Source of the DNA: Saprospiraceae bacterium
Lineage (GTDB): Bacteria > Bacteroidota > Bacteroidia > Chitinophagales > Saprospiraceae
Direction: 5' to 3'
DNA length: 63,263 nucleotides
Assembly (NCBI GenBank): GCA_043721685.1
Contig: JAYSQG010000007.1
Location: 1-63,263 of the forward strand
Shown: piece after piece, positions 1 through 63,263 of the stretch
Layout: each line of letters starts with the position of its first letter
How positions within the stretch are numbered: position 1 is the stretch's first letter
Notes under the pieces: model-generated
Databases searched by the model: none
Told to the model about the DNA's origin: nothing
Seen by the model: only the letters and a program-made list of their open reading frames with translations
Made by a program: the position numbers and the translations under genes

Positions 1-60
1 GGTCAATGTGTGTGGGCGCAAACGCGACCCTCTACCTGCCATTGGGATGATGATTTTCAT
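1..60 (-). CDS. partial CDS (first 20 codons, continues off the left edge): sugar-phosphate nucleotidyltransferase-like
   Basis: The reverse strand reads MKIIIPMAGRGSRLRPHTLT, a G-x-G-S-R-L type N-terminus typical of NTP-sugar transferases. It is absent from the ORF track because the window edge truncates it. Confidence 0.45.
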   Translation of the reverse strand, partial: MKIIIPMAGRGSRLRPHTLT

Positions 61-131
61 AATTGTGTATTGAGTTTTCGTCGTTTTTTATTGATAATAT
101 AGGTTCTAAATTGGGCTGTGTTTACTGTTAT

Positions 132-566
132 TTATTGTGTACCTGTACTGCCAAAACCGCCTGCACCGCGTTGAGTCTCGTCTAAGACGCTCACTTCTTC
201 CCACGTGATGCGTTCGTGTTTGGCAATCACCATTTGTGCTATACGTTCGGCTGGCTCAATTGTTTGCGTTTCGTTGGACAAATTGACTAAAATGACCTTG
301 ATTTCACCTCTATAGTCAGCATCAATAGTGCCAGGAGTATTCAGACAAGTCAAGCCTCGTTTGGCTGCCAAACCACTGCGGGGGCGAATTTGGGCTTCAA
401 ATCCTTGAGGTAATGCAATAAATATGCCTGTTGGAATCAGGCTGCGTTCAAGAGAACCCAAAGTTATCGGTTCGTCTATGTTGGCACGTAAGTCCATGCC
501 CGCAGAGCCGTCGGTTTCGTAGTTAGGTAAGGCGTTTTTAGAGCGATTGATGATATTGACGGTCAT
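132..566 (-). CDS. dut: dUTP diphosphatase
   Basis: 144 aa with the classic trimeric dUTPase motifs ([31 protein letters not shown]). Confidence 0.95.
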
Positions 567-607
567 AAAATATTTTTAAAATGAATTAAATAATAATGTG
601 AGGACAG

Positions 608-615
608 CGAAAGTA
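608..615 (-). promoter_or_regulatory. candidate Bacteroidota -7 box (TACTTTCG on the reverse strand) upstream of dut
   Basis: The plus strand reads cgaaagta, 42 nt upstream of the dut ATG. The same gcgaaagtag string recurs upstream of the skp-like gene at 4558. Confidence 0.35.
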
Positions 616-833
616 GTGACTTTATACCATTCTTTGGCTATCCTAAAATCAATTTTTGATTAATTTTTTGTGCAACTATGGCATTAAGCCCTCTACCACT
701 ATATTATTATGATGACTAATAAAAAACATCAAATTCATTACTTTGGATTTATTGCATCTCCCTTTTTTCTATTTTGAGATACGAATACTGAGGGGGGATT
801 CAATCCAAACCTATATCATCCATACCTTTTTCC

Positions 834-841
834 TACCTTTG
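834..841 (+). promoter_or_regulatory. candidate -7 box TACCTTTG upstream of pepD
   Basis: Exact TAnnTTTG match 32 nt upstream of the ATG at 874. Confidence 0.45.
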
Positions 842-873
842 CACCCTCAATAATCTAATCAATCATAAAAGAA

Positions 874-2337
874 ATGAACGAAGTCATCAGACAATTAGAA
901 CCCACCGCCTTATGGAACCATTTTGCGGATTTAAACGCCGTACCACGTCCATCCAAAAAAGAAGAACGGGTCATCCAATTTATCAAATCGTTTGGCGAAG
1001 CCTTAAAACTGCCCACAACGGTTGATGCGATTGGCAATGTCATTATCAAAAAGCCCGCAACAAAGGGTATGGAATCAAAGGAAACGGTCGTATTGCAAAG
1101 CCATTTGGATATGGTGCATCAAAAGAATGCAGACACGACTTTTGATTTTGACAAACAAGGCATTGACATGTATGTGGACGGTGATTGGGTAAAAGCCAAA
1201 GGCACAACGCTTGGCGCAGACAACGGCATTGGTGTGGCGACGATTATGGCGCTTTTAGCATCAACCGATATTCCGCACCCTGCTTTGGAGGCATTGTTTA
1301 CCATTGATGAAGAGACAGGTATGACGGGTGCATTGGCATTTGAAGGCGGTTTGCTCGATGGAAATATCATGCTCAATTTGGATACCGAAGAGGACAACGA
1401 ACTGACAATCGGTTGTGCAGGCGGTATTGATGTTACGGCAACAGGAACATACCCCTCAGTAAAAACGACAAAAGCAGCCGCTTTTCGCCTTAAAATAAAG
1501 GGTTTAACAGGCGGTCACTCAGGTATGGACATCCACAAAGGACGTGGCAATGCCAATAAATTGATGAATCGCTGCTTATTGATACTCGTTCAAGATGCCG
1601 CCGTTGAGGTCGCAACCATTGAAGGCGGCAGTTTGCGCAATGCCATTCCTCGTGAATCGGTAGCGGATATTGTGGTTTCTGACAACCAAACAGCTCAAGT
1701 AAAACAAGCCATTGAGCAATATCAAAGCATTTTACAAGCAGAATACGCGACAACTGACCCCAATATCCATATCTCAATTGAAGCCATTGACACACCAACA
1801 CATGTCCTGTCGTCTGATTTCACCTACAAACTTTTAAGAGCCATTTATGCGTGTCCAAACGGCATTTACCGCATGAGTTCAGACATTGCGGGTTTGGTAC
1901 AAACGTCTAATAATGTCGCTCGTGTTGTGGTCAAAGAAGGTCATTATGCTATTTTATGCTTGACTCGTAGTTCAGTTGACTCTGAAAAGACGGACTTACA
2001 AATGGCTATTACATCGGCTTTCGACCTATTGGGTGCAGAGGTGACTTATGGCGGTGCATACCCCGGTTGGGCACCCAAACCGTCATCGCCTATTGTCAAA
2101 TTGATGAGCGAATTATATGTGGAACGTTACAACGAAAAGCCTTTAGTCAGTGCTTGTCATGCAGGTTTAGAGTGCGGCATATTGGGCACTCATTATCCAG
2201 ATATGGAGATGATTTCGTTTGGACCTAATATCCACGGCGCACACTCGCCTGATGAACGGGTGCAAATTAGTTCAGTACAGAAATTTTGGGGCTTTTTCTT
2301 GGAAACGTTGGTGCGGATTCCCCCCAACGAAGCGTAG
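874..2337 (+). CDS. pepD: aminoacyl-histidine (Xaa-His) dipeptidase, M20 family
   Basis: 487 aa. The N-terminus LWNHFADLNAVPRPSKKE, the HLDMV motif and the FTIDEETGMTGA metal-ligand block are typical PepD. Confidence 0.9.
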   Translation: MNEVIRQLEPTALWNHFADLNAVPRPSKKEERVIQFIKSFGEALKLPTTVDAIGNVIIKKPATKGMESKETVVLQSHLDMVHQKNADTTFDFDKQGIDMYVDGDWVKAKGTTLGADNGIGVATIMALLASTDIPHPALEALFTIDEETGMTGALAFEGGLLDGNIMLNLDTEEDNELTIGCAGGIDVTATGTYPSVKTTKAAAFRLKIKGLTGGHSGMDIHKGRGNANKLMNRCLLILVQDAAVEVATIEGGSLRNAIPRESVADIVVSDNQTAQVKQAIEQYQSILQAEYATTDPNIHISIEAIDTPTHVLSSDFTYKLLRAIYACPNGIYRMSSDIAGLVQTSNNVARVVVKEGHYAILCLTRSSVDSEKTDLQMAITSAFDLLGAEVTYGGAYPGWAPKPSSPIVKLMSELYVERYNEKPLVSACHAGLECGILGTHYPDMEMISFGPNIHGAHSPDERVQISSVQKFWGFFLETLVRIPPNEA

Positions 2338-2444
2338 AAACACACCTGCTGAGGCGATAGGGCATTGTAACATGCGACTCTGAATATGCGTTTACTTGGA
2401 AAAATAAATTAGCACAATAATTTAAATGAGAATAACGCTGGTAA

Positions 2445-3281
2445 ATGAAATATAGAATCCTCTGCTTATTTTTTATGAGTGTACTCGTGCAAGGAAAAGC
2501 ACAAACGAGCGCAAACGAAGAGTCAACGGATAACCGATTGGATAGCCTCGAATCAGAGGCTAAAACCCATGCGTTTATCGAAATCAATGGCAGTTATGTG
2601 TCTTCTGTTGCGTATTATGGACGTACTGAGGGGATCAATCAATACGGATTGTCACCGATGATAACAGGACATTTAGGCAAAGGGTGGTCATTGAGTTATG
2701 GAGGCAATATTTGGTCGGCAGCACAACCCCGTTATGCTTTTTCGACAATTGGCATCAACAAAGATTTTAACATGGGTGCTTCCGGCGAGGGTACTATTGG
2801 TTACAGTCGGTGGTTGTCTCACACCAGCGATCCGAGTCAAAAAAGCGATTATACAGGCTCTATTGACTTGGATACGCACTGGAATATAGGCGACTTTACA
2901 TTAGGCAACTATGCATCAGTGCTTCTCGGCGGGAGTAGTGCCTTTTTTTTAGAACCATCTATTGACTATCAAATATCCAATCGTTTTGGTCGTCAACGCC
3001 TTTTTACATGGACAATTAATCCATCTATAACGGCAACCTTAGGTAATGATGTCGTCACACGTGTCGCCATCAAAAAGTTGAAAAACATCAATAAACTTAG
3101 GGGAAAAACAACTTTTGGTTTATTGAATTACGATGCTGCTGTAGATGCTACGCTAACGTATAGGCATACCGATCTTTCGTTTGGGTATCATTACAATATC
3201 CCTCAACATACGGTTGCCCCCAATCCCACCAGTCCTTTTAGCTACGTGGAAATCTCTTTGAGTCAATGGTTTGGGTTGTGA
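2445..3281 (+). CDS. hypothetical secreted, possibly outer-membrane beta-barrel protein
   Basis: 278 aa with signal peptide MKYRILCLFFMSVLVQGKAQ and alternating aromatic/Gly-rich beta-strand-like composition. No family recognised. Confidence 0.5.
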   Translation: MKYRILCLFFMSVLVQGKAQTSANEESTDNRLDSLESEAKTHAFIEINGSYVSSVAYYGRTEGINQYGLSPMITGHLGKGWSLSYGGNIWSAAQPRYAFSTIGINKDFNMGASGEGTIGYSRWLSHTSDPSQKSDYTGSIDLDTHWNIGDFTLGNYASVLLGGSSAFFLEPSIDYQISNRFGRQRLFTWTINPSITATLGNDVVTRVAIKKLKNINKLRGKTTFGLLNYDAAVDATLTYRHTDLSFGYHYNIPQHTVAPNPTSPFSYVEISLSQWFGL

Positions 3282-3406
3282 TGGACTGATGTCCCTTTTT
3301 AGGGGGCTTATACTGAGGGGGGCATTTTTTTTAAAAAATTATCACCAATGTGAAGTTAGCGAGGTGTCATAACAACGTTTTGTTGTTTTTAAAACGCCTT
3401 AAAGTG

Positions 3407-3847
3407 TCATTTTTTAGGCCTTTTCCCATTCTTGTTTTTAGTCATAACTGCTGTTGCCGATATTTCGACATGTCCATTACGTGGCAATGCCGCAACTTGA
3501 ATACAAGTACGGGTCGGAAAACGTGTGGTGAAATAGGTGCGATAAACGGCATTCAAGCGGTCATAATCATTCATGTCTTTAAGGTAAATAATGACGCTGA
3601 CAACATCATCGAAAGTCAAGCTTTTATCGGTCAATACATCTTTGATGTTTTGCATGGATTGATGCACCTCTGTCTCAAATGTTTCGTCCATGAGTTTACC
3701 ATCCTTAGTCCCTAAATGACCAGAGATAAAAAGAAAACCATTCGCTTCAATCGCTTTTGAGTAAGGTACTGAGGGGGTCGTTGTTTGACCTAAAAGGCAT
3801 GTAGATAAAGCCATGAAGAGGCATAAACTTAGATAGACCGTTTTCAT
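3407..3847 (-). CDS. RidA/YjgF/UK114 family protein with signal peptide
   Basis: 146 aa. The core GFLFISGHLG ... TRTCIQVAALPRNGHVEISA is characteristic of the family. Confidence 0.85.
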   Translation of the reverse strand: MKTVYLSLCLFMALSTCLLGQTTTPSVPYSKAIEANGFLFISGHLGTKDGKLMDETFETEVHQSMQNIKDVLTDKSLTFDDVVSVIIYLKDMNDYDRLNAVYRTYFTTRFPTRTCIQVAALPRNGHVEISATAVMTKNKNGKRPKK

Positions 3848-3990
3848 TGTTTGCTATTTTAAATGTGTGAAATACAAGGCGTAAGTTCTACAATTTAGAT
3901 GAAAGTGAGTATAATTGAGCATATAAAAAATGAGCGTTGAACCATTCGACTGTTCAACGCTCATTCTTAAAATGGTTTTCAAGTATGAAA

Positions 3991-4503
3991 TTACTTCAAA
4001 CCCAACTTCTTTTTCACCAATTCACTCACATCATCGCTTTCAGATGCGAATAAGGTATTGCCTGTACTGCTGTCAAAAATAGCTTGATAACCACCCTCTT
4101 TTCCGATAACGTCCAAAGCCTCGTCGAGTTTAGCGAGAATGGGCTGAAGCAATTGACGACGCAAGTTTGCGATGCGTTGATCGATTTCATGCGAGTAGTT
4201 TTGAAGGACTTCTTGCTTCTTTTTCAAGTCCTCTTGCCGTTTTTGAATTTGGACTTGCGACAGCGTACCAGCGTTGTACGCTTCAACAAAAGCTTTGTAT
4301 TCCGTTTCAAAAACCTTACCTGCCGAGTCTCCTTTCGCCACTAATTCATTGCGATAAATGACCAAACCACTATCGGCTTTAGCTGCATCGGGCATCAAAG
4401 CCAAGATGTTTCCAGAATTCAAATGCCCAATCTTTTGAGCTGTCATGGCTTGTGTCGCCATCAGAAGTACCGTTAATACGAGAACGATTTTACTTATTTT
4501 CAT
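3991..4503 (-). CDS. OmpH/Skp family periplasmic chaperone
   Basis: 170 aa with a signal peptide. The KIGHLNSGNILALMPD start and long coiled-coil region are typical of Bacteroidota OmpH. Confidence 0.85.
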   Translation of the reverse strand: MKISKIVLVLTVLLMATQAMTAQKIGHLNSGNILALMPDAAKADSGLVIYRNELVAKGDSAGKVFETEYKAFVEAYNAGTLSQVQIQKRQEDLKKKQEVLQNYSHEIDQRIANLRRQLLQPILAKLDEALDVIGKEGGYQAIFDSSTGNTLFASESDDVSELVKKKLGLK

Positions 4504-4557
4504 TGCTAAAATTTAATTATTTGCTAATTCATTACATAATATAGACGTAAAACGGGG

Positions 4558-4565
4558 CGAAAGTA
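4558..4565 (-). promoter_or_regulatory. candidate -7 box (TACTTTCG on the reverse strand) upstream of the skp-like gene
   Basis: The plus strand reads cgaaagta, 55 nt upstream of the ATG at 4503. Confidence 0.35.
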
Positions 4566-4738
4566 GCGTTTTATTTGATAATTGGTAGTGTTAATTTTAG
4601 GATTTTGAACCATTAACATAACGCATAACACCCCTCAGTATAAAGTCCATAGACGTAAAACATTGTTAAAAGTCGCAGCATTGACACAAGTTTTACAATA
4701 CAAAAGAATACGTGTGTGAATTCAGTTGACTATAAAAC

Positions 4739-4775
4739 AACATGGGTCATAAGCCAATCGCTCATAACCCATGTT
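4739..4775 (-). terminator. hairpin downstream of the PspC-domain gene
   Basis: A perfect 9-bp stem (aacatgggt / acccatgtt) with a 19-nt loop. It is followed on the reverse strand by TTGTTTTAT. Confidence 0.45.
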
Positions 4776-4778
4776 TTC

Positions 4779-4814
4779 CTATCTCACCTATCTCACCTAT
4801 CTCACCTATCTCAC
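4779..4814. repeat. tandem repeat (CTATCTCAC) x4
   Basis: Four perfect head-to-tail 9-nt units, 14 nt downstream of the PspC-domain gene stop codon. Confidence 0.9.
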
Positions 4815-4827
4815 TATGCAAACGATT

Positions 4828-6444
4828 TTACCGTTTTCTTTTCTTATTCTTCCGAGTATTGACATCTGCTTCAGTTAGCGTACATACAAAGCCGTTTTCA
4901 GTCATTTTCCAAGAACGGATAGTGCTGTCATAACAATAGTCGTCGTTATCATCATCGTCGTCTCTGTCAATAGAATGAATGACACCCGTTGTGTTTTTGT
5001 TATATCTAATAACTTTACCATCAGGCACTTTGAGCGTTAAATCAACGCTTTGTCCCCGCCATTTAGTCCCTTTTGGTATCCGAAATGATTCACCAACTGT
5101 CAAAACATTGCCTGATAGGGATGGGGTGTATTGGATGCTTTTTGCAAACCGTTGGGCTTCATCAGAGGAAGAACCTTGTGACATAAGATTACTAACCAAC
5201 TCAAATTTACCATTTTCGCTGCGCTCAATACGCATATTGACATCAAAATTGACAAGGTACTCGTCAGACACATAGAGGTCGCCGAAGTGGATGCCGCCAT
5301 TTGCCTTGTTCAAAGCCACTGCAATGTCCAGTGTGTCAATATTAGAAATATTTAATTCCTGTGTGTTGTCATAGTGATACGTAAAGTTTTTAGCCATCGA
5401 GCCACCAATCGAAATAAGGGCGAAGAAATTAATAGCTAAAAACGTCCATAAACCACCGACTATGCCGTATCCAGCCTCCCGCTTATACACAAGGCGGCGA
5501 ATCGCTAAAATCAATAACGCCGAAATAGAAGCCATTATCGCAAAGGCATTGAAGCCTGCCCATGTCGTTTTCCACCCTTCATCGGTGATATAACCTAATA
5601 TTGGAGACCCCATACTGGCGGCAATGGTCAAGCCAAACCATGATATAAGCATAAAAATAACCAAAACAATCGCTATTAAGATACCGAAAACACGACCCAC
5701 GCCCCCCAATCCTGATAATAAGGCTTTGAGTACATTGCCAACATTGGTTACAATTTGCTGTACTTGATGTTGAAAACGCTCTTGATTCTCTGGTTTGCCA
5801 AACTCATTGACCTTTTCAGAGAACTTCTCGAAACTGGTTTCAACGGTTTTCGCAATGTTATTGACATCAATAGGCTGCCCCTGCATAGCTAAACGGTCGG
5901 CAGTCGTCTTTGCTGACGGCAAAACTGCCCACAAAATGACGTAAAGGATAAAACCTGAGCCACCGAAGAAAAACAAGACTGCCCAGGCAATGCGTAACCA
6001 CACCACTTCAATGCCAAAATACGCTGCCAAACCCGAACAAACACCACCGATCATCTTATGCGCATCATCGCGGAAAAGGCGTTTACCTGTTTGGAAAGGC
6101 GTGCCGCCTGTCGACGAACTTGATTTTTTAGACCCCTCAGTATTTCCACTATCAGAAGCCTGCGATGCTGTTTCGTCAAGGGATTCTGCACCGAAGTCTT
6201 CGGGTTTACCCATGACACTGACGGCATTTTTGACATCTTGTTGCGTCACGATGCCCCGTTTGCCCATGCCCTCTTTGATGAGTTCGGCTAAACGAGCTTC
6301 AATGTCGTTCATGATTTCATCATACCCTTCCGAAGCTCGAAAGTGGTTATGAAGCGATTGTAAATAGTTTTCTAACATTCGGTAGGCTTCGTCGTCAATC
6401 GTAAACGGCAAACCTCCGAGGTTGATATTGAGTACTTTATTCAT
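4828..6444 (-). CDS. PspC domain-containing membrane protein
   Basis: 538 aa. It carries the PspC domain (KMIGGVCSGLAAYFGIEVVWLRIAWAVLFF) followed by several TM helices. It sits immediately downstream of a PadR regulator, a common pairing. Confidence 0.85.
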   Translation of the reverse strand: MNKVLNINLGGLPFTIDDEAYRMLENYLQSLHNHFRASEGYDEIMNDIEARLAELIKEGMGKRGIVTQQDVKNAVSVMGKPEDFGAESLDETASQASDSGNTEGSKKSSSSTGGTPFQTGKRLFRDDAHKMIGGVCSGLAAYFGIEVVWLRIAWAVLFFFGGSGFILYVILWAVLPSAKTTADRLAMQGQPIDVNNIAKTVETSFEKFSEKVNEFGKPENQERFQHQVQQIVTNVGNVLKALLSGLGGVGRVFGILIAIVLVIFMLISWFGLTIAASMGSPILGYITDEGWKTTWAGFNAFAIMASISALLILAIRRLVYKREAGYGIVGGLWTFLAINFFALISIGGSMAKNFTYHYDNTQELNISNIDTLDIAVALNKANGGIHFGDLYVSDEYLVNFDVNMRIERSENGKFELVSNLMSQGSSSDEAQRFAKSIQYTPSLSGNVLTVGESFRIPKGTKWRGQSVDLTLKVPDGKVIRYNKNTTGVIHSIDRDDDDDNDDYCYDSTIRSWKMTENGFVCTLTEADVNTRKNKKRKR

Positions 6445-6575
6445 TTTCTTTTTTGATTATGGATGATAGATTGTTGAATCTTAAATCCGTTTTTACTTGT
6501 TAAAGTGTTGATTTTTAAAGCTTTTTCTTTGACATACTATGGTACATCCCGAGACAATCGGGAGGTGGTTTGTTT

Positions 6576-6908
6576 TCAATCGTCTAAAAACAATTTATCA
6601 ACAGAGCCGACAAAATCGCGCCATGCTTCCAGTAGTTCAGCACGGAAGCTGCGTCCAGCGTCTGTAATTTTGTAATATTTGCGCGGTGGTCCCGCGTCAG
6701 ACTCCTGCCATGAGTAGCCTAAATGACCCGAATTTTTGAGTCTTGTCAACATCGGGTACAATGTTCCTTCGACGACTTCGATGCCCACATCATTCAAAAG
6801 CTCTCTGATGGTAGCGGGATATATCTCGTCGTGCGCGGCGATAATGGAGAGGACGCATAGCTCCAGAACTCCTTTTCGCATTTGCTGTTTTGCATTTTCT
6901 GTATTCAT
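6576..6908 (-). CDS. PadR family transcriptional regulator
   Basis: 110 aa with a winged-helix core (LCVLSII ... YPATIRELL ... EGTLYPMLTRLKNSGHL ... RKYYKITDAG). Confidence 0.9.
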   Translation of the reverse strand: MNTENAKQQMRKGVLELCVLSIIAAHDEIYPATIRELLNDVGIEVVEGTLYPMLTRLKNSGHLGYSWQESDAGPPRKYYKITDAGRSFRAELLEAWRDFVGSVDKLFLDD

Positions 6909-6912
6909 GGTG

Positions 6913-6920
6913 CAAAGATA
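6913..6920 (-). promoter_or_regulatory. -7 box TATCTTTG (reverse strand) 4 nt upstream of the padR ATG, implying a leaderless mRNA
   Basis: The reverse strand reads TATCTTTG-cacc-ATG. Confidence 0.5.
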
Positions 6921-7035
6921 TGGTTATTGTAAGGTATTATGCAACACATGGTACTGTGCTTTGGTAGATTATTTTTGAGGTTTCGTCGAGAGTTGCGAAA
7001 TTTTTTATGATTGTTAGCGGATTCACCTAAAAATA

Positions 7036-7067
7036 TTTGGAAAAGGTTATCCAATGAGATAACTTTG
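7036..7067 (+). promoter_or_regulatory. Bacteroidota-type promoter of higBA (-33 TTTG, -7 TAACTTTG)
   Basis: TTTG at 7036-7039, a 20-nt spacer, then TAACTTTG at 7060-7067. The ATG lies 4 nt further on at 7072. Confidence 0.55.
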
Positions 7068-7071
7068 CAGA

Positions 7072-7404
7072 ATGAGAAAACTCATTGCATATAAACGATA
7101 TTTTTTGGATTTTTACGAAAATCAAACCGATGACGTTCAAAAAAAGATTGAATGGACATTGGGGTTAATGCGTGATTTACCTAAGATTCCTGAAAAATAT
7201 TTTAAGCATATCGAAGGAACAAAAGGTTTATATGAGGTCAGGGCTCAAGTCGGTAGTAATATCTATCGCATTTTTTCTTTTTTCGATAAAGGTCAAATTG
7301 TCATATTAGGCAATGCTTTTCAGAAAAAAACACAGAAAACACCTAAGGAAGAAATCAAATTAGCACTAAAAATTATGGCTGAATATTTCAGCGAAAAATC
7401 TTAA
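7072..7404 (+). CDS. higB: type II toxin, RelE/HigB (Gp49-like) family
   Basis: 110 aa. The motif GLYEVRAQVGSNIYRIFSFFDKGQIVILGNAFQKKTQKTPKEEI is the Gp49/HigB-like pattern. It lies 5 nt upstream of an XRE antitoxin gene. Confidence 0.8.
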   Translation: MRKLIAYKRYFLDFYENQTDDVQKKIEWTLGLMRDLPKIPEKYFKHIEGTKGLYEVRAQVGSNIYRIFSFFDKGQIVILGNAFQKKTQKTPKEEIKLALKIMAEYFSEKS

Positions 7405-7408
7405 TATT

Positions 7409-7717
7409 ATGGAAAAAGCAGTAAATATTACAACATTCGAAGAAATTCTTGACCGTAAATACGGTGAACGAGGTACTTCAAACCGGGAACAATGGGAACA
7501 GGAATTTGAAGCCTTTAAAATTGGTGTTCTCATTGAAGAAGCACGACTTAAACTGAATTTAACACAACAAGACCTTGCTGACCGTTGTGGTACTTCTAAA
7601 TCATATATTTCACGTATTGAAAACAATGCTTCTGATATAAGGCTTTCAACTTTGATGCGTATAATTAACAAGGGATTTGGTGGAAAACTGATGATTTCTC
7701 TTGATTTGGTTTCATAA
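7409..7717 (+). CDS. higA: XRE-family HTH antitoxin (HigA-like)
   Basis: 102 aa with the HTH LTQQDLADRCGTSKSYISRIENN. Confidence 0.85.
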   Translation: MEKAVNITTFEEILDRKYGERGTSNREQWEQEFEAFKIGVLIEEARLKLNLTQQDLADRCGTSKSYISRIENNASDIRLSTLMRIINKGFGGKLMISLDLVS

Positions 7718-7738
7718 TATTGAATGTTACAGTTCAAT

Positions 7739-7784
7739 AAACAGGCATCATCCACTAATCGTAGCTGATGCCTGTTTCATTTTT
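7739..7784 (+). terminator. intrinsic terminator after higA
   Basis: A 12-bp perfect stem (aaacaggcatca / tgatgcctgttt) followed by tcattttt. Confidence 0.7.
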
Positions 7785-7850
7785 ACATTTCTCAACAATT
7801 ATTCGGCTCAACAACCTAAATTTGGCATTCTAAAATCGTCAAACAGCATA

Positions 7851-10800
7851 ATGCCCGATTTCAATAAAAATTTCATACAAACCCTCGCGTCTCTCAATGC
7901 GCAACAACGTGTGGCTGTTGAACACATTGACGGACCGACCCTCGTTATCGCTGGTCCGGGAACGGGCAAAACGCATATCCTTGCCGCACGTATCGGGCAG
8001 ATTTTGACCGTTACCGATACGCAGCCTTATAATATATTGTGTCTGACCTTTACCGATGCAGGTGTACAAGCGATGCGTGAACGTCTGATGTCGCTAATTG
8101 GACCTGCAGCACACAAGGTGCATATCAGCACTTTTCACTCGTTTTGCAACCGTGTGATTCAAGACAATCTCGATTTGTTTGGGCGACAAGACCTCACGCA
8201 GCTTGATGAATTAGAACGTCGTCAAATCATTCGTCAATTGCTCGACGAATTGCCGCATGAACATGCGCTCAAACGGGGGCGAGGTTCAGACGTTTATTTT
8301 TATGAAAAACACCTTGCCGACCTTTTCAAATTGATGAAAACCGAAGCATGGACCCCTCAGTATATCAGCCGAAAAGTAGATGATTGGTTAGAGTATCTGC
8401 CACAAAACCCTGATTTTCAATACAAAATCAATAAAAAAGGGCTGTTTTCAAAAGGTGATTTAAAAACTGAAACCATTGCCGATGAAGTCGAAAAAATGGA
8501 AAAACTCAAAGCGGCGGCGCAACTCTATTACCGTTTTGAAGCCCTCAAAGCCGCTCCAAACCGCTACGATTTTGACGATATGGTGCTGTGGGTGATTGAT
8601 GCGTTCGATAGATTTCCGTTTTTACTGAGGGGGTATCAAGAGCAATTTTTATACTTTTTGGTAGATGAATTTCAAGACACAAACGGCTCACAAAACCGCA
8701 TTTTGAGTCAACTCATTGGCTTTTGGGAGCAACCCAATATTTTTATTGTCGGAGACGACGACCAAGCGATTTATGAATTTCAAGGCGCGAGGCTTAAAAG
8801 TTTGGTTGATTTTTATGAGACCTATAAAAAAGATGTAAAGGTTGTCGTCTTAAAAGACAATTATCGTTCATCTCAAAACATTCTCGATTCAGCACGTAAT
8901 GTCATTGAAAACAACGCATTACGTATTTTGAATAATATCCAAGGTTTAAGTTTAGAAAAAAACCTCATTGCAAAAGGCAGTGTTTCGGAATCGAAAATAG
9001 TTCCTCAAATTATTGAATATCCAAACCGTACCCATGAAGTTATCGACATTGTTCAACAAATCGAAGCCTTAAACAATTCTGATACCCCCCTCCCGACTGC
9101 TTCGGGACAGGTCAAAACAACAGCAATAATTTATGCCCGACATCGCCAAATCGAGCCACTTATTGCACTTTTTGATAAACGAGGTGTGCCTTATACCGTT
9201 CGTCGTGCGCTCAATGTTTTAGACGATTCTTTGATTCAAAATTTAAGGCTTTTGCTTACTTATATCGCTCTGGAAAGTCGGCAACCGTTTAGTGGTGAAC
9301 ATTTGTTGTTCAAAATTCTGAATATGCGTTTTTTAGAAATTCTGCAACAGGATGTTTTGAGATTGACGACCTATTTAGTTAAGAAAAATCCTACTAATGT
9401 CATTGCGAGGAACGAAGCAACCGAGGGGGACGCTGAAATAACGTTTGAAGAAAATAGCAACGTTAAAATGACTTGGCGTGAAACAATCGCTCAATTACCG
9501 CGCATAAAAATTTTAGATAAAAATAAAATCACAACTTTTTCGACGCATCTCGAATCATGGATTTCGGCAGTTGGCAACGACCCTTTGCCCGTTTTGATTG
9601 AACATATTCTGAATCAAAGTGGCTTGTTGTCGTGGGTTTTGAAAGAAGAAAACAAAACAGAATACACGCAAATTATTTACACTCTTTTTGATTTTGTCAA
9701 AAATGAAACCGCTAAAAGACCCCGTTTGACCCTTGCAGATTTCTTGAAAACGTTGGATTTGATGGATGCTAACAATATTCGTTTAGAATTTATCAAAAAC
9801 ACGGTTGCCAAAGACGGCAGTAATCCTGTTGTTTTGACAACCGCACATTCTGCAAAAGGCTTAGAATTTGACCGTGTTTTTATTGTTGATGCGGTAAAAA
9901 CGGAATGGGAGGAAGCCCGAAGTGGCAGCGTTTATCGTTTCAAACTGCCTGAATCGCTTACTTTTACAGCAGAAGCTGATGCGACAGAAGCAAGGCGACG
10001 GCTGTTTTATGTGGCGACTACAAGGGCAAAAGAGCATTTGACCGTCAGTTATGCTCGAACAGATGGACGTGGGAAAGGCTTGATGCAAACCCAATTTTTA
10101 GATGAAATGAATGCTCCTGCCCTTGAGAAAAGGCAGCTTGACGATGATTCTGTTTTAGACAGTCAAATAGCTTTATTGACTGAGGGGGTCGAAATTGAAA
10201 CAGATTTGCTTGAAAAAGCCTTTGTTAAAAACGTTTTGAAGGATTTTCAACTCTCAATTTCCGCGCTGAATGCTTATTTAGATTGTCCGTTGAGTTTTTA
10301 TTTTTCTTATATCCTAAAAGTGCCTTCGCAACCGAGCGCGTATTTTCAATATGGTGAAGCGGTGCATTTTGCTTTGCGCAAACTGTTTGGTGAGATGTTG
10401 AGGTCAAAAGAAAAACAATTTCCAAACAGTGATGAATTTGTGAACTATTTTGAGACAGATTTGCAGCGTCGCCGCCCGTTTTTTGACAACGCCGATTTTG
10501 AAAGGCGTTTAGAAACAGGTGTCACTAATTTGAGATTGTACTATAACCAATTCGTGCATAAATTCCCAAAAACTGTGGTTGTTGAAAAAACACTTGTTGC
10601 AGAGATTGAAGGTGTGCCTGTACGTGGTATTTTAGATAAAATCGAATATCGGGCAGACGGTTCGGTGCATATTGTGGATTATAAAACTGGGAAACAAGCC
10701 GATGAAAAACTGCGTCGTCCTTCAACTCGAAACCCTTTGGGTGGTGATTATTGGCGGCAATTGGTTTTTTATAAATTATTGTACGAAAATTTCAGAGCCA

Positions 10801-11060
10801 ATTTGATACGTGTCACTTCGGGCGAAATCAGTTATGTCGAAGCCGATGTGCGCGGTAATTTTAAAACAAAAACGTTTGATTTTGAGCCAAAAGACAGCCA
10901 AATACTGAGGGGTCTCATTTCGGAATCATGGGAACGGATTCAAGCACAGGATTTCAAGGGTTGTGGTAAAAAAACGTGTGCGTGGTGCAATTTTATTAAA
11001 AACAATAAGCCATTAGGCTCTTTTAGAATTGAGAGAAATGAATTTTTAGATGACCAATAA
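7851..11060 (+). CDS. UvrD/PcrA-type superfamily-1 helicase fused to a C-terminal 4-Cys PD-(D/E)XK (AddB/Cas4-like) nuclease
   Basis: The start was moved to ATG 7851 (MPDFNKNF...), because the track ORF starts at an upstream TTG. Helicase motifs present are Walker A AGPGTGKTH, DEFQDTN, and VLTTAHSAKGLEFD ... LFYVATTRAK. The C-terminus carries CPLSFYF ... GILDKIEY ... IVDYKTGK ... CGKKTCAWC. Confidence 0.85.
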   Translation: MPDFNKNFIQTLASLNAQQRVAVEHIDGPTLVIAGPGTGKTHILAARIGQILTVTDTQPYNILCLTFTDAGVQAMRERLMSLIGPAAHKVHISTFHSFCNRVIQDNLDLFGRQDLTQLDELERRQIIRQLLDELPHEHALKRGRGSDVYFYEKHLADLFKLMKTEAWTPQYISRKVDDWLEYLPQNPDFQYKINKKGLFSKGDLKTETIADEVEKMEKLKAAAQLYYRFEALKAAPNRYDFDDMVLWVIDAFDRFPFLLRGYQEQFLYFLVDEFQDTNGSQNRILSQLIGFWEQPNIFIVGDDDQAIYEFQGARLKSLVDFYETYKKDVKVVVLKDNYRSSQNILDSARNVIENNALRILNNIQGLSLEKNLIAKGSVSESKIVPQIIEYPNRTHEVIDIVQQIEALNNSDTPLPTASGQVKTTAIIYARHRQIEPLIALFDKRGVPYTVRRALNVLDDSLIQNLRLLLTYIALESRQPFSGEHLLFKILNMRFLEILQQDVLRLTTYLVKKNPTNVIARNEATEGDAEITFEENSNVKMTWRETIAQLPRIKILDKNKITTFSTHLESWISAVGNDPLPVLIEHILNQSGLLSWVLKEENKTEYTQIIYTLFDFVKNETAKRPRLTLADFLKTLDLMDANNIRLEFIKNTVAKDGSNPVVLTTAHSAKGLEFDRVFIVDAVKTEWEEARSGSVYRFKLPESLTFTAEADATEARRRLFYVATTRAKEHLTVSYARTDGRGKGLMQTQFLDEMNAPALEKRQLDDDSVLDSQIALLTEGVEIETDLLEKAFVKNVLKDFQLSISALNAYLDCPLSFYFSYILKVPSQPSAYFQYGEAVHFALRKLFGEMLRSKEKQFPNSDEFVNYFETDLQRRRPFFDNADFERRLETGVTNLRLYYNQFVHKFPKTVVVEKTLVAEIEGVPVRGILDKIEYRADGSVHIVDYKTGKQADEKLRRPSTRNPLGGDYWRQLVFYKLLYENFRANLIRVTSGEISYVEADVRGNFKTKTFDFEPKDSQILRGLISESWERIQAQDFKGCGKKTCAWCNFIKNNKPLGSFRIERNEFLDDQ

Positions 11061-11070
11061 CGTGAATAAC

Positions 11071-11850
11071 ATGAAACGAATGATATTTTTTTTAAGCCTC
11101 ATGGCTTTTGCTGCTTGTACCGAAATTTCACCCGTCGTCCCTTCATTAGGCGACAAAAAGGTGTTGGTTGAGGAATTTACAGGCGTTCGATGCGTCAATT
11201 GTCCTGCGGGAGCAGCAGAATTAGAGAATTTGAAAAGCATTTATGGAGACCGTTTAGTTGTCGTGAGCATACATGCAGGTGACTTCGCGCCACCTTATTC
11301 GGACTCAAAATATGACTTCAGAACGACAGAAGGCACGGCTTTAGAGGCTTGGTTGGGCGTACCTTTGGGCTATCCAACGGCAGTCGTAAATCGCAAAAAA
11401 TTTGATGGACAACGTTCTTTACAAGTAACAAAAGCGAATTGGGCGGGGCTGGTTGCTGAAGAATCTAAGGCGGCTTCTTTGCTAAATTTGGCTATTAACA
11501 AAAAATATACAAAGGATTCACGTGATTTGACGATGACCGTTACCCTCGTGCCTACGGATAAACTGCCAGATGACATGCGTTTAAGCGTATTATTGACTGA
11601 AAATGACGTTGTTGACCAGCAAGAAACACCACAGGGAAAAAAATCGGATTATTCACATAAGCACGTTTTACGTCGCGTCCTTTCAGGCGATGCAAAAGGC
11701 GTTGTACTCAACGGTGCTTTGTCTTGGACAGGCAATTTTAAAGTGCCCAATACTTGGATGGCTGAAAAATGTCAAGTTGTTGTGATTGTACATCGTGGCG
11801 GCGATATTAAAGACGTGTTGCAAGTATCAGAGATAAAGTTGATGGATTAA
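11071..11850 (+). CDS. Omp28-related / thioredoxin-fold lipoprotein
   Basis: Start set at MKRMIFFLSLMAFAAC, which contains a lipobox. The motif VLVEEFTGVRCVNCP matches the Omp28-like family pattern. Confidence 0.6.
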   Translation: MKRMIFFLSLMAFAACTEISPVVPSLGDKKVLVEEFTGVRCVNCPAGAAELENLKSIYGDRLVVVSIHAGDFAPPYSDSKYDFRTTEGTALEAWLGVPLGYPTAVVNRKKFDGQRSLQVTKANWAGLVAEESKAASLLNLAINKKYTKDSRDLTMTVTLVPTDKLPDDMRLSVLLTENDVVDQQETPQGKKSDYSHKHVLRRVLSGDAKGVVLNGALSWTGNFKVPNTWMAEKCQVVVIVHRGGDIKDVLQVSEIKLMD

Positions 11851-11877
11851 GATTTCAGATTTAACAATCTTCAAAAA

Positions 11878-11910
11878 GCTGCTCGAAAAAGGTCGAGCAG
11901 CTTTTTTTTT
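11878..11910 (+). terminator. intrinsic terminator
   Basis: A 9-bp stem (gctgctcga / tcgagcagc) followed by a run of 9 T. Confidence 0.8.
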
Positions 11911-12000
11911 AAATTTTTTACTCATTTTCATAAATAAGTCATTTTTTCTATGAAAATTTAGTCCTTGTGAAAAGTTGTTGCAATTCATAATAACGTGTAG

Positions 12001-12103
12001 TTTTTTTTTATCATTATGAACGCAGTGAAAGAATCTACATAAAGTATTGAAAATGAATATTTTATACAGATTCTTTCACTGCGTTCAGAATGACAAAAAA
12101 AAA
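12001..12103. repeat. long inverted repeat (36-nt arms, 34/36 complementary, 31-nt spacer) flanked by T9 and A9
   Basis: Arm 1 is tttttttttatcattatgaacgcagtgaaagaatct (12001-12036). Arm 2 is agattctttcactgcgttcagaatgacaaaaaaaaa (12068-12103). Confidence 0.9.
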
Positions 12104-12183
12104 CATGTTGCTTGCAGTAATGTTTTTGCACTGTTCAAAACAACTCATTTTAATAATTAAACAACCAATAAAATCAATTAATT

Positions 12184-14115
12184 ATGGGAGAAGCGAAAGT
12201 AAAAATAGTGAGAGACGAGAAGCAAATGCAAGGTTTTGTCCGGCATTTGTTGCGTGACGTAGAAGCGTTCGATTATATGCTTAAAAATGATTGGTTCGAA
12301 TCGGATATTACACGTATTGGGGCGGAACAGGAAATGTGCCTGGTGGATAAAGATACTTTCAAGCCCGCTTGTATCAACATGGCTATCTTAGAAAAATTTA
12401 AAGATTGGGAGAATGTAACAACCGAATTGGCGCAATTTAACCTCGAAACTAACCTTACGCCGCTTGAATTTACAGGCAACTGTTTGAGCGAGATGGAGCG
12501 TGAAAATACTGAGGGGTTGCAAAGAATCCGTAAAGTTGCACATGAACTTGGTGCCGAAGTTATTTTAACAGGCATCCTTCCCACGTTGCGAAAGCCTGAC
12601 CTCGATTTGTCGAATTTGACACCCAAACCCCGTTACCTTGCCTTGATGGAGAGTATAAAAGAACATTCGTTGCGAGGTGATGAGAATTTCGAGTTGTGGT
12701 TGGACGGCATTGATGAGCTGCATATTCGACATGACTCGCCGCTTTTGGAGGCTTGTAACACCAGTTTTCAAGTGCATTTGCAGGTTGCGCCGAAGGAATA
12801 TGTCAAAATGTATAACATTGCACAGATGTTGTTAGCACCAATTGTCGCAATTTCTGCAAATTCACCTCTTGTTTTTGGTCGTCGGTTGTGGCATGAAACG
12901 CGGATTGCGCTTTTCCAACAAGCACTCGACACACGTACATCGAGTGAACACATGCGGGTGCGTCGTCCACGTGTCAATTTTGGTAGCGATTGGTTGCATG
13001 AGAGCGTGCTTGAAATTCACAAAGAAGATATTGCCCGTTTCCGTGTCTTGTTGGGTGATGTCATTGAAGAAGATTCCTTGGAAATGGTTGCCGCTGGCAA
13101 AACGCCAAAATTGCGGGCATTGCAGATTTTCAACTCCACGGTCTATCGTTGGAATCGTCCATGTTATGGTATTTCGCCAAATGGAAAACCGCATTTGCGG
13201 ATTGAGTGTCGTGTTTTACCTGCGGGACCATCGGTTGTGGACTCGACGGCAAATGCCGCATTTTGGTTGGGTCTGATGGTGGGTTATGCTAAAAATTATG
13301 AGGATGTGACAAAACATATCAGCTTTGAAGACGTGAGCGACAATTTTTATAAAGCAGCTAAATTTGGCTTTGATACAAAATTTACATGGTTTAACGATGC
13401 TAAAATAAGTCTTAAAGATTTGATTATCAATGAGTTAATTCCTATGGCGCGAGAAGGTTTAGAATCGCAGGGCATTGACCAAAAAGACATTTCACTTTAC
13501 ATGGGCATCATAGAGGAACGTGCCAAAGCCCAAATGACGGGTGCAAGATGGCTACTGAGGGCTTATACAAAACTTGTAAAAGAAGTAACACCCGATGAAG
13601 CTCTAACGACTGTTACAGCAGCGATTGCTAAAAATCAATGGGCTGAAAAACCTGTGCATACTTGGGAAATGCCAGAGGCAAACGGGCTTAAAAACTACCA
13701 ACCTTCGACGCTTAAAGTTGAGGAATTTATGCAAACTGACCTGTTTACAGCCCAAAAAGAGGACATTATTGAATTTGTGGCGCAACTAATGGATTGGCGA
13801 AAAATCAGATATATGCCCGTTGAAGATGCAAAAGGGAAGTTGGTGGGTCTTGTTACTTCGCGCTTGCTGTTACGTCAGTTTACACAAAATAAGGAATTGG
13901 CTGAGGGCGAATACGTAACAGTTGGTGATATAATGATTGCAAATCCAATAACTGTTAAACCGACTGTTAAGCTCGCAGATGCCTTGGGTATCATGCGTGA
14001 AAATCGAATCGGCTGTTTACCTGTTGTCAATGATGACCACGAATTGGTGGGTATTATTACAGAAATGGACTTTTTGCGTATTTCGTCGAGGTTAATTGAC
14101 AGGGTTGAAAAATAA
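12184..14115 (+). CDS. glutamate-cysteine ligase family 2 (carboxylate-amine ligase)-like domain fused to a tandem CBS pair
   Basis: 643 aa. The N-terminal ~480 aa have a GCS2-like pattern (RIGAEQEMCLVD ... FQVHLQV ... RIECRVLP). The C-terminus has two CBS motifs (YMPVEDAKGKLVGLVT and GCLPVVNDDHELVGIIT). Confidence 0.7.
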   Translation: MGEAKVKIVRDEKQMQGFVRHLLRDVEAFDYMLKNDWFESDITRIGAEQEMCLVDKDTFKPACINMAILEKFKDWENVTTELAQFNLETNLTPLEFTGNCLSEMERENTEGLQRIRKVAHELGAEVILTGILPTLRKPDLDLSNLTPKPRYLALMESIKEHSLRGDENFELWLDGIDELHIRHDSPLLEACNTSFQVHLQVAPKEYVKMYNIAQMLLAPIVAISANSPLVFGRRLWHETRIALFQQALDTRTSSEHMRVRRPRVNFGSDWLHESVLEIHKEDIARFRVLLGDVIEEDSLEMVAAGKTPKLRALQIFNSTVYRWNRPCYGISPNGKPHLRIECRVLPAGPSVVDSTANAAFWLGLMVGYAKNYEDVTKHISFEDVSDNFYKAAKFGFDTKFTWFNDAKISLKDLIINELIPMAREGLESQGIDQKDISLYMGIIEERAKAQMTGARWLLRAYTKLVKEVTPDEALTTVTAAIAKNQWAEKPVHTWEMPEANGLKNYQPSTLKVEEFMQTDLFTAQKEDIIEFVAQLMDWRKIRYMPVEDAKGKLVGLVTSRLLLRQFTQNKELAEGEYVTVGDIMIANPITVKPTVKLADALGIMRENRIGCLPVVNDDHELVGIITEMDFLRISSRLIDRVEK

Positions 14116-14121
14116 AGCAAA

Positions 14122-15102
14122 ATGCAGACTTTTAGGACAGAGCTAAAACCGCAACAGGCTTCCTTTCATATTTATTATCAATGTTTTACATTGGGCATCG
14201 GCTCTTGTTTTATTGAAAACATGGGGGCGATGCTCGATGCAAGGCAGTTGCCTTTCCTTCAAAATCCGTTTGGGATTGTCTATAACCCCCTCAGTATAGC
14301 GCAGCAATTGGCGACAATTATGGCTTTTGAGGGCAATACTCAATCTCCTTTTTTTACAGAAAAAGACCTTTTTCAACACAACGGTTTGTGGGGTTCTTTA
14401 AAACATCATGGCAGATTTTCAGGAGAAAACAGCGATTTAGTCTTAAAAAACATCAATGACAGCCTTGAAACGGCTCGTGATTTTTTCCAAAAAACAAACC
14501 GCATTTTGCTGACATTCGGTACAGCAAATGTTTTTACTTTGAAAGAAACGGGCGAAGTAGTGGCAAATTGTCATAAACTACCCCCTCAGTATTTTGAGCA
14601 AAAAAGGTTAAGTGTTGAAGAAATTGTTAGCCAATTTAAACCTCTTTTTGAAAAAATATTTTTACAAAATCCTGATAGTCAAATTATTATAACGGTTAGC
14701 CCGATTCGACATATACGTGATGGTTTGGTAGAAAACAATCGATCAAAAGCCGTTTTGTTGTTGGCTACGGATGCATTGAGTCTGCTTTTTGAAAAGGTTT
14801 ATTACTTCCCTGCGTATGAAATCATGATGGACGATTTAAGAGATTACCGCTTTTATGAACGCGATATGATACACCCGAACCCAACAGCGATTGAGTACAT
14901 TTGGCAGTTTTTTTCAGAAACTTTTTTTGATAAAAAGACAAAAAGCATCATTCAAGAAGTCGAAAAAATCAATACTATGTTGGCTCATCGCCCTTTGCAC
15001 GGCGCGGATACTGAGGGGTATCAAAAATTTCGAGAACAACTGAATGTGAAGGTTTTAACTTTACAAAAACAGTATTCTTTCTTGGAATTTGAACTAAAAT
15101 GA
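14122..15102 (+). CDS. GSCFA domain-containing protein
   Basis: 326 aa containing the eponymous G-S-C-F motif (LGIGSCFIENMG) and the downstream SPIRH block. Confidence 0.75.
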   Translation: MQTFRTELKPQQASFHIYYQCFTLGIGSCFIENMGAMLDARQLPFLQNPFGIVYNPLSIAQQLATIMAFEGNTQSPFFTEKDLFQHNGLWGSLKHHGRFSGENSDLVLKNINDSLETARDFFQKTNRILLTFGTANVFTLKETGEVVANCHKLPPQYFEQKRLSVEEIVSQFKPLFEKIFLQNPDSQIIITVSPIRHIRDGLVENNRSKAVLLLATDALSLLFEKVYYFPAYEIMMDDLRDYRFYERDMIHPNPTAIEYIWQFFSETFFDKKTKSIIQEVEKINTMLAHRPLHGADTEGYQKFREQLNVKVLTLQKQYSFLEFELK

Positions 15103-15122
15103 CCGTTTTTAACTTCAAAAAC

Positions 15123-15167
15123 AAAAGGCAGTAGAGCGACTTTCGCACTCTACTGCCTTTTGTTTTT
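15123..15167. terminator. bidirectional intrinsic terminator
   Basis: A 14-bp stem (aaaaggcagtagag / ctctactgcctttt) with an A-run before and a T-run after. It lies between convergent genes. Confidence 0.75.
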
Positions 15168-15252
15168 AAGAGAAAAACATATTAGGCGTTGAGAAAAAAT
15201 GAAATGTCAAACTTTATATTTGCAATAGTGTTGAAAACCAACGTTTTACAAA

Positions 15253-15276
15253 TTCATCATTCATCATTCATCATTC
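15253..15276. repeat. tandem word repeat (TTCATCA) x3.4 abutting the tatA stop codon
   Basis: Reads ttcatca ttcatca ttcatca ttc. The same ATGATGAA word family appears at 41442-41502. Confidence 0.8.
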
Positions 15277-15278
15277 CC

Positions 15279-15494
15279 TTAGTTGCTTTCTACTTTTTTC
15301 TTTTCCGGCTCTTCCATGCCTTTGCGAAGTTCGTCCTCAACATTGGCACGAGCTGAATTGAACTCCTTGATGCCTTTACCAAGACCGCGCATGAGTTCTG
15401 GAATTTTATTGCCTCCAAAAAGCAAAAGGACGATGACGAAAACGAAAAAGATTTCTTGCCCGCCCAAACCGAATATCAGAAATAATGAATTCAT
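15279..15494 (-). CDS. tatA: twin-arginine translocase subunit TatA/E
   Basis: 71 aa with an N-terminal TM helix followed by FGGNKIPELMRGLGKGIKEF. Confidence 0.9.
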   Translation of the reverse strand: MNSLFLIFGLGGQEIFFVFVIVLLLFGGNKIPELMRGLGKGIKEFNSARANVEDELRKGMEEPEKKKVESN

Positions 15495-15545
15495 GTCTTT
15501 GAATTTTTATTATTTTAAAAAATTTAAACCTTACATAGTTGCACA

Positions 15546-15553
15546 CAAAGGTA
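15546..15553 (-). promoter_or_regulatory. candidate -7 box TACCTTTG (reverse strand) upstream of tatA
   Basis: The plus strand reads caaaggta, 52 nt upstream of the ATG. Confidence 0.4.
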
Positions 15554-15849
15554 AAATGTTTTGATGAGAATTAGACATCGTTTTTGTTAATTCGTTTAAT
15601 CTGTGAAATATATTACACAATTATGTTTAAAATCGAGAAAAGTAAATGTTATGGAAAAATTGGTATAAATTTTTCATGTATGTATTATTCGATTTATAAG
15701 ATAGATGCAAAATGGACTTTACGGCTTTAAGAAGGCTGCAAAATCAGTTATTTTTAAAGAGTGACAGTACTAAAAATTCCATTTTGGAATGACCAAATTA
15801 ATTATTTTTATTTAAGTATTATTTTCAACGCGTAACTACTATTGGAGAC

Positions 15850-16914
15850 ATGAATCTGAAAAAACTCTGTTATTCCGTCTTTATATGCTCATTATCGTTT
15901 TTTGCATCAGCACAAACGGATAATTCTACTGTCGCTGCCAACAAGGAAGACAATATTGAGATGGTGAAATCTATTGACAAAAAAGAGAAATCTTCTGCGG
16001 AGGTTCCTAAAACGTCCATTCAACCTCGGCGGCGCATCGTTAGTGGCAGCACAAAAGCCAGCACAAAAGCCAGCACAAAAGCCAGCATAAAAAATGCCAA
16101 TCTCTTGAATAGCGATAAAGATGATTTTTCGCCTGCTTTTTATCAAAATGGGATAGTTTTTTGCTCGTCCGTTAAAAAATCATCGAAAAAAGGAGATAAT
16201 GATAAAGCCAATGAAGACATTAATTTGCGTTATGCTCTATTCGATTCACTTGGCAATTTGACTAAACCCACAAGTTTTGGGCATCGGGCTAACTCAAAAA
16301 CCAACGAAGGGCCTTCTTGCTTCACGGACAAACAGGATACACTTTATTTATCGCGCACAACTTCCAAGGGCGGTATTGTGAAGTTTAATAAAAATGGTAA
16401 GACAACGCTGAAAATTTATATAAAAACAAGAGACACTTTAGGGAATTTTGTTGGGGACGACATTCTCCCTTTTGAAAGTGAATCGTACTCTTATTGCCAT
16501 CCAACGCTTTCGGCAGACGGTAATAGGCTCTATTTTGCCTCAAATATGCCAGGTGGTTTTGGTGGTATGGACTTGTGGGTAACACGCCGCTTGAAGGACG
16601 GAACTTGGTCGCAACCCATCAATTTAGGTCCCCGCGTCAATACCTCAAAAAATGAAGTTTTTCCCTTTATGTCTGAAAATGGGGTTCTATATTTTTCTTC
16701 CGATGGCATCACCGGCGGTAAAGGTGGTTTTGATTTATATAGAATCGAAATTGAACATCGTACAGCCCGAGCCTTCCCTATGGGGGAGCCGTTTAATTCA
16801 GAATACGATGATTTTGGCATCATGTTTTTACCTCAGAACGAAGCTAAAGGCTATTTTTCTTCTAATCGGAAAGGTGGTGCTGGCGGTGACGATATTTATG
16901 AATTTGAATTTTAA
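15850..16914 (+). CDS. secreted PD40/TolB-like beta-propeller repeat protein
   Basis: 354 aa with a signal peptide. It has repeated blocks of the type SPxxSxDGxxLYFxSxxxGGxGGxDLY. Confidence 0.6.
   Translation: MNLKKLCYSVFICSLSFFASAQTDNSTVAANKEDNIEMVKSIDKKEKSSAEVPKTSIQPRRRIVSGSTKASTKASTKASIKNANLLNSDKDDFSPAFYQNGIVFCSSVKKSSKKGDNDKANEDINLRYALFDSLGNLTKPTSFGHRANSKTNEGPSCFTDKQDTLYLSRTTSKGGIVKFNKNGKTTLKIYIKTRDTLGNFVGDDILPFESESYSYCHPTLSADGNRLYFASNMPGGFGGMDLWVTRRLKDGTWSQPINLGPRVNTSKNEVFPFMSENGVLYFSSDGITGGKGGFDLYRIEIEHRTARAFPMGEPFNSEYDDFGIMFLPQNEAKGYFSSNRKGGAGGDDIYEFEF
16048..16083 (+). repeat. in-frame 12-nt tandem repeat (AGCACAAAAGCC) x3 encoding (STKA)n
   Basis: Three perfect units inside the low-complexity N-terminal linker of the PD40-like protein. 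Confidence 0.9.
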
Positions 16915-16994
16915 AATTCAACAATATAAATAGGTAAAATACTGAGGGGCATAAAATTAATAGAAATCAACTTTCAGAAAACTTATCGAATATG

Positions 16995-17030
16995 AAAAAG
17001 AGGAACTGCATCACGCAAGTTCCTCTTTTT
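16995..17030. terminator. bidirectional intrinsic terminator
   Basis: A 13-bp stem (aaaaagaggaact / agttcctcttttt) between convergent genes. Confidence 0.75.
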
Positions 17031-17088
17031 GTTGGTTATTTGTTATTCGTTTGACGAGTAACTAATTAACCAATAACCAATCCACCAA

Positions 17089-18369
17089 TCAATGAAACTG
17101 TGCTGTTTCAGTCGAATCAGCCATCGCAACCGTTGAAGATCGTCCTTGTTGAACCGTATTTTGAACAAAATCAAAATACTGCGTACCGACAAATGATTGA
17201 TGCTTAATAGCTGTAAAACCTTTCGCTTGCAACGCAAACTCACGTTGTTGCAACTCTGAAAAACCTGCCATTCCGCGTTCTTTGTAAGCCAAAGACAACT
17301 CAAACATAGATGTATTCAAGGCATGGAAACCAGCCAATGTGATGAATTGGAATTTATAACCCATCTCTGCAATGCGATCTCGAAATGATTCCATCTCATT
17401 GATATTCATATACTTAGACCAATTGAACGACGGTGAACAGTTGTATGCCAACATTTTGTTTGGGTGGTGACGATGAACCTCTTGTGCAAATTCACGTGCC
17501 ATGCCCAAGTCTGGATTCGACGTTTCCATCCATACCAAATCGGCATAAGGCGCGTAAGCAATGCCGCGAGCGATACAGGCTTCGAGACCATTTTGTGTAT
17601 AGTAAAAACCTTCATTTGTCCGTTCACCTGTCAGAAAACGTTGGTCACGGTCATCAATATCGCTGGTAATCAAATTCGCAGCTTCTGCGTCGGTGCGAGC
17701 AATGATAAGGGTTGAAACGCCCATCGCATCGGCTGCCAAACGTGCAGCAACGAGTTTGCCAATCGCTTCTTGCGTCGGCACAAGCACTTTGCCGCCCAAA
17801 TGACCACATTTTTTAGCACTTGAGAATTGGTCTTCAAAGTGAACACCTGCCGCACCCGCTTCAATCATGTCCCGCATCAATTCATAAGCATTCAAATTGC
17901 CGCCAAAACCCGCTTCTGCATCGGCAATAATCGGTGCAAACCAATCAATATTGCCTTCGCCCGAAACGCTTTGGATTTGGTCACGACGCATAAAAGCATT
18001 GTTGATACGCCGAACAACCATCGGAACAGAGTTCGCGGGGTACAAAGATTGGTCTGGGTACATCTGACCCGAAAGGTTCGCATCAGCCGCCACTTGCCAG
18101 CCGCTTAGGTAAATCGCTTCCAAACCCGCTTGAATTTCTTGAATCGCCTGGTTACCTGTGAGTGCGCCCAGTGCGCCAACATACGGTTGGTTGTGGAGTT
18201 TTTGCCACAGTTTTTCAGCACCACGACGGGCAACGGTGTACTCAATGTCGAGGCTGCCACGTAGTTTTACGACTTCTTCCGCCGAGTAAGCACGTGTGAT
18301 GTTGCGCCAGCGTGGGTTTGTTGACCAATCGTGTTCAACTTGTTCAATTCTACTTTTTGTCGTTGTCAT
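17089..18369 (-). CDS. aceA: isocitrate lyase
   Basis: 426 aa with the KKCGHLGGK catalytic signature and conserved flanking blocks. Confidence 0.95.
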
Positions 18370-18455
18370 AATTATTAGGTTTTATTTTGGTTAGGACCAA
18401 AAAAGTGTTGTTAAAAATTTAAGTATTAATGTGAAAGTTTATTTATAAAATATAG

Positions 18456-20082
18456 TTAATCAATCATTTCGTAAGCAGGCAGTGTCAAAAAATCAATAAA
18501 GTCTTCGCTGCGTACCAAGTCATCAAAAAGGGCAACAGCTTGTTCAAATTTGCCGTTTTTATAAGGGGCTTCGCCAACATAAGTCTTGATTTTTTCTAAT
18601 TCTTCTGGCAAAAATTGACGATATAAAGCAAGTGTCACCGTCCGTCCATCGTCGAGCTTCGACTTATTTTTAATCCATTGCCACACCTGCGTCCTTGAAA
18701 TTTCAGCCGTAGCTGCGTCTTCCATAAGGTTATAGATAGCTGCCGCACCATTGCCCCGCAACCACGACTCGATATACAAAATACCGACATTGATATTGTG
18801 GCGCAGCCCCCCCTCAGTAATTGAGTCTTTGGGCGCAGCTAAAAGATCGGCGGCAGTGCAAGTAAAATCGTCTCGTTGCCTTGAAATTTGATTGGGCGCA
18901 GGCATTTTTTCATTAAAAATGTCCATTGCCAAAGAAACCAAGCCAGGGTGAGCGACCCAAGTGCCATCGTGCCCAATCGTCACTTCGCGCAATTTGTCTT
19001 GACGCACCTTTTCCATTGCTGCCTCATTTGCTGCCTCATCAGATTTTATGGGAATGAAAGCCGCCATGCCGCCAATTGCAGGCGCATTGCGTTTATGACA
19101 CGTTTTGACGACGAGTTGTGCATAATTTGACATAAAAGGCGAAGCCATCGTCACTTTTGAACGGTCGGGCAAAACGTAATCCGCTCCGAGATTGCGTAGC
19201 TTTTTTATATAACTGAAAATATAATCCCAACGTCCACAATTTAAGCCTGCTGAATGGTCTTTAAGCTCGTACAAAATTTCATCGAGTTCAAAGGTAGCGA
19301 GTATCGTTTCAATCAAAACCGTTGCTTTTATGGTTTTTGTCGGGATACCCACATACCGTTGTGCAAAAACAAAAACATCGTTCCACAACCGGGCTTCCAA
19401 GTGACTTTCTATTTTTGGTAAATAAAAATAAGGTGCTGTGCCATTGTCTATCAATTGTTTATAATTATGGAAAAAATATAAACCAAAATCACACAACGCC
19501 CCACTCATATCCTCACCATGAACGGCTATTTGTTTTTCATTCAAATGCCAACCACGAGGACGTACCAAAAGCGTGGCTATTGAGGGGTTGAGTTTATATA
19601 CTTTTCCCTGCTTATTTTGGAACGTAATGGTGCGGTTAATGGCATCGCGGAGGTTGATATGCCCTTGTATATTGTTGTCCCAAGATGGCCGTATTGGAGT
19701 CTTCAAAATCTGCCATAAACATTTTTGCACTGGAATTCAAGGCATTTATGACCATTTTGCGCTCAACAGGTCCCGTAATTTCAACACGACGGTCTTGCAA
19801 GTCTTTCGGCAGTGGTGCAATTTCCCAACGAGTGTCACGTATATATTTTGTTTCTCTTGAAAAATCAGGCAATTCACCATTATCAATACGAGTTTGACGT
19901 TCAACACGCGCTTTCAAAAGCGACAATCGGCGTGAATTGAAACGGATATGCAATTCGCGTAAAAATTCCAAAGCTTCAGGTGTGGGTATTTCAGCATACC
20001 CCTCAGTAAAATCGCCTGTTATGCGCATATTAAGCGGTGTTCTAAAATCGGTTTCTTTTCTATTTTCAGTTAATGTCAGCAT
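18456..20082 (-). pseudogene. aceB: malate synthase A interrupted by a single-base frameshift
   Basis: Two overlapping ORFs lie in different frames (19636..20082 and 18456..19730). The conserved block FMADFEDSNT|PSWDNNIQGHINLRDA is split between the frames at 19689-19690. Confidence 0.85.
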
Positions 20083-20154
20083 GATGTAAAAATTAAATTT
20101 ATAAATGATGGTTTTATTTTGGCATCAAAAAATCGTTTCTGATTGTTGATAGAA

Positions 20155-20162
20155 CAAAGGTA
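20155..20162 (-). promoter_or_regulatory. candidate -7 box TACCTTTG (reverse strand) upstream of aceB-aceA
   Basis: The plus strand reads caaaggta, 73 nt upstream of the aceB ATG. Confidence 0.4.
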
Positions 20163-20499
20163 GCTGATTATTCGTAACTAGCGAATTTATCGCTAAAATA
20201 TATTTATCCGCAAATTTTAAATTATACCCATTTCAAATAGGATATTTAATTTTAAAAAGTTGATTATCAAGTATTTAAAATGGTCTTTATTATGATTTTC
20301 AAAGCAAAATAATACGCAAAAAATTAAAATAAATTTTCAAAAAGACTGATTTTTTTGAAAAAATGAATAAACCCAATCACCTTTAAGACGTAAACAGCAT
20401 CGTTGACATTCGTAGATTCTGTTAAAACTTGTTGCCTATTTATCCAAAAATATACCCTCCTTTGTGCTTCTTTTCAGTAGCTTCGAAATCAATCAATAT

Positions 20500-21408
20500 A
20501 TGAAATCACCTTCACGCAGCCGCTTTCTATTGGGCGTTGGCATCCTCGTTTTAGCCAATGTTGGGTTTTCCTCAAAAGCTGTTATCATCAAATTGATGTA
20601 CCGCTATCAGGTGGACACGATGTCCGTCATCGCTTTGCGGATGCTTATTTCGTTGCCATTTTATATTGTTATTGCCTTGTGGCTCAATCGGAGAGAGCGC
20701 AATGTGCGGTTGACTTTGCGCGAATGGTTAGTTGTGAGTGGCTTAGGCATTTTGAGTTATTATGTATCGAGTATGCTTGATTTTTTAGGATTACAATACG
20801 TCACGGCTGGCGTTGAACGCTTGACGTTGTATTTATATCCAACAATCGTCTTAATCATATCGGCTGTTTTTCTAAAAAAGAAAATTACCCCCCCTCAGTA
20901 TATCGCCCTCGGTTTGACGTATTTGGGTGTCATATTGGCCTTTGTAGCAGAAAATGGCGTTGGTCAGCAACAAAACGTATGGTTAGGTGGCGCATTGGTT
21001 TTTTCAGCAGCGTGTACCTATTCCGTTTATGTCGTTTTGACAGGCGAATATGTGCATAAAATCGGCTCTGCAAAATTCACTTGTTATGCCATGATGGCAG
21101 CAACAATTCCCGCCCTCATTCAATCCATAGTCCACAATCAAATGGATATCTTTAACTACCCAACGCCTGTTTATAGCCTTGCAATGTGGATGGTTTTGAT
21201 AGCTACGGTGATCCCTACTTTCCTCATTGTTGAAGGTATTCGCCTTGTCGGAGCGAACAATTCGGGTATCATTGGGGCTGTCGGACCTGTTTCAATGATA
21301 GTTTTGGCTAATGTATATTTAGATGAAAAAGTAACGGTTATGCAATTAATCGGCACAGCGATTGTCTTGGCAGGTGTCTTTTTGATTACTTGGAAAGGGA
21401 AGGGTTGA
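20500..21408 (+). CDS. EamA/DMT family transporter
   Basis: Start moved to ATG 20500 (MKSPSRS...), because the track ORF starts at GTG 20464. The protein has about ten TM helices in two EamA-like halves. Confidence 0.8.
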   Translation: MKSPSRSRFLLGVGILVLANVGFSSKAVIIKLMYRYQVDTMSVIALRMLISLPFYIVIALWLNRRERNVRLTLREWLVVSGLGILSYYVSSMLDFLGLQYVTAGVERLTLYLYPTIVLIISAVFLKKKITPPQYIALGLTYLGVILAFVAENGVGQQQNVWLGGALVFSAACTYSVYVVLTGEYVHKIGSAKFTCYAMMAATIPALIQSIVHNQMDIFNYPTPVYSLAMWMVLIATVIPTFLIVEGIRLVGANNSGIIGAVGPVSMIVLANVYLDEKVTVMQLIGTAIVLAGVFLITWKGKG

Positions 21409-21471
21409 ATTGTTATATTGTTATATTGTTATATTGTTATATCATATAACAATATAACAACACAGCAATTC
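21409..21471. repeat. word-repeat hairpin: (ATTGTTAT) x4 followed by two inverted units
   Basis: It fills the whole spacer between convergent stop codons. 21425-21440 pairs with 21446-21461, and the outer gaattg/caattc also pairs. Confidence 0.85.
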
Positions 21472-21473
21472 AT

Positions 21474-21671
21474 TCAATTTTTAACCATACGTTTATACAA
21501 CAAATCAAAAGTCGTTACCCATGTTTTTTCATCATCAATGGATTGTTCACCTAATTGACGCACTTCATTATCGCCTATTTTGAAAAAAGTCATGCGCGCA
21601 ACTGCCGTTTTGCCATTAGCTGTTTTGAAAGGTCGCGTTCGCTCGAAACGGAAAACAAATTTCTTTCTCAA
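21474..21671 (-). pseudogene. probable C-terminal part of the upstream TPR-like gene, displaced by a frameshift
   Basis: This ORF has only a TTG start and overlaps the end of 21616..22143 in another frame. Removing one A from the AAA at 21660-21662 joins ...NGFWIEKE to FVFRFERT.... Confidence 0.4.
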
Positions 21672-22143
21672 TCCAAAACCCGTTTATGTATTCTGTCAAT
21701 TGACCTGAATCATCTACCCACGTTTGTTGCCAATCCGTGAAATCGGGGTCTGTTTCAAGGGTTTTGTACTGCGAATAACCCGTTTTTGCTAAGGTTTTGA
21801 GCCAATACAGTGCACTGTCCCGTTGTTGCGTTTTAGAAAAAGCTGCCGCAATATTGTACATTGCTGTCGTATTTGTCGGCACAATTTCAAGGGTTCGACG
21901 GTAGTTAACAATGCTTTTAGTATAGTCATTGAGTTGATGATAAGCATAAGCCGCTCGAAAAAACGTGATGCCTACTGAGGGGTTCGGATACGCTACGTTA
22001 ATAGCATCAAAAGCTGTCGCTGCCGCTTTCCAATCTTTTGCATTGAAAAGTGAATCGGCTGTCGCCCTCAAAGCGGTTTGAGCGTTTGTTGCATAAACAC
22101 AGAGCATTAAAATGGTTGAAATGATTGCAAGGCTTTTTTTCAT
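21616..22143 (-). CDS. secreted TPR-like repeat protein, possibly truncated by a frameshift
   Basis: 175 aa with a signal peptide and TPR-like helices (AYAYHQLNDYTKSIVNYRRTLEI...). Confidence 0.6.
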   Translation of the reverse strand: MKKSLAIISTILMLCVYATNAQTALRATADSLFNAKDWKAAATAFDAINVAYPNPSVGITFFRAAYAYHQLNDYTKSIVNYRRTLEIVPTNTTAMYNIAAAFSKTQQRDSALYWLKTLAKTGYSQYKTLETDPDFTDWQQTWVDDSGQLTEYINGFWIEKEICFPFRANATFQNS

Positions 22144-22300
22144 GATTTGTAAAACAGTTTAAATGTGAAAAGTAAATTTGACAAAATTTTGTATGAAATT
22201 CAGCATGTCTTACTTCAAAACGTTTAATTCGACGAAAATTCACCATCTTTTCCTACATTTAGGATTACAATTTCAGATTCTCCTTCTACAAAAAAACAAT

Positions 22301-23272
22301 ATGCAAAACTTCATACGCCGTTGGCGCGCCACTTGGCAGCCCGATATGTATCATGGTTGGGGTCGTTCTCGAAGCTATTTCGAGGGTTGGTATTTCAAAA
22401 TTGTGGACATTACTGAGGGGTCTGCCTTTGCCTTCATTCCAGGCATTTCGATGGGTCAAAAAGGTGAGCAACATGCTTTCATACAAGTCCTCGATGGTAA
22501 GCGGTGTACAGCAGAATACATCCGTTTTGATGTTGAAGCGTTTAAACCTTCTGAGGAAAACTTTGATGTGCAACTGGCTGGTAATCAATTTTCTACACAA
22601 AAAATGACCCTTCATTTACCTAATATCAAAGGTCAATTGACTTTTGAAAACACCACGCCTTGGCCCAAAATGTTAGGCGCTCCGGGCATCATGGGTTGGT
22701 ATTCCTTTGTGCCGTTTATGGAGTGTTATCATGGTATCGTTAGCCTCAACCATACCATAACAGGCAGTTTGAATATCAATGGGCAAGACGTGGATTTCAC
22801 AGGCGGCAAGGGTTATATCGAAAAAGATTGGGGCGAGTCATTCCCGCGTGGTTGGATTTGGTTGCAAACCAATCATTTTGAAGAAGAAAATATATCCTTG
22901 ATTGCATCGGTAGCGTACATTCCTTTTTTGGGCAGTCATTTTATTGGCTACATAGTTGGCTTTTGGTTTCGAGGCAAACTGTATCGTTTTGCAACTTACA
23001 CAGGTGCAAAAATGACAGCACAAATCGTTGATAATCAAATCTTTCTAAGTTTTAAAGACGGCAAAAATCAATTGGATTTGACGGCTACAAAAGCGGGTAC
23101 AGGCAGCCTCATTGCACCGCTACATGGCGACATGACGGGAAAAGTTAATGAAAGCCTACAAGCAGTTATTGATGTTAAATTTTACGAAAAAGGGAAATTG
23201 ATTTTTGAAGGAAAGGGGCGGAACGCAGGTCTTGAAGCAGCCGGAGAAGTAGATGTATTGCTAACAACATAA
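22301..23272 (+). CDS. tocopherol cyclase-like family protein
   Basis: Start set at MQNFIRRW. The motif HGWGRSRSYFEGWYFK and the later GYIEKDWG block resemble the bacterial tocopherol-cyclase-like family. Confidence 0.6.
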   Translation: MQNFIRRWRATWQPDMYHGWGRSRSYFEGWYFKIVDITEGSAFAFIPGISMGQKGEQHAFIQVLDGKRCTAEYIRFDVEAFKPSEENFDVQLAGNQFSTQKMTLHLPNIKGQLTFENTTPWPKMLGAPGIMGWYSFVPFMECYHGIVSLNHTITGSLNINGQDVDFTGGKGYIEKDWGESFPRGWIWLQTNHFEEENISLIASVAYIPFLGSHFIGYIVGFWFRGKLYRFATYTGAKMTAQIVDNQIFLSFKDGKNQLDLTATKAGTGSLIAPLHGDMTGKVNESLQAVIDVKFYEKGKLIFEGKGRNAGLEAAGEVDVLLTT

Positions 23273-23275
23273 ACA

Positions 23276-24061
23276 TCAAAGTACCGTACCCAAAACATGC
23301 ATTTTGTCCAAAGTCGGTGTCAAGCTACCGCCTTCTGGTTCTTCGGTCACGGCAAATGCTTCAGCATTTTCAAATGCCTGCATCTTTTGTACGGCAGTCA
23401 TATCATAAGTGAAAACACCTGCACTCACAGGTTTTTTATCCACGATAGCCCATAATTGATATTGTTTACCAGGATTTGGTTGCTTCAAGATTTGAATCGA
23501 AAGCAAAGTCGCTTTTTCTTTTGCATTCCAATAAACCAATACTTTGGCATCGGGATCAATCTCTAAGCCTTTCATGTCAATGACTTTCGTGTCTGGACTG
23601 CGCAAGATATTGAGTTTATGTTCTAACTGAACGATAACTTTCTGATTTTCAACGAGTTTGGTGTTCTCTGCCGTACAGTCAGTCAATTCTTTTTTATGAT
23701 TCATGTTTTGAAAAAACAAAACAATCGCAATGACCGAAGCCGCCGCTGCTAACCCTGTTATCCAACGCGTTCTGATACTGAGGGGGCGCGTTTGAGGTTC
23801 TTCAACTGTCTTTTGGCTTTGAGGAGACGACGCATTTTCCGCATTTATTTTTTCTAAAACCCTATCTTTCAATTCAGGATTAGGTGTTACGGCATGAGCT
23901 TGTGCATAAAGTTGAAGAACATCCTGAACATTGTCGATTTCCACGAGAATTTCAGAATGCTCAACGGCAAGTTTTTCCACTTCTGCCGCTTCATCTTCGG
24001 GCAAGGCGTTCATCACATAAAGTTCGATGATGCCAGATTCGATGATTTCCTGAATATTCAT
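23276..24061 (-). CDS. anti-sigma factor (RskA-like, single TM)
   Basis: 261 aa with an N-terminal helical anti-sigma domain, one TM helix and a C-terminal RskA-like block (YQLWAI ... FAVTEEPEGG). It lies directly downstream of the ECF sigma gene. Confidence 0.75.
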   Translation of the reverse strand: MNIQEIIESGIIELYVMNALPEDEAAEVEKLAVEHSEILVEIDNVQDVLQLYAQAHAVTPNPELKDRVLEKINAENASSPQSQKTVEEPQTRPLSIRTRWITGLAAAASVIAIVLFFQNMNHKKELTDCTAENTKLVENQKVIVQLEHKLNILRSPDTKVIDMKGLEIDPDAKVLVYWNAKEKATLLSIQILKQPNPGKQYQLWAIVDKKPVSAGVFTYDMTAVQKMQAFENAEAFAVTEEPEGGSLTPTLDKMHVLGTVL

Positions 24062-24073
24062 TTTTATATATAA

Positions 24074-24616
24074 TTAAAAAAAATCTCTTAAACGTGTAAT
24101 AGCTGTTCTAATCCGTGTTTTGACCGTGCCAAGCGGGATGTTAAGAGCTTCCGCAGCTTCCGATTGCGTGTAACCTTGAAAATAAATTAAGTCAACTAAG
24201 TCTTTATACTCGGGGGACAGCTTTTCAGTCAGTTGCCGCATATCAATCGTTTCTGGATTGATTGCCGTGCTGCGCTGCGTATCAATTGTATTTACGACAT
24301 TTTCAAGCGGCTGGTTTTGGCGTTTGAAATCTTTCTGTCGCGTCGCATCAATCGCTGAATTGCGGGCAATATTAATCAGCCACGTAAAAAGTCGTCCTTT
24401 TGATGTGTCATAGTTCTCAATATTTCGCCAAACTTTTGTGAAAGTATCTTGTAAAACCTCCTCTGCAATTTCTTGGGAACGGACAATGCGTAGGATAGTA
24501 CCAAACAATGCACCAGAATATTTATCATACAACAAAGACATCCCACTCGTCTCTCGGAGAAGAAGAAGTTCTATAATTTGCTCGTCGGCGGAGCGAGGTG
24601 TTGCGGATTTATTCAC
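24074..24616 (-). CDS. ECF (sigma-70 family) RNA polymerase sigma factor
   Basis: 180 aa with region 2 (FTKVWRN ... FTWLINIARN) and region 4 (YFQGYTQSEAAEALNIPLGTVKTR). The start codon appears to be GTG. Confidence 0.9.
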   Translation of the reverse strand: MNKSATPRSADEQIIELLLLRETSGMSLLYDKYSGALFGTILRIVRSQEIAEEVLQDTFTKVWRNIENYDTSKGRLFTWLINIARNSAIDATRQKDFKRQNQPLENVVNTIDTQRSTAINPETIDMRQLTEKLSPEYKDLVDLIYFQGYTQSEAAEALNIPLGTVKTRIRTAITRLRDFF

Positions 24617-24851
24617 GTTGCGTTTTTAATTATTGGCAGCAAAGAAACGTTTTTTTTTTTCATTCACCCAAATTTTTGGGCAAGCAGTTTTATGTTATGC
24701 CTTTTTTTTGTCTTGATGAGGCTTAGAAAAAGCCTATTTCTGAGATTAAACCGTTGATTTTACTTGTTAAATAGTCCGTTTAACTTTTTTAGTTTATATA
24801 GTGTTAAAGCCTAACAATCTTTTGTATCTAAGTGTTGTCATTTTTTGAAAT

Positions 24852-26426
24852 TTAAAATTTATACGTCAAAAACTCAAAACTGGCTCTTTGTGGCAAAAGA
24901 CTTACGGCTTCTGCATTTTCAGCCATGATGTAATATTCCAATGCCGTTTTTTTATCCATAACGACTGCAAATATGCCGTCACCTGCTGCTTCGTCGTTGT
25001 GTTTGCCATCGTCATACATCGGCAAATAGTTGAAAGGTTGATTGGCATCGTTGCGAACGCAACAGAAAGCACGTGCGGCGTTTGAAATTTTAACTTTTAT
25101 GGTCAATTTGTCTTCTGATACTGAGGGGGTCGGTGTGTTTTCAATTTTAGGCGGCACACGTAAAATGAGTGTATGATTTTTCAAAAACGCAACTCTTTTA
25201 ACCATCAATTCCTCAATACCTACTATTTTTGAATCGCCTGAACCAACTGATTGTGTGAAGTTTTTCTTAAACTCATCGTAACTGTAATGTTTGTTTCTAT
25301 CGTTATTGACTTGACTGTCAATAATTTGCATCAATTCTTTGGCACGTTGTGCATATTTACCATTGACAAACCAATCGTCGAGGATGGTACGGAAATGAGC
25401 GAGATAAATTTTTCGATACGTCTCATTTTTTAAAATTTGAGAGATTAAAGGACGCTTCGGATTGTCTATATCTTTTAAGGGTTGATAGGTCTGCATCTGT
25501 TCAATACTGAGGGGTAGTACAGCCGACGATTCAGACATAAAGCCGCCAAAAGACAGGTTTAAATCCCAAATAATCGGCGTAAATCGCCCATCAGGAGTGC
25601 GGCAGAGGTAGTAATTATGCGACAAAAGCCCATTGTAACTGTCCAAATTGCCCATGATATTGTTCAATGCCAACATCCAAAGCGTTTGGTCAACATTTAA
25701 AACACGTTCCAATTTTTCAGGTTCTTGGTTCAATATTTTGACAAAATCAATGAATTCACGCCACGAACCGTCTTTATCCATATCGTAAATAGACTCATAA
25801 CACGTTGAATCCTCGCCGACATACATGAGCGATGCCTTGTCTCCTTTTGGGCATTTTGTCGGAATTTCAATTGTCCATTCAGGGTCACATTTGACGAGAT
25901 ATCCCTTAGTATTCATCCTGTTTTCAACAAAATTGTCATCAATTGACTCCACATTGGAGTAAAAACCTTGTAATTTGTCATTGACATACACACGAGCAAA
26001 ATTGGCTTTTGGCGCGGGCATATACGTACCAATGATTTCATAACTCAATGCTTCGCGAATAAAACTGGCATCTTTACTGACGTTTGAGAGCTTCAGAGTC
26101 TGGTATTTGCCTTCCAATAATTGACTTTTATGCAATTTGATATTAAAAGGCAGTTTCTTAACACCCCGTTTTCGAGTGCCAAAATATGACGAATTGCCTT
26201 TGTAACGTATCCCTGCGTTTTCAAATTTTTGCCCTTCAATCATGACCGTACCTGTCAACCGCGCATCGCTGTTTGCCCGTTTGGTAGAATCGAGGAACTT
26301 ATCCCATTCGTCCGTTGGAAAGGTCATTCGAATCTCTCGGATACCTGTTGGATTATAAAAACTTTGGGAAAAAATTTGTGTGTAAACAGTTGATAAGCAA
26401 ACAATTATAAGGATTTTTATGTGCAT
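24852..26426 (-). CDS. CotH family (atypical protein kinase-like) secreted protein
   Basis: 524 aa with a signal peptide. The blocks HNYYLCRTPDGRFTPIIWDLNLSFGGF and KLSN...D.SFIRE are typical CotH. Confidence 0.8.
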   Translation of the reverse strand: MHIKILIIVCLSTVYTQIFSQSFYNPTGIREIRMTFPTDEWDKFLDSTKRANSDARLTGTVMIEGQKFENAGIRYKGNSSYFGTRKRGVKKLPFNIKLHKSQLLEGKYQTLKLSNVSKDASFIREALSYEIIGTYMPAPKANFARVYVNDKLQGFYSNVESIDDNFVENRMNTKGYLVKCDPEWTIEIPTKCPKGDKASLMYVGEDSTCYESIYDMDKDGSWREFIDFVKILNQEPEKLERVLNVDQTLWMLALNNIMGNLDSYNGLLSHNYYLCRTPDGRFTPIIWDLNLSFGGFMSESSAVLPLSIEQMQTYQPLKDIDNPKRPLISQILKNETYRKIYLAHFRTILDDWFVNGKYAQRAKELMQIIDSQVNNDRNKHYSYDEFKKNFTQSVGSGDSKIVGIEELMVKRVAFLKNHTLILRVPPKIENTPTPSVSEDKLTIKVKISNAARAFCCVRNDANQPFNYLPMYDDGKHNDEAAGDGIFAVVMDKKTALEYYIMAENAEAVSLLPQRASFEFLTYKF

Positions 26427-26470
26427 TAGACCCCTCAGTATTTTGGTTAAAAATAGGAAAATTAGCTCTG

Positions 26471-26896
26471 TTATATGAAGCCTTGTTTTTCGAAATAAAC
26501 TTTTAATTCGTCAAAAGTTAAAATAGAAAACGGTGGAAAAAGGTTAGCTATTTTCCGAAGTTTGGTAATATGATGGTCATCAGAGACTAAAAAATCAACG
26601 TTAGAAGAAATAGCGCAGTCAACAAATTTGTTGTCATCAGGGTCATCTTCTACAAGTTGCCAACGATAAGCTGGTTCATGTTTTTCATGATTTGTAGAGG
26701 TCAATAAAATATTAAGCACTAAATCAGCGGCTTTTTGACTATATTCAAAAGCTATCATTTCTTCATATTCAGTCAAAATTTCATTGCTAAAAACCCAAAC
26801 AAATTTTTTACTAATGAAAGCATCGTATAACCAACGCCTTGACGAACCGTTAGGAATTGAACTTAGTAAACCATTGGTATCAATAACCAACTTCAT
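26471..26896 (-). CDS. PIN-domain toxin (putative)
   Basis: 141 aa. It has MKLVIDTNGL (the first acidic residue), later DDNKFVDCA, and FLVSDD. Confidence 0.75.
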   Translation of the reverse strand: MKLVIDTNGLLSSIPNGSSRRWLYDAFISKKFVWVFSNEILTEYEEMIAFEYSQKAADLVLNILLTSTNHEKHEPAYRWQLVEDDPDDNKFVDCAISSNVDFLVSDDHHITKLRKIANLFPPFSILTFDELKVYFEKQGFI

Positions 26897-27144
26897 GATT
26901 GATTGCGAATTTGACGAAGTTTATCAGTGCGGTTTTCAAAATTGCCCAAATTATCAATATCTTGAAAAGTCATTTTCTTTTCAGCGATGACCTTATCGAG
27001 TTCCTTTTGCAGTTTTTGATTGTAATAGGCAACTAAAAAATCACGTAGTTCAGTCACTTCCGCCTCTTCGATAGGACGGTCAAATAAACGCAACAATACT
27101 AATTGCGCTTCATTGAGTTTTTTTGGAACAACGATATTTTCCAT
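26893..27144 (-). CDS. putative cognate antitoxin
   Basis: An 83-aa acidic helical protein. Its stop overlaps the PIN gene start by 4 nt (ATGA). No family recognised. Confidence 0.5.
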   Translation of the reverse strand: MENIVVPKKLNEAQLVLLRLFDRPIEEAEVTELRDFLVAYYNQKLQKELDKVIAEKKMTFQDIDNLGNFENRTDKLRQIRNQS

Positions 27145-27240
27145 GAAAATAGATTTTAATTGTTATTTCTTATAAAGATAAGGTTTTTGAACTTTAAGAA
27201 CAAAAATAACGACTTTTTTAACTTTTTGAAGCCTTAAAAG

Positions 27241-28467
27241 CTATTCCTCACGTGTTACCGAAGCCACACGCATCGCTCTCGAAGCGGCGGGTAAAGACGC
27301 TAACATACCAATAGAAATGACCGTTATGGCAACAACAATAAAATCACTAAATTTTAAAGCAACAGGATAGCGGTCTGTTGCAAAGCCTGGGGGCAATGGC
27401 ACAAGTCCACCATCGGCATAAACATGGTAAAAGTACAAACCCATTGCTATGATAAAGCCACTTATCAAACCCGTCAAACACATCAACAGCCCTTCGTTGA
27501 GAAATATATTGCGAATCAATTTTTCCGTTGCGCCCATGCTTTTTAGGATTGTGATGTCTTTTTGTTTTTCTAAAACAATCATCCACAATGCGCCGACCAT
27601 ATTGAAAGCGACCAACAGAATCGTCAAACCTAAAATAGCGTAACTCATCCATTTTTCGACATTCATCACTTTCATAAAGGCTTCGTCTTGTTGATAGCGG
27701 TCTTTGACGGTAAATCCATCGCCCATGATGCGGCGAATATCGGCGAGGGTTTGTTTGGCATTGGCACTCGTATTGAGTTTAATTTCATAGGCAGAGACCT
27801 CGTCGGGTGCGTCGAGTAGGTCGCGCATGAAATCTATATTCGTCAGAACATATTGATTATCAAACTCTGTTTGAATGACAAATGCGCCTTTGGGGTATAA
27901 AAAACGTTTGGTAAATGGTTGGCTGAATGCACCGCCACCGCCTTCACGTTTGGGCATATAAATACTGAGGGGGGTCGCAAAACTGGTTTCATATACGCCT
28001 AATTGATTGCGCATACCGCCGCCCAAAACCGCATAGTCGGCTTGCTCGTCTATGAGCAAATATTCCCCTTCACGGATGGTCGTATCAATATGATTTATTC
28101 TATGAAAATTGTCGTCAACGCCTTTCAAAGTGCCAAAGGCTTGTGATTTGTCGTATTCAAAAAAGGCAATTTCTTCAAGGGTTTCAGAGAGTAACACTAC
28201 GCCATTGAGTTGACGTAATTGGCTGATTTTCAAGGTGTCAGTAACGAATGTCTTTCCTTTTGTGGCTGTAATTTTAACATCGGGATTAAAATTGGACATC
28301 ATACCCATAATGAGTTTTTCAAACCCATTGAACACCGCTAAAACAAGCACCAATGCCGCAGTGCCCAATGCCAAACCAAAGACCGAAATACCTGTAATGA
28401 CATTGATGGCATTCGTTGATTTTTTCGCAAAGAGGTAGCGGCGTGCTATTTTAAGAGGTAGATTCAT
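27241..28467 (-). CDS. FtsX-like ABC transporter permease (LolC/E-like)
   Basis: Start moved to ATG 28467 (MNLPLKIARRYLF...), because the track ORF starts at a TTG. It has a MacB-like periplasmic domain and a C-terminal FtsX four-helix region. Confidence 0.85.
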   Translation of the reverse strand: MNLPLKIARRYLFAKKSTNAINVITGISVFGLALGTAALVLVLAVFNGFEKLIMGMMSNFNPDVKITATKGKTFVTDTLKISQLRQLNGVVLLSETLEEIAFFEYDKSQAFGTLKGVDDNFHRINHIDTTIREGEYLLIDEQADYAVLGGGMRNQLGVYETSFATPLSIYMPKREGGGGAFSQPFTKRFLYPKGAFVIQTEFDNQYVLTNIDFMRDLLDAPDEVSAYEIKLNTSANAKQTLADIRRIMGDGFTVKDRYQQDEAFMKVMNVEKWMSYAILGLTILLVAFNMVGALWMIVLEKQKDITILKSMGATEKLIRNIFLNEGLLMCLTGLISGFIIAMGLYFYHVYADGGLVPLPPGFATDRYPVALKFSDFIVVAITVISIGMLASLPAASRAMRVASVTREE

Positions 28468-28480
28468 GTATTGGTGAATG

Positions 28481-28499
28481 TCCAAAGGACTCCTTTGGA
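28481..28499. repeat. 19-nt perfect palindrome TCCAAAGGAcTCCTTTGGA flanked by direct repeats GGTGAAT
   Basis: GGTGAAT occurs at 28473-28479 and again at 28500-28506. The element lies 14 nt upstream of the permease ATG. Confidence 0.9.
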
Positions 28500-28539
28500 G
28501 GTGAATATTTTAATGGTGAATAGTGTGTCACCGATTTAT

Positions 28540-29067
28540 TTATCTTGTCAAAAAGTATTGTTTGAATTTTTCAAGGTCTTTGAGTTCTGCTTTTATATAG
28601 TTATAAAAAACAGTATCATCAACTTCGGTTTTAATGGCTGAAATGCCGACATCAATCAAACGCAATCCCTCAGTAGTCAACAGAATATTGTCATATTTTT
28701 CACCTAAACGGTCGGAGGAAGGGCGGTGTAAATCACGATGAACGAAGCCGTTTTTATGTAATTCCTTCAAATGTGCTTCAAAAGTCTCAAAAAAGATTTC
28801 TCTTTTACCGATTTCGAAACTGCGAAATTCAAGTGCGTGAATCCGTTCCATAATCAACATATCCCATTTGTTTTCATCATCATAATCTAAACGATGGAAT
28901 TGACAAACAAGACTATTGATGTTATTGGCATAACGCATTTTCTCTGCTTCTGAATTTTTAAAGGAGCGTGTTTCGCCTTCAAAAACCTTTGCAACCTCTG
29001 CTTCTGAAAGGGCGATGACACGGTTGTTTAAGCCTGATGAAAGTAAGTTTTTATATTTTTCATTCAT
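28540..29067 (-). CDS. minimal protein-kinase-like fold protein (RIO/Bud32-sized)
   Basis: 175 aa with GFVHRDLHRPS ... NILLT ... LRLIDVGIS, which are HRD, N and DxG-like motifs, and a candidate VAKV lysine. No glycine-rich loop is seen. Confidence 0.45.
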   Translation of the reverse strand: MNEKYKNLLSSGLNNRVIALSEAEVAKVFEGETRSFKNSEAEKMRYANNINSLVCQFHRLDYDDENKWDMLIMERIHALEFRSFEIGKREIFFETFEAHLKELHKNGFVHRDLHRPSSDRLGEKYDNILLTTEGLRLIDVGISAIKTEVDDTVFYNYIKAELKDLEKFKQYFLTR

Positions 29068-29083
29068 CGTAATGTATTGATTG

Positions 29084-29578
29084 TCAATAATCTTGCTCGA
29101 TTCGACCGTTTTCTAAGATTTCAAAACGATGCGTTTTTGTCGAATTGGGGTCATACTCCCCCCCCTCAATAGCAGCACCTTCTGCAACATAAATAGCGAG
29201 TTTTTCATCTATCGTTGCGAGAGTATGTTGCACTGCCTCACCAATCGCTTTCGCACCTGCAATGGCTTTTTTGTCAATCATATTGCCATCGCTGCTGTAT
29301 GTTGCCAACACATAATCGTATTGCAATAAGGCTGCTTTCCAATAAATGACGGCTTGATACGCTTGTTTAGGTGCTCGAGGTAAGCGGAAACAGGCGACAT
29401 ATTCCGTAAAATCATCTAAAATAGTCGTTTCATAACGAGATATAAACTCAGCTATCATCTCATCAGACAAAGGTGAATTTTGCTCAAAATCATGATGCGA
29501 ATCGTCACGCAATGTCGTGGGCAGCTCAATTTCAGGAAATTTTTGAGCGAAACTATCGAATTTTATTTTATCTGTCAT
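29084..29578 (-). CDS. hypothetical protein
   Basis: A 164-aa clean ORF with an ATG start, co-oriented with the downstream kinase-like gene and 16 nt from it. No family recognised. Confidence 0.5.
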   Translation of the reverse strand: MTDKIKFDSFAQKFPEIELPTTLRDDSHHDFEQNSPLSDEMIAEFISRYETTILDDFTEYVACFRLPRAPKQAYQAVIYWKAALLQYDYVLATYSSDGNMIDKKAIAGAKAIGEAVQHTLATIDEKLAIYVAEGAAIEGGEYDPNSTKTHRFEILENGRIEQDY

Positions 29579-29580
29579 TT

Positions 29581-29657
29581 GTTATTGGTTAAATGGTTAT
29601 TGGTTATTGGGGATTAGTTATTGGTCTTATAACCAATAACTAATCCCCAATAACCAA
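29581..29657. repeat. word-repeat hairpin built from GGTTATTGG words (26-bp perfect stem)
   Basis: 29600-29625 pairs perfectly with 29632-29657 and is preceded by direct copies of the same word. It lies between the fabH stop and the start of the next gene. Confidence 0.85.
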
Positions 29658-29665
29658 TCAACTAA

Positions 29666-30676
29666 TTATACGCCAAACTCTAAGCCATCATAAGCCCATT
29701 TTAGCAAAATAGACCCCCATGTGAAACCACCGCCAAAGGCAGTAAGCATTAAAGTATCGCCTCTTTTGAGTTGATTTTCGTAATCCCAGAGGCAAAGGGG
29801 CAAAGTACCAGCCGTGGTATTGCCGTATTTATGAATATTGACCATCACTTTTTCCATAGGTGCGCCAGCATATTCTGCAACGGTGTGAATGATGCGTTTA
29901 TTGGCTTGATGCGGCACAACCCAATCAATGTCGTCAATGGTTATATTATTGCGCTTCATCACTTCATTCATCGTACCTGACATACCTTTTACGGCTGCTT
30001 TGAAGACAGGTTGACCTTCTTGATAAGCAAAATGTTGCCGTTTGTCCACCGTTTCATGCGAAGCAGGGATAGCAGAACCACCTGCTTTCATGTGCAAAAA
30101 AGCACGTCCTGCACCGTCGCCTTTCAGTACGCCATCAATGACACCGAGACCGTCTTTCGTCGGTTCGAGCATTACAGCACCTGCACCGTCTCCAAAAATG
30201 ATGCAGGTTGTACGGTCGGTATAGTCCACAATACTTGACATCATGTCCGCACCGACAACGATAACTTTTTTGTGCATACCCGTTTCGATGAACTTTGAAG
30301 CCGTCATTAAGGCATATAAAAAGCCTGAACAAGCGGCATTTATGTCATACGCCCAAGCGTTTTTGATGCCCGCTTTATCGCAAATTGTATTAGCTGTATC
30401 TGGAAAGTGCATATCTGGCGTAACCGTTGCACATATTAGGAGTTCGACTTCTTCGGGCTTGGTATCGGTTTTTGCCAAAAGCCCTTTAACCGCTTCAGCA
30501 GCCATATCGGAGGTTGCCCAACCTGGCGTTTTGAGAATGTGGCGTTCTTTAATACCTGTTCTACTTGTAATCCATTCGTCAGTTGTCTCTACCAATTTTT
30601 CAAGTTCGGCGTTGGTCAATATGTAGTCTGGAACGTATCCGTTGACCCCTGTAATGGCTGCATGAAGTTTAGTCAT
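29666..30676 (-). CDS. fabH: beta-ketoacyl-ACP synthase III
   Basis: Start moved to ATG 30676 (MTKLHAAITGVNGYVPDY). The active-site context AACSGF, the HQAN motif and GNTTAGTLP are present. The 77-codon N-terminal extension in the track runs through non-coding elements. Confidence 0.92.
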   Translation of the reverse strand: MTKLHAAITGVNGYVPDYILTNAELEKLVETTDEWITSRTGIKERHILKTPGWATSDMAAEAVKGLLAKTDTKPEEVELLICATVTPDMHFPDTANTICDKAGIKNAWAYDINAACSGFLYALMTASKFIETGMHKKVIVVGADMMSSIVDYTDRTTCIIFGDGAGAVMLEPTKDGLGVIDGVLKGDGAGRAFLHMKAGGSAIPASHETVDKRQHFAYQEGQPVFKAAVKGMSGTMNEVMKRNNITIDDIDWVVPHQANKRIIHTVAEYAGAPMEKVMVNIHKYGNTTAGTLPLCLWDYENQLKRGDTLMLTAFGGGFTWGSILLKWAYDGLEFGV

Positions 30677-30749
30677 TGCTTTTTTAATGTTTGATTTTTC
30701 AAATATCCAATTAGAAAAGAGGATATTCTGTAAAAGACGTATCCTGTCG

Positions 30750-30780
30750 CCCCCTTCCAAAGGAATCCTTCGGATCAGTA
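30750..30780 (-). repeat. TACTGAGGGG-type motif split by a 19-nt palindrome
   Basis: The reverse strand reads TACTGA-tccgaaggattcctttgga-AGGGGG. The palindrome occupies 30756-30774. Confidence 0.85.
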
Positions 30781-30799
30781 TAGAAGGGTTTTGTAGCCG

Positions 30800-30807
30800 C
30801 AAAGTTA
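30800..30807 (-). promoter_or_regulatory. candidate -7 box TAACTTTG (reverse strand) for fabH
   Basis: The plus strand reads caaagtta, about 125 nt upstream of the fabH ATG. It lies just downstream of a reverse-strand terminator. Confidence 0.45.
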
Positions 30808-30869
30808 AAAAACGAAAGTGGTATTTTATGACAAAATAGGTAAGAGAGCGAAATCCTTTTGGTGGGCAT

Positions 30870-30902
30870 AAAAAAAGAGGGCAAGTTTCGATAACTGCCC
30901 TC
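30870..30902 (-). terminator. intrinsic terminator (reverse strand)
   Basis: The reverse strand reads gagggca-gttatcgaaact-tgccctc followed by TTTTTTT. Confidence 0.7.
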
Positions 30903-31097
30903 CCCAAACTATTACAAACAAAACCAACTAAAACCAGGGAATCTTATCCTGTATTTTCTAATTCTTCGTCTTTGTGAATGCTCGATTGATGTTACAAAAG
31001 AACGTTTTTCGATTCACACTTGCACCTCTTACAGGACGGTTTAACATATCGTTTGGAATTCATTAGTGTTGTATTAGAATTTGACAGATATTTTTTC

Positions 31098-31161
31098 AAA
31101 AAAAGCCGTCCTGAACTCAATCAGGACAGCCCCAACAACAAACTTATAATCCCATGAACAT
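31098..31161 (-). ncRNA. candidate small RNA / terminator-capped module (copy 3 of the ATGTTCATGGGATTAT family)
   Basis: The reverse strand reads ATGTTCATGGGATTATAAGTTTGTTGTTGGG, then the hairpin gctgtcctga/tcaggacggc, then TTTTTTT. It is collinear with the module at 51300-51358. Confidence 0.45.
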
Positions 31162-31518
31162 AAATTCTTATAGTCGAATATTAGACTTTTATTTTTTATT
31201 GTGAAAACTGAATTTCACTTTATTAGACGCAAGTTTCACTAAAAGTATTTTAAAAAACAAGGCTATTAACACCTCATTAACTAATCTTTAAACTGTGACA
31301 ACGTTTTGCTTATTTTGTTTTATCATACAATAATATTAAAACGCTTTCACACCATTTTTAGTTCATTTAATGATATTTTTTTTCGAAAAAACAGTGTTTC
31401 ATTTTTTAGACCGCTTAATAAACGTAAAACGATTATGGACTAAAATGTGTTTTATCACTTCTATTTTATTACAAAAATTTGACTTTTCTTCGCCATTAAA
31501 TTCTTTCAATCAATTTGA

Positions 31519-32541
31519 CTAATATGCAAACGCACCCGCATTTTCGTAATGTAAAACACTTAATATTGTCTGACCCGTACCACGCAAAGTCTCTTTGTCA
31601 ATGACACTCATATTGTCATTATGTGTATGCCAATATTTACCAAAATAACTATCTGTTGGGTGATTAATAATATCAATTGTCGGAATTTTAGCAATTGTAT
31701 TTACAAAATAATGGTCGTCCAACATCGGTCCACGAGAAGCTTCATCAACAAAAAGTTGTGTATATCCTAAGAAACGACCTACACGCCACACTTTTTCAAC
31801 CGTCTGTGAAGCAAATTTCATTGAAAAAGCCTCTTTAGTAAATCTTGCATTGCGTGCACCTACCATATCGAGATTGATACCATATTTGGCGGAATAGCCA
31901 GCAACATGCAAGTTTTTTGCCCAATGTTGTGAACCAAGACACCAAGTACCTTCTTTGTCCTCCTTATCCGCTTGACCATAGTCTTCTGCATCAAACAATA
32001 CGAAATCAACGCCTATATTACTGAGGGGGGTCTGTTGCAACTGCCGCGCCATTTCTAACAACATACCAATCGCTGAACCACTGTCGTCTGCGCCTAAAAT
32101 AGGTTCATTTTTCTTTGTCGAGTCTTGATCCGCAAAGGGACGTGAATCCCAATGTGCTGAAAGCATGATGCGGTTTGTTGCGTTGAGGTTTGTCCGAGCG
32201 ATGATATTGACAGCATCGAGGGTTTTACCGTCAAAGGTTTTCGCTTTGAAAGGTTGCTCAATAATATCAGCACCATACTGTTTAAATTGTTGAACAATCC
32301 ATGCACGTACTTTTACCGCATTTGCAGAACCTGTTACCCGTGTGCCAAAAGAGACGACTTTTTCCGTAAAAACATATGCCGTATCGGGACTGAACTTAGG
32401 AATGACAATATCAGGCAATGGTTTTTCTGTCACCGTATTTGAAGACGGCGTATCACTGCTGCAAACAAGCGGTGACAAAGCAGAACCGACAAAGGCAAGG
32501 AGTAAGAAACCGATAATCCATTTCATATTATTACGTATCAT
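31519..32541 (-). CDS. M28 family zinc peptidase (glutaminyl-cyclase-like)
   Basis: 340 aa with a signal or lipoprotein leader and metal ligand blocks SAHWDS, GADDSGSAIG and LFDAEDYG. Confidence 0.8.
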   Translation of the reverse strand: MIRNNMKWIIGFLLLAFVGSALSPLVCSSDTPSSNTVTEKPLPDIVIPKFSPDTAYVFTEKVVSFGTRVTGSANAVKVRAWIVQQFKQYGADIIEQPFKAKTFDGKTLDAVNIIARTNLNATNRIMLSAHWDSRPFADQDSTKKNEPILGADDSGSAIGMLLEMARQLQQTPLSNIGVDFVLFDAEDYGQADKEDKEGTWCLGSQHWAKNLHVAGYSAKYGINLDMVGARNARFTKEAFSMKFASQTVEKVWRVGRFLGYTQLFVDEASRGPMLDDHYFVNTIAKIPTIDIINHPTDSYFGKYWHTHNDNMSVIDKETLRGTGQTILSVLHYENAGAFAY

Positions 32542-32576
32542 AAAATTGTATTTTTATAAAAGTTAAAAAACTTAAT

Positions 32577-34088
32577 TTATTCCTTAGTCCAACTCGTTCC
32601 GTCTTTCCCATCTTTCAACTGAATCCCAGCCGCTTTCAAGCCATCTCTGATTTTATCCGAAGTTGTCCAATCTTTTGTTGTCCGTGCTTGCGCGCGCAAA
32701 TCAATGACCAACTGCATGACACCTTCAAGGCTTGATTGACCATTTTCGCCCGAAGCCGATTCGTCTGTTAATCCAAAAATAGTAAAAATAAAGTCGTTGA
32801 AAATCTGTTTCATACGCGCTAACGACCCCTCAGTAATTTGAGCCAAATCGAGCTGTCTGCCCTTGAAAGCATTGATTTTAGAGCATAATTCAAACAAACG
32901 AGACAAAGCGCGCGGTGCATTAAAGTCATCGTTCATGTCATCTAATGCGCTGTCTATCAATTCATTAACTTCTTTGTCTAAATCCGTTTCATTGCCACCT
33001 TTTAACGTTAGAGTTTGTAAAATCTTATAAGATTCCATCAAACGTTTATACCCTTTTTCAGCCGCTTGCAAAGCATCATCCGTAATGTCAAGCGTCGAAC
33101 GATAATGTGCTTGAAGCATGAAAAAACGGACAACCATTGGCGAATATCCTTTGGTAACGTGTTCCGAATCGCCTGTAAAAAGCTGTGGCGGCGAAATGGT
33201 ATTGCCATCAGATTTTGACATTTTTTTACCATTCAACAACAACATATTGGCGTGCATCCACAGTTTTGCACCGCTGTGATTGCAAGCACCGACGTTTTGC
33301 GCAATTTCGTTTTCATGGTGTGGAAACTTCAAATCGTTGCCGCCGCCGTGAATGTCAAAAGTTTCGCCCAAGTATTTACGACTCATCGCTGAACACTCTA
33401 AATGCCAACCCGGGAAGCCAACTGACCACGGCGATTTCCAACGCATCAGATGTTCAGGCGAAGCCTTCATCCATATCGCAAAATCGGCTGGATGGCGTTT
33501 TTCGTCTTGTTTTTTAAGATTATCACGTGTTTCTGATATCAAATCCTCAACGATACGCCCTGACAAATTGCCATAAACGCCCTTGACTTGAATGAATTTT
33601 GGCACATCGAAATAAACAGAGCCGTTGGCTTCGTAGGCAAAACCGTTGTTCACAATTTCCTCAACCATTTCGATTTGTTCAGGAATATGACCAGTTGCAC
33701 GTGGTTCGATAGACGGCGGTAAAGCATTGAAAATACGCATCATATCGTGGAAACCATTGGTGTATTTCGAAGCTACTTCCATTGGTTCGAGTTGTTCGAT
33801 GCGGGCGCGTTTCATCATTTTGTCCTCCGCATCGGGTTGTTCGCCATCGCCTTCGAGATGTCCGACATCGGTGACATTTCGGACGTAACGGACTTTATAG
33901 CCGAGATGTAGCAAATGACGATAAATTACATCGAAATTGACAAACGTGCGGCAATTGCCGAGATGCACATCATTGTAAACGGTCGGTCCGCAGACGTACA
34001 TGCCGACACGTCCTTCGTGGATAGGGGTGAAAACTTCTTTTTCGCCAGTGAGCGAATTATAAATTTTGAGTTCTGTATTCGATTTCAT
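32577..34088 (-). CDS. cysS: cysteine--tRNA ligase
   Basis: 503 aa with the HIGH-type motif (HLGN), KMSKS, and the CGPTVYN start. Confidence 0.95.
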
Positions 34089-34092
34089 GCCG

Positions 34093-34100
34093 CAAAGTTA
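34093..34100 (-). promoter_or_regulatory. -7 box TAACTTTG (reverse strand) 4 nt upstream of the cysS ATG, implying a leaderless mRNA
   Basis: The reverse strand reads TAACTTTG-cggc-ATG. Confidence 0.5.
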
Positions 34101-34247
34101 GGAATTGAAAAATGAGAATTGGTGTTATTTTTTACGGCAAAAAAAGTAAAAGTTGTCTTTTGACATAAAAAATACTGAAGGGGGCAAAAATTGCTTGTAA
34201 AAAGAACAGTTTCTAAACATTTTTATAAAAAACTGTGTTTAGACTTC

Positions 34248-34255
34248 TAACTTTG
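34248..34255 (+). promoter_or_regulatory. candidate -7 box TAACTTTG upstream of the bacilliredoxin gene
   Basis: Exact TAnnTTTG match 60 nt upstream of ATG 34316. Confidence 0.45.
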
Positions 34256-34315
34256 CAACGAAATAAAAATTATTGTTTAATCGGTTCAGACGCTGAACTT
34301 TAAACTCAGTTAGTT

Positions 34316-34756
34316 ATGTATTATCAAATTCCACAACAATCGCAATATCCCGAGCATCTGACAGCTCCTATGGCTGCGGAACTCACAGATAATGGCTTTG
34401 AAAGCCTGCACACTGCCGAAGATGTCGAAAAAGTCCTCGACAATACTGAGGGGTCTGTTTTTGTCATTGTCAATTCTGTTTGCGGATGTGCGGCGCGTAA
34501 TGCTCGTCCTGCGGCTGTCATATCTACTCGTGACGGTAAAGTGCCAGATAAAATGGTAACGGTCTTTGCAGGTGTTGACAGCGAAGCCGTTTCAAAAGTA
34601 AGAGATTACTTTTTGCCTTATCCACCATCATCCCCTTCAATGGGTTTATTCAAAGATGGCAAATTGGTTCATTTCATTGAGCGTCACCACATTGAAGGTC
34701 GCCCTGCGGAAGCGATTGCGATGAATCTTAAAAAAGCATTTGAGACTTATTGCTAA
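34316..34756 (+). CDS. BrxA/BrxB family bacilliredoxin (YphP/YqiW, DUF1094)
   Basis: 146 aa with the family-defining NSVCGCAA redox motif and a thioredoxin-like layout. Confidence 0.85.
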   Translation: MYYQIPQQSQYPEHLTAPMAAELTDNGFESLHTAEDVEKVLDNTEGSVFVIVNSVCGCAARNARPAAVISTRDGKVPDKMVTVFAGVDSEAVSKVRDYFLPYPPSSPSMGLFKDGKLVHFIERHHIEGRPAEAIAMNLKKAFETYC

Positions 34757-34776
34757 TTCTTAATTGCTTGAAAATC

Positions 34777-34813
34777 AAATGGCTGTAAGACTTCACTTGT
34801 CATACAGCCATTT
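34777..34813. terminator. bidirectional terminator hairpin
   Basis: An 11-bp stem (aaatggctgta / tacagccattt) between convergent genes. Confidence 0.65.
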
Positions 34814-34835
34814 GTCATTTCACTAATTCACAACT

Positions 34836-36434
34836 TTATGGTTTCTTAGTATCCGTCATTCTAACAGTCGGATATTTGATCCCCAATTGTTCTAAATACG
34901 ATTTGTATTTTGTTGGGTCATAATAATATTTCTTCATTTCAGGGCGGAACTTTGCCATCACATCTGTATTGATCGTAATGGCTGGTTTATCCGTTGGTGA
35001 TATGAGTGGCTCGTATTTTGTCTCTTTAGTTTGTTCCGTTTTGTAATATTCCCAAGCATTTTCGATGATTTTTGGGTCATTGAGCATGTCTAAAAGGGTC
35101 AAAGCCTCAACTTTTGCACCTGCCGTAATGCCTTTGTGAGCGATTGGTGTTGCCATTGACACCGCATTTGCCCAATGGTGACCAGGCAAACTGGGGATGT
35201 TGGACGGATAACCCAAGACGATGGTTGGCAAAGACCAAGAAATATCAGCAATATCATCTGACCCACCCCCCATAGAGCTGCGGACTTCCAAAGTGGAGTC
35301 AATTTTCGTCGAAAGCCCATCTTGAACAGGCGATTCTAACTCTTTTTGTAGCGCTTTTGCCAAAGTTTGGTCGGCATCTGACCAAGTTGGCATACCCACT
35401 CGCTTGATGTTTTCATAAGCGGTTTCGGCAATAGGCTTACTAAAATGCCCTGGCCAAGCACAACCGACGACTTCCCAAGAGACTTTTGTGTCGGTCATCA
35501 TGGCAGCACCTTGCGCAATGCGTTTGCCAGCTTCAAACAATTCTTTGATTCGTGGATAGGTTCTTTCTCTAAAAAAATACCAAACAGAGGCTTTTGAAGG
35601 CACAACATTGGGTTGGTCACCACCATTAACAATGACGTAGTGTGAGCGTTGTGTAGGCAATAAGTGCTCACGCTTGTAATTCCAGCCCACATTCATCAAT
35701 TCTACACCATCGAGAGCCGATTTGCCGCGCCAAGGATTCATTGCGGCATGTGCTGCTTCGCCTTCAAAATGAAATTTGACGCTGACCAAACCATTGCCAC
35801 CATTATCGCCATATTTGACAGCTAATTGGTTGTTGACATGCGTAAAAATGCAAGCATCTACATTTTTGAAAAACCCATCACGGACGTAATACGCCTTTGC
35901 GCCAACCAATTCTTCTGCAATACCGGGCCAGACCATCAATGTGCCAGGTATTTTTTCACGTTCCATAATTTTTTTCATCACCAGAATAGCTGTGATGTTT
36001 AAGGCTTGACCAGAGTTATGCCCTTCGCCATGACCCGGTGCGCCATCAATGAGTGGGTCGTGGTAAGCAACGCCTGGCTTTTGAGATGCTTTGGGAATAC
36101 AGTCCACATCAGAACCGATAGCGATGACAGGTTTGCCATTTCCCCAACGAGCGATCCAAGCAGTGGGGATACCTGCAATGTTTTTTTCAATCGTAAAACC
36201 TTCTTTTTCAAGAATATTGGTCAAGTATTTAGACGTTTCCCATTCTTGAAAACCGAGTTCAGCGAAGCTGAAAATCATATCGTTCATTTCCGCCGTTTGG
36301 TCGTGACGTTTTTCAACTTCGGTCATGATTTCCTTTTTCAAGGCTTCCAATTTTTCAGGCGTGAAACGGGTTTGGGCGTTACTTTGCTGGCTAAACGCCA
36401 ATAATAGCCCAATGAGTGCGTAGAAACTTTTCAT
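34836..36434 (-). CDS. M20 family amidohydrolase (AbgB-like), secreted
   Basis: Start moved to ATG 36434 (MKSFYALIGLLLAFSQQSNAQ). It has a peptidase M20 dimerisation and catalytic pattern (GSDVDCIP ... GHGEGHN). Confidence 0.8.
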   Translation of the reverse strand: MKSFYALIGLLLAFSQQSNAQTRFTPEKLEALKKEIMTEVEKRHDQTAEMNDMIFSFAELGFQEWETSKYLTNILEKEGFTIEKNIAGIPTAWIARWGNGKPVIAIGSDVDCIPKASQKPGVAYHDPLIDGAPGHGEGHNSGQALNITAILVMKKIMEREKIPGTLMVWPGIAEELVGAKAYYVRDGFFKNVDACIFTHVNNQLAVKYGDNGGNGLVSVKFHFEGEAAHAAMNPWRGKSALDGVELMNVGWNYKREHLLPTQRSHYVIVNGGDQPNVVPSKASVWYFFRERTYPRIKELFEAGKRIAQGAAMMTDTKVSWEVVGCAWPGHFSKPIAETAYENIKRVGMPTWSDADQTLAKALQKELESPVQDGLSTKIDSTLEVRSSMGGGSDDIADISWSLPTIVLGYPSNIPSLPGHHWANAVSMATPIAHKGITAGAKVEALTLLDMLNDPKIIENAWEYYKTEQTKETKYEPLISPTDKPAITINTDVMAKFRPEMKKYYYDPTKYKSYLEQLGIKYPTVRMTDTKKP

Positions 36435-36469
36435 GCGTGGTTTGATTTTAGATGAAAGAATATAAATCG

Positions 36470-37330
36470 TTATCGTGAAAATACTTTCTCCAACTTCGCA
36501 CCTGTCCATTTGTACAAAGTGATTTTATATTTTTGATTTTTGGTTTTAAAATCAACTTGACCGTTGTGCGTCACTTCTTCCATTTCAGCGGTATCTTCTG
36601 TTACCAAAACATGACCGCCAATGCCACCTTTGTCGTAAGGTAAAATATAATTTTCAGAACCATAACCCGCACCTGCCGACGAGGAGCTAACCGTTTCAAT
36701 CAAACGCACCAATTTCGACCCCTCAGTAAAAAAGATTAAATTGTCGCCTTGTGCATAATCGCAAGCACCATAAGTCATTTCGACAGATAACACTTGTTTT
36801 ACCTTGTCAAAGCCACCGCTTTTTAACGACAAACTCAACTCATAACCGATATCACCAACACTTTGGAATTCCGTTTTAGCGATTTCTTTTCCGTTTTTAG
36901 CGGCGCGGACTTGTATCGTTACTTTGTAGTCTTTTTCGTTATACGAAGACATTCCTGCGAGGAAAGTGATGTCATGCCCCACTTCTTCCTGAGTTGTCAT
37001 GACAACAGTGGTCAAAATGCCACTCCAGATATAACCTGTTTGTGCTCCTGCGGAAATGCGAAACCAAGGCGCTCTAAAGCCATTTAAGGTCAAAGAATCG
37101 GTCGTTCTTTCCAAAATTGTTACTTTGGTTGCGATGGGCAATTGTGCGATAGTCGCTGCCTTTGTCGAAGGTTTATCCCTTAAATTGGCATCGCTGACAA
37201 GGACATAAGCCTCTTTTACATCATCATTTTCATTAAACATCAACCAGCCCGAAGCTTTATTGACTTCTTCTTGTGCTTGTGCAACAACATAAAAGAGTAC
37301 GAGGGAAATTGTAAAAAGAATCTTTTTCAT
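36470..37330 (-). CDS. hypothetical secreted protein with an SH3b-like N-terminal segment
   Basis: 286 aa with a signal peptide. The segment ANLRDKPSTKAATIAQLPIATKVTILE resembles bacterial SH3. Confidence 0.5.
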   Translation of the reverse strand: MKKILFTISLVLFYVVAQAQEEVNKASGWLMFNENDDVKEAYVLVSDANLRDKPSTKAATIAQLPIATKVTILERTTDSLTLNGFRAPWFRISAGAQTGYIWSGILTTVVMTTQEEVGHDITFLAGMSSYNEKDYKVTIQVRAAKNGKEIAKTEFQSVGDIGYELSLSLKSGGFDKVKQVLSVEMTYGACDYAQGDNLIFFTEGSKLVRLIETVSSSSAGAGYGSENYILPYDKGGIGGHVLVTEDTAEMEEVTHNGQVDFKTKNQKYKITLYKWTGAKLEKVFSR

Positions 37331-37399
37331 ATTGGTGAATTTTAAATTTTTGTAAAAAAAAGTAACCCAAAGTCTATTTAAAAATAAAGAGCAATAAAA

Positions 37400-38050
37400 T
37401 TATTTTTTGTTGACACCCGAAAGGAAAGGCACAAAACGAAATTTTTCAAAAGCCTGTTCTTCAAATTCTGTTTCTGACAGGCGTGTGATTTTGTACATAC
37501 GCTGCCCTTCTTCTCCACCAACAGGAATGACCATGAAGCCACCGACAGCTAATTGCGCTTTCAAAGCCTCTGGTACTGAGGGGGCGGCTGCGGTAACGAT
37601 GATGCGGTCATAAGGTTCAAATTCGGGTAAACCGGCTGAACCATCTCTGAAAAAACAACGAATATTGGGCAAGCGAAGCTCTTTTAAGAAGTTTTTTGTT
37701 TTCAAATACAATTCTTCTTGTCGTTCAACAGTATAAACTCTTGCACCTAAAAGGGATAAAATACCTGCTTGATAGCCCGAACCTGTGCCAATTTCAAGCA
37801 CTTTTTGCCTTTTTTGAACATCTAAAAGCCGCGTCATATAAGCGACAGTGAAAGGTTGACTGATGGTTTGCTCGTTGCCAATCGGAAAGGCTTTGTCGGT
37901 ATATGCCCATTCTTCAAAGGCTTTTTCAAGGAAAAAATGGCGGGGTAGTGTCGTCATCGCCTCCAAAACACGTTCATCGTCTATACCTTTTGCCCGCAAC
38001 TCTTCGATGAGTTGTCGGCGCAAACCTTTATGTCTGTATGAATCTTGCAT
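37400..38050 (-). CDS. pcm: protein-L-isoaspartate O-methyltransferase
   Basis: 216 aa with TISQPFTVAYM and the SAM motif VLEIGTGSGYQ. Confidence 0.93.
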   Translation of the reverse strand: MQDSYRHKGLRRQLIEELRAKGIDDERVLEAMTTLPRHFFLEKAFEEWAYTDKAFPIGNEQTISQPFTVAYMTRLLDVQKRQKVLEIGTGSGYQAGILSLLGARVYTVERQEELYLKTKNFLKELRLPNIRCFFRDGSAGLPEFEPYDRIIVTAAAPSVPEALKAQLAVGGFMVIPVGGEEGQRMYKITRLSETEFEEQAFEKFRFVPFLSGVNKK

Positions 38051-38053
38051 GAT

Positions 38054-38147
38054 TGTATTGTTGTATGGCTATATTGTTGAGTTGTTGTATATGGTTATAT
38101 TGTTGAATTGTTTACTAAAACAATTCAACAATATAACCATACAACAA
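38054..38147. repeat. word-repeat hairpin built from TATATTGTTGA/ATTG words
   Basis: 38082-38112 pairs with 38119-38147 (about 29 bp with a 2-nt bulge) and is preceded by a direct partial copy. It ends 2 nt from the lgt stop. It is related to the element at 21409. Confidence 0.85.
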
Positions 38148-38148
38148 T

Positions 38149-39099
38149 TCAACCCTTTAACTTCTTATCTCTTTTAATTAAAATATAACTGGCAACGATA
38201 CCGATGATAAAAAACAACACGGCTATCAATTCAGCTTGTGTCATTTTAAAACTGGGCGTATCAATCAACTTATCATTAACGCGTATTTTTTCTATGAAAA
38301 AACGCTCAATACCGTTCAAAATCAAGTAAATCATAAACAAAACACCGTGCGTACTGATGCGTTTGCGGATAGACCATAAGAAAAAACCGATGCCTAAAGC
38401 CATAATAACTTCATAAAAAGGCGTTGGATAAACAGGTATGGGCAAATGATGATTGTGCAACGCCGTCAAACCTTCAATCGGAATGCCCGAATCTACGACG
38501 TTACGCGGATAGTCAAATGACCACATCCATGGTGGTAAAAACCAACCACTCGGCATGGGCGCGGCATCAATGCCCCAATCGCCGTCACCTGCCAACTGGC
38601 AACCGATGCGCCCTACGCCGTAGGCAAACATCAAAGCGGGCGCAACGGCATCCATCATATAAATGGGATTCATTTTGAGCTTCTTTTTCACAAACCAATA
38701 AACGCCGATAAAACCGCCAATGAGTCCACCATAGATTGCAATGCCCGAACCACTGAAAAAAGTGTGGATGGGGTCATTGAAAAAGGCTTTAATATTATCC
38801 ATACTTTCCAAAATGGCAAAAATCTTTGCACCCAACAAGCCTGAAATAGCGGCAACCATCGTTATGTCACCTACACGCTCATGCGGAAAAGCCATTTTCA
38901 TATTGCCTTTTTCGTCTTTGACAGGTTGGGCTTCGAAAAGCCCTTGGTCGGCTTTGCGTTTCAATTCTAAATATAAAGCGTAGGCAGCTGTCAAGAATGC
39001 CAAGGCGAGGAACAAACCAAAGGTCTGAATATATTGCGCCCAATTGTCATAAGACGTGCCGAATAGGTCGTGAAGGATGTAGGATAGGTTTGGATACAT
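38149..39099 (-). CDS. lgt: prolipoprotein diacylglyceryl transferase
   Basis: 316 aa, polytopic, with an Lgt-like GRIGC..AGDGDWG block and a long variant of the family. Confidence 0.8.
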   Translation of the reverse strand: MYPNLSYILHDLFGTSYDNWAQYIQTFGLFLALAFLTAAYALYLELKRKADQGLFEAQPVKDEKGNMKMAFPHERVGDITMVAAISGLLGAKIFAILESMDNIKAFFNDPIHTFFSGSGIAIYGGLIGGFIGVYWFVKKKLKMNPIYMMDAVAPALMFAYGVGRIGCQLAGDGDWGIDAAPMPSGWFLPPWMWSFDYPRNVVDSGIPIEGLTALHNHHLPIPVYPTPFYEVIMALGIGFFLWSIRKRISTHGVLFMIYLILNGIERFFIEKIRVNDKLIDTPSFKMTQAELIAVLFFIIGIVASYILIKRDKKLKG

Positions 39100-39161
39100 T
39101 GAAATATAATCGTTTATAAATTAAGCCAAAATATACTGAGGGGGGGTATTTTGCGTAAAAG

Positions 39162-39193
39162 TAAAAACGATTCAGTGGATACCGAATCGTTTT
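39162..39193. terminator. bidirectional terminator hairpin
   Basis: An 11-bp stem (aaaaacgattc / gaatcgttttt) flanked on both sides by TACTGAGGGG copies at 39133 and 39273. Confidence 0.65.
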
Positions 39194-39295
39194 TAAAGAA
39201 ATTACAGTTTTTATATTAAAAAGCCTTGGGCTTGATAGTTTTTATACATTTTTATGTCCCAAAAAGAGGAAATACTGAGGGGGAATCTTCAAACA

Positions 39296-40651
39296 TCAAA
39301 CCAAAACAGCCATTGCTAATTGTGCTTTGACATCGCCATCGTCATTAAAATCATTTAAATCAACAGGCAGAATAAAATTAGTAAGCAACTCATTTTCCCC
39401 ATTTTTAGGCAATTCAATTTTAATATAATTGTCCGTAAAACCTGTCAAAAAGGCACTATTTTTATGTTTTTCAAACAAAACTTCTCGTGTTTGACCTAAA
39501 AATTGTTGGTAGAAAGCACGTCGTTTTTTTTCTGATAAAATCCTAAGCATTTCATTACGCTCACGACGCTTGTGCATCGGCACAGAGTTTTCCATGTCAT
39601 TTGCAGGCGTATTTGGACGTTCTGAATATGTGAATACGTGCAAATAACTGATGTCAAGGCTGTTGATAAAACGATAGGTTTCTAAAAAATCCTCATCCGT
39701 TTCGCCTGGGAAACCGACTATTACGTCCACACCAATACAGGCATGAGGCATCAATGTTTTTATCGTTTCCAAACGGCTTGCATATAATTCCCGTTTGTAA
39801 CGCCGCTTCATTTGTTGCAATTGTTTATTATTGCCTGACTGTAAAGGAATATGAAAATGCGGCATAAAACGTTGAGAATCAGCGACAAACGAAATGATTT
39901 CATTCGTCAACAGATTCGGTTCTATGCTCGAAATGCGGAAGCGGTTGATGCCTTCCACTTTGTCCAATTCTTTTATCAAATCAATGAAAAGGGCTTCTTT
40001 TTTTACCCTTGTGCCTTCAATTACCTCTGTACCGTTGCCAAAATCGCCAATATTCACACCCGTCAGTACAATTTCTTTTACACCCATTTCTGCGATTTTA
40101 TGGGCATTCGCCACAACGCTTTCGACAGTATCGGAACGGCTTTTACCACGTGCCAAAGGAATGGTACAAAAAGTACATTTGTAATCACAACCGTCTTGCA
40201 CTTTCAAAAAAGAACGGGTGCGGTCACCAAACGAAAAGGCATTGTGAAAGGTATTGACTTCTTTGATTTCACCCGCCGAAACCATGCCTTTGCCTTGTGC
40301 TTTGGTGAGTGTATCTATATAATCAACGATTTTGAACTTCTCTCCTGCGCCTAACACTAAATCAACACCAGGGATATCTGCGATTTCTTGTGGCTTCAAC
40401 TGCGCATAACAACCGACGACAACAACAAATGACTGAGGGGTATGCCGCAACGCTCGCCGCACGATTTGACGACATTTTTGGTCTGCAAAATCGGTAACGC
40501 TACACGTATTAATAACATACACATCAGCCCCTGCGTCAAACTCATTGACAAAGAAGCCGTTGTCCTCAAAAAGCCGTTGAATGGAAGAGGTTTCAGAATA
40601 GTTGAGTTTGCAACCCAATGTATGAAAAGCGACAGATTTTGGTGTAGCCAT
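39296..40651 (-). CDS. mtaB: radical-SAM methylthiotransferase, MtaB-like
   Basis: 451 aa with the N-terminal UPF0004 cysteines (FHTLGCKLN, NTCSVT), the radical SAM motif CDYKCTFC, and a TRAM-like C-terminus. Confidence 0.85.
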   Translation of the reverse strand: MATPKSVAFHTLGCKLNYSETSSIQRLFEDNGFFVNEFDAGADVYVINTCSVTDFADQKCRQIVRRALRHTPQSFVVVVGCYAQLKPQEIADIPGVDLVLGAGEKFKIVDYIDTLTKAQGKGMVSAGEIKEVNTFHNAFSFGDRTRSFLKVQDGCDYKCTFCTIPLARGKSRSDTVESVVANAHKIAEMGVKEIVLTGVNIGDFGNGTEVIEGTRVKKEALFIDLIKELDKVEGINRFRISSIEPNLLTNEIISFVADSQRFMPHFHIPLQSGNNKQLQQMKRRYKRELYASRLETIKTLMPHACIGVDVIVGFPGETDEDFLETYRFINSLDISYLHVFTYSERPNTPANDMENSVPMHKRRERNEMLRILSEKKRRAFYQQFLGQTREVLFEKHKNSAFLTGFTDNYIKIELPKNGENELLTNFILPVDLNDFNDDGDVKAQLAMAVLV

Positions 40652-40777
40652 TTTTGTTAATCGTTAATCGTTGTTCGTTAGTTCGTTAATCGTTAGTTCG
40701 TTAATCGTTAATCGGTCAAACATTTTGCTCCCGAATATACGAATAACGATTAACGAATAACGATTGACGAACTAACG
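40652..40777. repeat. word-repeat hairpin built from CGTTAATCG/CGTTAGTTCG words (about 38-bp imperfect stem)
   Basis: 40676-40714 pairs with 40740-40777 with three mismatches. The 3' arm overlaps the stop codon of the upstream gene. Confidence 0.8.
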
Positions 40778-41383
40778 AGACTTCGGACGTGGGCGTTTGC
40801 CACCGCCACCCATTGTGTTGCGGAAGCCGGGGCGTGACATAGCGGCTTTGACTTGACCTTTTTGCTTCATGGCTTCGTCAAATTCCTTGATTTGTTCTTT
40901 TATCATCGGCTCCGTCACTTTGAGGGCTTTGAGTTGACGATAAAAGTTTTCGGCTGCGGGCCAGTTGTTTTTCATCAAACGGAAGTTGGTGAGTGCCAAA
41001 AGCACCATTGCTTTCTCGTTATCGCTTGGCAAACCGATTTTTTGAGCCTTTATGTAATGCTCTTCTGCTATCACATATTCTTTTTGTTGACTGTAAATGG
41101 TGCCTTTCAACAACCAGAAATACGCCCGATTTGCTGTATAAAGCCATTGTGGGAAGTAGGTCATATTCAATCGTTGGTCAGCTGCCATGAAGTCACCTGT
41201 TTGCAACATCATTGCTGCCGATTGCACTGTTCCAAGCAAAATATAACCGACGATTAGGATGATACCTGCTAAAAGGAACGGAAATGCCCACCAAAAGCCC
41301 CAGATAAATGCTGCGGCTGTGCCACCAATCAAAAACACGGCGATAAGCGCGAAACGAAGATAAATATTGATAGAAAACATCAT
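40772..41383 (-). CDS. hypothetical membrane protein with TPR-like C-terminal region
   Basis: 203 aa with two N-terminal TM helices followed by helical repeats. No family recognised. Confidence 0.55.
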   Translation of the reverse strand: MMFSINIYLRFALIAVFLIGGTAAAFIWGFWWAFPFLLAGIILIVGYILLGTVQSAAMMLQTGDFMAADQRLNMTYFPQWLYTANRAYFWLLKGTIYSQQKEYVIAEEHYIKAQKIGLPSDNEKAMVLLALTNFRLMKNNWPAAENFYRQLKALKVTEPMIKEQIKEFDEAMKQKGQVKAAMSRPGFRNTMGGGGKRPRPKSR

Positions 41384-41423
41384 GGCTTTCAGATTTTTAA
41401 TTGTAAATTTTAGAAATTGACCG

Positions 41424-41431
41424 CAAAGGTA
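41424..41431 (-). promoter_or_regulatory. candidate -7 box TACCTTTG (reverse strand)
   Basis: The plus strand reads caaaggta, 41 nt upstream of ATG 41383. Confidence 0.4.
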
Positions 41432-41441
41432 GAAAAAAATT

Positions 41442-41502
41442 AATGATGAACGATGAATGATAAATGATGAATTGTGGCAGCTAACCTTAGATATTCATCA
41501 TT
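41442..41502. repeat. word-repeat hairpin built from ATGATGAA words
   Basis: Direct copies aatgatgaacgatgaatgataaatgatgaat come first. Then aatgatgaat (41463-41472) pairs with attcatcatt (41493-41502), which overlaps a stop codon. Confidence 0.75.
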
Positions 41503-42178
41503 TTTTAAGAATGTCGCCTCGATTGAGCAAAATATAATTGCCTTTTACATCCAAATAGACCCCCTCAGTAAAAATGCGTTTGAAATGGTTATTGAAGAAG
41601 GCATCTGAATTTTTCTTATCTTTTTTAGAATAGGAGAGTTTGTTGAACAGCAAAATGCCATTGGGGGAGAGCATTTTTTTCAAATTTACAAGGAAATCCT
41701 CGTGTTCCAGTTCCGTCGGCACTTCGTCATCGAGGAAAACATCCATACATATCATATCGTATTTCTTTTTCGAAAATGCGGCAAAAGTCGCTGCGTCGGA
41801 CAGTTGAAATTCGATACCCGATTGAATATCAGGCACAACGTAGGTGTTTGCTAACCTCAAAATTTCAGGGTCAATCTCAACGGCAGTGTAGTAGTACTTT
41901 TTTTGAAACATCGTTTCCAATATCAAGGGAATACTGCCGAGTCCAAAACCGAGAATCAAAACGTCTTTGATTTCAAGCCTATCGAGGTCAATTTGTTCAA
42001 AGGCTTTTGTAAAATTATCGTACAAATCGCCATAGCTATAAATGGCGTTTGCCGTCACAAGCTGATAGCGTCCACGGCTCAAAACGACTCGTAAATAAGG
42101 ATTGTACCCGCTTCCTGTTGTCTCGACGTGAACGGTTTTTATATAACTCAAAAGGCGACGCCAAAGTGGTTGATTCAT
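41498..42178 (-). CDS. spermidine-synthase-like class I methyltransferase-fold protein
   Basis: 226 aa with VLILGFGLGS (motif I-like) and DMICMDVF. Assignment is at fold level only. Confidence 0.55.
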   Translation of the reverse strand: MNQPLWRRLLSYIKTVHVETTGSGYNPYLRVVLSRGRYQLVTANAIYSYGDLYDNFTKAFEQIDLDRLEIKDVLILGFGLGSIPLILETMFQKKYYYTAVEIDPEILRLANTYVVPDIQSGIEFQLSDAATFAAFSKKKYDMICMDVFLDDEVPTELEHEDFLVNLKKMLSPNGILLFNKLSYSKKDKKNSDAFFNNHFKRIFTEGVYLDVKGNYILLNRGDILKK

Positions 42179-43279
42179 TTATTTTTCCTTGTTTTTTAAA
42201 AATACTTTCCTAATCCAGTTAGGCACAATGACAGCACCCGCCGCTAAATAAAGATAATACGACATCAACCGCCATATCAAAGCAATGACCGTTGCGACTT
42301 CAAGATTTGAAATAAAATCATGTAAAAATGGGAAAAACAGTCCTTCCGCAATCCCCGCCCCGCCAGGTGTCGGTGACAAAGCCATAATGATAAACATCGC
42401 TTGAAGACGTGAATAAAGCAGCACTTGTCGCCCAAAATCCATAACAGTATGGTCAATACCATATATAAGGCATGAAATGAGGATAAACTTACACGTCCAC
42501 GCCACCCAAGTTGCGCCAAAAGCCGCTAAGTGTTGTTTCCAACCAATATTTTTCATGTCTTTGGAAGCGAGGACAATTTCGGCACCCAATTTTTGCATCC
42601 GTTCTCGAAACCGTTTAAGAAATGGAATCCGCGTTGCGCCAACCAAAAAACGTTTGATAAGCGTTGGATTGATGAATAAACCATAAAAAAGAAACAACCC
42701 ATAAGTCACCATGCCTGCGTAAGACAGAAAAAACAAACGTGATTCCCAATTGGCATCTGAAAGGCTTTCCATGTACGGACGAATGACTTTTGCGCCATTT
42801 ATGGCAAAAAGAAGTGGAAAAGTGCCAACAAAAAACAAGGTATCAAGGACCACTTTATATAAAACGATGGTTGTTGTGCGTGCTGCGGACAGTCGTTCAT
42901 GCGTCAAAACAAAGAGTGAAACTGCCGAACCGCCGACCGTTGTAGGCGTAATACAGAGACTAAATTCAAAAATAAGGACGAGTTCAATACACTTAACAAA
43001 GCTAAAATGCCCTTGTGCCAATATCCACATACGCACTGAAAATGCCAAGTGCCGCACAACCATCAAGGCAAAAGCCAATAAAATCCAACCAAAAGTTGCC
43101 ACAGACCAGTGAATTTGGCGTATTTTTTCAAAATCAAAATTGCGCAGCACCAACCACGCCACAACACCCAAACCCAGCAGAATCGGTAAAATCATACGCG
43201 ACGCACGAAGCGAGTGCAGCACATTGCGCTGTTCTTCTGAAAGCTGTTCTATGTCGTCTTTAGGTGGTGTCTGACTCAT
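42179..43279 (-). CDS. UPF0104 / lysylphosphatidylglycerol-synthase TM-region (flippase-like) membrane protein
   Basis: 366 aa with about 8 TM helices and SPTPGGAGIAEG, a conserved block of the family. Its stop abuts the start of the next gene. Confidence 0.7.
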   Translation of the reverse strand: MSQTPPKDDIEQLSEEQRNVLHSLRASRMILPILLGLGVVAWLVLRNFDFEKIRQIHWSVATFGWILLAFALMVVRHLAFSVRMWILAQGHFSFVKCIELVLIFEFSLCITPTTVGGSAVSLFVLTHERLSAARTTTIVLYKVVLDTLFFVGTFPLLFAINGAKVIRPYMESLSDANWESRLFFLSYAGMVTYGLFLFYGLFINPTLIKRFLVGATRIPFLKRFRERMQKLGAEIVLASKDMKNIGWKQHLAAFGATWVAWTCKFILISCLIYGIDHTVMDFGRQVLLYSRLQAMFIIMALSPTPGGAGIAEGLFFPFLHDFISNLEVATVIALIWRLMSYYLYLAAGAVIVPNWIRKVFLKNKEK

Positions 43280-43372
43280 GCTGCCAAGATAGAGAGATTT
43301 TTGAATTTAAAGGCGGTCATTTCTTTTGCTTTTAAAAAAGTGCATACAAAGCGTTTTTTTTTAAACTATTCA

Positions 43373-43380
43373 TACCTTTG
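43373..43380 (+). promoter_or_regulatory. candidate -7 box TACCTTTG upstream of metK
   Basis: Exact TAnnTTTG match about 100 nt upstream of ATG 43483. Confidence 0.45.
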
Positions 43381-43482
43381 CGCCGTAAAACCCTAATAAA
43401 CCCTGTAAATGTACTGAGGGGGGGCAATTTTCCACCTTTCTAATTCTATATTTTATAAAAAAATTAAAACAAAAATTCATTT

Positions 43483-44745
43483 ATGCCTTATTTATTCACA
43501 TCAGAATCCGTTTCAGAAGGTCATCCGGATAAAATTTCCGACCAAATTTCAGATGCACTTATTGATAATTTCCTTGCTTTCGACCCTTCATCAAAAGTGG
43601 CTTGTGAAACACTTGTCACAACAGGTTTAGTTGTTTTGGCAGGCGAAGTTAAAACGAAAACCTATCTCGACGTTCAAAGTATTGCACGCGAGGTGATTCG
43701 CAAAATTGGTTATACGAAGTCAGAATACATGTTTGAAGCCGATTCTTGCGGTATTCTTTCAGCCATTCACGAGCAAAGTGCCGACATCAATCAAGGTGTT
43801 GAGCGCAAAAGCCCAGAAGAACAAGGTGCAGGCGACCAAGGTATGATGTTCGGTTATGCAACAAGCGAAACGGACAATTATATGCCTTTGGCTTTGGATT
43901 TGGCGCATAAACTCCTTATCGAATTGGCGGCAGTGCGTCGTGAAGGTAAAGAAATGACGTATTTGCGCCCAGATGCGAAATCACAAGTTACGATTGAGTA
44001 TTCTGACGACAACCAACCGCAACGTATTGATACGATTGTACTTTCGACACAACACGATGATTTTGCAGAAGAAGCCGCGATGCAAGCAAGAATCCAAGCA
44101 GATGTCATCAATATCCTCATTCCACGCATCAAATCGCAGATGAAAGAGGAAATTAAAGCCCTTTTCACGGACGACATCATTTATCACGTCAACCCAACAG
44201 GTAAATTCGTTATCGGTGGACCACACGGCGATACAGGTTTGACAGGTCGTAAAATCATCGTGGATACTTATGGCGGCAAAGGCGCACATGGTGGCGGTGC
44301 TTTTTCGGGCAAAGACCCTTCAAAAGTTGACCGTTCTGCAGCTTATGCTACGCGTCATATCGCTAAAAACTTGGTTGCAGCAGGTTTGTGCGACGAAGTT
44401 TTGGTACAAGTTTCTTACGCTATCGGTGTTGCAAAACCGATGGGTATTTACGTTAACACGTATGGTACTTGCAAAAAGAAAAAAATGTCTGATGGTGAAG
44501 TGGCTCAAATCGTCGAAAAATTGTTCGACATGCGCCCTTATGCCATTGAAAAACGCTTGAAATTGCGTTCGCCGATGTATTCTGAAACAGCTGCTTATGG
44601 TCACATGGGTCGCCAAAATGAAATCGTCGAAAAGACATTTTCAACGCCTGATGGCAAGACAAAAACAATGAAAGTTGAGCTTTTTACTTGGGAAAAACTC
44701 GATTATGTTGAAAAAGTAAGAAAAGCGTTCCGTTTGCGGAAGTAA
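43483..44745 (+). CDS. metK: S-adenosylmethionine synthase
   Basis: 420 aa with [19 protein letters not shown] and GGGAFSGKD. Confidence 0.97.
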
Positions 44746-44767
44746 TCTTTTCAAACAGTTTAATAAA

Positions 44768-44812
44768 AAACGCCCGTTCAAACCAGTAATTTGAGCGGGC
44801 GTTTCCGTTTGT
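44768..44812 (+). terminator. intrinsic terminator after metK
   Basis: A 14-bp stem (aaacgcccgttcaa / ttgagcgggcgttt) followed by a T-rich tail. Confidence 0.75.
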
Positions 44813-44825
44813 TTTTGTTCAAAAA

Positions 44826-45281
44826 TTATTCACAACCTTGTCGCTTGCGCGTATCAATGATGTATTGAATTTTCCAAAGACCATCCATTTTTACCAATTG
44901 AAACGAATTCGCACCACAATGACTGAACTGCCCTTTGAAGTAAAACTTATAAGGTGTCCAAACCGATGCCAATGCACCGTCTATTTCAACCGTCTTAAAC
45001 TCGATGCGTTCATAGGCATTGCCTTTTTCTTCTTTGGCAATGAAACGTATGAAATCATCTACATTTTCCGTTTTGACAGACACCGCCCCCTCTTTAGAGC
45101 GTGCAATCGTCTGAAAAATGACCCCCTCAGTAATTGTTGACCGAATGAGTGCCGTATCGCCTGTTTTCATGCCTTCAAAAAAATGATTGATGGTCATCTT
45201 TACGGAGTCAGTAGCCGTTGCTTGAGCCATTGTTTTTGAAAACGGCAAAAACAGCATTGTTATAAAAATGAATTCTTTCAT
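44826..45281 (-). CDS. secreted NTF2/SnoaL-like fold protein
   Basis: Start set at MKEFIFITMLFLPF. The protein is about 150 aa with a pattern typical of DUF4440-like proteins. Confidence 0.55.
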   Translation of the reverse strand: MKEFIFITMLFLPFSKTMAQATATDSVKMTINHFFEGMKTGDTALIRSTITEGVIFQTIARSKEGAVSVKTENVDDFIRFIAKEEKGNAYERIEFKTVEIDGALASVWTPYKFYFKGQFSHCGANSFQLVKMDGLWKIQYIIDTRKRQGCE

Positions 45282-45402
45282 GTTGTTTCGTTTTTTGTTA
45301 GTTAGTAATGGGCAAAACCATGTCATTTTTCAATGGGCGTTACCCATTGCTAACGCATTACGCTCTTTCAGAGCTTTTAGGAAGTTTTTCACTTCCCACT
45401 TT

Positions 45403-45831
45403 TCACTTAACCCGATACCAGGTTTGTGTTCTGTAAAAGGGTCCTATCCAGCCACGTACTTTCAATTCGTTGCTATTGCCATTTTCAAACCACATGCTGC
45501 ACGTGTATTCTTTACCTTTTTCAGGGTCGAGGATTTTACCACCTTTCCAAGTTGAGCCACTGGCATACATATCGCGTACAATCATCATTTGCATGACTTT
45601 TTGTCCTTTTCGCCAGTCTGTACATTTATCACATACGCGATTTGGGTCGGTGTCTTTTCGCAAAAAAGCAATGACTTTGCCGTACATTTTGCCATTTTCT
45701 TGATATAATTGGACATTGGATTTGGCTTCGCCCGTTTCGTCGTCAATAGATTTCCAAACGCCGATTGGCGATTGAGCTTGTAATCCTAAAAAGAGGCAGG
45801 CGAACACGCCAAGCAATAAGAACTTCTTCAT
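45403..45831 (-). CDS. DUF2147 domain-containing protein
   Basis: 142 aa with a signal peptide. It has the GVWKSIDDETGE ... CDKC ... GGKILDPEKGKEY pattern. Confidence 0.8.
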   Translation of the reverse strand: MKKFLLLGVFACLFLGLQAQSPIGVWKSIDDETGEAKSNVQLYQENGKMYGKVIAFLRKDTDPNRVCDKCTDWRKGQKVMQMMIVRDMYASGSTWKGGKILDPEKGKEYTCSMWFENGNSNELKVRGWIGPFYRTQTWYRVK

Positions 45832-46030
45832 TCTGTAATTGATTTGTTTTTAATGAGTAAATTGATTTTATAGTTAGAAATCGAACAAAAAAACGGTAAA
45901 TCTTTTTAAAAACAGACTATTTTACTTTTTTTATGAAAAAAATAACAAAAATACCCCCCTCAGTAAAAAGGCACTTACAACGCCTTAAATGCCTTCTTTT
46001 TCTAAAAAATTAAAAAAAAACAAAATGAAA

Positions 46031-46062
46031 TTTGGTCACATCGAGAAAACGGCATACGTTTG
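46031..46062 (+). promoter_or_regulatory. Bacteroidota-type promoter of the aromatic amino-acid operon leader
   Basis: -33 TTTG at 46031-46034, a 20-nt spacer, then -7 TACGTTTG at 46055-46062. Confidence 0.55.
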
Positions 46063-46085
46063 CACCCAATAAAATCAATCAGACA

Positions 46086-46175
46086 ATGACGCGCCCTTTC
46101 GCAAATACATTTAGCTTTTTTTATTTTTACTTTTACACTACCAGTAAGAGGAGCTACTTATTTGCGCGGCGATAA
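46086..46175 (+). CDS. Phe/Tyr-rich leader peptide (29 codons)
   Basis: Translation is MTRPFANTFSFFYFYFYTTSKRSYLFARR*, with 7 Phe and 4 Tyr including the run FSFFYFYFY. It lies between the promoter and an intrinsic terminator, upstream of pheA. Confidence 0.6.
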   Translation: MTRPFANTFSFFYFYFYTTSKRSYLFARR

Positions 46176-46201
46176 AAAATATACGCTTAAAAGATGCAAA
46201 A

Positions 46202-46237
46202 AGGAGTTCCTCAACGGGGACTCCTTTTTTTGTTTTT
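46202..46237 (+). terminator. attenuator terminator
   Basis: A 9-bp stem (aggagttcc / ggggactcct, with one G-U pair) followed by TTTTTTTGTTTTT, 27 nt after the leader stop. Confidence 0.65.
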
Positions 46238-46248
46238 GTGCGAATACT

Positions 46249-46281
46249 ATGTTCGGGGAACTTTCAAAGTTCCCCGAACAT
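46249..46281. promoter_or_regulatory. perfect 16-1-16 palindrome (operator- or RNA-hairpin-like)
   Basis: Reads atgttcggggaacttt-c-aaagttccccgaacat, between the attenuator terminator and pheA. Confidence 0.5.
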
Positions 46282-46359
46282 GAAGCAAATCAAACATCAG
46301 AAAAAAAAATAGCGTAAACCATTGATTATCAAACAGTATTCAAAAGAATCGTCAACAAC

Positions 46360-47265
46360 ATGGACTTGGATTATCAAGAAATAAAAGACAAAGAGCTTGT
46401 CGCACAAAGCAATGGACAAGCCACAAAATTGCTGAAAGTTGCCATTCAAGGCGTAGAGGGTGCTTTCCACGAAATAGCGGCAAGGCGTTTTCATAATGCA
46501 GCCGATATAGATGTCGTGCCAGCCGACACCTTCGATATTTTGATTCAGCAAGTGGAATCAGGCGAAGCAGATTCAGCAGTTATGGCGATTGAAAATACAA
46601 TTGCAGGGAGTTTGTTGCGAAATTATAATCTTTTGAATAACAGTAAGTTACGTATTCGAGGCGAAGTTTTTTTAAGGATAAAACAAAACCTAATGGCTTT
46701 GCCAGGCATCCAAATCAAAGACCTCAAAGAAGTTCACAGCCACCCCATCGCCTTGCAACAATGCGAAGAATTTTTTGATAAATATCCGCATATCCGTCTT
46801 GTAGAAGCCCATGATACGGCTTTGGTTGCCAAAGAAATTAGAGAAAAAGGTCTGAAAAAAATTGGCGCAGTCGGCTCTGTTTTGGCAGCCGAAATTTATA
46901 ATTTGAACATCCTTGCACCGAGTATTGAGACCTATAAAAAGAATTTCACTCGTTTTTTATACATCACAAAGGAAAATCATGAGGAGTCTATTATGCCCGA
47001 TTTCGATAAAGTTTCCCTTGTTTTTTCTACGAATCATACGGTTGGTAGCCTTTACAAAGCCCTTGAAGTCTTGTCGCGCAACAATTGTAATTTAACAAAA
47101 ATTCAATCTGCGCCCATTATGGATAAGCCGTGGGAGTATATGTTTTTCTTAGATTTTACATTGGGTACTTATTCTAATTATCCACAAGCGATGTTGGAAT
47201 TGCATCGTGTTGTAGGTGAGATTAAAGTGTTGGGTGAATACAGAAGCGGTGAATATTTCGAGTAG
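46360..47265 (+). CDS. pheA: prephenate dehydratase (PDT plus ACT domains)
   Basis: 301 aa with IQGVEGAFHE, AIENTIAGS and a C-terminal ACT with a TKIQSAP-type motif. Confidence 0.9.
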   Translation: MDLDYQEIKDKELVAQSNGQATKLLKVAIQGVEGAFHEIAARRFHNAADIDVVPADTFDILIQQVESGEADSAVMAIENTIAGSLLRNYNLLNNSKLRIRGEVFLRIKQNLMALPGIQIKDLKEVHSHPIALQQCEEFFDKYPHIRLVEAHDTALVAKEIREKGLKKIGAVGSVLAAEIYNLNILAPSIETYKKNFTRFLYITKENHEESIMPDFDKVSLVFSTNHTVGSLYKALEVLSRNNCNLTKIQSAPIMDKPWEYMFFLDFTLGTYSNYPQAMLELHRVVGEIKVLGEYRSGEYFE

Positions 47266-47298
47266 TTTTATTTTTAAAATATTGAATACCAATTAATT

Positions 47299-48477
47299 AT
47301 GAGCATTAAAGTTGCGAGTCGTTTAGATTCCATTCACGAATATTATTTTTCAAAAAAGCTAAAAGAAATTGCTGATTTGAATGCAGCAGGTAAAAACGTG
47401 CTGAATCTCGGTATTGGTTCGCCCGATTTGCCCCCCTCAGTACCAGCGATTGAAAAACTCGTCGAAACGGCTCGATTGCCGACAAGTCATGCCTATCAAG
47501 GTTATGTGGGCGTTTTGGCTTTGCGTGAAGCGATGTCTGTTTTTTACAAAAAACACTACGACGTTTCGCTCAATCCCGTGAATGAAATATTGCCTTTGTT
47601 GGGTTCAAAAGAAGGCATTATGCACATCTGTATGACCTATTTGGAGACAGGCGACGAAGCATTATTGCCCAATCCAGGCTATCCAACCTACCGTGCAGCC
47701 GTCACTTTGGCAGGTGCAAAATGTGTGGATTACAACTTGACAGAAACAAACGGTTGGTTGCCCGACCTTGAAAAATTGGCGAAACAGGACTTGTCAAAAG
47801 TCAAATTGATGTTCGTCAATTATCCGCACATGCCGACAGGCGCACAAGGCACAAAAGCCTTTTTTGAAGAACTCGTGGCTTTCGCAAAACAGCATAATAT
47901 ATTGGTTATCAATGATAATCCGTATAGTTTTATTTTGAATGACCACCCCCTCAGTATTTTGTCGGTTGATGGCGCAAAAGACATTGTATTAGAATTAAAT
48001 TCGCTATCAAAAAGCCATAATATGGCAGGTTGGCGTGTGGGTCTATTGGCAGGCAAAGCCGAATTTTTAAACGATGTTTTGCGTTTCAAATCGAATATGG
48101 ATTCGGGTATGTTCCTACCTGTTCAAATTGCCGCTATCGAAGCCTTGAAAGCGGATAAGGAATGGTATTTAGATTTGAATGATGAATATCGTCGTCGTCA
48201 GCAAAAGGTATTTGTGCTGTTAAGTTTGTTGGGTTGCACTTTCGATGAACGTCAAACGGGTATGTTCGTTTGGGCAAAAATACCCCCTCAGTACAAGACA
48301 GGTTTTGAGCTGTCAGATGAGATTTTGCATGGTGCAAATGTCTTTATAACGCCTGGTGGCATTTTTGGGAATCAAGGCGATGGGTATATTCGGTCGTCGT
48401 TGTGTGCGCGGGAGTCGGTTTTTGAGGAGGCGATTGAGCGAGTAAAAGTGTTTCATAAACAATTGATTGTCAAATAA
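47299..48477 (+). CDS. class I/II pyridoxal-phosphate aminotransferase
   Basis: 392 aa with NPGYPTY, and a NSLSKSHNMAGWRVG PLP-lysine block. Its position in the operon suggests an aromatic or prephenate aminotransferase. Confidence 0.85.
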   Translation: MSIKVASRLDSIHEYYFSKKLKEIADLNAAGKNVLNLGIGSPDLPPSVPAIEKLVETARLPTSHAYQGYVGVLALREAMSVFYKKHYDVSLNPVNEILPLLGSKEGIMHICMTYLETGDEALLPNPGYPTYRAAVTLAGAKCVDYNLTETNGWLPDLEKLAKQDLSKVKLMFVNYPHMPTGAQGTKAFFEELVAFAKQHNILVINDNPYSFILNDHPLSILSVDGAKDIVLELNSLSKSHNMAGWRVGLLAGKAEFLNDVLRFKSNMDSGMFLPVQIAAIEALKADKEWYLDLNDEYRRRQQKVFVLLSLLGCTFDERQTGMFVWAKIPPQYKTGFELSDEILHGANVFITPGGIFGNQGDGYIRSSLCARESVFEEAIERVKVFHKQLIVK

Positions 48478-48483
48478 TAAAGT

Positions 48484-49323
48484 ATGATAGTTAGTATAGT
48501 CGGTATTGGTCTCATCGGCGGTTCAATCGCAATTGGTCTCTACGAATCGGGTTTTGCAACCGAAATAATTGGTGTCGAAGCATCAGCAGAACATGCTCAA
48601 AAAGCATTGGATTTAGGTTTGGTTAACCGCATTTTACCACTTGACGAAGCGATTGCAGCGAGCGATATTGTCATCGTCGCAACGCCTGTGAACAGTTTGA
48701 CGACTTTGCTGCCGCATATTTTGGACAAAGTGGATAAGCAAATTGTGATGGATGTCGGTTCTACGAAAGTCAATATCATGGAAGCGGTACGGTCGCACCC
48801 AAAACGTGCCAATTTTATTGCGACACACCCGATGGCAGGAACGGAATTTTCAGGACCACAAGCCGCTGTGCAGAAGTTGTTTGAAGATAAAGTGTGTGTT
48901 TTGTGCGATATTGAACAAAGCAGTGAAGAAGCACGCAATACAGCAGAAGCAATGTATAAGTCGTTGAAAATGAACACACTGTATATGAACGCAGAAAGCC
49001 ATGACGTGCATACGGCTTATGTGAGTCATATTTCACACATATCGAGTTTCGCTTTGGCTTTAACCGTTTTGGAAAAGGAGCACGACGAAAATGCCATTTT
49101 CAACTTAGCAAGCGGTGGTTTTCGCTCATCTGTGCGTTTGGCAAAATCGAATCCAGAGACATGGATTCCGATTTTTGAACAAAACCGCGACAATGTTTTG
49201 GACGTTTTGGACGAGCACATACATATATTGAGTACGATGCGGTCGCATTTGATAAAACGCCGTTTTACTGATTTTTACGCCATGATTGAAAAGGCGAATG
49301 ATATTAAGCGGATTTTGAAGTGA
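48484..49323 (+). CDS. tyrA: prephenate dehydrogenase
   Basis: 279 aa with the Rossmann start IVGIGLIGGS and the HPMAGTE active-site block. Confidence 0.88.
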   Translation: MIVSIVGIGLIGGSIAIGLYESGFATEIIGVEASAEHAQKALDLGLVNRILPLDEAIAASDIVIVATPVNSLTTLLPHILDKVDKQIVMDVGSTKVNIMEAVRSHPKRANFIATHPMAGTEFSGPQAAVQKLFEDKVCVLCDIEQSSEEARNTAEAMYKSLKMNTLYMNAESHDVHTAYVSHISHISSFALALTVLEKEHDENAIFNLASGGFRSSVRLAKSNPETWIPIFEQNRDNVLDVLDEHIHILSTMRSHLIKRRFTDFYAMIEKANDIKRILK

Positions 49324-49325
49324 GA

Positions 49326-49356
49326 TACTGTCCGAATGGACTCCTTCGGTGAGGGG
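49326..49356 (+). repeat. TACTGAGGGG motif split by a 19-nt imperfect palindrome
   Basis: Reads TACTG-tccgaatggactccttcgg-TGAGGGG and begins 3 nt after the tyrA stop. Confidence 0.85.
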
Positions 49357-49538
49357 ACGTTGGCAATCGGATTTTTGGAAAAATTGGATTTTCAAAAGAA
49401 GGGGAATATGCCTAAATTGCGAGCCTTTTTAAACAAAAATAAGGGAAAATAAAGCATTTATACAAAGGGGTTAAAACGAAGCAATAACAATTTTTAAAAT
49501 ATAGCAATCAGTTTTTTATCAAAAAAAAGAAAAAAATC

Positions 49539-50645
49539 ATGGATTTAAAACCTTTTTTAGAAGTACAGACAAAACGCCCGTTCCTCATCGCAGGACCTTG
49601 TTCGGCAGAGACCGAAGGGCAAGTTATGAGTATCGCACGCGATTTGGCGGCACAAGGCAATGTTGACCTTTTCCGCAGTGGCATCTGGAAACCGCGTACA
49701 CGTCCGGGTATGTTTGAAGGCGTAGGCAGCGAAGGCTTGAAATGGCTTAAACGCGTCAAAGAAGAGACAGGTTTGCGCACGACGGTGGAAGTTGCGAATG
49801 CACACCACGTCTATGAAGCCTTGAAATTTGGCGTTGACGTATTGTGGATTGGCGCACGGACGACGGTAAACCCGTTTTCAGTGCAGGAAATCGCTGATGC
49901 TTTGCGTGGCGTTGACATTCCTGTGATGATTAAAAACCCAATTAATCCCGATTTGGAATTGTGGTTGGGTGCTTTTGAACGCTTGAACAAAGTGGGTATT
50001 ACACGTATGGCAGCGATTCACCGTGGCTTTTCATCGGCTGCAAAAACGCAGTACCGCAATGTGCCACATTGGGACATTGCGATTGAATTGATGCGTCGTT
50101 TGCCCAATTTGCCTGTTATTGGCGACAATTCACACATTTGTGGCAACCGTCACATGTTGGCAGAAGTGGCGCAAGAAATGATGGATTTGAACTTTGATGG
50201 TTTGATTACAGAAGTTCACTGCAATCCTGACGAAGCGTGGTCTGATGCTAAACAGCAAATCACACCACCTGTTTATAAAGAATTGATTGATAATTTGGTG
50301 TTGCGTGCAGAAAAAGACGCGGGTTTCTTGAACTCAATCGAGTCTTTGCGTGTACGTATTGACGAAGTAGATAACGAATTGTTGACTTTGCTTGGTAAAC
50401 GTATGCAGTTTGCAGAAGAGATTGGAGATTACAAAAAGCGTAATAGTATTGCTATATTACAAACCAGCCGTTGGAACGAGATTTTGAATTCAGCTGTTCA
50501 AAAAGGTCGTCAACAGGGTTTGAGCGATGAGTTTGTTATTCAGTTGTTGACAGCGATTCACCAGGAGTCTATTCGTCACCAAACTTTGGTGATGAATGCA
50601 CATGATGAAAAAGTAGCTGAAACATCTTTGGCAACAGCGAAGTAA
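49539..50645 (+). CDS. bifunctional 3-deoxy-7-phosphoheptulonate synthase (KDO8PS-like class I-beta) / chorismate mutase
   Basis: 368 aa. The N-terminal DAHPS has GPCSAE and KPRT motifs. The C-terminal ~90 aa form an AroQ-type CM (RIDEVDNELLTLLGKR...). Confidence 0.88.
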   Translation: MDLKPFLEVQTKRPFLIAGPCSAETEGQVMSIARDLAAQGNVDLFRSGIWKPRTRPGMFEGVGSEGLKWLKRVKEETGLRTTVEVANAHHVYEALKFGVDVLWIGARTTVNPFSVQEIADALRGVDIPVMIKNPINPDLELWLGAFERLNKVGITRMAAIHRGFSSAAKTQYRNVPHWDIAIELMRRLPNLPVIGDNSHICGNRHMLAEVAQEMMDLNFDGLITEVHCNPDEAWSDAKQQITPPVYKELIDNLVLRAEKDAGFLNSIESLRVRIDEVDNELLTLLGKRMQFAEEIGDYKKRNSIAILQTSRWNEILNSAVQKGRQQGLSDEFVIQLLTAIHQESIRHQTLVMNAHDEKVAETSLATAK

Positions 50646-50670
50646 TATTGTTGTCAAATAGCATATCAAG

Positions 50671-50735
50671 GGCAAAAGACACCCCTCAGTATCGAGCAAT
50701 CGTTGGGGTGTTTTTTGCCTTTTTTATTTTTTTTA
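50671..50735 (+). terminator. intrinsic terminator whose 5' arm contains a CCCCTCAGTA copy
   Basis: A 15-bp stem (ggcaaaagacacccc / ggggtgttttttgcc, one mismatch) followed by a T-rich run. Confidence 0.7.
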
Positions 50736-50978
50736 AGAAGGAAATACCTTGTTTATGGTATTTTTAAAAAAATAATAGGAAAAAAAGAAGTTTAAATAGA
50801 TGGAAAATTGCAATTATTTTTCACAATGCCATATTCTTGTAGGTTAATTTTATGTTGATAGTCAATTGTTTATGACTTAAAAATGCATAAATTTAACTAA
50901 AAATAAATAGAACAATGCCCTTAAAATGTCTTTGGCAGAACAGAAAAGGAATCTCATCTTTGTAACATGTTCAAGGAT

Positions 50979-51185
50979 ATGTTCATGGGATTATTCTTTT
51001 TGCTGTCGCCAGCAAGCCGTAGTTCATTCAAATTTCAGTAGCAAAGCAAAACAAACGTAGTTTTCGGCGAAATGCCACAATGAGAAAACTATACAGACAC
51101 TATGGAGCGTCCTCATTATCGGTGGGGATACTAACATGGATAATTTAAAACAAACACCTACGGCTTGCTGATGGCGATTTTTTTT
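50979..51185 (+). ncRNA. candidate structured small RNA (copy 1 of the ATGTTCATGGGATTAT family)
   Basis: The 16-mer box lies at 50979-50994. A long-range 17-bp helix pairs 51006-51022 with 51158-77 (with a 3-nt bulge) and encloses about 135 nt. It is followed by T8 at 51178-51185. Confidence 0.4.
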
Positions 51186-51299
51186 GAAACAAAGTGACGA
51201 TTAGAGAAAACAACACTCGAACAAACATTAGAAAAACATAAAAAATACTTCTGTTTTGTCGTTAAAAAATTAATAAATTCGGTTTACGAGTTAAGAAAT

Positions 51300-51358
51300 A
51301 TGTTCATGGGATTATAATTTGTTGTGGCGGGCTTTGCATGGATGCAGCCCGTTTTTTT
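51300..51358 (+). ncRNA. candidate small RNA / terminator-capped module (copy 2)
   Basis: Reads ATGTTCATGGGATTATAATTTGTTGTGG, then the hairpin cgggc...gcccg (51328-51351), then T7. Confidence 0.45.
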
Positions 51359-51502
51359 ATGCCCAAAACGGTGTTTGCACCCTTGCAATTGCCAATGTTT
51401 TTAAGAATTGAAGCCTTTGAGTGAAGTAAATATTGTAATTTTACCCTTTCTGGACTCGTTGATACTGAGGGGTTAAAAAACAAAGGAAATTTGACAAGAA
51501 TT

Positions 51503-53443
51503 ATGGCTGATATTATACAACTACTACCAGACTCTATTGCCAACCAAATTGCTGCGGGTGAAGTGATACAACGTCCAGCCTCTGCAGTCAAGGAACTTTT
51601 GGAAAATGCGATAGATGCGGGGGCAAGTTCCATAAAATTGATACTGAAAGATGCGGGGAAAACCTTGATACAGGTCATTGACGATGGTTGTGGTATGTCT
51701 GAAACCGATGCACGTATGAGTTTTGAACGCCATGCCACATCGAAAATTAGAACTTCTGAAGATTTGTTCAATATTCGTACTATGGGTTTTCGGGGCGAGG
51801 CTTTAGCTTCAATTGCTTCTATTGCCCAAGTAGAACTGCGCACACATAGGCGGACAGATGAATTAGGAACTAAAATTGTTATAGAAGGCTTTGAATTGAA
51901 AATACAAGAACCTTGTCAGACGCCTGCTGGGACGAATTTTCAAATCAAAAACTTGTTTTATAATGTGCCTGCAAGACGTAATTTCTTAAAATCCAATACA
52001 GTAGAGATGCGACATATTCTTGATGAGTTCGAGCGCGTTGCGATTGCTAACTCCTCAGTATTTATGTCGTTACACCACAACGGAACAGAGATTTTTCATC
52101 TACCGGCGGGCAATTTACGTCAACGTTTAGTCGGTGTTTTTGGAAAAGATACGAACAAAAAACTAGTGCCTGTTGGTGAAGAAACCGATGTTGTGAACCT
52201 ATCTGGCTTCGTTGGAAAGCCCGAATTTGCTAAGAAAACACGTGGTGAGCAGTTCTTTTTTGTCAACAATCGTTTTATCAAAAGCCCATATTTGCATCAT
52301 GCTGTTCAAGCCGCTTTTGAAGATGTGGCGGCAAAGGATTCTTATCCGATGTATTTTATTTTCATTGAAATAGACCCTGCACGGATTGATATCAATGTTC
52401 ATCCGACGAAACAGGAAATAAAATTTGAAGATGAACGTCTGGTCTATAACTATCTGAAAGTCGCTATTCGTCATGCTTTGGGGCAAAATGCGGTAACACC
52501 GATGCTTGATTTTGACAATGAGGCGGGAATGATGAGCAATTATGTGATACCACGCGGCGGTGTTCGCAGCAATTTGTTGACAGGTGAGACATATACACCT
52601 TCGCCAACGGTTTCAAGTCAATTTGAAAAAGTGAAAAATGATTTGAATTTTAAGAAACCATCCAGTTTAGAAAAGTCAAATCTCGAAAATTGGCAAACTT
52701 TATACGATGGTATCAGTTTTAAAACAGAAGAAATCGTAGAAGAAGAATCGGGCGAGACGTTTGATGCAGACAGCGAGTTTTCTTTTTCGATGAATATGTC
52801 AACCGTTGAAAGTAATTTTGACGAATCGGAACACGCGCCAGAACTCGATGATACTGAGAGGTCGTTTTCAAGTCCACATCGTGAGCCGTATCAGATTCAC
52901 AGTATGTATATTGTGAATCATTTGAAATCGGGATTTATCCTTCTTGACCAACAAGCGGCAAGCGAACGGGTGCTTTATGAGCGTTATTTGATGCAATTGG
53001 CTGAAAAACAAGTGTCTTCGCAAGCACAACTTTTTCCAAAAACAGTTTATTTTTCACCCAATGATGCCGTAATATTGCGTGAAATACTGCCTGAAATCAA
53101 TAAATTAGGTTTTGATATTCAGGAATTTGGCGGCGAAAGTTTCATCGTTCATGGATTGCCAAACGATTGGCAAGGAGAAAAAGATGAACAAAAAGTGATT
53201 GAAAAACTGTTGGAACAATATAAAATCGAGATCAATATGAAGCTCGATATAGATGAACGCATTGCGGCAAGTATGGCGCGGTCGGCAGCTATCAAACGCG
53301 GCACCCCCCTCAGTATTCAAGAGATGCAAGAACTGATTGACCAACTTTTTGCGTGTGCCATGCCGTTTAAAAGCCCTTCGGGACGCAATTGTTTTATTAC
53401 CTTTGATTTGGAAGCGCTGCAACAACAGTTTTTAAGTCAATAA
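51503..53443 (+). CDS. mutL: DNA mismatch repair protein MutL
   Basis: Start moved to ATG 51503 (MADIIQLLPDSIANQIAAGEV). The GHKL ATPase motifs and a C-terminal dimerisation domain are present. Confidence 0.95.
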   Translation: MADIIQLLPDSIANQIAAGEVIQRPASAVKELLENAIDAGASSIKLILKDAGKTLIQVIDDGCGMSETDARMSFERHATSKIRTSEDLFNIRTMGFRGEALASIASIAQVELRTHRRTDELGTKIVIEGFELKIQEPCQTPAGTNFQIKNLFYNVPARRNFLKSNTVEMRHILDEFERVAIANSSVFMSLHHNGTEIFHLPAGNLRQRLVGVFGKDTNKKLVPVGEETDVVNLSGFVGKPEFAKKTRGEQFFFVNNRFIKSPYLHHAVQAAFEDVAAKDSYPMYFIFIEIDPARIDINVHPTKQEIKFEDERLVYNYLKVAIRHALGQNAVTPMLDFDNEAGMMSNYVIPRGGVRSNLLTGETYTPSPTVSSQFEKVKNDLNFKKPSSLEKSNLENWQTLYDGISFKTEEIVEEESGETFDADSEFSFSMNMSTVESNFDESEHAPELDDTERSFSSPHREPYQIHSMYIVNHLKSGFILLDQQAASERVLYERYLMQLAEKQVSSQAQLFPKTVYFSPNDAVILREILPEINKLGFDIQEFGGESFIVHGLPNDWQGEKDEQKVIEKLLEQYKIEINMKLDIDERIAASMARSAAIKRGTPLSIQEMQELIDQLFACAMPFKSPSGRNCFITFDLEALQQQFLSQ

Positions 53444-53458
53444 ATAATTGTAAATCAA

Positions 53459-53980
53459 ATGATTATGAGAAAGATAATACTTGGTTTGGCTGTCAGTTTA
53501 GACAGCTATATTGAAGGACCAAATGGCGAATACGATTGGTGTTTCACAGATCAGGATTATGGCATGGCTGATTTTTTTAAGCGAATTGATACTATTTTTG
53601 TCGGTCGAAAAACCTACGAAATGTCGCTCGGATTGGAAAATGGCATTGACGGTTTTCCTAAGATGAAAGAGTATGTTTTCTCAAATACGCTCGATGTTGT
53701 TCCGACTGGAAAAACTCTTATTCGAGGCAATATTGAAAAACAAGTGCAACAAATAAAACAAGAAGAAGGTAAAGATATTTGGCTTTTTGGCGGTGCTGAA
53801 TTGACGACTGCGTTGATGAATTTGGGACTTGTTGATGAGCTTTGGCTGTCTGTTCATCCGATTCTTTTAGGTAGTGGAAAACTATTATTTGTTAATATAA
53901 AGGACAGAACACTGTTGACACATTTAGAAACGAAGACCTACTCGACTGGTTTAGTATCGTTAAAATATAAACTAAATTAA
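53459..53980 (+). CDS. dihydrofolate-reductase-like (RibD C-terminal domain) family protein
   Basis: 173 aa with the patterns LAVSLDSYIEGPNGEYDW and FGGAELTTALMNLGLVDE. Confidence 0.75.
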   Translation: MIMRKIILGLAVSLDSYIEGPNGEYDWCFTDQDYGMADFFKRIDTIFVGRKTYEMSLGLENGIDGFPKMKEYVFSNTLDVVPTGKTLIRGNIEKQVQQIKQEEGKDIWLFGGAELTTALMNLGLVDELWLSVHPILLGSGKLLFVNIKDRTLLTHLETKTYSTGLVSLKYKLN

Positions 53981-54033
53981 TCAATAAATTTTTATAAAAT
54001 ATTGATTTATAATAATTTACAATTACTGTTAAA

Positions 54034-54663
54034 ATGAATTTAAACTTAACCGATGTTGTCAAAAAGCTTTTGCTTATCAATATCATTGTCTTTGCGGCAG
54101 CATCTTTTATTTTACCTCCTGAGATTACAAACAAGTGGTTAGCCGTTTATTATCCAACCTCTGAATATTTTCAACCCGTTCAGTTGATTACATATATGTT
54201 CATGCACGGTAGCTTGATGCATCTATTTTTCAATATGTTTGGTCTTTATATGTTTGGACCACCAATTGAATACAATTGGGGACCGAAACGGTTTTTATTT
54301 TATTATTTGGTCGCTGGTTTTGGGGCATTGGTTTTAGATTTTGCTGTCAAATATTACCAAATTAATTACATGGGTTATCCGCCTGAAATTGTAGATATCC
54401 CGATGGTGGGCGCTTCGGGCGCGATTTTTGGTTTATTAGCTGCATTTGGGATGTTGTATCCTAACAATATCATACAATTGCTTTTTCCACCGATACCTAT
54501 GAAAGCAAAATATTTTGTTTTGGTATATGCTGGTTTAGAACTATATTTGGGCATAAGCGGCAGGCAGGCGGGTGTGGCGCATTTTGCACATATAGGCGGG
54601 GCATTATTTGGGTTTTTACTCATTGTCTATTGGCGCAATGGCGGAAAGGTTGGAAAATATTAA
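54034..54663 (+). CDS. rhomboid family intramembrane serine protease
   Basis: 209 aa with HGSLMHLFFNM, the catalytic GASGAIFG, and AHIGGALFG. Confidence 0.85.
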   Translation: MNLNLTDVVKKLLLINIIVFAAASFILPPEITNKWLAVYYPTSEYFQPVQLITYMFMHGSLMHLFFNMFGLYMFGPPIEYNWGPKRFLFYYLVAGFGALVLDFAVKYYQINYMGYPPEIVDIPMVGASGAIFGLLAAFGMLYPNNIIQLLFPPIPMKAKYFVLVYAGLELYLGISGRQAGVAHFAHIGGALFGFLLIVYWRNGGKVGKY

Positions 54664-54821
54664 CCCTGAAAATCGAAGATTCCATAGGAAGGGGGTGTTT
54701 TGGGGTGATAATGAAGTAAGTAAAGCAAATCGTAAATATTAGTAATTTCATATTTTAAGGTTCCATACTGAGGGGTGTTTCCTTACTGGAATTCTCAATT
54801 TTTAAATTTTCAAATAAAAAA

Positions 54822-55790
54822 ATGTTTCAGTCAATTTGGGATGATGTCAAACGGGAGTTTCAATATGGCAATATGGTCACACGGATTATAGTTGTCAATA
54901 TTGCTATATGGATTGTTGTCAACATTGCTAAACTCATCTTGCGTATTCCGACCGAAGATGCGGCTATGTATGATGATTTTCTGCGTTTTTTTTCAATGTC
55001 GCCGAATTGGATGTTTATATTAATGCACCCTTGGGTGCTCATAACGTCAATTTTTTTACATGAAAGTTTTGGGCATATCCTTTGGAATATGTTGACTTTC
55101 TACTGGTTTGGGCGTATTGTCGGCGATTTATTGGGCAATCATCGGGTCTTGCCGCTGTATTTACTCGGCGGTTTAGCTGGTGGGGCGGTCTATTTTATTG
55201 CTGCACAATTTCATGTATTGGGTTTGGGTTTACCGAGCGAAATGGTTCTAGGTGCATCGGCAGCTGTGATGGCGATGGTCGCCTGTGCGGCTTATATTGC
55301 TCCTGATTATATATTTAACTTATTACTTATCGGGCCTGTTAGGTTGAAATATATTGCCTTTGTTTTGTTTTTTCTCGACCTCATCAGCATTGCAGATAGG
55401 TCAAATACTGGGGGGCATTTAGCGCATTTGGGCGGTGCGGCTTTCGGTTTGTTTTTTGCGGCGCAACTACGAGAAGGTACAGATTTGGGCAAGCCGATTA
55501 ATCGCTTCATTGATTTTTTAATTAATTTGTTTAATAGTCGGCCAAAGTCAAAGTTTACTTATCAACGTGGCGGTGGTGGACAAAAAGCCTATTCAGGTCA
55601 GCAGAAATCACAGCCCAAAAAGACTACACAAGGTAGTCAAACCTCCGATTTAGCTAAAAAAACAACTGATGCCGGTGTTTCCGACGAGCAGGCACGCCTC
55701 GATGCGATTCTCGATAAAATCAAACAAGATGGTTATGACAGTTTAACCAAAGAAGAAAAAGAATTCCTTTTCAAAGCCAGTCAAAAATAA
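54822..55790 (+). CDS. rhomboid family intramembrane serine protease with a basic C-terminal tail
   Basis: 322 aa with HESFGHILWNM, GASAAVMA and AHLGGAAFG. Confidence 0.85.
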   Translation: MFQSIWDDVKREFQYGNMVTRIIVVNIAIWIVVNIAKLILRIPTEDAAMYDDFLRFFSMSPNWMFILMHPWVLITSIFLHESFGHILWNMLTFYWFGRIVGDLLGNHRVLPLYLLGGLAGGAVYFIAAQFHVLGLGLPSEMVLGASAAVMAMVACAAYIAPDYIFNLLLIGPVRLKYIAFVLFFLDLISIADRSNTGGHLAHLGGAAFGLFFAAQLREGTDLGKPINRFIDFLINLFNSRPKSKFTYQRGGGGQKAYSGQQKSQPKKTTQGSQTSDLAKKTTDAGVSDEQARLDAILDKIKQDGYDSLTKEEKEFLFKASQK

Positions 55791-55886
55791 AAGGCAATTT
55801 GCAAAAGGCAAAAGAGACGTAACGATTATTGAAGTTTGCTTTTTGTCTTTTGTTTCTTGCTGTTTGTAAATTACAAATTGCCTTTT
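55789..55886. repeat. inverted repeat / word-rich hairpin after the second rhomboid gene
   Basis: aaaaggcaatttg (55789-55801) pairs with caaattgcctttt (55874-55886). The interior is rich in caaaagg/cttttg words. Confidence 0.5.
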
Positions 55887-55905
55887 GTAAATTGCTACTT
55901 TCAAC

Positions 55906-56982
55906 ATGGTTCGATTTGTAAGAAAAATTAATCTCTGGATTATATTATTGACGTTATTGGCGTACATCGCGCCCTATATTAGCCCTGCGCAAGTGTCATT
56001 GTTTATGTTTATGGGCGTCGCTTTTCCATGGCTTTTGATTGTCAATTTTCTTTTTGTGGGTATTTGGGCATTGAGTCGTTACCGATATTGGTGGTATTCG
56101 GCAGCCGTTGTAGTTGTTGGATGGTCGCATTTGACGAGTGTTTTTGGTGTTCATTTCAGCCAGGCTCAAAGCCTAAATACTGAGGGGGGTAAAAAATCTG
56201 TTGGTTTGCGCGTGATGAGTTACAATGTTCATGGTCTGATTACGCCAGGCGCAAAAAACATAATTGCTGCACGCCTTGAATTGAGTCGTTTTTTAGAAAA
56301 GCAAAATGCAGATGTCATCTGCTTTCAAGAATATTTATTTCAATGGGGTGAGAATTATGATAAACAAATGCTTGATGACATACCTTTTCTGAAAAAATAC
56401 CCTTACTCAATACGTATTAAAGGCAACGATTTGGCTATTTTTTCCCGTTTTCCTATACTTAATTCTGGTATTTTGCTTAATCGTAACGATTCAAATGGCT
56501 GTACCTATGCCGATATTTCAGTACGTGGTCAAAATGTGCGTTTTTATTCCTTACAACTTCGGTCGAATGTTGTAAGCGATATTGCAGATGATTTGGCAAA
56601 ACGTAAAGATATTACTAACGATGACTCTTGGTTTAACGTAGGACGTATGTTAACTCGTTTTCGACGGTATGGTATTATTCGTGCAAAGGATTCAGAGGCA
56701 GTTAAAAAACATATAAAGGAAAGCCCAAATCCTGTCATTCTCTGTGGCGACTTCAACGACATTCCTGTTTCGTATTCCTACAAAACCCTTTCAGACGGCT
56801 TTATTGATGCTTTTCAAGAGACAGGACGAGGTGTAGGAACAACTTACGCAGGGCATATACCTGCTTTGCGGATTGACTATATTTTGACCGACCCTCGTTT
56901 CAAACCGCTTAATTGTTTCATCTTTCGCGTCCGTCATTCCGACCATTATCCTGTTGTGAGTGATATAGTCATTGGTCATTAG
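55906..56982 (+). CDS. membrane-anchored endonuclease/exonuclease/phosphatase (EEP) family protein
   Basis: 358 aa with N-terminal TM helices, then the EEP blocks VMSYNV, CFQE, GDFN and SDHYP. Confidence 0.8.
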   Translation: MVRFVRKINLWIILLTLLAYIAPYISPAQVSLFMFMGVAFPWLLIVNFLFVGIWALSRYRYWWYSAAVVVVGWSHLTSVFGVHFSQAQSLNTEGGKKSVGLRVMSYNVHGLITPGAKNIIAARLELSRFLEKQNADVICFQEYLFQWGENYDKQMLDDIPFLKKYPYSIRIKGNDLAIFSRFPILNSGILLNRNDSNGCTYADISVRGQNVRFYSLQLRSNVVSDIADDLAKRKDITNDDSWFNVGRMLTRFRRYGIIRAKDSEAVKKHIKESPNPVILCGDFNDIPVSYSYKTLSDGFIDAFQETGRGVGTTYAGHIPALRIDYILTDPRFKPLNCFIFRVRHSDHYPVVSDIVIGH

Positions 56983-57056
56983 TCTTTTGCCGATTGTTAT
57001 GTCTTCTAACGGCATAAAAAAGGGGATCGAAAATGCCCCCCTCAGTAATCTTATAT

Positions 57057-57422
57057 TTATGTTGATGATGATCGACTGAACGCCCGCCCGCCAAAACCAC
57101 CCCTTGAAATCGTTGATTTTACGGCATTTGACCCCACATTTGAGGTTTTGCTCAAGCCACGCGAGTAAAAACCAGTGCGGCTGTATCCATTTCCGTAACG
57201 AGATGAACCATAAGGTCGAAAAGCATAATACCACAACAAGGCAGTGCCTACGCCGTGGTGATGCGTGCGTGTATAATGTGCGGTTGTATCGGATCGCATA
57301 TAGACTTTTTTGTCTGTTTTTGCATCCCAATCACCGCTTGCACCTTGTGGGCTTTCTGTTTTGTTACATGAAGCTAAGGCGGCTGTGATGAGGACGAGAC
57401 TGACTAATTTCGATTTTTTCAT
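57057..57422 (-). CDS. hypothetical lipoprotein
   Basis: 121 aa with the lipobox LITAALASC and a Gly/Arg/Ser-rich C-terminus. Confidence 0.55.
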   Translation of the reverse strand: MKKSKLVSLVLITAALASCNKTESPQGASGDWDAKTDKKVYMRSDTTAHYTRTHHHGVGTALLWYYAFRPYGSSRYGNGYSRTGFYSRGLSKTSNVGSNAVKSTISRGGFGGRAFSRSSST

Positions 57423-57434
57423 GGTGCCTTAGAT

Positions 57435-57770
57435 TTATTTAACTGTGATATAAAATTCATAATCTTTTTGACCTGCCGCTGTCGTTGCGTTGCCTTGTGC
57501 ATCAGCAGCTTGGATATTGGCAGTGCCGAGCGCAGGAATCGTATCAGCATGGCGTACTTCACTGACCACGACACCGTTGTTCCAAACTTTATGCGTAGTC
57601 ACCAATACATCGCGGTTGTCGGGCAAGTGTTCGGTTGTCAATTGGCTTTCGATTGAGCCATTGTGTGAAATATCTTTTGTTTCCACTTTGTCGTCATTTT
57701 CGTTGCCATCGTCGCAACTAACAAACAATGTTGTAGAAAAGATAAGAAGAATGGATAGGAAACGTATCAT
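57435..57770 (-). CDS. hypothetical lipoprotein
   Basis: 111 aa with the lipobox TTLFVSC. Confidence 0.5.
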   Translation of the reverse strand: MIRFLSILLIFSTTLFVSCDDGNENDDKVETKDISHNGSIESQLTTEHLPDNRDVLVTTHKVWNNGVVVSEVRHADTIPALGTANIQAADAQGNATTAAGQKDYEFYITVK

Positions 57771-57856
57771 TTTTTTATGTGTTTTTAGATGAAAAATTTA
57801 CAAAGAATCGGGTATTTTCAAAATATCCGATTCTTATGAATGTAAGGCGATAACGC

Positions 57857-58051
57857 TTAACCAACTTTATTTTTATTTTCTAAATATTTAAAAACAAAAT
57901 AAACCAAACCACCGACAATGAGTAGCCATAAAAGCGGTCCTAAGATGCGGAGAACAAAAAGCACTAAAATAACGGCACCAACTATGAGAAAAATATTGCC
58001 GTTCTTACCACGTAATACTTGAATAATATTATCTAAAAAGTCCTTTATCAT
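57857..58051 (-). CDS. small two-TM membrane protein (hypothetical)
   Basis: 64 aa with two hydrophobic helices, lying 33 nt upstream of the next co-oriented gene. Confidence 0.4.
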   Translation of the reverse strand: MIKDFLDNIIQVLRGKNGNIFLIVGAVILVLFVLRILGPLLWLLIVGGLVYFVFKYLENKNKVG

Positions 58052-58083
58052 TGTTTTATAATTTTAAAATTTGATTAATATTT

Positions 58084-58776
58084 TTATGTTAAATAATTTT
58101 TCATATTTGTAACGTCCTGTTCAATCTGTCCTACAAGTGACTGATAGGTTGCCGCAAAATCCTTTTGCGTTTGTTCCACTTTGACGGTTGACTGCGCGAT
58201 GTCTTCTTTCAATTTTGTTACATCTTGACGATGTTGTGCGATTTCATCGGTCAGTTTTTTAATCTGTTCCGCTTTTTGCTGCATCACCGCTTCGAGGTTT
58301 TCGACTTGCCCTTGTTTATTGCCTACTTGTGCAACACGTTGATTTTCAGCCGCTTGTGAAAATTTTGTGTTCTCGTTTTTTAAAATTTCGAGATAATGTA
58401 AAGCAGAATTGACCAATTTGTTTGGTGTTGCGCCCATCGTCGAAGCCATAGCGAAAGCCGATTTATAACGAGTCGCTTCGTCCATCGGCATATTTGCCAA
58501 ATTTTGAAGCGATTGTTTGAACTCAAAATAATCTAATCCATCTAAGTTCGCAGCTTCCATCGCTCCAAACAAGGCTTGCATAAATTTTTCGTTGACCGTT
58601 CCATCGCCCACAGGAGCCGAAAAGGTCGGTTTTACTGAGGGGGGCATTGTCGTTTTAACATCTTCCTTTGAAGGTGTTTGCGTCTCTTTTTGTACCGTTT
58701 TTACAGGTTGATTGACCGCAGCGTTTGGATCTGCTTGAATAAAAACGCCTTTAAATTTTGACCATAAATCATTCAT
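58084..58776 (-). CDS. hypothetical coiled-coil protein
   Basis: 230 aa with an amphipathic N-terminus, a Pro/Thr linker and a long C-terminal coiled coil. No family recognised. Confidence 0.5.
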   Translation of the reverse strand: MNDLWSKFKGVFIQADPNAAVNQPVKTVQKETQTPSKEDVKTTMPPSVKPTFSAPVGDGTVNEKFMQALFGAMEAANLDGLDYFEFKQSLQNLANMPMDEATRYKSAFAMASTMGATPNKLVNSALHYLEILKNENTKFSQAAENQRVAQVGNKQGQVENLEAVMQQKAEQIKKLTDEIAQHRQDVTKLKEDIAQSTVKVEQTQKDFAATYQSLVGQIEQDVTNMKNYLT

Positions 58777-59001
58777 AATTTTTCGTTATGTTTCGATTAG
58801 ATAATAGAATAAGATAAAAAATAGGGTCAGAAGTTCCGTGGATTGGGAAATAACCGATAAATCTAAGGTTATAATCGGCAAAGTTGCATTTTTTTTGGAA
58901 AATACGGTGAGCTAAGCGAAGGCTGTTTTGGGATAAAAGAATTTTGAGGTTAACAATATTTTGGGTGAGGTTTTTTGTTTCAGACTCTTTTGGGTCTGAA
59001 T

Positions 59002-60177
59002 TTATAGCAATTTTGAAAACTCCGTACTGCGTGCAGCCCAGGAGTTTTGCGAAGCGAAATGCTTAAGCCGCGCTGAATCGGTGTTTGAATAGTCTCCTTG
59101 AGCTAATTGCAAAAAGGCATCATCATCATCGGCAATGTGAACGACGGATTCAAAATCGCTTAAATCTGCAAAACGAGTTGACACGACGGGTTTTCCGGCT
59201 GCTAAATATTCATTTATTTTTAAAGGATAAATACCTTTTGTCAACTCATTTTTGACAAAAGGAATCAAACAGACATCAAATTTTTGCACCCATGCGGGTA
59301 AGGTTGCAGGCGGTTGCGAACCGACAATGATCACATTTGGAAAGGCTGACAACCGCTTTTCGTAAGCCGATTGGGTCACACGTCCAACAAAAACGTAATT
59401 ATACTGAGGGGTCGTTGAAATGAGTTTTTCGAGCAAATCGTAGTCCATCCTTTCATCAACCGAACCGAGATAACCGATGATCTTTTTACCTTCTTCGAGT
59501 TGAACAATAGGCAGAACATGTGGTTTCTGACTGAAAAGCTCGTAGTTAACGCCATTTTTAATCAAAAAACAATTTGGATTCTCCTTGGATTTTTTCTCTA
59601 ATAAACCCTGTGACGTGACAATGACTGAATCTACTTTTTTCAAAAAATCATCTTCTAATCGCTTGCCATGCCGACTTGCCCACCTTGCGGATCCAATATC
59701 GTCGTAGCAATAATAAATAAGTTTTGAGCTATTTAATTTGCCTGCCAACGAATTTCCGAAGCAAGGATTGAAAGCATTGACGACCGTCGGTGATGTCATA
59801 CCGGTGGTTTTCATGGCTTTTAGAATGGTTCTTTTTATGAAAAAAACATTTATACGATTAACTGCATCGTAAACTTTAGGGTTTTTTAAAAAATTAATCG
59901 GAAGGATAGGGGGTAAAGTCAAAAGGTGGATTTCAGCCCCATTTTCAAGGGGCATCACACTCAATCGAGGTTTTACACCCGACAAACGTTTCCACGATAT
60001 ATAGCCTTTGCCAAACCAACTTAAGATAAAATCCTTCCAAGTAAAAGCGTAATTAACATACAAGATACGATGACCGAGCAGCGCCAGCTCGGTCATTAGT
60101 TGTACCGTTGACTTCAAATAATTGCCTCGCCAAGCAGGAAAAGCAACGCAAACAATGTCTTTTTTTTGTTTAATCAT
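59002..60177 (-). CDS. GT-B fold glycosyltransferase (GT4-like)
   Basis: 391 aa. The C-terminal half carries an E-x7-E-like region (PLKINEYLAAGKPVVST). Confidence 0.75.
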   Translation of the reverse strand: MIKQKKDIVCVAFPAWRGNYLKSTVQLMTELALLGHRILYVNYAFTWKDFILSWFGKGYISWKRLSGVKPRLSVMPLENGAEIHLLTLPPILPINFLKNPKVYDAVNRINVFFIKRTILKAMKTTGMTSPTVVNAFNPCFGNSLAGKLNSSKLIYYCYDDIGSARWASRHGKRLEDDFLKKVDSVIVTSQGLLEKKSKENPNCFLIKNGVNYELFSQKPHVLPIVQLEEGKKIIGYLGSVDERMDYDLLEKLISTTPQYNYVFVGRVTQSAYEKRLSAFPNVIIVGSQPPATLPAWVQKFDVCLIPFVKNELTKGIYPLKINEYLAAGKPVVSTRFADLSDFESVVHIADDDDAFLQLAQGDYSNTDSARLKHFASQNSWAARSTEFSKLL

Positions 60178-60961
60178 TTTTTTCGAGTATGAGAATTTCT
60201 TTAGAAATCAAAAAACTTAAAGGAAAAACACGTGGATTGATACCCCTCAGTATCGGCAGCCTTTTGAGCAAGCTGTGGCTCAAACGTGTATTGATTTTAA
60301 AACCTGTTTTTTCTAAAATGGGTGAAAAATTGCTGTGCGTCAAGCGATTTAAGCCATTATACGCTTCGATTAAGTCACTTTCATGCTCACCGCTGATTTT
60401 TTCATTCTTTTTTTCAATCCATTTCAACAATAATTTTTGAGGCAAAAACTGGCACCACGGCAGACCCGTAACGCGGACAACGTGAGACGCATAAGGGCTT
60501 TGCCACGGCGGATAGCTGACGAAAATGCGTCCTTTTGGGCTTAACAGGTGATGAAATTCTGCAAAAATGTTTTCTAAAATGGAAAAAGGAATGTGTTCAG
60601 CGACATCATTCATAAAAATAGCGTCAAAAGTCCCTTCATACTGAGGGGGTAATTTGTCAGTCGTAATGTCGCGTTTTTCAAATGAGACATTCGAGACACC
60701 ATGCTTTTGTTTGAGGTGATTGGCAACGTTGACGTGAAAACCGTCAATGTCAACACCTTTGACTGAACATGTCCAGTTTTTGGCATACCAAAGACTCATA
60801 CCACCCATGCCTGAACCGAAGTCGAGGACACGTTTGCCGTCTAAATTGAAGTGTTTTCGGATGAAATCTTTGTCCACTTGCAAATGGCGTGCGGAGTCGT
60901 TTAGGAAATTGTTTTCTGCATAAGACAGACTATTGTCCATTAGTTCAACTGATAAGGTCAT
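60170..60961 (-). CDS. class I SAM-dependent methyltransferase
   Basis: 263 aa with motif I VLDFGSGMGG and the post-I acidic residue. It overlaps the downstream GT gene by 8 nt. Confidence 0.8.
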   Translation of the reverse strand: MTLSVELMDNSLSYAENNFLNDSARHLQVDKDFIRKHFNLDGKRVLDFGSGMGGMSLWYAKNWTCSVKGVDIDGFHVNVANHLKQKHGVSNVSFEKRDITTDKLPPQYEGTFDAIFMNDVAEHIPFSILENIFAEFHHLLSPKGRIFVSYPPWQSPYASHVVRVTGLPWCQFLPQKLLLKWIEKKNEKISGEHESDLIEAYNGLNRLTHSNFSPILEKTGFKINTRLSHSLLKRLPILRGINPRVFPLSFLISKEILILEKND

Positions 60962-61004
60962 GTGCTAAGATTTTGATTATTAAATAGTTATGATTTATAT
61001 TATT

Positions 61005-63218
61005 TTAATTTTCAGCCCAGTTTCGTTTCATCAAACGCTTAAGTTTACGGCGGAACGGACTGCGTTGGCGTGGAATTTCACCAATACTATCTTCCAGCAA
61101 ATCAATACGCACCGCATTTAGAACAAGGCGACAAGGGCGTTTTAGGAATTTGTTGATGGTTTCAATCGCTCGTTTGTCTGCGGGCAACCACGAGCGATTG
61201 GCACGACAAACGAGCAAGGCTACATCAATTTGGCTCAACAATCGAGCAGGATAATTGCCACCAATAAGTGACGGAATCTCCGTGATGATATAGTTGAAGT
61301 GATGCCAAACAATGTCTTCCCCACCGAGTAAATCGGCTTCATCTTCCTTGTCAATGAGTGAAAAATCAACTTTATAAAACTTATTGTCTTCGTGGCTTTG
61401 TTCGTCTTCAAGCGGCTTATCATCTGGGCGAATGTATAACACCCTGTGACCATAAGTGCGCAACATAGCAACAGCTTGTTTGCCAACAGAAGTTTTCCCA
61501 TCTCCATCGTTGGTACTCAAAATGACAATGCGCGCGAGGACGGTGCGTGTATGGAGTTGCAAATCAATTTTCAAGTGCTGCAAAAGTTGTTCAATGCCCC
61601 TTGAAACGACCATATCAAACCTAATAATGGGGTGTTTTGCCCAGTTTTTAGGTAGTTTTGGGAGTGCCGTGAACATCTGCAAACTAGTTGTTTCTCCTGC
61701 ATTTTCGGGAGTTCGCAGTGTTGCATCGAGCATTTCGAGGGCAATTAACAGAGCCAATGGCAAAACAAGACCGACGACAACCGATAAAATGAGGAGTGTC
61801 GAGCGTTTAGAGGGGTTGGGTTTGTCAGGATAATGCGGCGGGTCAACGATGCGCACTTTGCCTGACATCATCATATTGAGTTTGTGTATACGTACCACGT
61901 TTGTACTGTGCAGGTTTTCGAGATAGGCTTTTTCAGCCACGTCGATTTCGCGCTCTAAACGCTTTATTTTTGAACCCCAAGGCGCAAATTTGTTATAAAT
62001 ACGGTCAAATTCTGCTTTTCTTTCTCTAAAAACGGTCATACGTGCCAAGCCTTGTTCAACATCAATCCATTGATTGAGCCACTGTGCAAGGATGTTTTTA
62101 ACCTCAACACCTTCCGGCGTGCGCTCGACACCGAAAATGGATTCGGCACTTCGGCGCAAATCCGCTTTAAGCTTTTCTGCTTGGTTTTGAAGTAGTCTGA
62201 CGGTTTTTGTATCTACTTGTTTTGTACTGTCGTCAAGCGAGCCAATCTCAAGGTTTGCTAAACGCGAAGAAATGGAGGAAAGGGACTGCCTTTGCCGCGC
62301 AATGTTTTCATTGATTTTTGGTAGGCTACCCCGATTGCCCAACTGTGCCTCGAGGTTGCGACGCGCCGAGTCAGCCGCCGCGAGGTGCATCATTTCTTTG
62401 AAATACAATTCATCTAATTCTTCTTTTTTAGAGGCAATGAAGCGGGTTTGCTCGTAGTAGTTGATGATTTTGTTGTCCACCATAAAACTGAGCATATTGT
62501 CTTCCTTTCCACTAAGGGATGCGGCGGATTCATTGGTCGTTTTTTCAAAGAAACTCAATACATCGCCTGACTGATTTTCTTTTGTCATACGGTACTTATC
62601 TGTGAAAACTTTAACTAGAACCTCAATTGTATTGCGGCAAATGGAGGGGTCGGTTGACGTATAAGCAACCTTTATTTGGTCGGAGTTTCCATCCCTTTTA
62701 ATGACTAATTTTTCGATATGGTCAACACCAAACAACGAATGACCGCCTTCCAATATCGATTTGATGACATTGGGTGTATCCGTATCACGCCAGGCTTCTA
62801 TTTTTTGTTTAGTCGCTTCAAAAGACTGATAATCAACAACTTGGGCGCGAATGTCTTCTGGTATTTCTTTTTTCAATTCGTTGAAAGCAGCCTCCCCGAT
62901 GAATTCTACTGAGGGGGATTTCTGCATTAAACATTGCGCCAAGAGATACGCACCAACTTCTAATTGGGTCTCGCGGCTCTTGGCGATGCCCAGAATATTT
63001 TCCATTTCGTTGTTGGTGAAGCCGTAGTCAATACGCCCACCATTCGACGATTCGATGTTGTAACCTGAGACCAAACCTGTGTTTAAAAGAGAATTTGATT
63101 CGTATTCTTTGGGCAGATTTTTGGTCATGTGAAAAGTCACACCTCCTGCCAAACCAGCTGAAAGTATGAGCAAATAACGATTTCTAAGTATTAGTCGGAG
63201 TAAAGTAATTAGGTTCAT
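61005..63218 (-). CDS. polysaccharide chain-length determinant / tyrosine-autokinase-like exopolysaccharide transport protein
   Basis: 737 aa with an N-terminal TM helix, a Wzz-like coiled periplasmic region, a second TM helix and a C-terminal P-loop-like domain (STNDGDGKTS). Confidence 0.75.
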   Translation of the reverse strand: MNLITLLRLILRNRYLLILSAGLAGGVTFHMTKNLPKEYESNSLLNTGLVSGYNIESSNGGRIDYGFTNNEMENILGIAKSRETQLEVGAYLLAQCLMQKSPSVEFIGEAAFNELKKEIPEDIRAQVVDYQSFEATKQKIEAWRDTDTPNVIKSILEGGHSLFGVDHIEKLVIKRDGNSDQIKVAYTSTDPSICRNTIEVLVKVFTDKYRMTKENQSGDVLSFFEKTTNESAASLSGKEDNMLSFMVDNKIINYYEQTRFIASKKEELDELYFKEMMHLAAADSARRNLEAQLGNRGSLPKINENIARQRQSLSSISSRLANLEIGSLDDSTKQVDTKTVRLLQNQAEKLKADLRRSAESIFGVERTPEGVEVKNILAQWLNQWIDVEQGLARMTVFRERKAEFDRIYNKFAPWGSKIKRLEREIDVAEKAYLENLHSTNVVRIHKLNMMMSGKVRIVDPPHYPDKPNPSKRSTLLILSVVVGLVLPLALLIALEMLDATLRTPENAGETTSLQMFTALPKLPKNWAKHPIIRFDMVVSRGIEQLLQHLKIDLQLHTRTVLARIVILSTNDGDGKTSVGKQAVAMLRTYGHRVLYIRPDDKPLEDEQSHEDNKFYKVDFSLIDKEDEADLLGGEDIVWHHFNYIITEIPSLIGGNYPARLLSQIDVALLVCRANRSWLPADKRAIETINKFLKRPCRLVLNAVRIDLLEDSIGEIPRQRSPFRRKLKRLMKRNWAEN

Positions 63219-63263
63219 TTGTCGTCTCTTCTTTTCCTAAAAAAAAATATCAACAGTGTAATG

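Follow-up and report, generated by a model that had tools for sequence, protein, structure and literature searches.

A hyper-abundant 10-bp word in uncultured Saprospiraceae as a candidate DNA uptake signal

The DNA analysed here, referred to as the window, is a stretch of 63,263 nucleotides from the core chromosome of a Saprospiraceae bacterium that has not been cultured. Its open reading frames (ORFs) include those for a UvrD/AddA-like helicase, malate synthase, an M28 peptidase, CysS and MutL, and copies of the 10-mer TACTGAGGGG lie both within and between the ORFs (Table 1). An exact search located 50 copies, 28 on the + strand and 22 on the - strand, making this the most frequent 10-mer of the window by a wide margin; at 0.79 per kb (about 1 copy per 1.3 kb) it accounts for 0.8% of the DNA. 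Across 100 dinucleotide-preserving shuffles of the window the mean was 0.02 copies and the maximum 1, an excess of roughly 2500-fold. Across 500 synonymous-codon shuffles, which left all protein sequences and the codon usage of each gene unchanged, the mean was 0.45 and the maximum 4, compared with the 36 copies observed in ORFs. The hyper-abundance claimed by an earlier, sequence-only reading of this DNA is thus borne out. Its count of 49 had overlooked the - strand copy at 1452, and its coordinates for exact copies were right except for 39133, which should be 39134. One-mismatch copies number only 11 against the 50 exact ones, even when pooled over all 30 variants. Five had been listed before, of which those at 10178, 13553, 28666 and 40431 are correct; the fifth, given as 55416, is TACTGGGGGG at 55406, and a supposed insertion variant at 34183 is in fact TACTGAAGGGGG at 34173.

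Table 1. Copies of the word in the window. TACTGAGGGG marks exact copies; L numbers denote related loci.
Position	Strand	Copy	Location	Reading	Remarks
786..795	+	TACTGAGGGG	intergenic		
1452..1461	-	TACTGAGGGG	ORF 874-2337(+)	antisense, YPSV	
2624..2633	+	TACTGAGGGG	ORF 2445-3281(+)	sense, RTEG	
3311..3320	+	TACTGAGGGG	intergenic		
3767..3776	+	TACTGAGGGG	ORF 3407-3847(-)	antisense, TPSV	
4631..4640	-	TACTGAGGGG	intergenic		
6133..6142	-	TACTGAGGGG	ORF 4828-6444(-)	sense, NTEG	
8353..8362	-	TACTGAGGGG	ORF 7701-11060(+), UvrD/AddA-like helicase	antisense, TPQY	
8623..8632	+	TACTGAGGGG	ORF 7701-11060(+)	sense, LLRG	
10178..10187	+	one mismatch, GACTGAGGGG	ORF 7701-11060(+)	sense, LTEG	
10903..10912	+	TACTGAGGGG	ORF 7701-11060(+)	sense, ILRG	
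12507..12516	+	TACTGAGGGG	ORF 12184-14115(+)	sense, NTEG	
13553..13562	+	one mismatch, TACTGAGGGC	ORF 12184-14115(+)		
14287..14296	-	TACTGAGGGG	ORF 14122-15102(+)	antisense, PLSI	
14582..14591	-	TACTGAGGGG	ORF 14122-15102(+)	antisense, PPQY	
15009..15018	+	TACTGAGGGG	ORF 14122-15102(+)	sense, DTEG	
16940..16949	+	TACTGAGGGG	intergenic		
18810..18819	-	TACTGAGGGG	ORF 18456-19730(-), malate synthase	sense, ITEG	
19578..19587	+	one mismatch, TATTGAGGGG	ORF 18456-19730(-)		
19999..20008	-	TACTGAGGGG	intergenic		
20891..20900	-	TACTGAGGGG	ORF 20464-21408(+)	antisense, PPQY	kept in L055, L012, L008
21973..21982	+	TACTGAGGGG	ORF 21616-22143(-)	antisense, NPSV	
22411..22420	+	TACTGAGGGG	ORF 22178-23272(+)	sense, ITEG	kept in 5 other species
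23776..23785	+	TACTGAGGGG	ORF 23276-24061(-)	antisense, PLSI	kept to 65% protein identity
25119..25128	+	TACTGAGGGG	ORF 24852-26426(-)	antisense, TPSV	
25505..25514	+	TACTGAGGGG	ORF 24852-26426(-)	antisense, PLSI	
25902..25911		decayed, two mismatches, TACTAAGGGA			intact word at orthologous position in L004, L055, L007, L012, L008
26431..26440	-	TACTGAGGGG	intergenic, 5 bp upstream of ORF 24852-26426		
27963..27972	+	TACTGAGGGG	ORF 27241-28485(-)	antisense, PLSI	
28666..28675	-	decayed, one mismatch, TACTGAGGGA			intact in L004, L005
29162..29171	-	decayed, one mismatch, TATTGAGGGG			intact in L004, L055, L007, L012, L008
30751..30780	-	split, TACTGA[TCCGAAGGATTCCTTTGGAA]GGGG			20-bp near-palindromic insertion; intact TACTGAGGGG in L004, L055, other relatives
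32019..32028	+	TACTGAGGGG	M28 peptidase ORF 31519-32541(-)	PLSN	kept in 12 species to 58% protein identity
32826..32835	-	TACTGAGGGG	cysS 32577-34088(-)	ITEG at aa 418	kept in 13 related loci
34173..34182	+	decayed, one mismatch, TACTGAAGGG(GG)			intact in L006, L007, L008
34444..34453	+	TACTGAGGGG	ORF 34316-34756(+)	sense, NTEG	
36719..36728	-	TACTGAGGGG	ORF 36470-37330(-)	sense, FTEG	
37574..37583	+	TACTGAGGGG	ORF 37400-38050(-)	antisense, APSV	
39134..39143	+	TACTGAGGGG	intergenic		
39273..39282	+	TACTGAGGGG	intergenic		
40059..40068	-	one mismatch, TACTGACGGG			one-mismatch search
40431..40440	+	one mismatch, GACTGAGGGG			one-mismatch search
41561..41570	-	TACTGAGGGG	ORF 41498-42178(-)	sense, FTEG	
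43412..43421	+	TACTGAGGGG	intergenic		
45123..45132	-	TACTGAGGGG	ORF 44826-45326(-)	sense, ITEG	
45956..45965	-	TACTGAGGGG	intergenic		
47433..47442	-	TACTGAGGGG	ORF 47299-48477(+)	antisense, PPSV	
47947..47956	-	TACTGAGGGG	ORF 47299-48477(+)	antisense, PLSI	
48284..48293	-	TACTGAGGGG	ORF 47299-48477(+)	antisense, PPQY	
50682..50691	-	TACTGAGGGG	intergenic		
51463..51472	+	TACTGAGGGG	intergenic, 19 bp upstream of mutL ORF		
52051..52060	-	one mismatch, TACTGAGGAG	mutL		
52852..52861	+	one mismatch, TACTGAGAGG	mutL		
53306..53315	-	TACTGAGGGG	mutL 51491-53443(+)	antisense, PLSI	variable stretch of ~4 residues between conserved blocks
54766..54775	+	TACTGAGGGG	intergenic		
55406..55415	+	one mismatch, TACTGGGGGG			
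56178..56187	+	TACTGAGGGG	ORF 55906-56982(+)	NTEG	indel-rich linker
57038..57047	-	TACTGAGGGG	intergenic		G-run is 5' arm of GGGG...CCCC hairpin, then TTTTTT
58633..58642	+	TACTGAGGGG	ORF 58084-58776(-)	antisense, PPSV	
59402..59411	+	TACTGAGGGG	ORF 59002-60177(-)	antisense, TPQY	
60243..60252	-	TACTGAGGGG	ORF 60170-60961(-)	sense, ILRG	
60639..60648	+	TACTGAGGGG	ORF 60170-60961(-)	antisense, PPQY	
62907..62916	+	TACTGAGGGG	ORF 61005-63218(-)	antisense, SPSV	

Within ORFs, where 72% of the copies lie, the word is read as TEG (12 copies), LRG (3), PLS (7), PQY (6) and PSV (8), and never in the TAC-TGA frame, the usage that the sequence-only reading had described. The use of five frames, the codon-aware null, and the inflation by the word of the tripeptides TEG (4-fold) and PQY (6.6-fold) agree with its view that the constraint acts on the DNA and not on a peptide. 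Sense and antisense copies stand at 15:21, in line with the 2:3 predicted when copies may point either way but one of the sense frames is barred (P=0.87), and beyond that frame there is no bias with respect to transcription direction. Intergenic copies are about 2-fold enriched, as had been noted (14 of 50, with 13.6% of the DNA non-coding; P=0.006), but the longer G-run claimed for them is not significant (mean 5.07 vs 4.86, P=0.36). Copies are also spaced more evenly than at random, with a coefficient of variation (CV) of the gaps of 0.60 compared with 0.98 in simulations (P<1e-4); across 14 related loci this CV ranges from 0.31 to 0.86.

Among related metagenome-assembled genomes (MAGs; CysS identity 72-97%), 18 contribute 19 loci in which the word has a density of 0.46-1.2 copies per kb. 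The remaining 61 loci, which come from other Saprospiraceae and from related Bacteroidota, have 0-1 copy each, so that the word is missing there or no commoner than by chance. Independently produced assemblies show the same pattern, among them sequences from ENA, Logan and IMG/VR and NCBI MAGs from several studies. Judged from these sequences, the word is specific to a clade of uncultured, mostly cold-freshwater Saprospiraceae, of which we know no cultured member. Inside the word, identity between the window and locus L008 is 99%, compared with 78.2% outside it; 9 of 10 copies are kept there vs 0.85 expected and, summed over seven species, 50 of 62 are kept vs about 18 expected. Sites also turn over, since decay by single-base change is seen at orthologous positions. 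CysS shows independent gains across lineages: the word lies at aa 418 in most species, whereas L013, L069 and L017 have it at aa 361-364, in one orientation or the other. Copies are placed in variable or indel-prone protein segments between conserved blocks; at the site in the M28 peptidase, outgroups have a one-residue deletion.

Could the copies have been left behind by, or be targets for, a small MITE- or REP-like mobile element, or be artefacts of assembly? The 20-bp palindromic insertion that splits one copy, and a metagenome contig in which the word is part of a 66-bp tandem array, would suit such an origin. Flanking sequence is unconserved, however, and the 72% of copies that lie in-frame within housekeeping genes occupy orthologous positions across species, while recurrence in independent assemblies speaks against an artefact. 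With no conserved unit and with in-frame orthologous copies, we regard this explanation as refuted, and give it next to no probability. The earlier view, in which the word does not belong to any longer mobile repeat as its core, therefore stands: conserved flanking bases are limited to A at -1, G/T at +10 and a T that follows the G-run.

The flanks are not, as had been thought, without signal. A/T content around the core oscillates with a helical period of about 10.5 bp (10.4-10.7 bp) for ~55-60 bp on each side, and the phase shifts by half a turn across the core. At 10.5 bp the power reaches 0.18 on the upstream side and 0.044 on the downstream side, where the null never exceeded 0.023, and the phasing is absent around sub-words lying outside the motif. 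The motif holds ~22 bits of information, roughly twice the 11.3 bits needed for its site density, an excess that would be typical of driven words and unlike that of ordinary binding sites. The copy at 57038 is the sole intergenic copy of the window within a terminator-like hairpin.

One possible explanation for such abundance is that the word is a functionless by-product of sequence-biased repair or gene conversion. Explanations of this kind have been proposed for the cyanobacterial HIP1 palindrome or for very-short-patch repair. HIP1 is a case of a hyper-abundant short word without a known uptake role, and a biased process would strike any resident replicon, phages included. Unlike methyltransferase-linked words, however, the Saprospiraceae word is non-palindromic, with at least 10 specified bases, and mutational bias leaves unexplained the regular spacing, the phased flanks and the 99% vs 78% site conservation with so few intermediates. 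We consider a by-product very unlikely.

The word is also carried by phages. We identified 11 word-rich stretches from at least 9 phage contigs, at 0.5-1.6 copies per kb and with the same flank signature; 6 of these contigs (7 stretches) contain PHROG-confirmed phage genes, for example for terminase, portal, tape measure and baseplate. The phased A/T flanks and the presence of the word at host-like density in at least 9 true phage contigs are both new findings.

The main rival to an uptake function is that the word is the docking site of an abundant intracellular DNA-bending or DNA-wrapping protein, such as a nucleoid-associated or architectural protein, a topoisomerase or condensin that is loaded there, or a factor that marks self. 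It would recognise the asymmetric core of 12 bp and have some 120 bp of DNA wrapped around it; purifying selection would keep its sites at regular intervals, and phages replicating in these cells would need or mimic them. This could explain equally well an A/T oscillation on both sides, as for DNA wrapped on a protein surface, and is consistent with the half-turn offset, the regular spacing, site conservation well above background, and host-like density and flanks of the word in true-phage structural genes. Nucleoid protein sites, however, are degenerate, with information about equal to the frequency requirement, unlike the roughly twofold excess here, and we know of no such protein that uses one exact asymmetric word of 10-12 bp thousands of times over. 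Sister Saprospiraceae do without the word; therefore, an essential architectural role would be a recent invention. That the same gene can carry the word in different places and orientations from one lineage to another fits upkeep of density better than positional selection, and phased AT flanks and phage accumulation have both been published for USS (PMC1626085, PMC6776037). Docking thus seems to us unlikely, if worth serious attention.

Alternatively, the word could be a Chi-like signal for an AddAB/RecBCD-type helicase-nuclease, or for another nuclease defence, that marks self and switches degradation to recombination, in which case phages would acquire it to evade degradation. In support of this, phages carry it at host density, and the window encodes a UvrD/AddA-like helicase of 1119 aa whose C-terminal region is nuclease-like and whose gene holds three exact copies and one near copy. 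The strand balance of 28:22, however, rejects a 75% skew (P=0.003), although replication-strand skew of up to ~65% is still compatible with this count from 63 kb of sequence. Known Chi words are 5-8 nt long, over-represented no more than a few-fold and read on single-stranded DNA; reading of a single strand would not yield helically phased duplex flanks, and the excess and exact site conservation seen here are beyond the Chi range. A Chi-like role is accordingly highly improbable.

We therefore favour, with a probability of about 60%, the reading that, in this Saprospiraceae clade, ATACTGAGGGG(G)T serves to enhance DNA uptake or is a self-recognition word with an equivalent function. The likeness to the uptake words DUS and USS, rather than to Chi or KOPS, had been proposed from density and strand balance; regular spacing, non-coding preference, clade specificity, orthologous stability, permissive protein segments and phage accumulation agree with it, and every DUS/USS feature that can be tested from sequence is present. 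In our model, a cell-surface DNA receptor would bind duplex DNA carrying the word, and the phased A/T tracts on both sides would ease sharp bending there, so that a bent loop could enter an outer-membrane uptake channel. Receptor binding and bendable flanks would therefore make word-bearing fragments preferred for uptake and recombination. This bias would act as a molecular drive, possibly with added selection for conspecific DNA, that creates or restores copies wherever the DNA tolerates them, maintaining about 1 copy per 1.3 kb, evenly spaced and in both orientations. Copies would settle between genes or in protein segments that vary, with the TAC-TGA frame always avoided, and resident temperate phages would be drawn to the host word density.

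To our knowledge, DNA uptake signals are known only from relatives of Neisseria and Haemophilus. If our reading is true, this may be the first uptake-signal system outside the Proteobacteria. A literature search found no description of the word in Bacteroidota, as the sequence-only reading had supposed, and an October 2025 preprint names uptake words for Neisseriaceae and Pasteurellaceae only. Known uptake-word systems rely on type IV pilus minor pilins, according to the same preprint; our search, which covered the window and the other loci examined, found no competence, pilus or receptor genes. The closest architecture to that of the Saprospiraceae word is the Haemophilus USS, in which AT-rich segments lie about one helical turn apart (PMC1626085); the phased flank signal described here is larger and extends on both sides, for ~55-60 bp in either direction. 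In a few places, inverted word pairs lie close together and form terminator-like hairpins, a trait shared with DUS and USS (PMC1626085). Lastly, the host-like word density of the phages here resembles that of Pasteurellaceae temperate phages, which accumulate USS up to the level of their hosts (PMC6776037).

The word TACTGAGGGG occurs as 50 exact copies in the 63,263-bp window (28 on the + strand and 22 on the - strand; 0.79 per kb) and is by far its commonest 10-mer, the next unrelated 10-mers being A/T runs with 11 copies. The sequence-only reading had counted 49; its list holds good apart from one copy overlooked and one placed a base too low. Dinucleotide-preserving shuffles of the window predict 0.02 copies, an excess of about 2500-fold. 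When synonymous codons were shuffled within each ORF, a null that leaves the proteins and the per-gene codon usage unchanged, 0.45 +/- 0.66 copies were expected (maximum 4) against the 36 observed in the window's ORFs. Since this null lies so far below the observed number, the excess acts on the DNA word and not on a peptide, as had been claimed from the window alone. The word skews the proteome as well: TEG is found 17 times where 4.2 are expected, and PQY 6 times where 0.9 are. One-mismatch copies number 11 in the window, and the exact form outweighs all 30 single variants pooled by about 5:1. The abundance of the word is real and highly non-random, and fits that of uptake sequences, 9-12-bp words present hundreds to thousands of times, at about 1 copy per kb and far over both compositional and codon-aware expectation.

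By gene content, the window is ordinary core chromosome. Its 58 ORF-based gene calls (86% of the window is coding) include dUTPase, dipeptidase, a UvrD/AddA-like helicase, the glyoxylate shunt, an ECF sigma factor with its anti-sigma factor, FabH, CysS, Lgt, MetK, aromatic amino-acid synthesis, MutL and polysaccharide export. The window contains neither competence nor pilus genes, and Rfam and tRNA scans of it gave no match. Copies lie both within genes (36 of 50, or 72%) and between them, the 14 intergenic copies representing a twofold enrichment over the 13.6% of non-coding DNA (P=0.006). A longer G-run in intergenic copies, noted by the sequence-only reading, proved to be a difference without significance (P=0.36). 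Within ORFs the word is read as TEG (12), PSV (8), PLS (7), PQY (6) and LRG (3), with the TAC-TGA frame left unused; copies divide 15:21 between sense and antisense, exactly the ratio predicted for free orientation with one sense frame forbidden. The copies in CysS, MutL, the M28 peptidase and an Exo_endo_phos protein fall within stretches that vary or are prone to indels, with conserved blocks on either side. No exact copy occurs in the genes for isocitrate lyase and SAM synthetase or in several further conserved biosynthetic genes longer than 1 kb, which fits a word that only permissive protein segments tolerate. Two toxin-antitoxin-like modules also lack the word, and the spacing of copies around them is not unusual.

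Strand use does not differ from 0.5 (P=0.48) and a 75% skew is rejected (P=0.003), although over 63 kb a moderate replichore skew would be compatible with these numbers. Neither an orientation switch nor a replication-type GC-skew signal was seen along the 63-kb window, and here the word is unbiased with respect to both strand and transcription. Spacing is far more even than random, with a coefficient of variation (CV) of the gaps of 0.60 in the window against 0.98 in simulations (P<1e-4), and evenness recurs in 14 related loci (gap CV 0.31-0.86). The single large gap in the window holds three decayed copies. We also considered an association with terminators, which was rejected for the window because only 1 of its 14 intergenic copies lies in a terminator-like hairpin with a T-run; no inverted word pairs occur within the window. 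Overall, close inverted pairs number 6 among 315 copies (about 4% of copies), and the frequent inverted-repeat terminator pairs of the DUS type were not found. Hairpin-forming pairs of opposite words do occur on three of the other contigs compared (L256, L017 and L103), and those of L256 and L017 precede T-runs and resemble the DUS inverted-repeat terminators of Neisseria. The GC content of L256 is only 32.6%, so the word may extend to lower-GC relatives. Coordinates are collected in the table.

Features of the window and of related or phage DNA, with their coordinates
Sequence	Position	Strand	Feature
Window	1452	-	Exact copy overlooked by the sequence-only reading
Window	39134		Exact copy given one base too low by the sequence-only reading
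Window	7072-7755; 26471-27144		Toxin-antitoxin-like modules: Gp49/HigB-like ORF with overlapping partner; PIN-domain ORF with upstream 83-aa ORF
Window	17089-18369		Isocitrate lyase gene, no exact copy
Window	43483-44745		SAM synthetase gene, no exact copy
Window	27963-32019		Single large gap, one of its decayed copies at 30751-30780
Window	25902; 28666; 29162; 30751		Four copies lost in the window lineage within 5 kb
Window	25119-27963		Window equivalent of the segment (25.1-28.0 kb) where L004 lost three copies
Window	30751-30780	-	Ancestral copy split by an insertion
Window	57038		Intergenic copy in terminator-like hairpin with T-run
L256	65-95; 2796-2826		Hairpin-forming opposite word pairs
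L017	7911-7945		Hairpin-forming opposite word pair
L103	3802-3827		Hairpin-forming opposite word pair
L031	390-17470		Second, unrelated dispersed repeat
L266	380-700		Tandem array with the word in each unit
L153	10225-11631		DNA methyltransferase gene of a word-rich phage contig
L123	2451-3437		DNA methyltransferase gene of a word-rich phage contig

In support of the constraint claimed by the sequence-only reading, 50 of 62 orthologous copies summed over seven species are intact, against about 18 expected. One relative (L008) shares 78.2% nucleotide identity with the window outside the word and 99% inside it, with 9 of 10 copies intact against 0.85 expected; in a second (L007) the corresponding identities are 84.9% and 98.9%, with 8 of 9 intact against 1.8 expected, and in a third (L055) all 9 of 9 are intact against 3.3 expected. 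In the M28 peptidase gene, the word persists down to 58% protein identity, and the outgroups have unrelated sequence and a one-residue deletion in its place. Nearly all interspecies differences are single-base decays of an ancestral copy. Of 15 window copies, the closest relative, L004, retains 9, where 7 would be expected; one loss is only a change in G-run length and the others are recent single-base decays (four in L004), so that its low retention sets recent decay against older conservation and is no argument against constraint. Copies are also gained: in CysS, the word lies at residue 418 in most species and three species lack it, and in three relatives (L013, L069 and L017) it lies instead at residues 361-364, in either orientation, as independent gains. 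It looks as though density, rather than any particular position, is maintained. That the word is a mobile-element remnant or an artefact is hardly credible, being excluded by in-frame orthologous copies in independent assemblies, and the placement of 72% of copies in ORFs, together with the lack of a conserved flank among 142-220 copies, does not describe a REP or MITE element, a class of repeat whose conserved unit extends beyond the core and is usually palindromic and intergenic.

Decay is clustered. The window lineage and L004 each lost several copies in neighbouring segments, and elsewhere copies are almost always intact; the cluster may mark locally relaxed constraint or a recombined segment. 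One of the decayed copies in the window is an ancestral word split by a 20-bp near-palindromic insertion, TACTGA[TCCGAAGGATTCCTTTGGAA]GGGG, upstream of the FabH ORF or within its over-extended 5' end. At this site the word is intact in L004 and L055, and the insert TCCGAAGGATTCCTTTGGAA has no second occurrence in the window and the related DNA compared.

The word is larger than its 10-bp core, and this extended anatomy is newly found here. Among 142-220 non-redundant copies pooled, A is preferred at -1 (66%), G or T at +10 (96%) and T past the G-run (74%), which itself varies from 4 to 7; beyond these positions no flank sequence is conserved in the pooled copies. The A/T content of the flanks nonetheless oscillates, phase-locked to the word, for about 55-60 bp on each side. 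Upstream, the period is 10.66 +/- 0.09 bp (amplitude 0.23, decay length 29 bp), with A/T peaks at about -1, -12, -23, -33, -44 and -55; downstream, it is 10.41 +/- 0.13 bp (amplitude 0.13), with peaks at about +15, +26, +46 and +57. Among 500 random-position sets, power at 10.5 bp never exceeds 0.023, whereas the word gives 0.18 upstream (8-fold over that maximum) and 0.044 downstream (2.3-fold); flanks of this type are known from USS. The two series are about half a helical turn out of step across the core, with A favoured upstream and T downstream. A general genome property, by which any G-rich word would be phased, was ruled out by the control sub-words GGGG, GAGGG, CTGAG and TACTG, which outside the motif have no such phasing. 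Such phasing is what duplex DNA bent or wrapped at the word would be predicted to show. About 22 bits of information are contained in the motif, where the density of sites calls for only 11.3 bits, and this surplus would be more in keeping with a driven word than with a common type of binding site.

The flanks bear on two of the explanations that do not involve uptake. HIP1 (GCGATCGC) of cyanobacteria is likewise a hyper-abundant short word, genic and intergenic, whose function is still debated; it is a palindromic 8-mer linked to methyltransferase sites, whereas the present word differs from its own reverse complement and is an asymmetric 10-12-mer with phased flanks. That the word is a by-product of repair or conversion in the manner of HIP1 is quite improbable, as both spacing and flanks would be left unexplained. 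Chi and the KOPS/AIMS words are over-represented oligomers in chromosome maintenance, KOPS being G-rich; these words have 5-8 nt, modest enrichment and a strong co-orientation with replication. Such a Chi-like role is very improbable for a word with a 10-12-nt core, an excess of about 2500-fold, a strand balance of 28:22 without a switch in the window, and flanks of the duplex type. Strand balance and density, as the sequence-only reading had it, and regular spacing besides place the word nearer to DUS and USS than to Chi or KOPS.

We covered, besides the 63-kb window, about 250 kb of related DNA. Exact matches to the proteins of the window organism came from metagenome assemblies only. A scan of 185,579 species genomes for CysS yielded 80 loci, the majority of them in MAGs and every one from Saprospiraceae or related Bacteroidota. 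The word is not confined to the window region, since 19 loci from 18 MAGs are word-rich (0.46-1.2 copies per kb); their CysS is 72-97% identical to that of the window, their GC content is 38-43%, and many of them derive from series of stream and glacier samples and one from a salar. The remaining 61 loci, with CysS identity of 72% or less, have 0 or 1 copy each over up to 21 kb, and take in Lewinella, Phaeodactylibacter, Flavilitoribacter, Haliscomenobacter, Portibacter and Aureispira. The word is common to a clade, absent or at chance level outside it and stable at orthologous positions within it. No dispersed word of their own, nor any dialect, was found in the sister Saprospiraceae loci, whose top 9-mers are tandem or low-complexity repeats. 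A metagenome scan with AAAATACTGAGGGGKY found only about 5 of 120 loci to be word-rich, the rest being mostly chance matches; it supplied no genome-wide sample and brought no competence genes to light. A crude regular-expression search for signatures of DprA, PilB/PilT, prepilin, ComEA, ComF and ComEC in the ORFs of the window and the compared loci gave no credible match.

Other repeats were seen in this DNA. In a 16-kb locus of an outgroup Saprospiraceae MAG (L053), AAATTTTGC occurs eight times, dispersed on both strands; it may belong to the -7 promoter motif of Bacteroidota (TAnnTTTG) and not be a word of the present kind. A clade member from a Salar de Ascotan MAG (L031) carries GCGAGCGAAGCGAGC with 26 arms in 18 kb, most of them paired in inverted orientation at a distance of about 80 bp; it looks like a MITE or REP-like element. 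The array on a metagenome contig of 34% GC (L266) has five units of 66-67 bp and is not a CRISPR, because most of each unit is conserved.

Carriage by phages at host-level density was also newly found here. Scanning IMG/VR for one 14-mer form of the word returned at least 120 stretches; among the matches listed, at least 11 stretches (from at least 9 contigs) are word-rich, with 3-11 copies at 0.5-1.6 per kb, and 6 of these contigs (seven stretches) have confirmed phage proteins. These are terminase large subunit, portal or minor head protein, head protease, baseplate hub, tape measure, virion structural protein, primase-helicase and ParB-methyltransferase, and copies lie inside such genes. 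The phage copies share the A at -1, the G or T at +10, the T past the run and the phased flanks, and the word accumulates in phages of the host clade. Two word-rich phage contigs (L153 and L123) encode DNA methyltransferases, that of L153 being fused to a ParB-like domain.

The resemblance to uptake sequences proposed by the sequence-only reading survives all tests run, and is strengthened by orthologous conservation across the clade, with turnover, by the phased flanks and by the density in phages. We therefore favour, with a probability of roughly 0.6, an uptake-signal-like self-recognition word. In such a system, a surface receptor would bind the word in duplex form, the phased flanks would ease the sharp bend that starts transport, and uptake bias together with recombination would keep density and even spacing in the chromosome and its resident phages. 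The main rival, which we consider unlikely, holds that a protein inside the cell binds the word and wraps DNA. As an account of the 10.5-bp signal and of carriage by phages it would do equally well, yet it agrees poorly with the excess information of the motif, with sister genera lacking the word completely and with the turnover of positions within one gene. It is doubtful, though conceivable, that the word is no uptake signal but serves as the address for a new system that marks DNA across the genome in Bacteroidota. The asymmetric 12-bp word, encountered about every 1.3 kb, would then be recognised by a sequence-specific protein that wraps about 120 bp of phased DNA, and each persisting replicon, phages included, would need the word, as a new self-recognition or chromosome-organising code.

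The origin of uptake words is still argued between molecular drive and selection for conspecific DNA. If the present word is an uptake word, nature would have repeated that evolutionary experiment independently in another phylum, with a third, unrelated word that has phages and a turnover record of its own and a bending signature of unusual size. Uncultured Saprospiraceae of glacier streams would then be predicted to be naturally competent, the word would serve as a simple in-silico host marker for their phages, and the DNA receptor would be something other than simply ComP or ComN. If it is no uptake signal, a new genome-wide protein-DNA code would be still more surprising. The literature searched returned only primer matches for the word itself and nothing relevant on uptake sequences in Bacteroidota or Saprospiraceae, in agreement with the view of the sequence-only reading that no such word is described in this phylum.

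Uptake words are known only from two proteobacterial families, Neisseriaceae and Pasteurellaceae, with ComP and the predicted ComN as their readers, and they avoid stop-containing frames and use permissive gene regions (bioRxiv 10.1101/2025.10.24.684340). DUS and USS have in common about 1 copy per kb, no orientation bias, a spacing more regular than random, a preference for non-coding DNA with many coding copies, and some close inverted pairs; two AT-rich segments about one helical turn apart are part of USS but not of DUS (PMC1626085). Temperate Pasteurellaceae phages reach host-level USS and large lytic phages do not (PMC6776037), and Neisseria genomic islands are poor in DUS (PMC7371117).

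Like the DUS of Neisseriaceae (GCCGTCTGAA and dialects, at about 1 per 0.4-1.1 kb), the word is a 10-mer core with a preferred extension that lies on both strands, avoids stop frames, uses permissive gene regions and occasionally forms inverted-pair terminator hairpins; the CTGA common to both is probably a coincidence. DUS has dialects and lacks a flanking motif, whereas the word has phased flanks, no dialects in sister lineages, a hairpin at only 1 of 14 intergenic copies and close inverted pairs at the low frequency described here; the DUS receptor is the minor pilin ComP. Like the USS of Pasteurellaceae (AAGTGCGGT / ACAAGCGGT), the word combines a short, GC-rich core with an AT-rich genomic background, recurs about once per kb, is orientation-unbiased and regularly spaced, and prefers non-coding DNA although many copies are genic. 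It is, as USS is, common to a family-level clade, stable at orthologous sites and flanked by AT-rich segments about one helical turn apart, and it accumulates in phages, which for USS are co-evolving temperate phages and here are contigs known by their phage genes. It differs from USS in its unrelated sequence and its phylum, in a flank periodicity that is two-sided, reaches about 55-60 bp and is more pronounced 5' of the core, and in the stronger dominance of the exact form over one-mismatch variants; ComN is the predicted receptor of USS, and the Saprospiraceae word is known from sequence alone. Every DUS or USS feature that sequence can test is found, except frequent terminator pairs of the DUS type. 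The word is a candidate uptake-signal-like word in a new phylum, of larger footprint and without earlier description found, whose architecture is closest to that of USS, with a larger, two-sided putative bending signature and a sequence unrelated to DUS and USS.

Follow-up and report, generated by a model that had tools for sequence, protein, structure and literature searches.

A probable leader-peptide attenuator with mixed Phe and Tyr control codons upstream of the pheA operon in a Saprospiraceae bacterium

Background

In Escherichia coli, the pheA gene is preceded by pheL, a short ORF rich in codons for the end product of the pathway (Rfam RF01859, Phe_leader; PMC3082878). The pheL peptide has about 15 codons with a run of Phe codons only, and the leader RNA is divided into four regions that form the pairings 1:2, 2:3 and 3:4 and an intrinsic terminator.

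Leader-peptide attenuation has also been recognised among the Bacteroidota. A 170-nt 5' segment upstream of pheA in Flavobacterium psychrophilum was annotated in 2021 as a leader-peptide attenuation element (PMC9723704, Table S7). This leader has a mapped start, appears as a separate 5' segment with read-through under specific conditions and gives no Rfam hit, and expression of the pheA operon is maximal in minimal media (PMC9723704). The element is located upstream of a pheA-aminotransferase operon, its ORF is rich in F, Y and W (MNTNNTFYSNNSFYFYWNIGRDCYMVI), and it ends in a terminator hairpin with a U-run (PMC9723704). By our own reading of the published sequence, GGGATTGT, the segment that follows the run, and ACAATCCC, the terminator's 5' arm, are complementary. 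Gurvich et al. noted that 'Bacteriodes' potentially use a pheL gene (PMC3082878), and in a transcriptome study of B. thetaiotaomicron the only mention is of small ORFs that recall leader peptides (PMC7366714). The Bacteroid-trp leader motif of Rfam is a Bacteroidetes tryptophan leader that was found in silico (cited in PMC9723704). A keyword search of the literature yielded nothing further on such leaders, and older attenuator surveys may list Bacteroidetes cases.

Some attenuators are multivalent. The leaders of the E. coli thr operon (Thr and Ile codons) and ilvGMEDA operon (Leu, Val and Ile codons) are examples in which a shortage of any one of the amino acids causes de-attenuation of an operon with several end products.

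The element described below is a Saprospiraceae case of a kind already recognised in the Bacteroidota, and it is an ordinary example of a textbook mechanism. What is added here is an explicit antiterminator, its covariation, the phylum-wide spread of the element and the finding that Phe and Tyr codons consistently occur together.

Organization of the locus

The window analysed is a stretch of 63,263 nucleotides from a Saprospiraceae bacterium (GenBank assembly GCA_043721685.1, contig JAYSQG010000007.1, positions 1 to 63,263, forward strand). The upstream neighbour of pheA is a divergent gene of the DUF2147 family, so the whole element lies within a 528-nt intergenic region. Its parts are as follows.

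46031-46062, plus strand: Bacteroidota-type promoter, read from the sequence
46086-46175, plus strand: leader ORF of 29 codons plus stop, MTRPFANTFSFFYFYFYTTSKRSYLFARR, from its translation and from the leaders of relatives
46092-46125, plus strand: region 1, the 5' arm of the 1:2 hairpin, which overlaps the first control codons
46110-46136, plus strand: control run of codons 9-17 (F S F F Y F Y F Y), where the ribosome is proposed to stall
46143-46171, plus strand: region 2, with two alternative partners: region 1, or region 3 via 46148-46166 (antiterminator)
46195-46212, plus strand: region 3, shared by the terminator (as its 5' arm) and the antiterminator (as its 3' arm)
46216-46240, plus strand: region 4, consisting of a 3' arm (46216-46229) and U-tract (46225-46231 and 46233-46237), which forms an intrinsic terminator with region 3

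A sequence-only reading of this stretch had proposed a promoter of the form TTTG-N20-TACGTTTG, and these boxes are indeed present: a -33 TTTG (46031-46034) is separated by a 20-nt spacer from the -7 box TACGTTTG (46055-46062), 23 nt upstream of the leader ORF. Transcription is expected to start a few nucleotides past the -7 box, at approximately 46068-46071. Both boxes are invariant in nine close relatives, and the spacer differs in one locus (L005). In the wider set of loci introduced below, 46 of 61 cases have TTG-N18-20-TAnnTTTG no more than 100 nt ahead of the leader ATG, where 0.3 would be expected.

The leader ORF begins with the ATG at 46086 and ends with the TAA at 46173-46175. Its translation agrees with the earlier description of a 29-codon ORF with 11 aromatic residues, as 11 of the codons specify F or Y, and eight of the nine consecutive codons of the control run are aromatic. 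Among 11,109 other ATG mini-ORFs (795 kb, both strands), only five reach at least seven aromatic residues in eight codons. Three of these five are second leaders before pheA in other loci, which leaves two unrelated examples in about 11,100.

The terminator hairpin spans 46198-46229 and has 9 bp, or 14 bp if an A:U extension is included, with a predicted energy of -18.5 kcal/mol. It is followed by UUUUUUUGUUUUU, in which the U-tract takes the form U7-G-U5. The G/C-rich core begins 27 nt past the leader stop codon, and the U-tract region ends at 46240, whereas the pheA ATG is at 46360. Thus, the 9-bp GC-rich hairpin that had been placed 27 nt past the stop and about 120 nt upstream of pheA is found at both of these distances.

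Pfam matches establish the gene order pheA, aminotransferase, tyrA and DAHPS/CM that the sequence-only reading had assigned to the downstream operon.

46360-50645, plus strand: operon presumed to be regulated, from Pfam matches
46360-47265, plus strand: pheA (prephenate dehydratase with ACT domain), Pfam
47299-48477, plus strand: class I/II aminotransferase, Pfam
48484-49323, plus strand: tyrA, or prephenate dehydrogenase, Pfam
49539-50645, plus strand: fused DAHP synthase-chorismate mutase, Pfam

The order pheA, aminotransferase, (tyrA), DAHPS/CM recurs in related loci. No terminator or leader ORF was seen in the 215-nt noncoding gap between tyrA and the DAHPS/CM gene (49324-49538). A search for other leader-peptide attenuators in the window yielded no convincing candidate, and a mini-ORF encoding FFFFF (55743-55811, minus strand) was set aside as it lies antisense inside a gene.

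Comparison with described leaders

The window element fits the layout of the F. psychrophilum-type pheA leader, with an F/Y-rich ORF, a terminator, a promoter of the TAnnTTTG type and a pheA-aminotransferase operon. However, the two come from different orders (Flavobacteriales versus Saprospiraceae), their peptide and stem sequences differ, and the F. psychrophilum element is backed by transcripts (PMC9723704), whereas the element in the window is known from sequence alone.

With E. coli pheL-pheA, the element shares a short ORF rich in end-product codons upstream of pheA, and a four-region RNA with an intrinsic terminator. In contrast to the Phe-only run and shorter peptide of pheL, the run here alternates Phe and Tyr (with Trp in some relatives) in a peptide of 29 codons. 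The operon has four genes and also serves the synthesis of Tyr and of common precursors, and the promoter is of the Bacteroidota type without a Shine-Dalgarno sequence. Homology to enterobacterial pheL was considered and rejected. The match to Phe_leader reaches 27.1 bits (E = 0.024, 600 nt) against a gathering score of 55, and it is driven by composition because the opposite strand scores 22.2 bits. We therefore regard the element as an analogue of enterobacterial pheL and not as a demonstrable homologue.

Bacteroid-trp is likewise a predicted leader-peptide attenuator in the same phylum associated with an operon for another aromatic amino acid. That motif, however, carries Trp codons and lies upstream of trpE, and it is absent among the leader-region matches up to E = 10. 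The thr and ilvGMEDA leaders also mix codons for several amino acids within one peptide, but they are proteobacterial, concern other amino acids and operons, and have no sequence relation to the window element.

Three mutually exclusive pairings

The sequence-only reading had found no convincing antiterminator by eye and had recommended alternative-structure prediction. Such folding yields three mutually exclusive pairings, 1:2, 2:3 and 3:4, and reveals an antiterminator formed by 46148-46166 with 46195-46212.

The 1:2 hairpin is the minimum-energy fold of the leader. It is composed of helices 46092-46095:46168-46171, 46100-46107:46159-46166 and 46112-46125:46143-46156, and its 5' arm takes in codons 9-14. 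The 2:3 antiterminator is composed of helices 46148-46155:46205-46212 (GAGGAGCU with AGUUCCUC), 46157-46159:46202-46204 (CUU with AGG) and 46161-46166:46195-46200 (UUUGCG with UGCAAA). As isolated structures, 1:2 (summed over its helices), 2:3 and 3:4 have energies of -24.5, -22.7 and -18.5 kcal/mol, respectively. Compared with dinucleotide shuffles, the 155-nt leader has a folding z-score of -5.2 and the 291-nt region one of -8.4.

Several constrained folds bear on how these pairings might compete. The 2:3 pairing is the best fold of an RNA that stops short of region 4 and whose F/Y run is masked in imitation of a stalled ribosome. When region 1 is removed and region 4 is present, the antiterminator is the minimum-energy fold at -24.8 kcal/mol, compared with -24.3 kcal/mol for the forced terminator, and with the last five U nucleotides still inside the polymerase the values are -24.8 and -20.6 kcal/mol. 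If the mask is confined to the first nucleotides of region 2, the terminator becomes the preferred fold (-23.2 versus -12.2 kcal/mol). The switch is visible only in these truncated and segment folds. The equilibrium fold of the full-length RNA with the ribosome mask on the run still predicts the terminator, which counts against a switch, and this persistence is due to A-tract:U-tract pairs that extend the hairpin. Given this result, and given that the antiterminator and terminator are nearly iso-energetic with region 1 removed, any switch must be kinetic.

The leader stop codon is located 7 nt past the segment of region 2 that enters the antiterminator (46148-46166). With this placement, the 3' half of region 2 would lie under a ribosome that terminates there, and region 1 could re-pair behind it.

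Distribution and covariation of the leader RNA

A PheA protein scan with one genome retained per species gave 80 loci. The closest relatives are Saprospiraceae metagenome-assembled genomes (MAGs) with 86-96% identity, and the other loci come from Bacteroidales, Flavobacteriales and one Chlorobi-like genome. A leader was accepted if an ATG mini-ORF just upstream of pheA carried at least five aromatic residues in eight codons. By this measure, ATG leaders are present in 62 sequences, namely the window and 61 loci, and in approximately 10 further loci the ORF for the same peptide begins with GTG. An F/Y-rich leader is thus found at about 72 of 79 assessable pheA loci in Saprospiraceae, Bacteroidales and Flavobacteriales. 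Eight pheA loci are without a leader, and two further loci were too short to judge. Loci from Tenacibaculum and Lutibacter (L033, L060 and L069), like those from Bacteroidales and Saprospiraceae, show the layout of the F. psychrophilum element, in which an F/Y-rich ORF and a terminator lie between a TAnnTTTG-type promoter and a pheA-aminotransferase operon. Flavobacterium johnsoniae and Bacteroides thetaiotaomicron have this element too.

A terminator candidate lies behind all 62 leaders examined, and it starts approximately 95 to 131 nt from the leader start codon in nearly all of them. RNAalifold recovers the terminator from 59 leaders, with compensatory changes in nine of its nine pairs. 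The 59-sequence MAFFT alignment slips in register by one column between Bacteroidales and Saprospiraceae, and this barred a single consensus for the 2:3 pairing. For this reason we relied on a MAFFT alignment of 22 Saprospiraceae-type leaders, which was not fitted to any structure, and on an alignment-free comparison of own and foreign duplexes.

In the 22-sequence alignment, the 3:4 helix is 92.9% paired and has compensatory changes in eight of 14 pairs. The core of the 2:3 helix (46148-46159 with 46202-46212) is paired in 90.4% of cells, with compensatory changes in eight of 11 pairs, including GGAGCU/AGUUCC, GGGGCU/AGUCCC and GAAACU/AGUUUC. Only zero or one of 500 shuffles matched the values observed for this core, and the corresponding slid controls were 45-60% paired (42-77% across the 2:3 and 3:4 tests). 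The outer 2:3 helix (46161-46166 with 46195-46200) is supported only in the window's own clade.

The alignment-free comparison set each terminator 5' arm against its own region 2 and against the equivalent segments of leaders that have a different terminator. Pairing to the arm's own region 2 is more favourable by about 8 kcal/mol, and in 47 of 61 loci no more than 5% of the foreign segments reach the same value. In the window, the own duplex has -21.0 kcal/mol, and the foreign duplexes have a mean of -8.9 and a best value of -12.6 kcal/mol. Median shuffle z-scores across loci are -3.1 for 2:3 and -2.7 for 1:2. Support for 1:2 is given as a per-sequence z-score because indels in region 1 make the MAFFT register inconsistent there. 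The antiterminator therefore covaries with the arm of the terminator, and the alignment of relatives' leaders that the sequence-only reading had called for reveals compensatory changes in both stems.

These observations also bear on the possibility that the leader ORF acts mainly through translation-dependent polarity, that is, through Rho-dependent termination, mRNA stability or translational coupling. Nothing was found that points directly to such a mode of action. Every leader is followed by a conserved, canonical intrinsic terminator with a U-tract, and an action through Rho or mRNA stability would not need the terminator to covary with an upstream mimic of its 3' arm. We consider this explanation very improbable.

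Evidence that the leader ORF is translated

The sequence-only reading had staked its case on the conservation of the mini-ORF in relatives, and the ORF, its frame and its F/Y run are kept across three Bacteroidota orders. The core of the control run, TTTTTACTTTTAC, is near-invariant phylum-wide. All 61 analysed leaders contain both amino acids (at least three F and at least two Y), with a median of six F and four Y per 20 codons. Peptide length ranges from 15 to 32 aa, and positions outside the F/Y run, which correspond to the hairpin loop, vary both between and within clades.

This conservation must be weighed against a different reading, in which the hairpin and U-tract are controlled by a protein or tRNA (in the manner of T-box, TRAP or PyrR systems) or by a riboswitch, and the F/Y-rich ORF is an incidental by-product of a U-rich, structured RNA. 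The near-invariant core UUUUUACUUUUAC is also part of the 1:2 stem, so some of its conservation may be structural and not coding, and conservation of nucleotides alone is no proof of translation. However, in lineages of higher GC content the in-frame codons remain aromatic even though the nucleotides are quite different (FYYYYY and YGFGYYFLY are examples), which argues that the ORF is translated. The start codon, frame and stop-free ORF are maintained in approximately 72 loci, Trp codons occur within the run of 18 of the 61 leaders, and the stop codon is always situated where a terminating ribosome would cover region 2. Furthermore, neither the window nor six diverse loci give a match at the gathering threshold of any Rfam family, and no riboswitch or T-box appears in the list of E-values for 45800-46400. 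We consider control of this kind very improbable as well, and favour ribosome-mediated attenuation.

With regard to codon choice, three of the four leader Tyr codons are UAC (for example at 46134-46136), whereas the surrounding genes favour UAU (54 UAU versus 16 UAC), and the UUUUAC repeat of the leader is near-invariant across orders. The cause may be base pairing with GUAAAAG in region 2, or else an influence of the individual codon on how fast it is decoded.

Variation in start codons and promoter spacing was also observed. About 10 Bacteroidales leaders apparently start with GTG (KVNNSVFAFSFWFYFYFSR, where V is the start), among them L034, L039, L041, L042, L048, L049, L053, L054 and L062. 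At four other loci (L027, L043, L061 and L065), a mere 8-11 nt separate the end of the TAnnTTTG box from the leader ATG, so the leader ORF may there be read from an mRNA that is leaderless or nearly so.

The region between the terminator and pheA

Two further features of the window are located downstream of the terminator.

46249-46281: perfect palindrome of 33 nt (ATGTTCGGGGAACTTTCAAAGTTCCCCGAACAT) in the stretch from the terminator to pheA, outside the attenuator core
46313-46333, plus strand: block CGTAAACCATTGATTATCAAA, invariant in nine close relatives, ending 26 nt upstream of the pheA ATG

The palindrome was considered as a second hairpin of the switch and rejected, because it represents a dispersed palindromic element whose insertion here is lineage-specific. 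Only the window and its closest relative (L002) carry it, and seven close relatives lack it. Within the window it is single-copy. Its core, with the outer pairs ACG..CGT in place of ATG..CAT, recurs in three unrelated metagenome contexts (L081/L082, L083/L085 and L084), in one of which a T-run follows. It looks like a small dispersed element of the REP or MITE type. At another locus, L013, an inverted repeat of about 70 nt, GGGATTATGAGATTAGAGATT...AATCTCTAATCTCATAATC, is found at approximately 420-500 directly after the attenuator terminator, and small palindromic elements may insert preferentially at this post-terminator position.

The invariant block contains the palindrome TTGAYNRTCAA (46322-46332), which ends 27 nt before the pheA ATG. 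There are 11 such sites in the window, where 0.5 would be expected. The others are at 2962, 13420, 20260, 23028, 25311, 27853, 29077, 48463, 50855 and 56035, and one copy ends 10 nt before the tyrA ATG. Saprospiraceae loci contain 35 sites in 200 kb, compared with 1.2 expected, and Bacteroidales only one in 467 kb. The motif is thus over-represented approximately 20- to 30-fold in Saprospiraceae DNA and not in Bacteroidales, and it may be the binding site of a lineage-specific DNA-binding protein.

In some Bacteroidales, a second F/Y-rich mini-ORF, for example MKTNERFFFYYFFYF..., lies between the first terminator and pheA (L026, 4760-4852; L046, 4840-4947; L057, 4851-4949). These arrangements look like putative tandem attenuators in series.

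That the small ORF instead encodes a functional hydrophobic micro-protein with its own terminator, and that pheA is served by a promoter in the 120-nt spacer, is the least probable explanation of all: the spacer (85-130 nt in the clade) does hold the invariant block, but peptide length and all positions outside the F/Y run vary, the terminator lies only 8-35 nt from pheA in many loci and so leaves no room for a separate promoter, no TAnnTTTG box could be read in the spacer, and a covarying antiterminator would be without a role.

Proposed mechanism

On the basis of the conserved ORF, terminator, promoter and antiterminator, which support the claim of the sequence-only reading that this is an architecture for ribosome-mediated attenuation with mixed Phe and Tyr codons, we judge that the element is very probably an attenuator that senses charged tRNA-Phe and tRNA-Tyr together. 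A ribosome would translate the leader ORF as RNA polymerase proceeds. If Phe and Tyr are plentiful, the ribosome would pass the F/Y run, reach the stop codon at 46173-46175 and cover the 3' half of region 2. Region 1 would then re-pair with region 2 behind the ribosome, region 3 would pair with region 4, and termination near 46231-46240 would release a leader RNA of approximately 165 nt. If either Phe or Tyr is short, the ribosome would stall within 46110-46136, where it would hold region 1 and free region 2. Region 2 could then pair with region 3 once the latter is made, which would block the terminator and allow the polymerase to read into pheA, the aminotransferase gene, tyrA and the DAHPS/CM gene.

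Most likely, the leader limits expression of the Phe/Tyr-synthesis operon to conditions in which these amino acids are in short supply. That translation is coupled to transcription here, and that the cell responds in this way, is inferred. To our knowledge, initiation in the Bacteroidota is not led by Shine-Dalgarno sequences and transcription-translation coupling has not been established in this phylum. A response to Phe and Tyr supply would be consistent with the transcriptome data for the equivalent F. psychrophilum element, which support it indirectly.

Significance

For a Saprospiraceae bacterium, these results provide a complete and testable wiring diagram for the control of Phe and Tyr synthesis, with a promoter, a sensor ORF and three competing helices at exact coordinates, and the diagram extends to most Bacteroidota, including the gut Bacteroidales. 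The current understanding of attenuation is not overturned by these findings. As the element is absent from Rfam, the present alignments could seed a family and thereby improve the annotation of thousands of genomes. Moreover, because the mechanism needs a ribosome close behind RNA polymerase, these leaders are natural reporters of transcription-translation coupling.

Two more far-reaching readings are, taken together, unlikely. The leader RNA or its peptide could act in trans, for which the Sinorhizobium trp attenuator RNA rnTrpL and the peptide peTrpL offer a precedent. Such a role may involve the abundant terminated leader RNA or its F/Y-rich product. The milder and more likely of the two is that the leaders constitute one ancient, phylum-wide family of combined Phe and Tyr (sometimes also Trp) sensors that is so far missing from Rfam. 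If this were true, it would mean that transcription and translation are tightly coupled in a phylum that does without Shine-Dalgarno pairing.

Follow-up and report, generated by a model that had tools for sequence, protein, structure and literature searches.

What has cut one copy of a very abundant word in two just past a tyrA-like gene? The window, the whole stretch of 63,263 nucleotides analysed here, comes from an uncultured Saprospiraceae bacterium (Bacteroidota) and has 40% G+C. It carries 50 exact copies of the decamer TACTGAGGGG on both strands against 0.02 expected, and in its longer form it reads W-TACTGAGGGG-K, followed on the 3′ side by A+T-rich sequence. Among the intact copies, 37 lie in coding DNA on both strands and 13 are intergenic. 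The density is about 1 per 1.3 kb in the window and ~1 per kb in the orthologous relatives.

The density and the A+T-rich 3′ flank of the decamer recall the DNA uptake sequences. A full-text literature search for the decamer gave matches to unrelated primers only.

The split copy sits within the 215-nt spacer between a prephenate dehydrogenase (tyrA-like, PDH_N/PDH_C) gene and a DAHP synthase/chorismate mutase gene. It starts 3 nt past the stop codon of the former (49321–49323), and the palindrome that interrupts the word there reads exactly as the preliminary description had it. The features are these.

48484–49323: prephenate dehydrogenase gene
49326–49356 (+): whole split motif as read from the sequence, TACTG, then TCCGAATGGACTCCTTCGGT, then GAGGGG
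49326–49330 (+): left motif half TACTG, with the G at 49330 being the target base that got duplicated
49331–49349 (+): insert as first delimited, tccgaatggactccttcgg, followed by TGAGGGG at 49350–49356
49331–49350 (+): decayed dyad copy of TCCRAAGGA-C-TCCTTYGGA, by comparison with the family consensus and the relative L004
49331–49340, 49341 and 49342–49350: left arm with an extra T at 49337, centre C and right arm of the decayed dyad
49351–49356 (+): right motif part GAGGGG, with the G at 49351 being the duplicate of the target base
49539–50645: DAHP synthase/chorismate mutase gene

A systematic search of the window for split motifs found this insert only twice, at 49326–49356 (+) and 30751–30780 (−). 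The palindromes at 30756 and 28481, earlier assigned to the same family, both match TCCRAAGGANTCCTTYGGA exactly with 0.07 expected in the window, so the assignment holds. Two of the three window palindromes are thus inside the motif, a word covering ~0.2% of positions, which is far above chance.

30751–30780 (−): second split motif, TACTGA, then TCCGAAGGATTCCTTTGGA (30774–30756), then AGGGG, upstream of fabH; a perfect 19-mer with its centre T between duplicated A's
28480–28500 (+): third dyad copy, G-TCCAAAGGACTCCTTTGGA-G, in a GGTGAAT tandem repeat, a non-motif target

That the 30756 palindrome also splits a motif copy was missing from the preliminary description. The 28481 copy is inside a GGTGAAT/ATTCACC 7-mer repeat region between two genes (window 28440–28530). 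In the locus L257 (2585–2650), these 7-mers form a long inverted repeat, in which three GGTGAAT-like units face three or four ATTCACC units.

Two other places in the window look similar. At 9392–9428, an apparent split motif reads TACT, AATGTCATTGCGAGGAACGAAGCAACC, GAGGGGG with a 27-nt insert that has its own hairpin TTGC...GCAA. No second copy of this insert was present in the loci examined, so that chance or some other small element may account for it. At 54664–54700, CCCTGAAAA-TCGAAGATTCCATAGGA-AGGGGGTG has the look of a T-centred copy that is old and decayed, within a motif that has decayed too. Near the place corresponding to 54673, L008 has TATACTGAGGGA in a spacer too diverged for reliable alignment.

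Relatives tell which state of the locus is the older. The exact tyrA product was found only in Logan assemblies of SRR236172xx, and the spacers there are identical to the window. Orthologous loci were reached through tyrA homologues as L004, L008, L011, L131, L133 and L134 with protein identities of 94, 90, 90, 87, 82 and 81%, respectively. Nucleotide identity in three genes orders them as (((window, L004), L008), L011), then L131/L133 and then L134.

At site 1, right after the tyrA stop, the motif (G/A/T)TACTGAGGGGGT is unbroken in L011 (GGTACTGAGGGGGTG), L131 (GATACTGAGGGGGTG) and L134 (ATTACTGAGGGGGTA). The uninterrupted word that the preliminary description proposed to seek in the tyrA–DAHPS spacer of relatives is therefore present, in loci with 90, 87 and 81% identical tyrA proteins. 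The palindrome fills the site in the window, L004 and L008. Because the filled state is confined to this inner clade and the three outgroups are intact, the insertion is derived. The L008 copy looks T-centred and the window and L004 copies are C-centred, so site 1 may have taken one insertion event or two.

Four more sites are polymorphic in the same way. Site 2 is a motif that precedes the DAHP synthase gene; L004 and L008 keep it whole, and L011 alone has it interrupted, by TTTAAAGGATTCCTTCGGA. At site 3, a motif 3′ of the same gene, only L004 has the word broken, by a perfect 19-mer (L004 12205–12223). The 30756 site is empty in L255/L256 (TATACTGAGGAG; FabH 98% identical) and in L257 (TATACTGAGGGGGG). 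At the 28481 site, L257 carries the uninterrupted ATTCACC repeat, ATTCACCATTCACCATTCACC.

49461–49470 (+): site 2 in the window, a decayed motif TACAAAGGGG; the L011 counterpart is filled (L011 11362–11380)
50682–50691 (−): site 3 in the window, an intact motif in a terminator-like loop; the empty site for the L004 insertion

In total there are five filled/empty pairs, four in motif copies and the one at 28481 not. The dyad splits the motif also in L004, L008, L011, L098 and L103. At least four and probably five independent insertions took place among genomes 2–15% diverged. A filled site may also revert to empty by precise excision.

The aromatic amino-acid cluster is itself variable among the relatives. 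A PF09414 RNA-ligase-domain gene or a 179-aa ORF precedes tyrA in some of them (L004 9205–9969; L008 and L011 about 9306–9846), and the window has neither. The L011 spacer between tyrA and the DAHP synthase gene has 400 nt extra with a 70-aa ORF (L011 10966–11178). In L133 and L134 (10842–14027), PHP, ATP-grasp and DUF7033 genes lie between the two genes. After the DAHP synthase gene, the window has a terminator-like structure at 50655–50725, ACACCCC...GGGGTGT and then T's, whose loop and stem take in the motif. One stem arm of it is the motif G-run, and the structure is conserved in L008, L011, L131 and L134.

All five filled/empty pairs, the non-motif one included, differ by the same 20 bp, where the filled allele has a 19-mer plus 1 repeated target base. 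The insertion unit is a 19-bp dyad, TCCRAAGGA-N-TCCTTYGGA, and N is the complement of the duplicated base. The layouts are as follows.

Site 1: TACT-G-[19, centre C]-G-AGGGG
Sites 2, 3 and 30756: TACTG-A-[19, centre T]-A-GGGG
28481: ATTCAC-C-[19, centre G]-C-ATTCACC

The 49331 copy departs from the consensus by one inserted T (49337) and by the change of its last base from A to T (49350). L004 retains the A and still reads ...TCCTTCGGA-GAG at site 1, an unmutated dyad end. The preliminary description had proposed a palindromic insertion into the motif with a 2-bp TG duplication. The insertion is borne out by the empty sites, but the duplication is of 1 bp, the G of TACTG/A, in agreement with all five pairs. 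In the second TG, the T belongs to the dyad as its mutated final base, and the TG duplication has to be given up.

The dyad is found far beyond the window. Exact matches to its pattern, in genomes that were partial, fall at 119 loci or more across the species-representative genome collection against ~35 expected by chance in 596 Gb, and at 120 or more in metagenomes. The matches listed are nearly all from Bacteroidota (Chitinophagaceae, Saprospiraceae, Sphingobacteriales, Bacteroidales and Cytophagales), Ignavibacteriota, Balneolaceae or Calditrichaceae. Four among those listed are from other phyla, a number that chance or mis-binning could account for. The dyad is also present in a cultured isolate, Niabella hibiscisoli (L063).

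One match from outside these groups can be traced. L087, a metagenome-assembled genome labelled Chloroflexota, has about the same sequence around the dyad as the Chitinophagales locus L095 in reverse complement. This suggests that its copy reflects mis-binning rather than a true occurrence beyond the FCB group (Fibrobacteres-Chlorobi-Bacteroidetes).

Among the matches listed, 100 of 126 copies are outside long ORFs (stop-to-stop, at least 150 aa) and 26 are inside, though such ORFs make up 79% of the DNA. All-against-all clustering of the 1430 ORFs around the 126 copies (0.8 Mb) gave no recurrent transposase or recombinase. The families that recur near the copies are common ones only, namely T9SS-tailed proteins, ABC ATPases and response regulators. 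Viral contigs gave 3 dyad matches, about the chance number, hence no sign of a phage vector. A full-text search of the searchable literature for dyad sequences matched no paper.

Some copies are compounded. Nested dyads occur in L059, L083, L065 and L042, and L048 has a tandem pair at 2581–2626 with a 27-nt period. In L042, L059, L065, L072, L083, L090, L096 and L102, the dyad is within arrays of CCRAAGG/CCTTYGG units, such as CCCGAAGGGATCC[19]CCTTCGGGAG. The nested and tandem arrangements suggest self-targeting or stepwise growth of palindromes.

The centre base follows the flanks across the family. The genome collection supplied 126 of the exact copies listed, an unbiased sample. Once their strands are normalised, the combinations of flank, centre and flank are G-C-G in 98, A-T-A in 8, G-T-G in 3 and A-C-A in 0, a coupling with Fisher p = 4e-10. 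The flank logo is symmetric, t-G[19]G-a, where T at −2 and A at +2 are weaker preferences. The 122 T-centred metagenome copies among the matches listed include 34 A-T-A and 38 G-T-G. As this metagenome scan returned no motif-bearing contig, it speaks to the flank rule and not to the motif association.

The A-T-A copies among these 122 are mostly in hairpin loops. In gCCG-A-[19]-A-AGGc, for example, the dyad entered a further CCGAAGG mini-hairpin at its central A. The G-T-G copies are most simply the major class after a C-to-T change of the centre.

The consensus dyad can form an 8-bp stem with a triloop at −7.7 kcal/mol as DNA and −11.7 kcal/mol as RNA. Positions 4 and 16 are, in the 126 copies among the matches listed, G-C in 39, A·C in 38, G·T in 37 and A-T in 12, without covariation. 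A long 9-bp stem as the selected feature was ruled out, as these two positions do not covary. As loop bases they would fit two mini-hairpins, TCC-RAA-GGA and TCC-TTY-GGA.

With the flank and the centre base added, the 5′ half of each strand reads N-TCC-RAA-GGA-Nc and has a stem of 4 bp. The DNA mini-hairpin d(GCGAAGC), which is highly stable, has C(GAA)G as its core. The dyad reads alike on both strands, and on either strand the RAA half always comes before the TTY half, the reverse order being 0 versus 10 unselected copies.

Is the abundant word a target for the dyad, as the preliminary description suspected? In ~200 kb from motif-bearing Saprospiraceae, the flanks tie 7 of 8 dyad copies to motif halves, always at G5 or A6. 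In the window, just 2% of the TGA, 5% of the GAG and 13% of the TGAG sites belong to the motif, although an intergenic-only comparison raises its share (13 of 50 intact motifs are intergenic). With six of the seven independent events in the motif, the estimated p is ~1e-3 if the target is TGAG and lower if it is a 3-mer. As the ~200 kb are from partly orthologous genomes, the preference rests on 6–7 independent events.

The motif core c-T-G-A-g-g agrees with the family-wide flank preference t-G-a-r-k. Accordingly, the motif appears to be a good and very abundant form of a general target. Elsewhere in Bacteroidota and Ignavibacteriota, the dyad occupies t-G/A-a sites and hairpin loops. On the sequences at hand, the motif is a preferred dyad target in this lineage but not the sole one, given the non-motif site 28481 and the widespread family.

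The split changes the fate of the word. Intact motifs compared between orthologues have ~1% mismatch against 8–20% in their flanks, and split copies have ~9 changes per 80 motif positions. Decayed halves of split motifs include GAGAAGG and TACCGA in L004, TACTA.../...AAGGATG in L008 and TACCGA/AGGGAG in L011. Since the split copies decay and the intact copies are conserved, the intact word is actively maintained and the insertion releases it from the maintenance.

With insertion polarity, 19+1 anatomy, flank/centre rule, target preference and loss of constraint after splitting all shown by the data, we consider the dyad likely to be an ultra-small mobile palindrome, non-autonomous and with a preference for the TGA/GAG core of the motif. 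The 49331 hairpin would then probably be a decayed copy of this ultra-small non-coding insertion element. Since the dyad has no coding capacity, its propagation must depend on an enzyme that acts in trans. Each integration would add the dyad and duplicate 1 bp of target X to yield t-X-[TCCRAAGGA-Xc-TCCTTYGGA]-X-a. In the Saprospiraceae lineage, it would land at motif G5 (C-centred, as at 49331) or A6 (T-centred, as at 30756) and destroy the decamer, which would then lose its conservation.

We infer that the trans-acting enzyme would make a symmetric 1-nt staggered cut at a quasi-palindromic T-N-A site. The unit recognised or made may be the 5′ half of each strand, the purine-loop mini-hairpin N-TCC-RAA-GGA-Nc. 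The centre base would be set during integration instead of being carried by a rigid element. The GAA/AAA asymmetry varies independently of the one between centre and flank (38 versus 37), which argues for a centre fixed at integration, as a rigid element in random orientation would differ. Weighing against the mobile element, no enzyme, donor or intermediate was found in the loci around the copies. Moreover, G flanks are frequent around a T centre (38 of 122 copies), for which a C-to-T change at the centre is the presumed cause.

Other origins of the split were weighed against the same data. That TACTG and TGAGGGG merely adjoin an unrelated palindrome by chance is hardly credible. Short half-words do occur randomly, and the gapped window matches at 9392 and 19563 may be such. 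However, the same dyad splits the second window motif and those of the five loci named above, the expected numbers are 0.02 (motif) and 0.07 (dyad), and the empty orthologous sites exist, so the comparative data refute this. It is very improbable that a selected but immobile hairpin, such as a terminator, a protein operator or a small RNA, arose or was recruited beside tyrA. Its location 8 nt past the stop codon, the 8-bp stem of the consensus with its RNA stability and the many copies elsewhere at tips of longer hairpins would suit such a function. Nevertheless, the sequence 3′ of the 49331 hairpin, GAGGGGACGTTGG, has no T tract, and a terminator/promoter scan of 49200–50800 called no terminator-like site, none at the hairpin. 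Rfam 15 gave no gathering-score hit across the window and only chance-level hits around the split site. The window copy, being decayed, folds weakly as DNA (−4 kcal/mol, z = −0.7), no better than shuffled sequences, and this decay refutes a selected hairpin. The lack of covariation at positions 4 and 16 also disfavours a selected stem, as does the presence or absence in close relatives at five sites with unrelated neighbours.

Two further accounts involve DNA breakage. In one, a larger transposon with TCCRAAGGA... termini entered the motif and left its two 9-bp ends on excision. Some eukaryotic transposons such as the P element make long staggered cuts leaving terminal-repeat remnants, and the dyad resembles a pair of terminal inverted repeats joined end to end, with a short target duplication. 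Footprints are rare for bacterial insertion sequences, though, and 1.4 Mb of loci from many genomes yielded no long element with these arms at its ends. Single RAA-loop half-sites are at the chance level (8 observed versus ~6 expected), and the surplus TTY-loop half-sites are ordinary hairpin tips. With no large insertion in any relative at the five polymorphic sites and the complementary centre base left unexplained, we regard an excision footprint as quite doubtful.

In the other account, which we hold unlikely, the dyad is a templated signature scar left at 1-nt-staggered breaks by a conserved FCB-group enzyme system, not a donor copy. Both 3′ ends would be extended with TCCRAAGGA from a built-in template, a snap-back would copy the unpaired base, and joining and fill-in would follow. 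Such a scar would jointly account for the 1-bp duplication, the centre complementary to the duplicated base and the purine-loop half always being 5′, and also fits the independence of positions 4 and 16. A template encoded in an enzyme would explain the identical 19-mer across phyla more easily than would a 19-bp parasite that is copied neutrally. The motif would be a frequently cut site and the dyad would mark the cut position, in keeping with insertions at two adjacent motif positions only, G5 and A6. If so, this clustering would reveal TACTGAGGGG as a programmed cleavage site, for example in DNA uptake, recombination or defence. However, the scar is purely inferential, with neither a candidate enzyme nor a template found, and we know of no bacterial system that makes such templated break scars. 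The nested and tandem copies and the two heritable classes (G-C-G and A-T-A) equally fit copying from a donor.

If the mobile-element reading is true, few mobile DNA units described from bacteria would be as small as the dyad, with 20 bp added per event. Its unusual and very clean integration signature and superphylum-wide distribution would point to an undiscovered trans-acting enzyme. It would also provide a natural experiment on TACTGAGGGG, where the split word loses its conservation and the reactive position is located at the centre. Practically, 20-bp intergenic indels can mislead alignment and strain typing of Bacteroidota metagenome-assembled genomes. As the cultured N. hibiscisoli carries the dyad, these ideas are experimentally testable.

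Among known small elements, the intrinsic terminator is a G+C-rich stem-loop with a T tract, and the 49331 hairpin does not conform to it. The IS200/IS605 elements insert strand-specifically 3′ of a fixed tetra- or pentanucleotide without duplication and have distinct left and right hairpins, whereas the dyad is identical on both strands and has a 1-bp duplication and a loose t-R-a target. To our knowledge, a 1-bp target duplication matches no insertion-sequence family. The dyad is like the MITEs in being non-autonomous and mostly intergenic with terminal inverted repeats (9-bp arms) and a target-site duplication. However, MITEs are 50–500 bp and derive from an identifiable IS, while the dyad is just arms plus one base and no parent was found in 1.4 Mb.

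REPs are extragenic palindromes of 20–40 bp in many copies with a GTAG or CGTC tag (PMC3733652). They are thought to be non-autonomous mobile DNA and come as singles, dimers or arrays (PMC3733652, PMC3116915). The dyad is in the same size class as REPs and REPINs (19–21 bp), dispersed, mostly intergenic and sometimes nested or in tandem. It differs by lacking the GTAG/CGTC tag, by full symmetry, 1-bp duplication and target-coupled centre and by its Bacteroidota and Ignavibacteriota hosts. No RAYT (HUH/Y1) gene was seen beside the copies within the loci searched (1430 ORFs around 126 copies).

The mitochondrial palindromic clusters, such as the yeast GC42/GC clusters and the Allomyces double-hairpin elements, have duplicated target nucleotides, AG for GC42 (PMC4478555). 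They are polymorphic at homologous positions, concentrate their variation in loops and merge or nest (PMC4478555, citing Paquin et al. 2000 and Weiller et al. 1989). Unlike the dyad, they are organellar, longer (~26–79 nt) and G+C-rich in an A+T-rich background, and have another target and unrelated sequences.

The closest in behaviour are the SDRs of heterocystous cyanobacteria. Elhai et al. (2008, Genome Res 18:1484; ref. 43 in PMC3116915) reportedly described them as hairpin-forming dispersed repeats of 21–27 nt and “very small mobile repeated elements”. Their mobility was reportedly inferred from orthologous presence/absence and mutual insertion, with no enzyme known. SDRs are not known to duplicate 1 bp, to follow a centre-complement rule or to insert preferentially into a hyper-abundant word. 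The dyad differs also by phylum, being in the FCB group and not in cyanobacteria, and its sequence is not known to be related to theirs. Yet it is likewise polymorphic at orthologous sites and nested, as in L059, L083, L065 and the gCCGA[19]AAGGc class.
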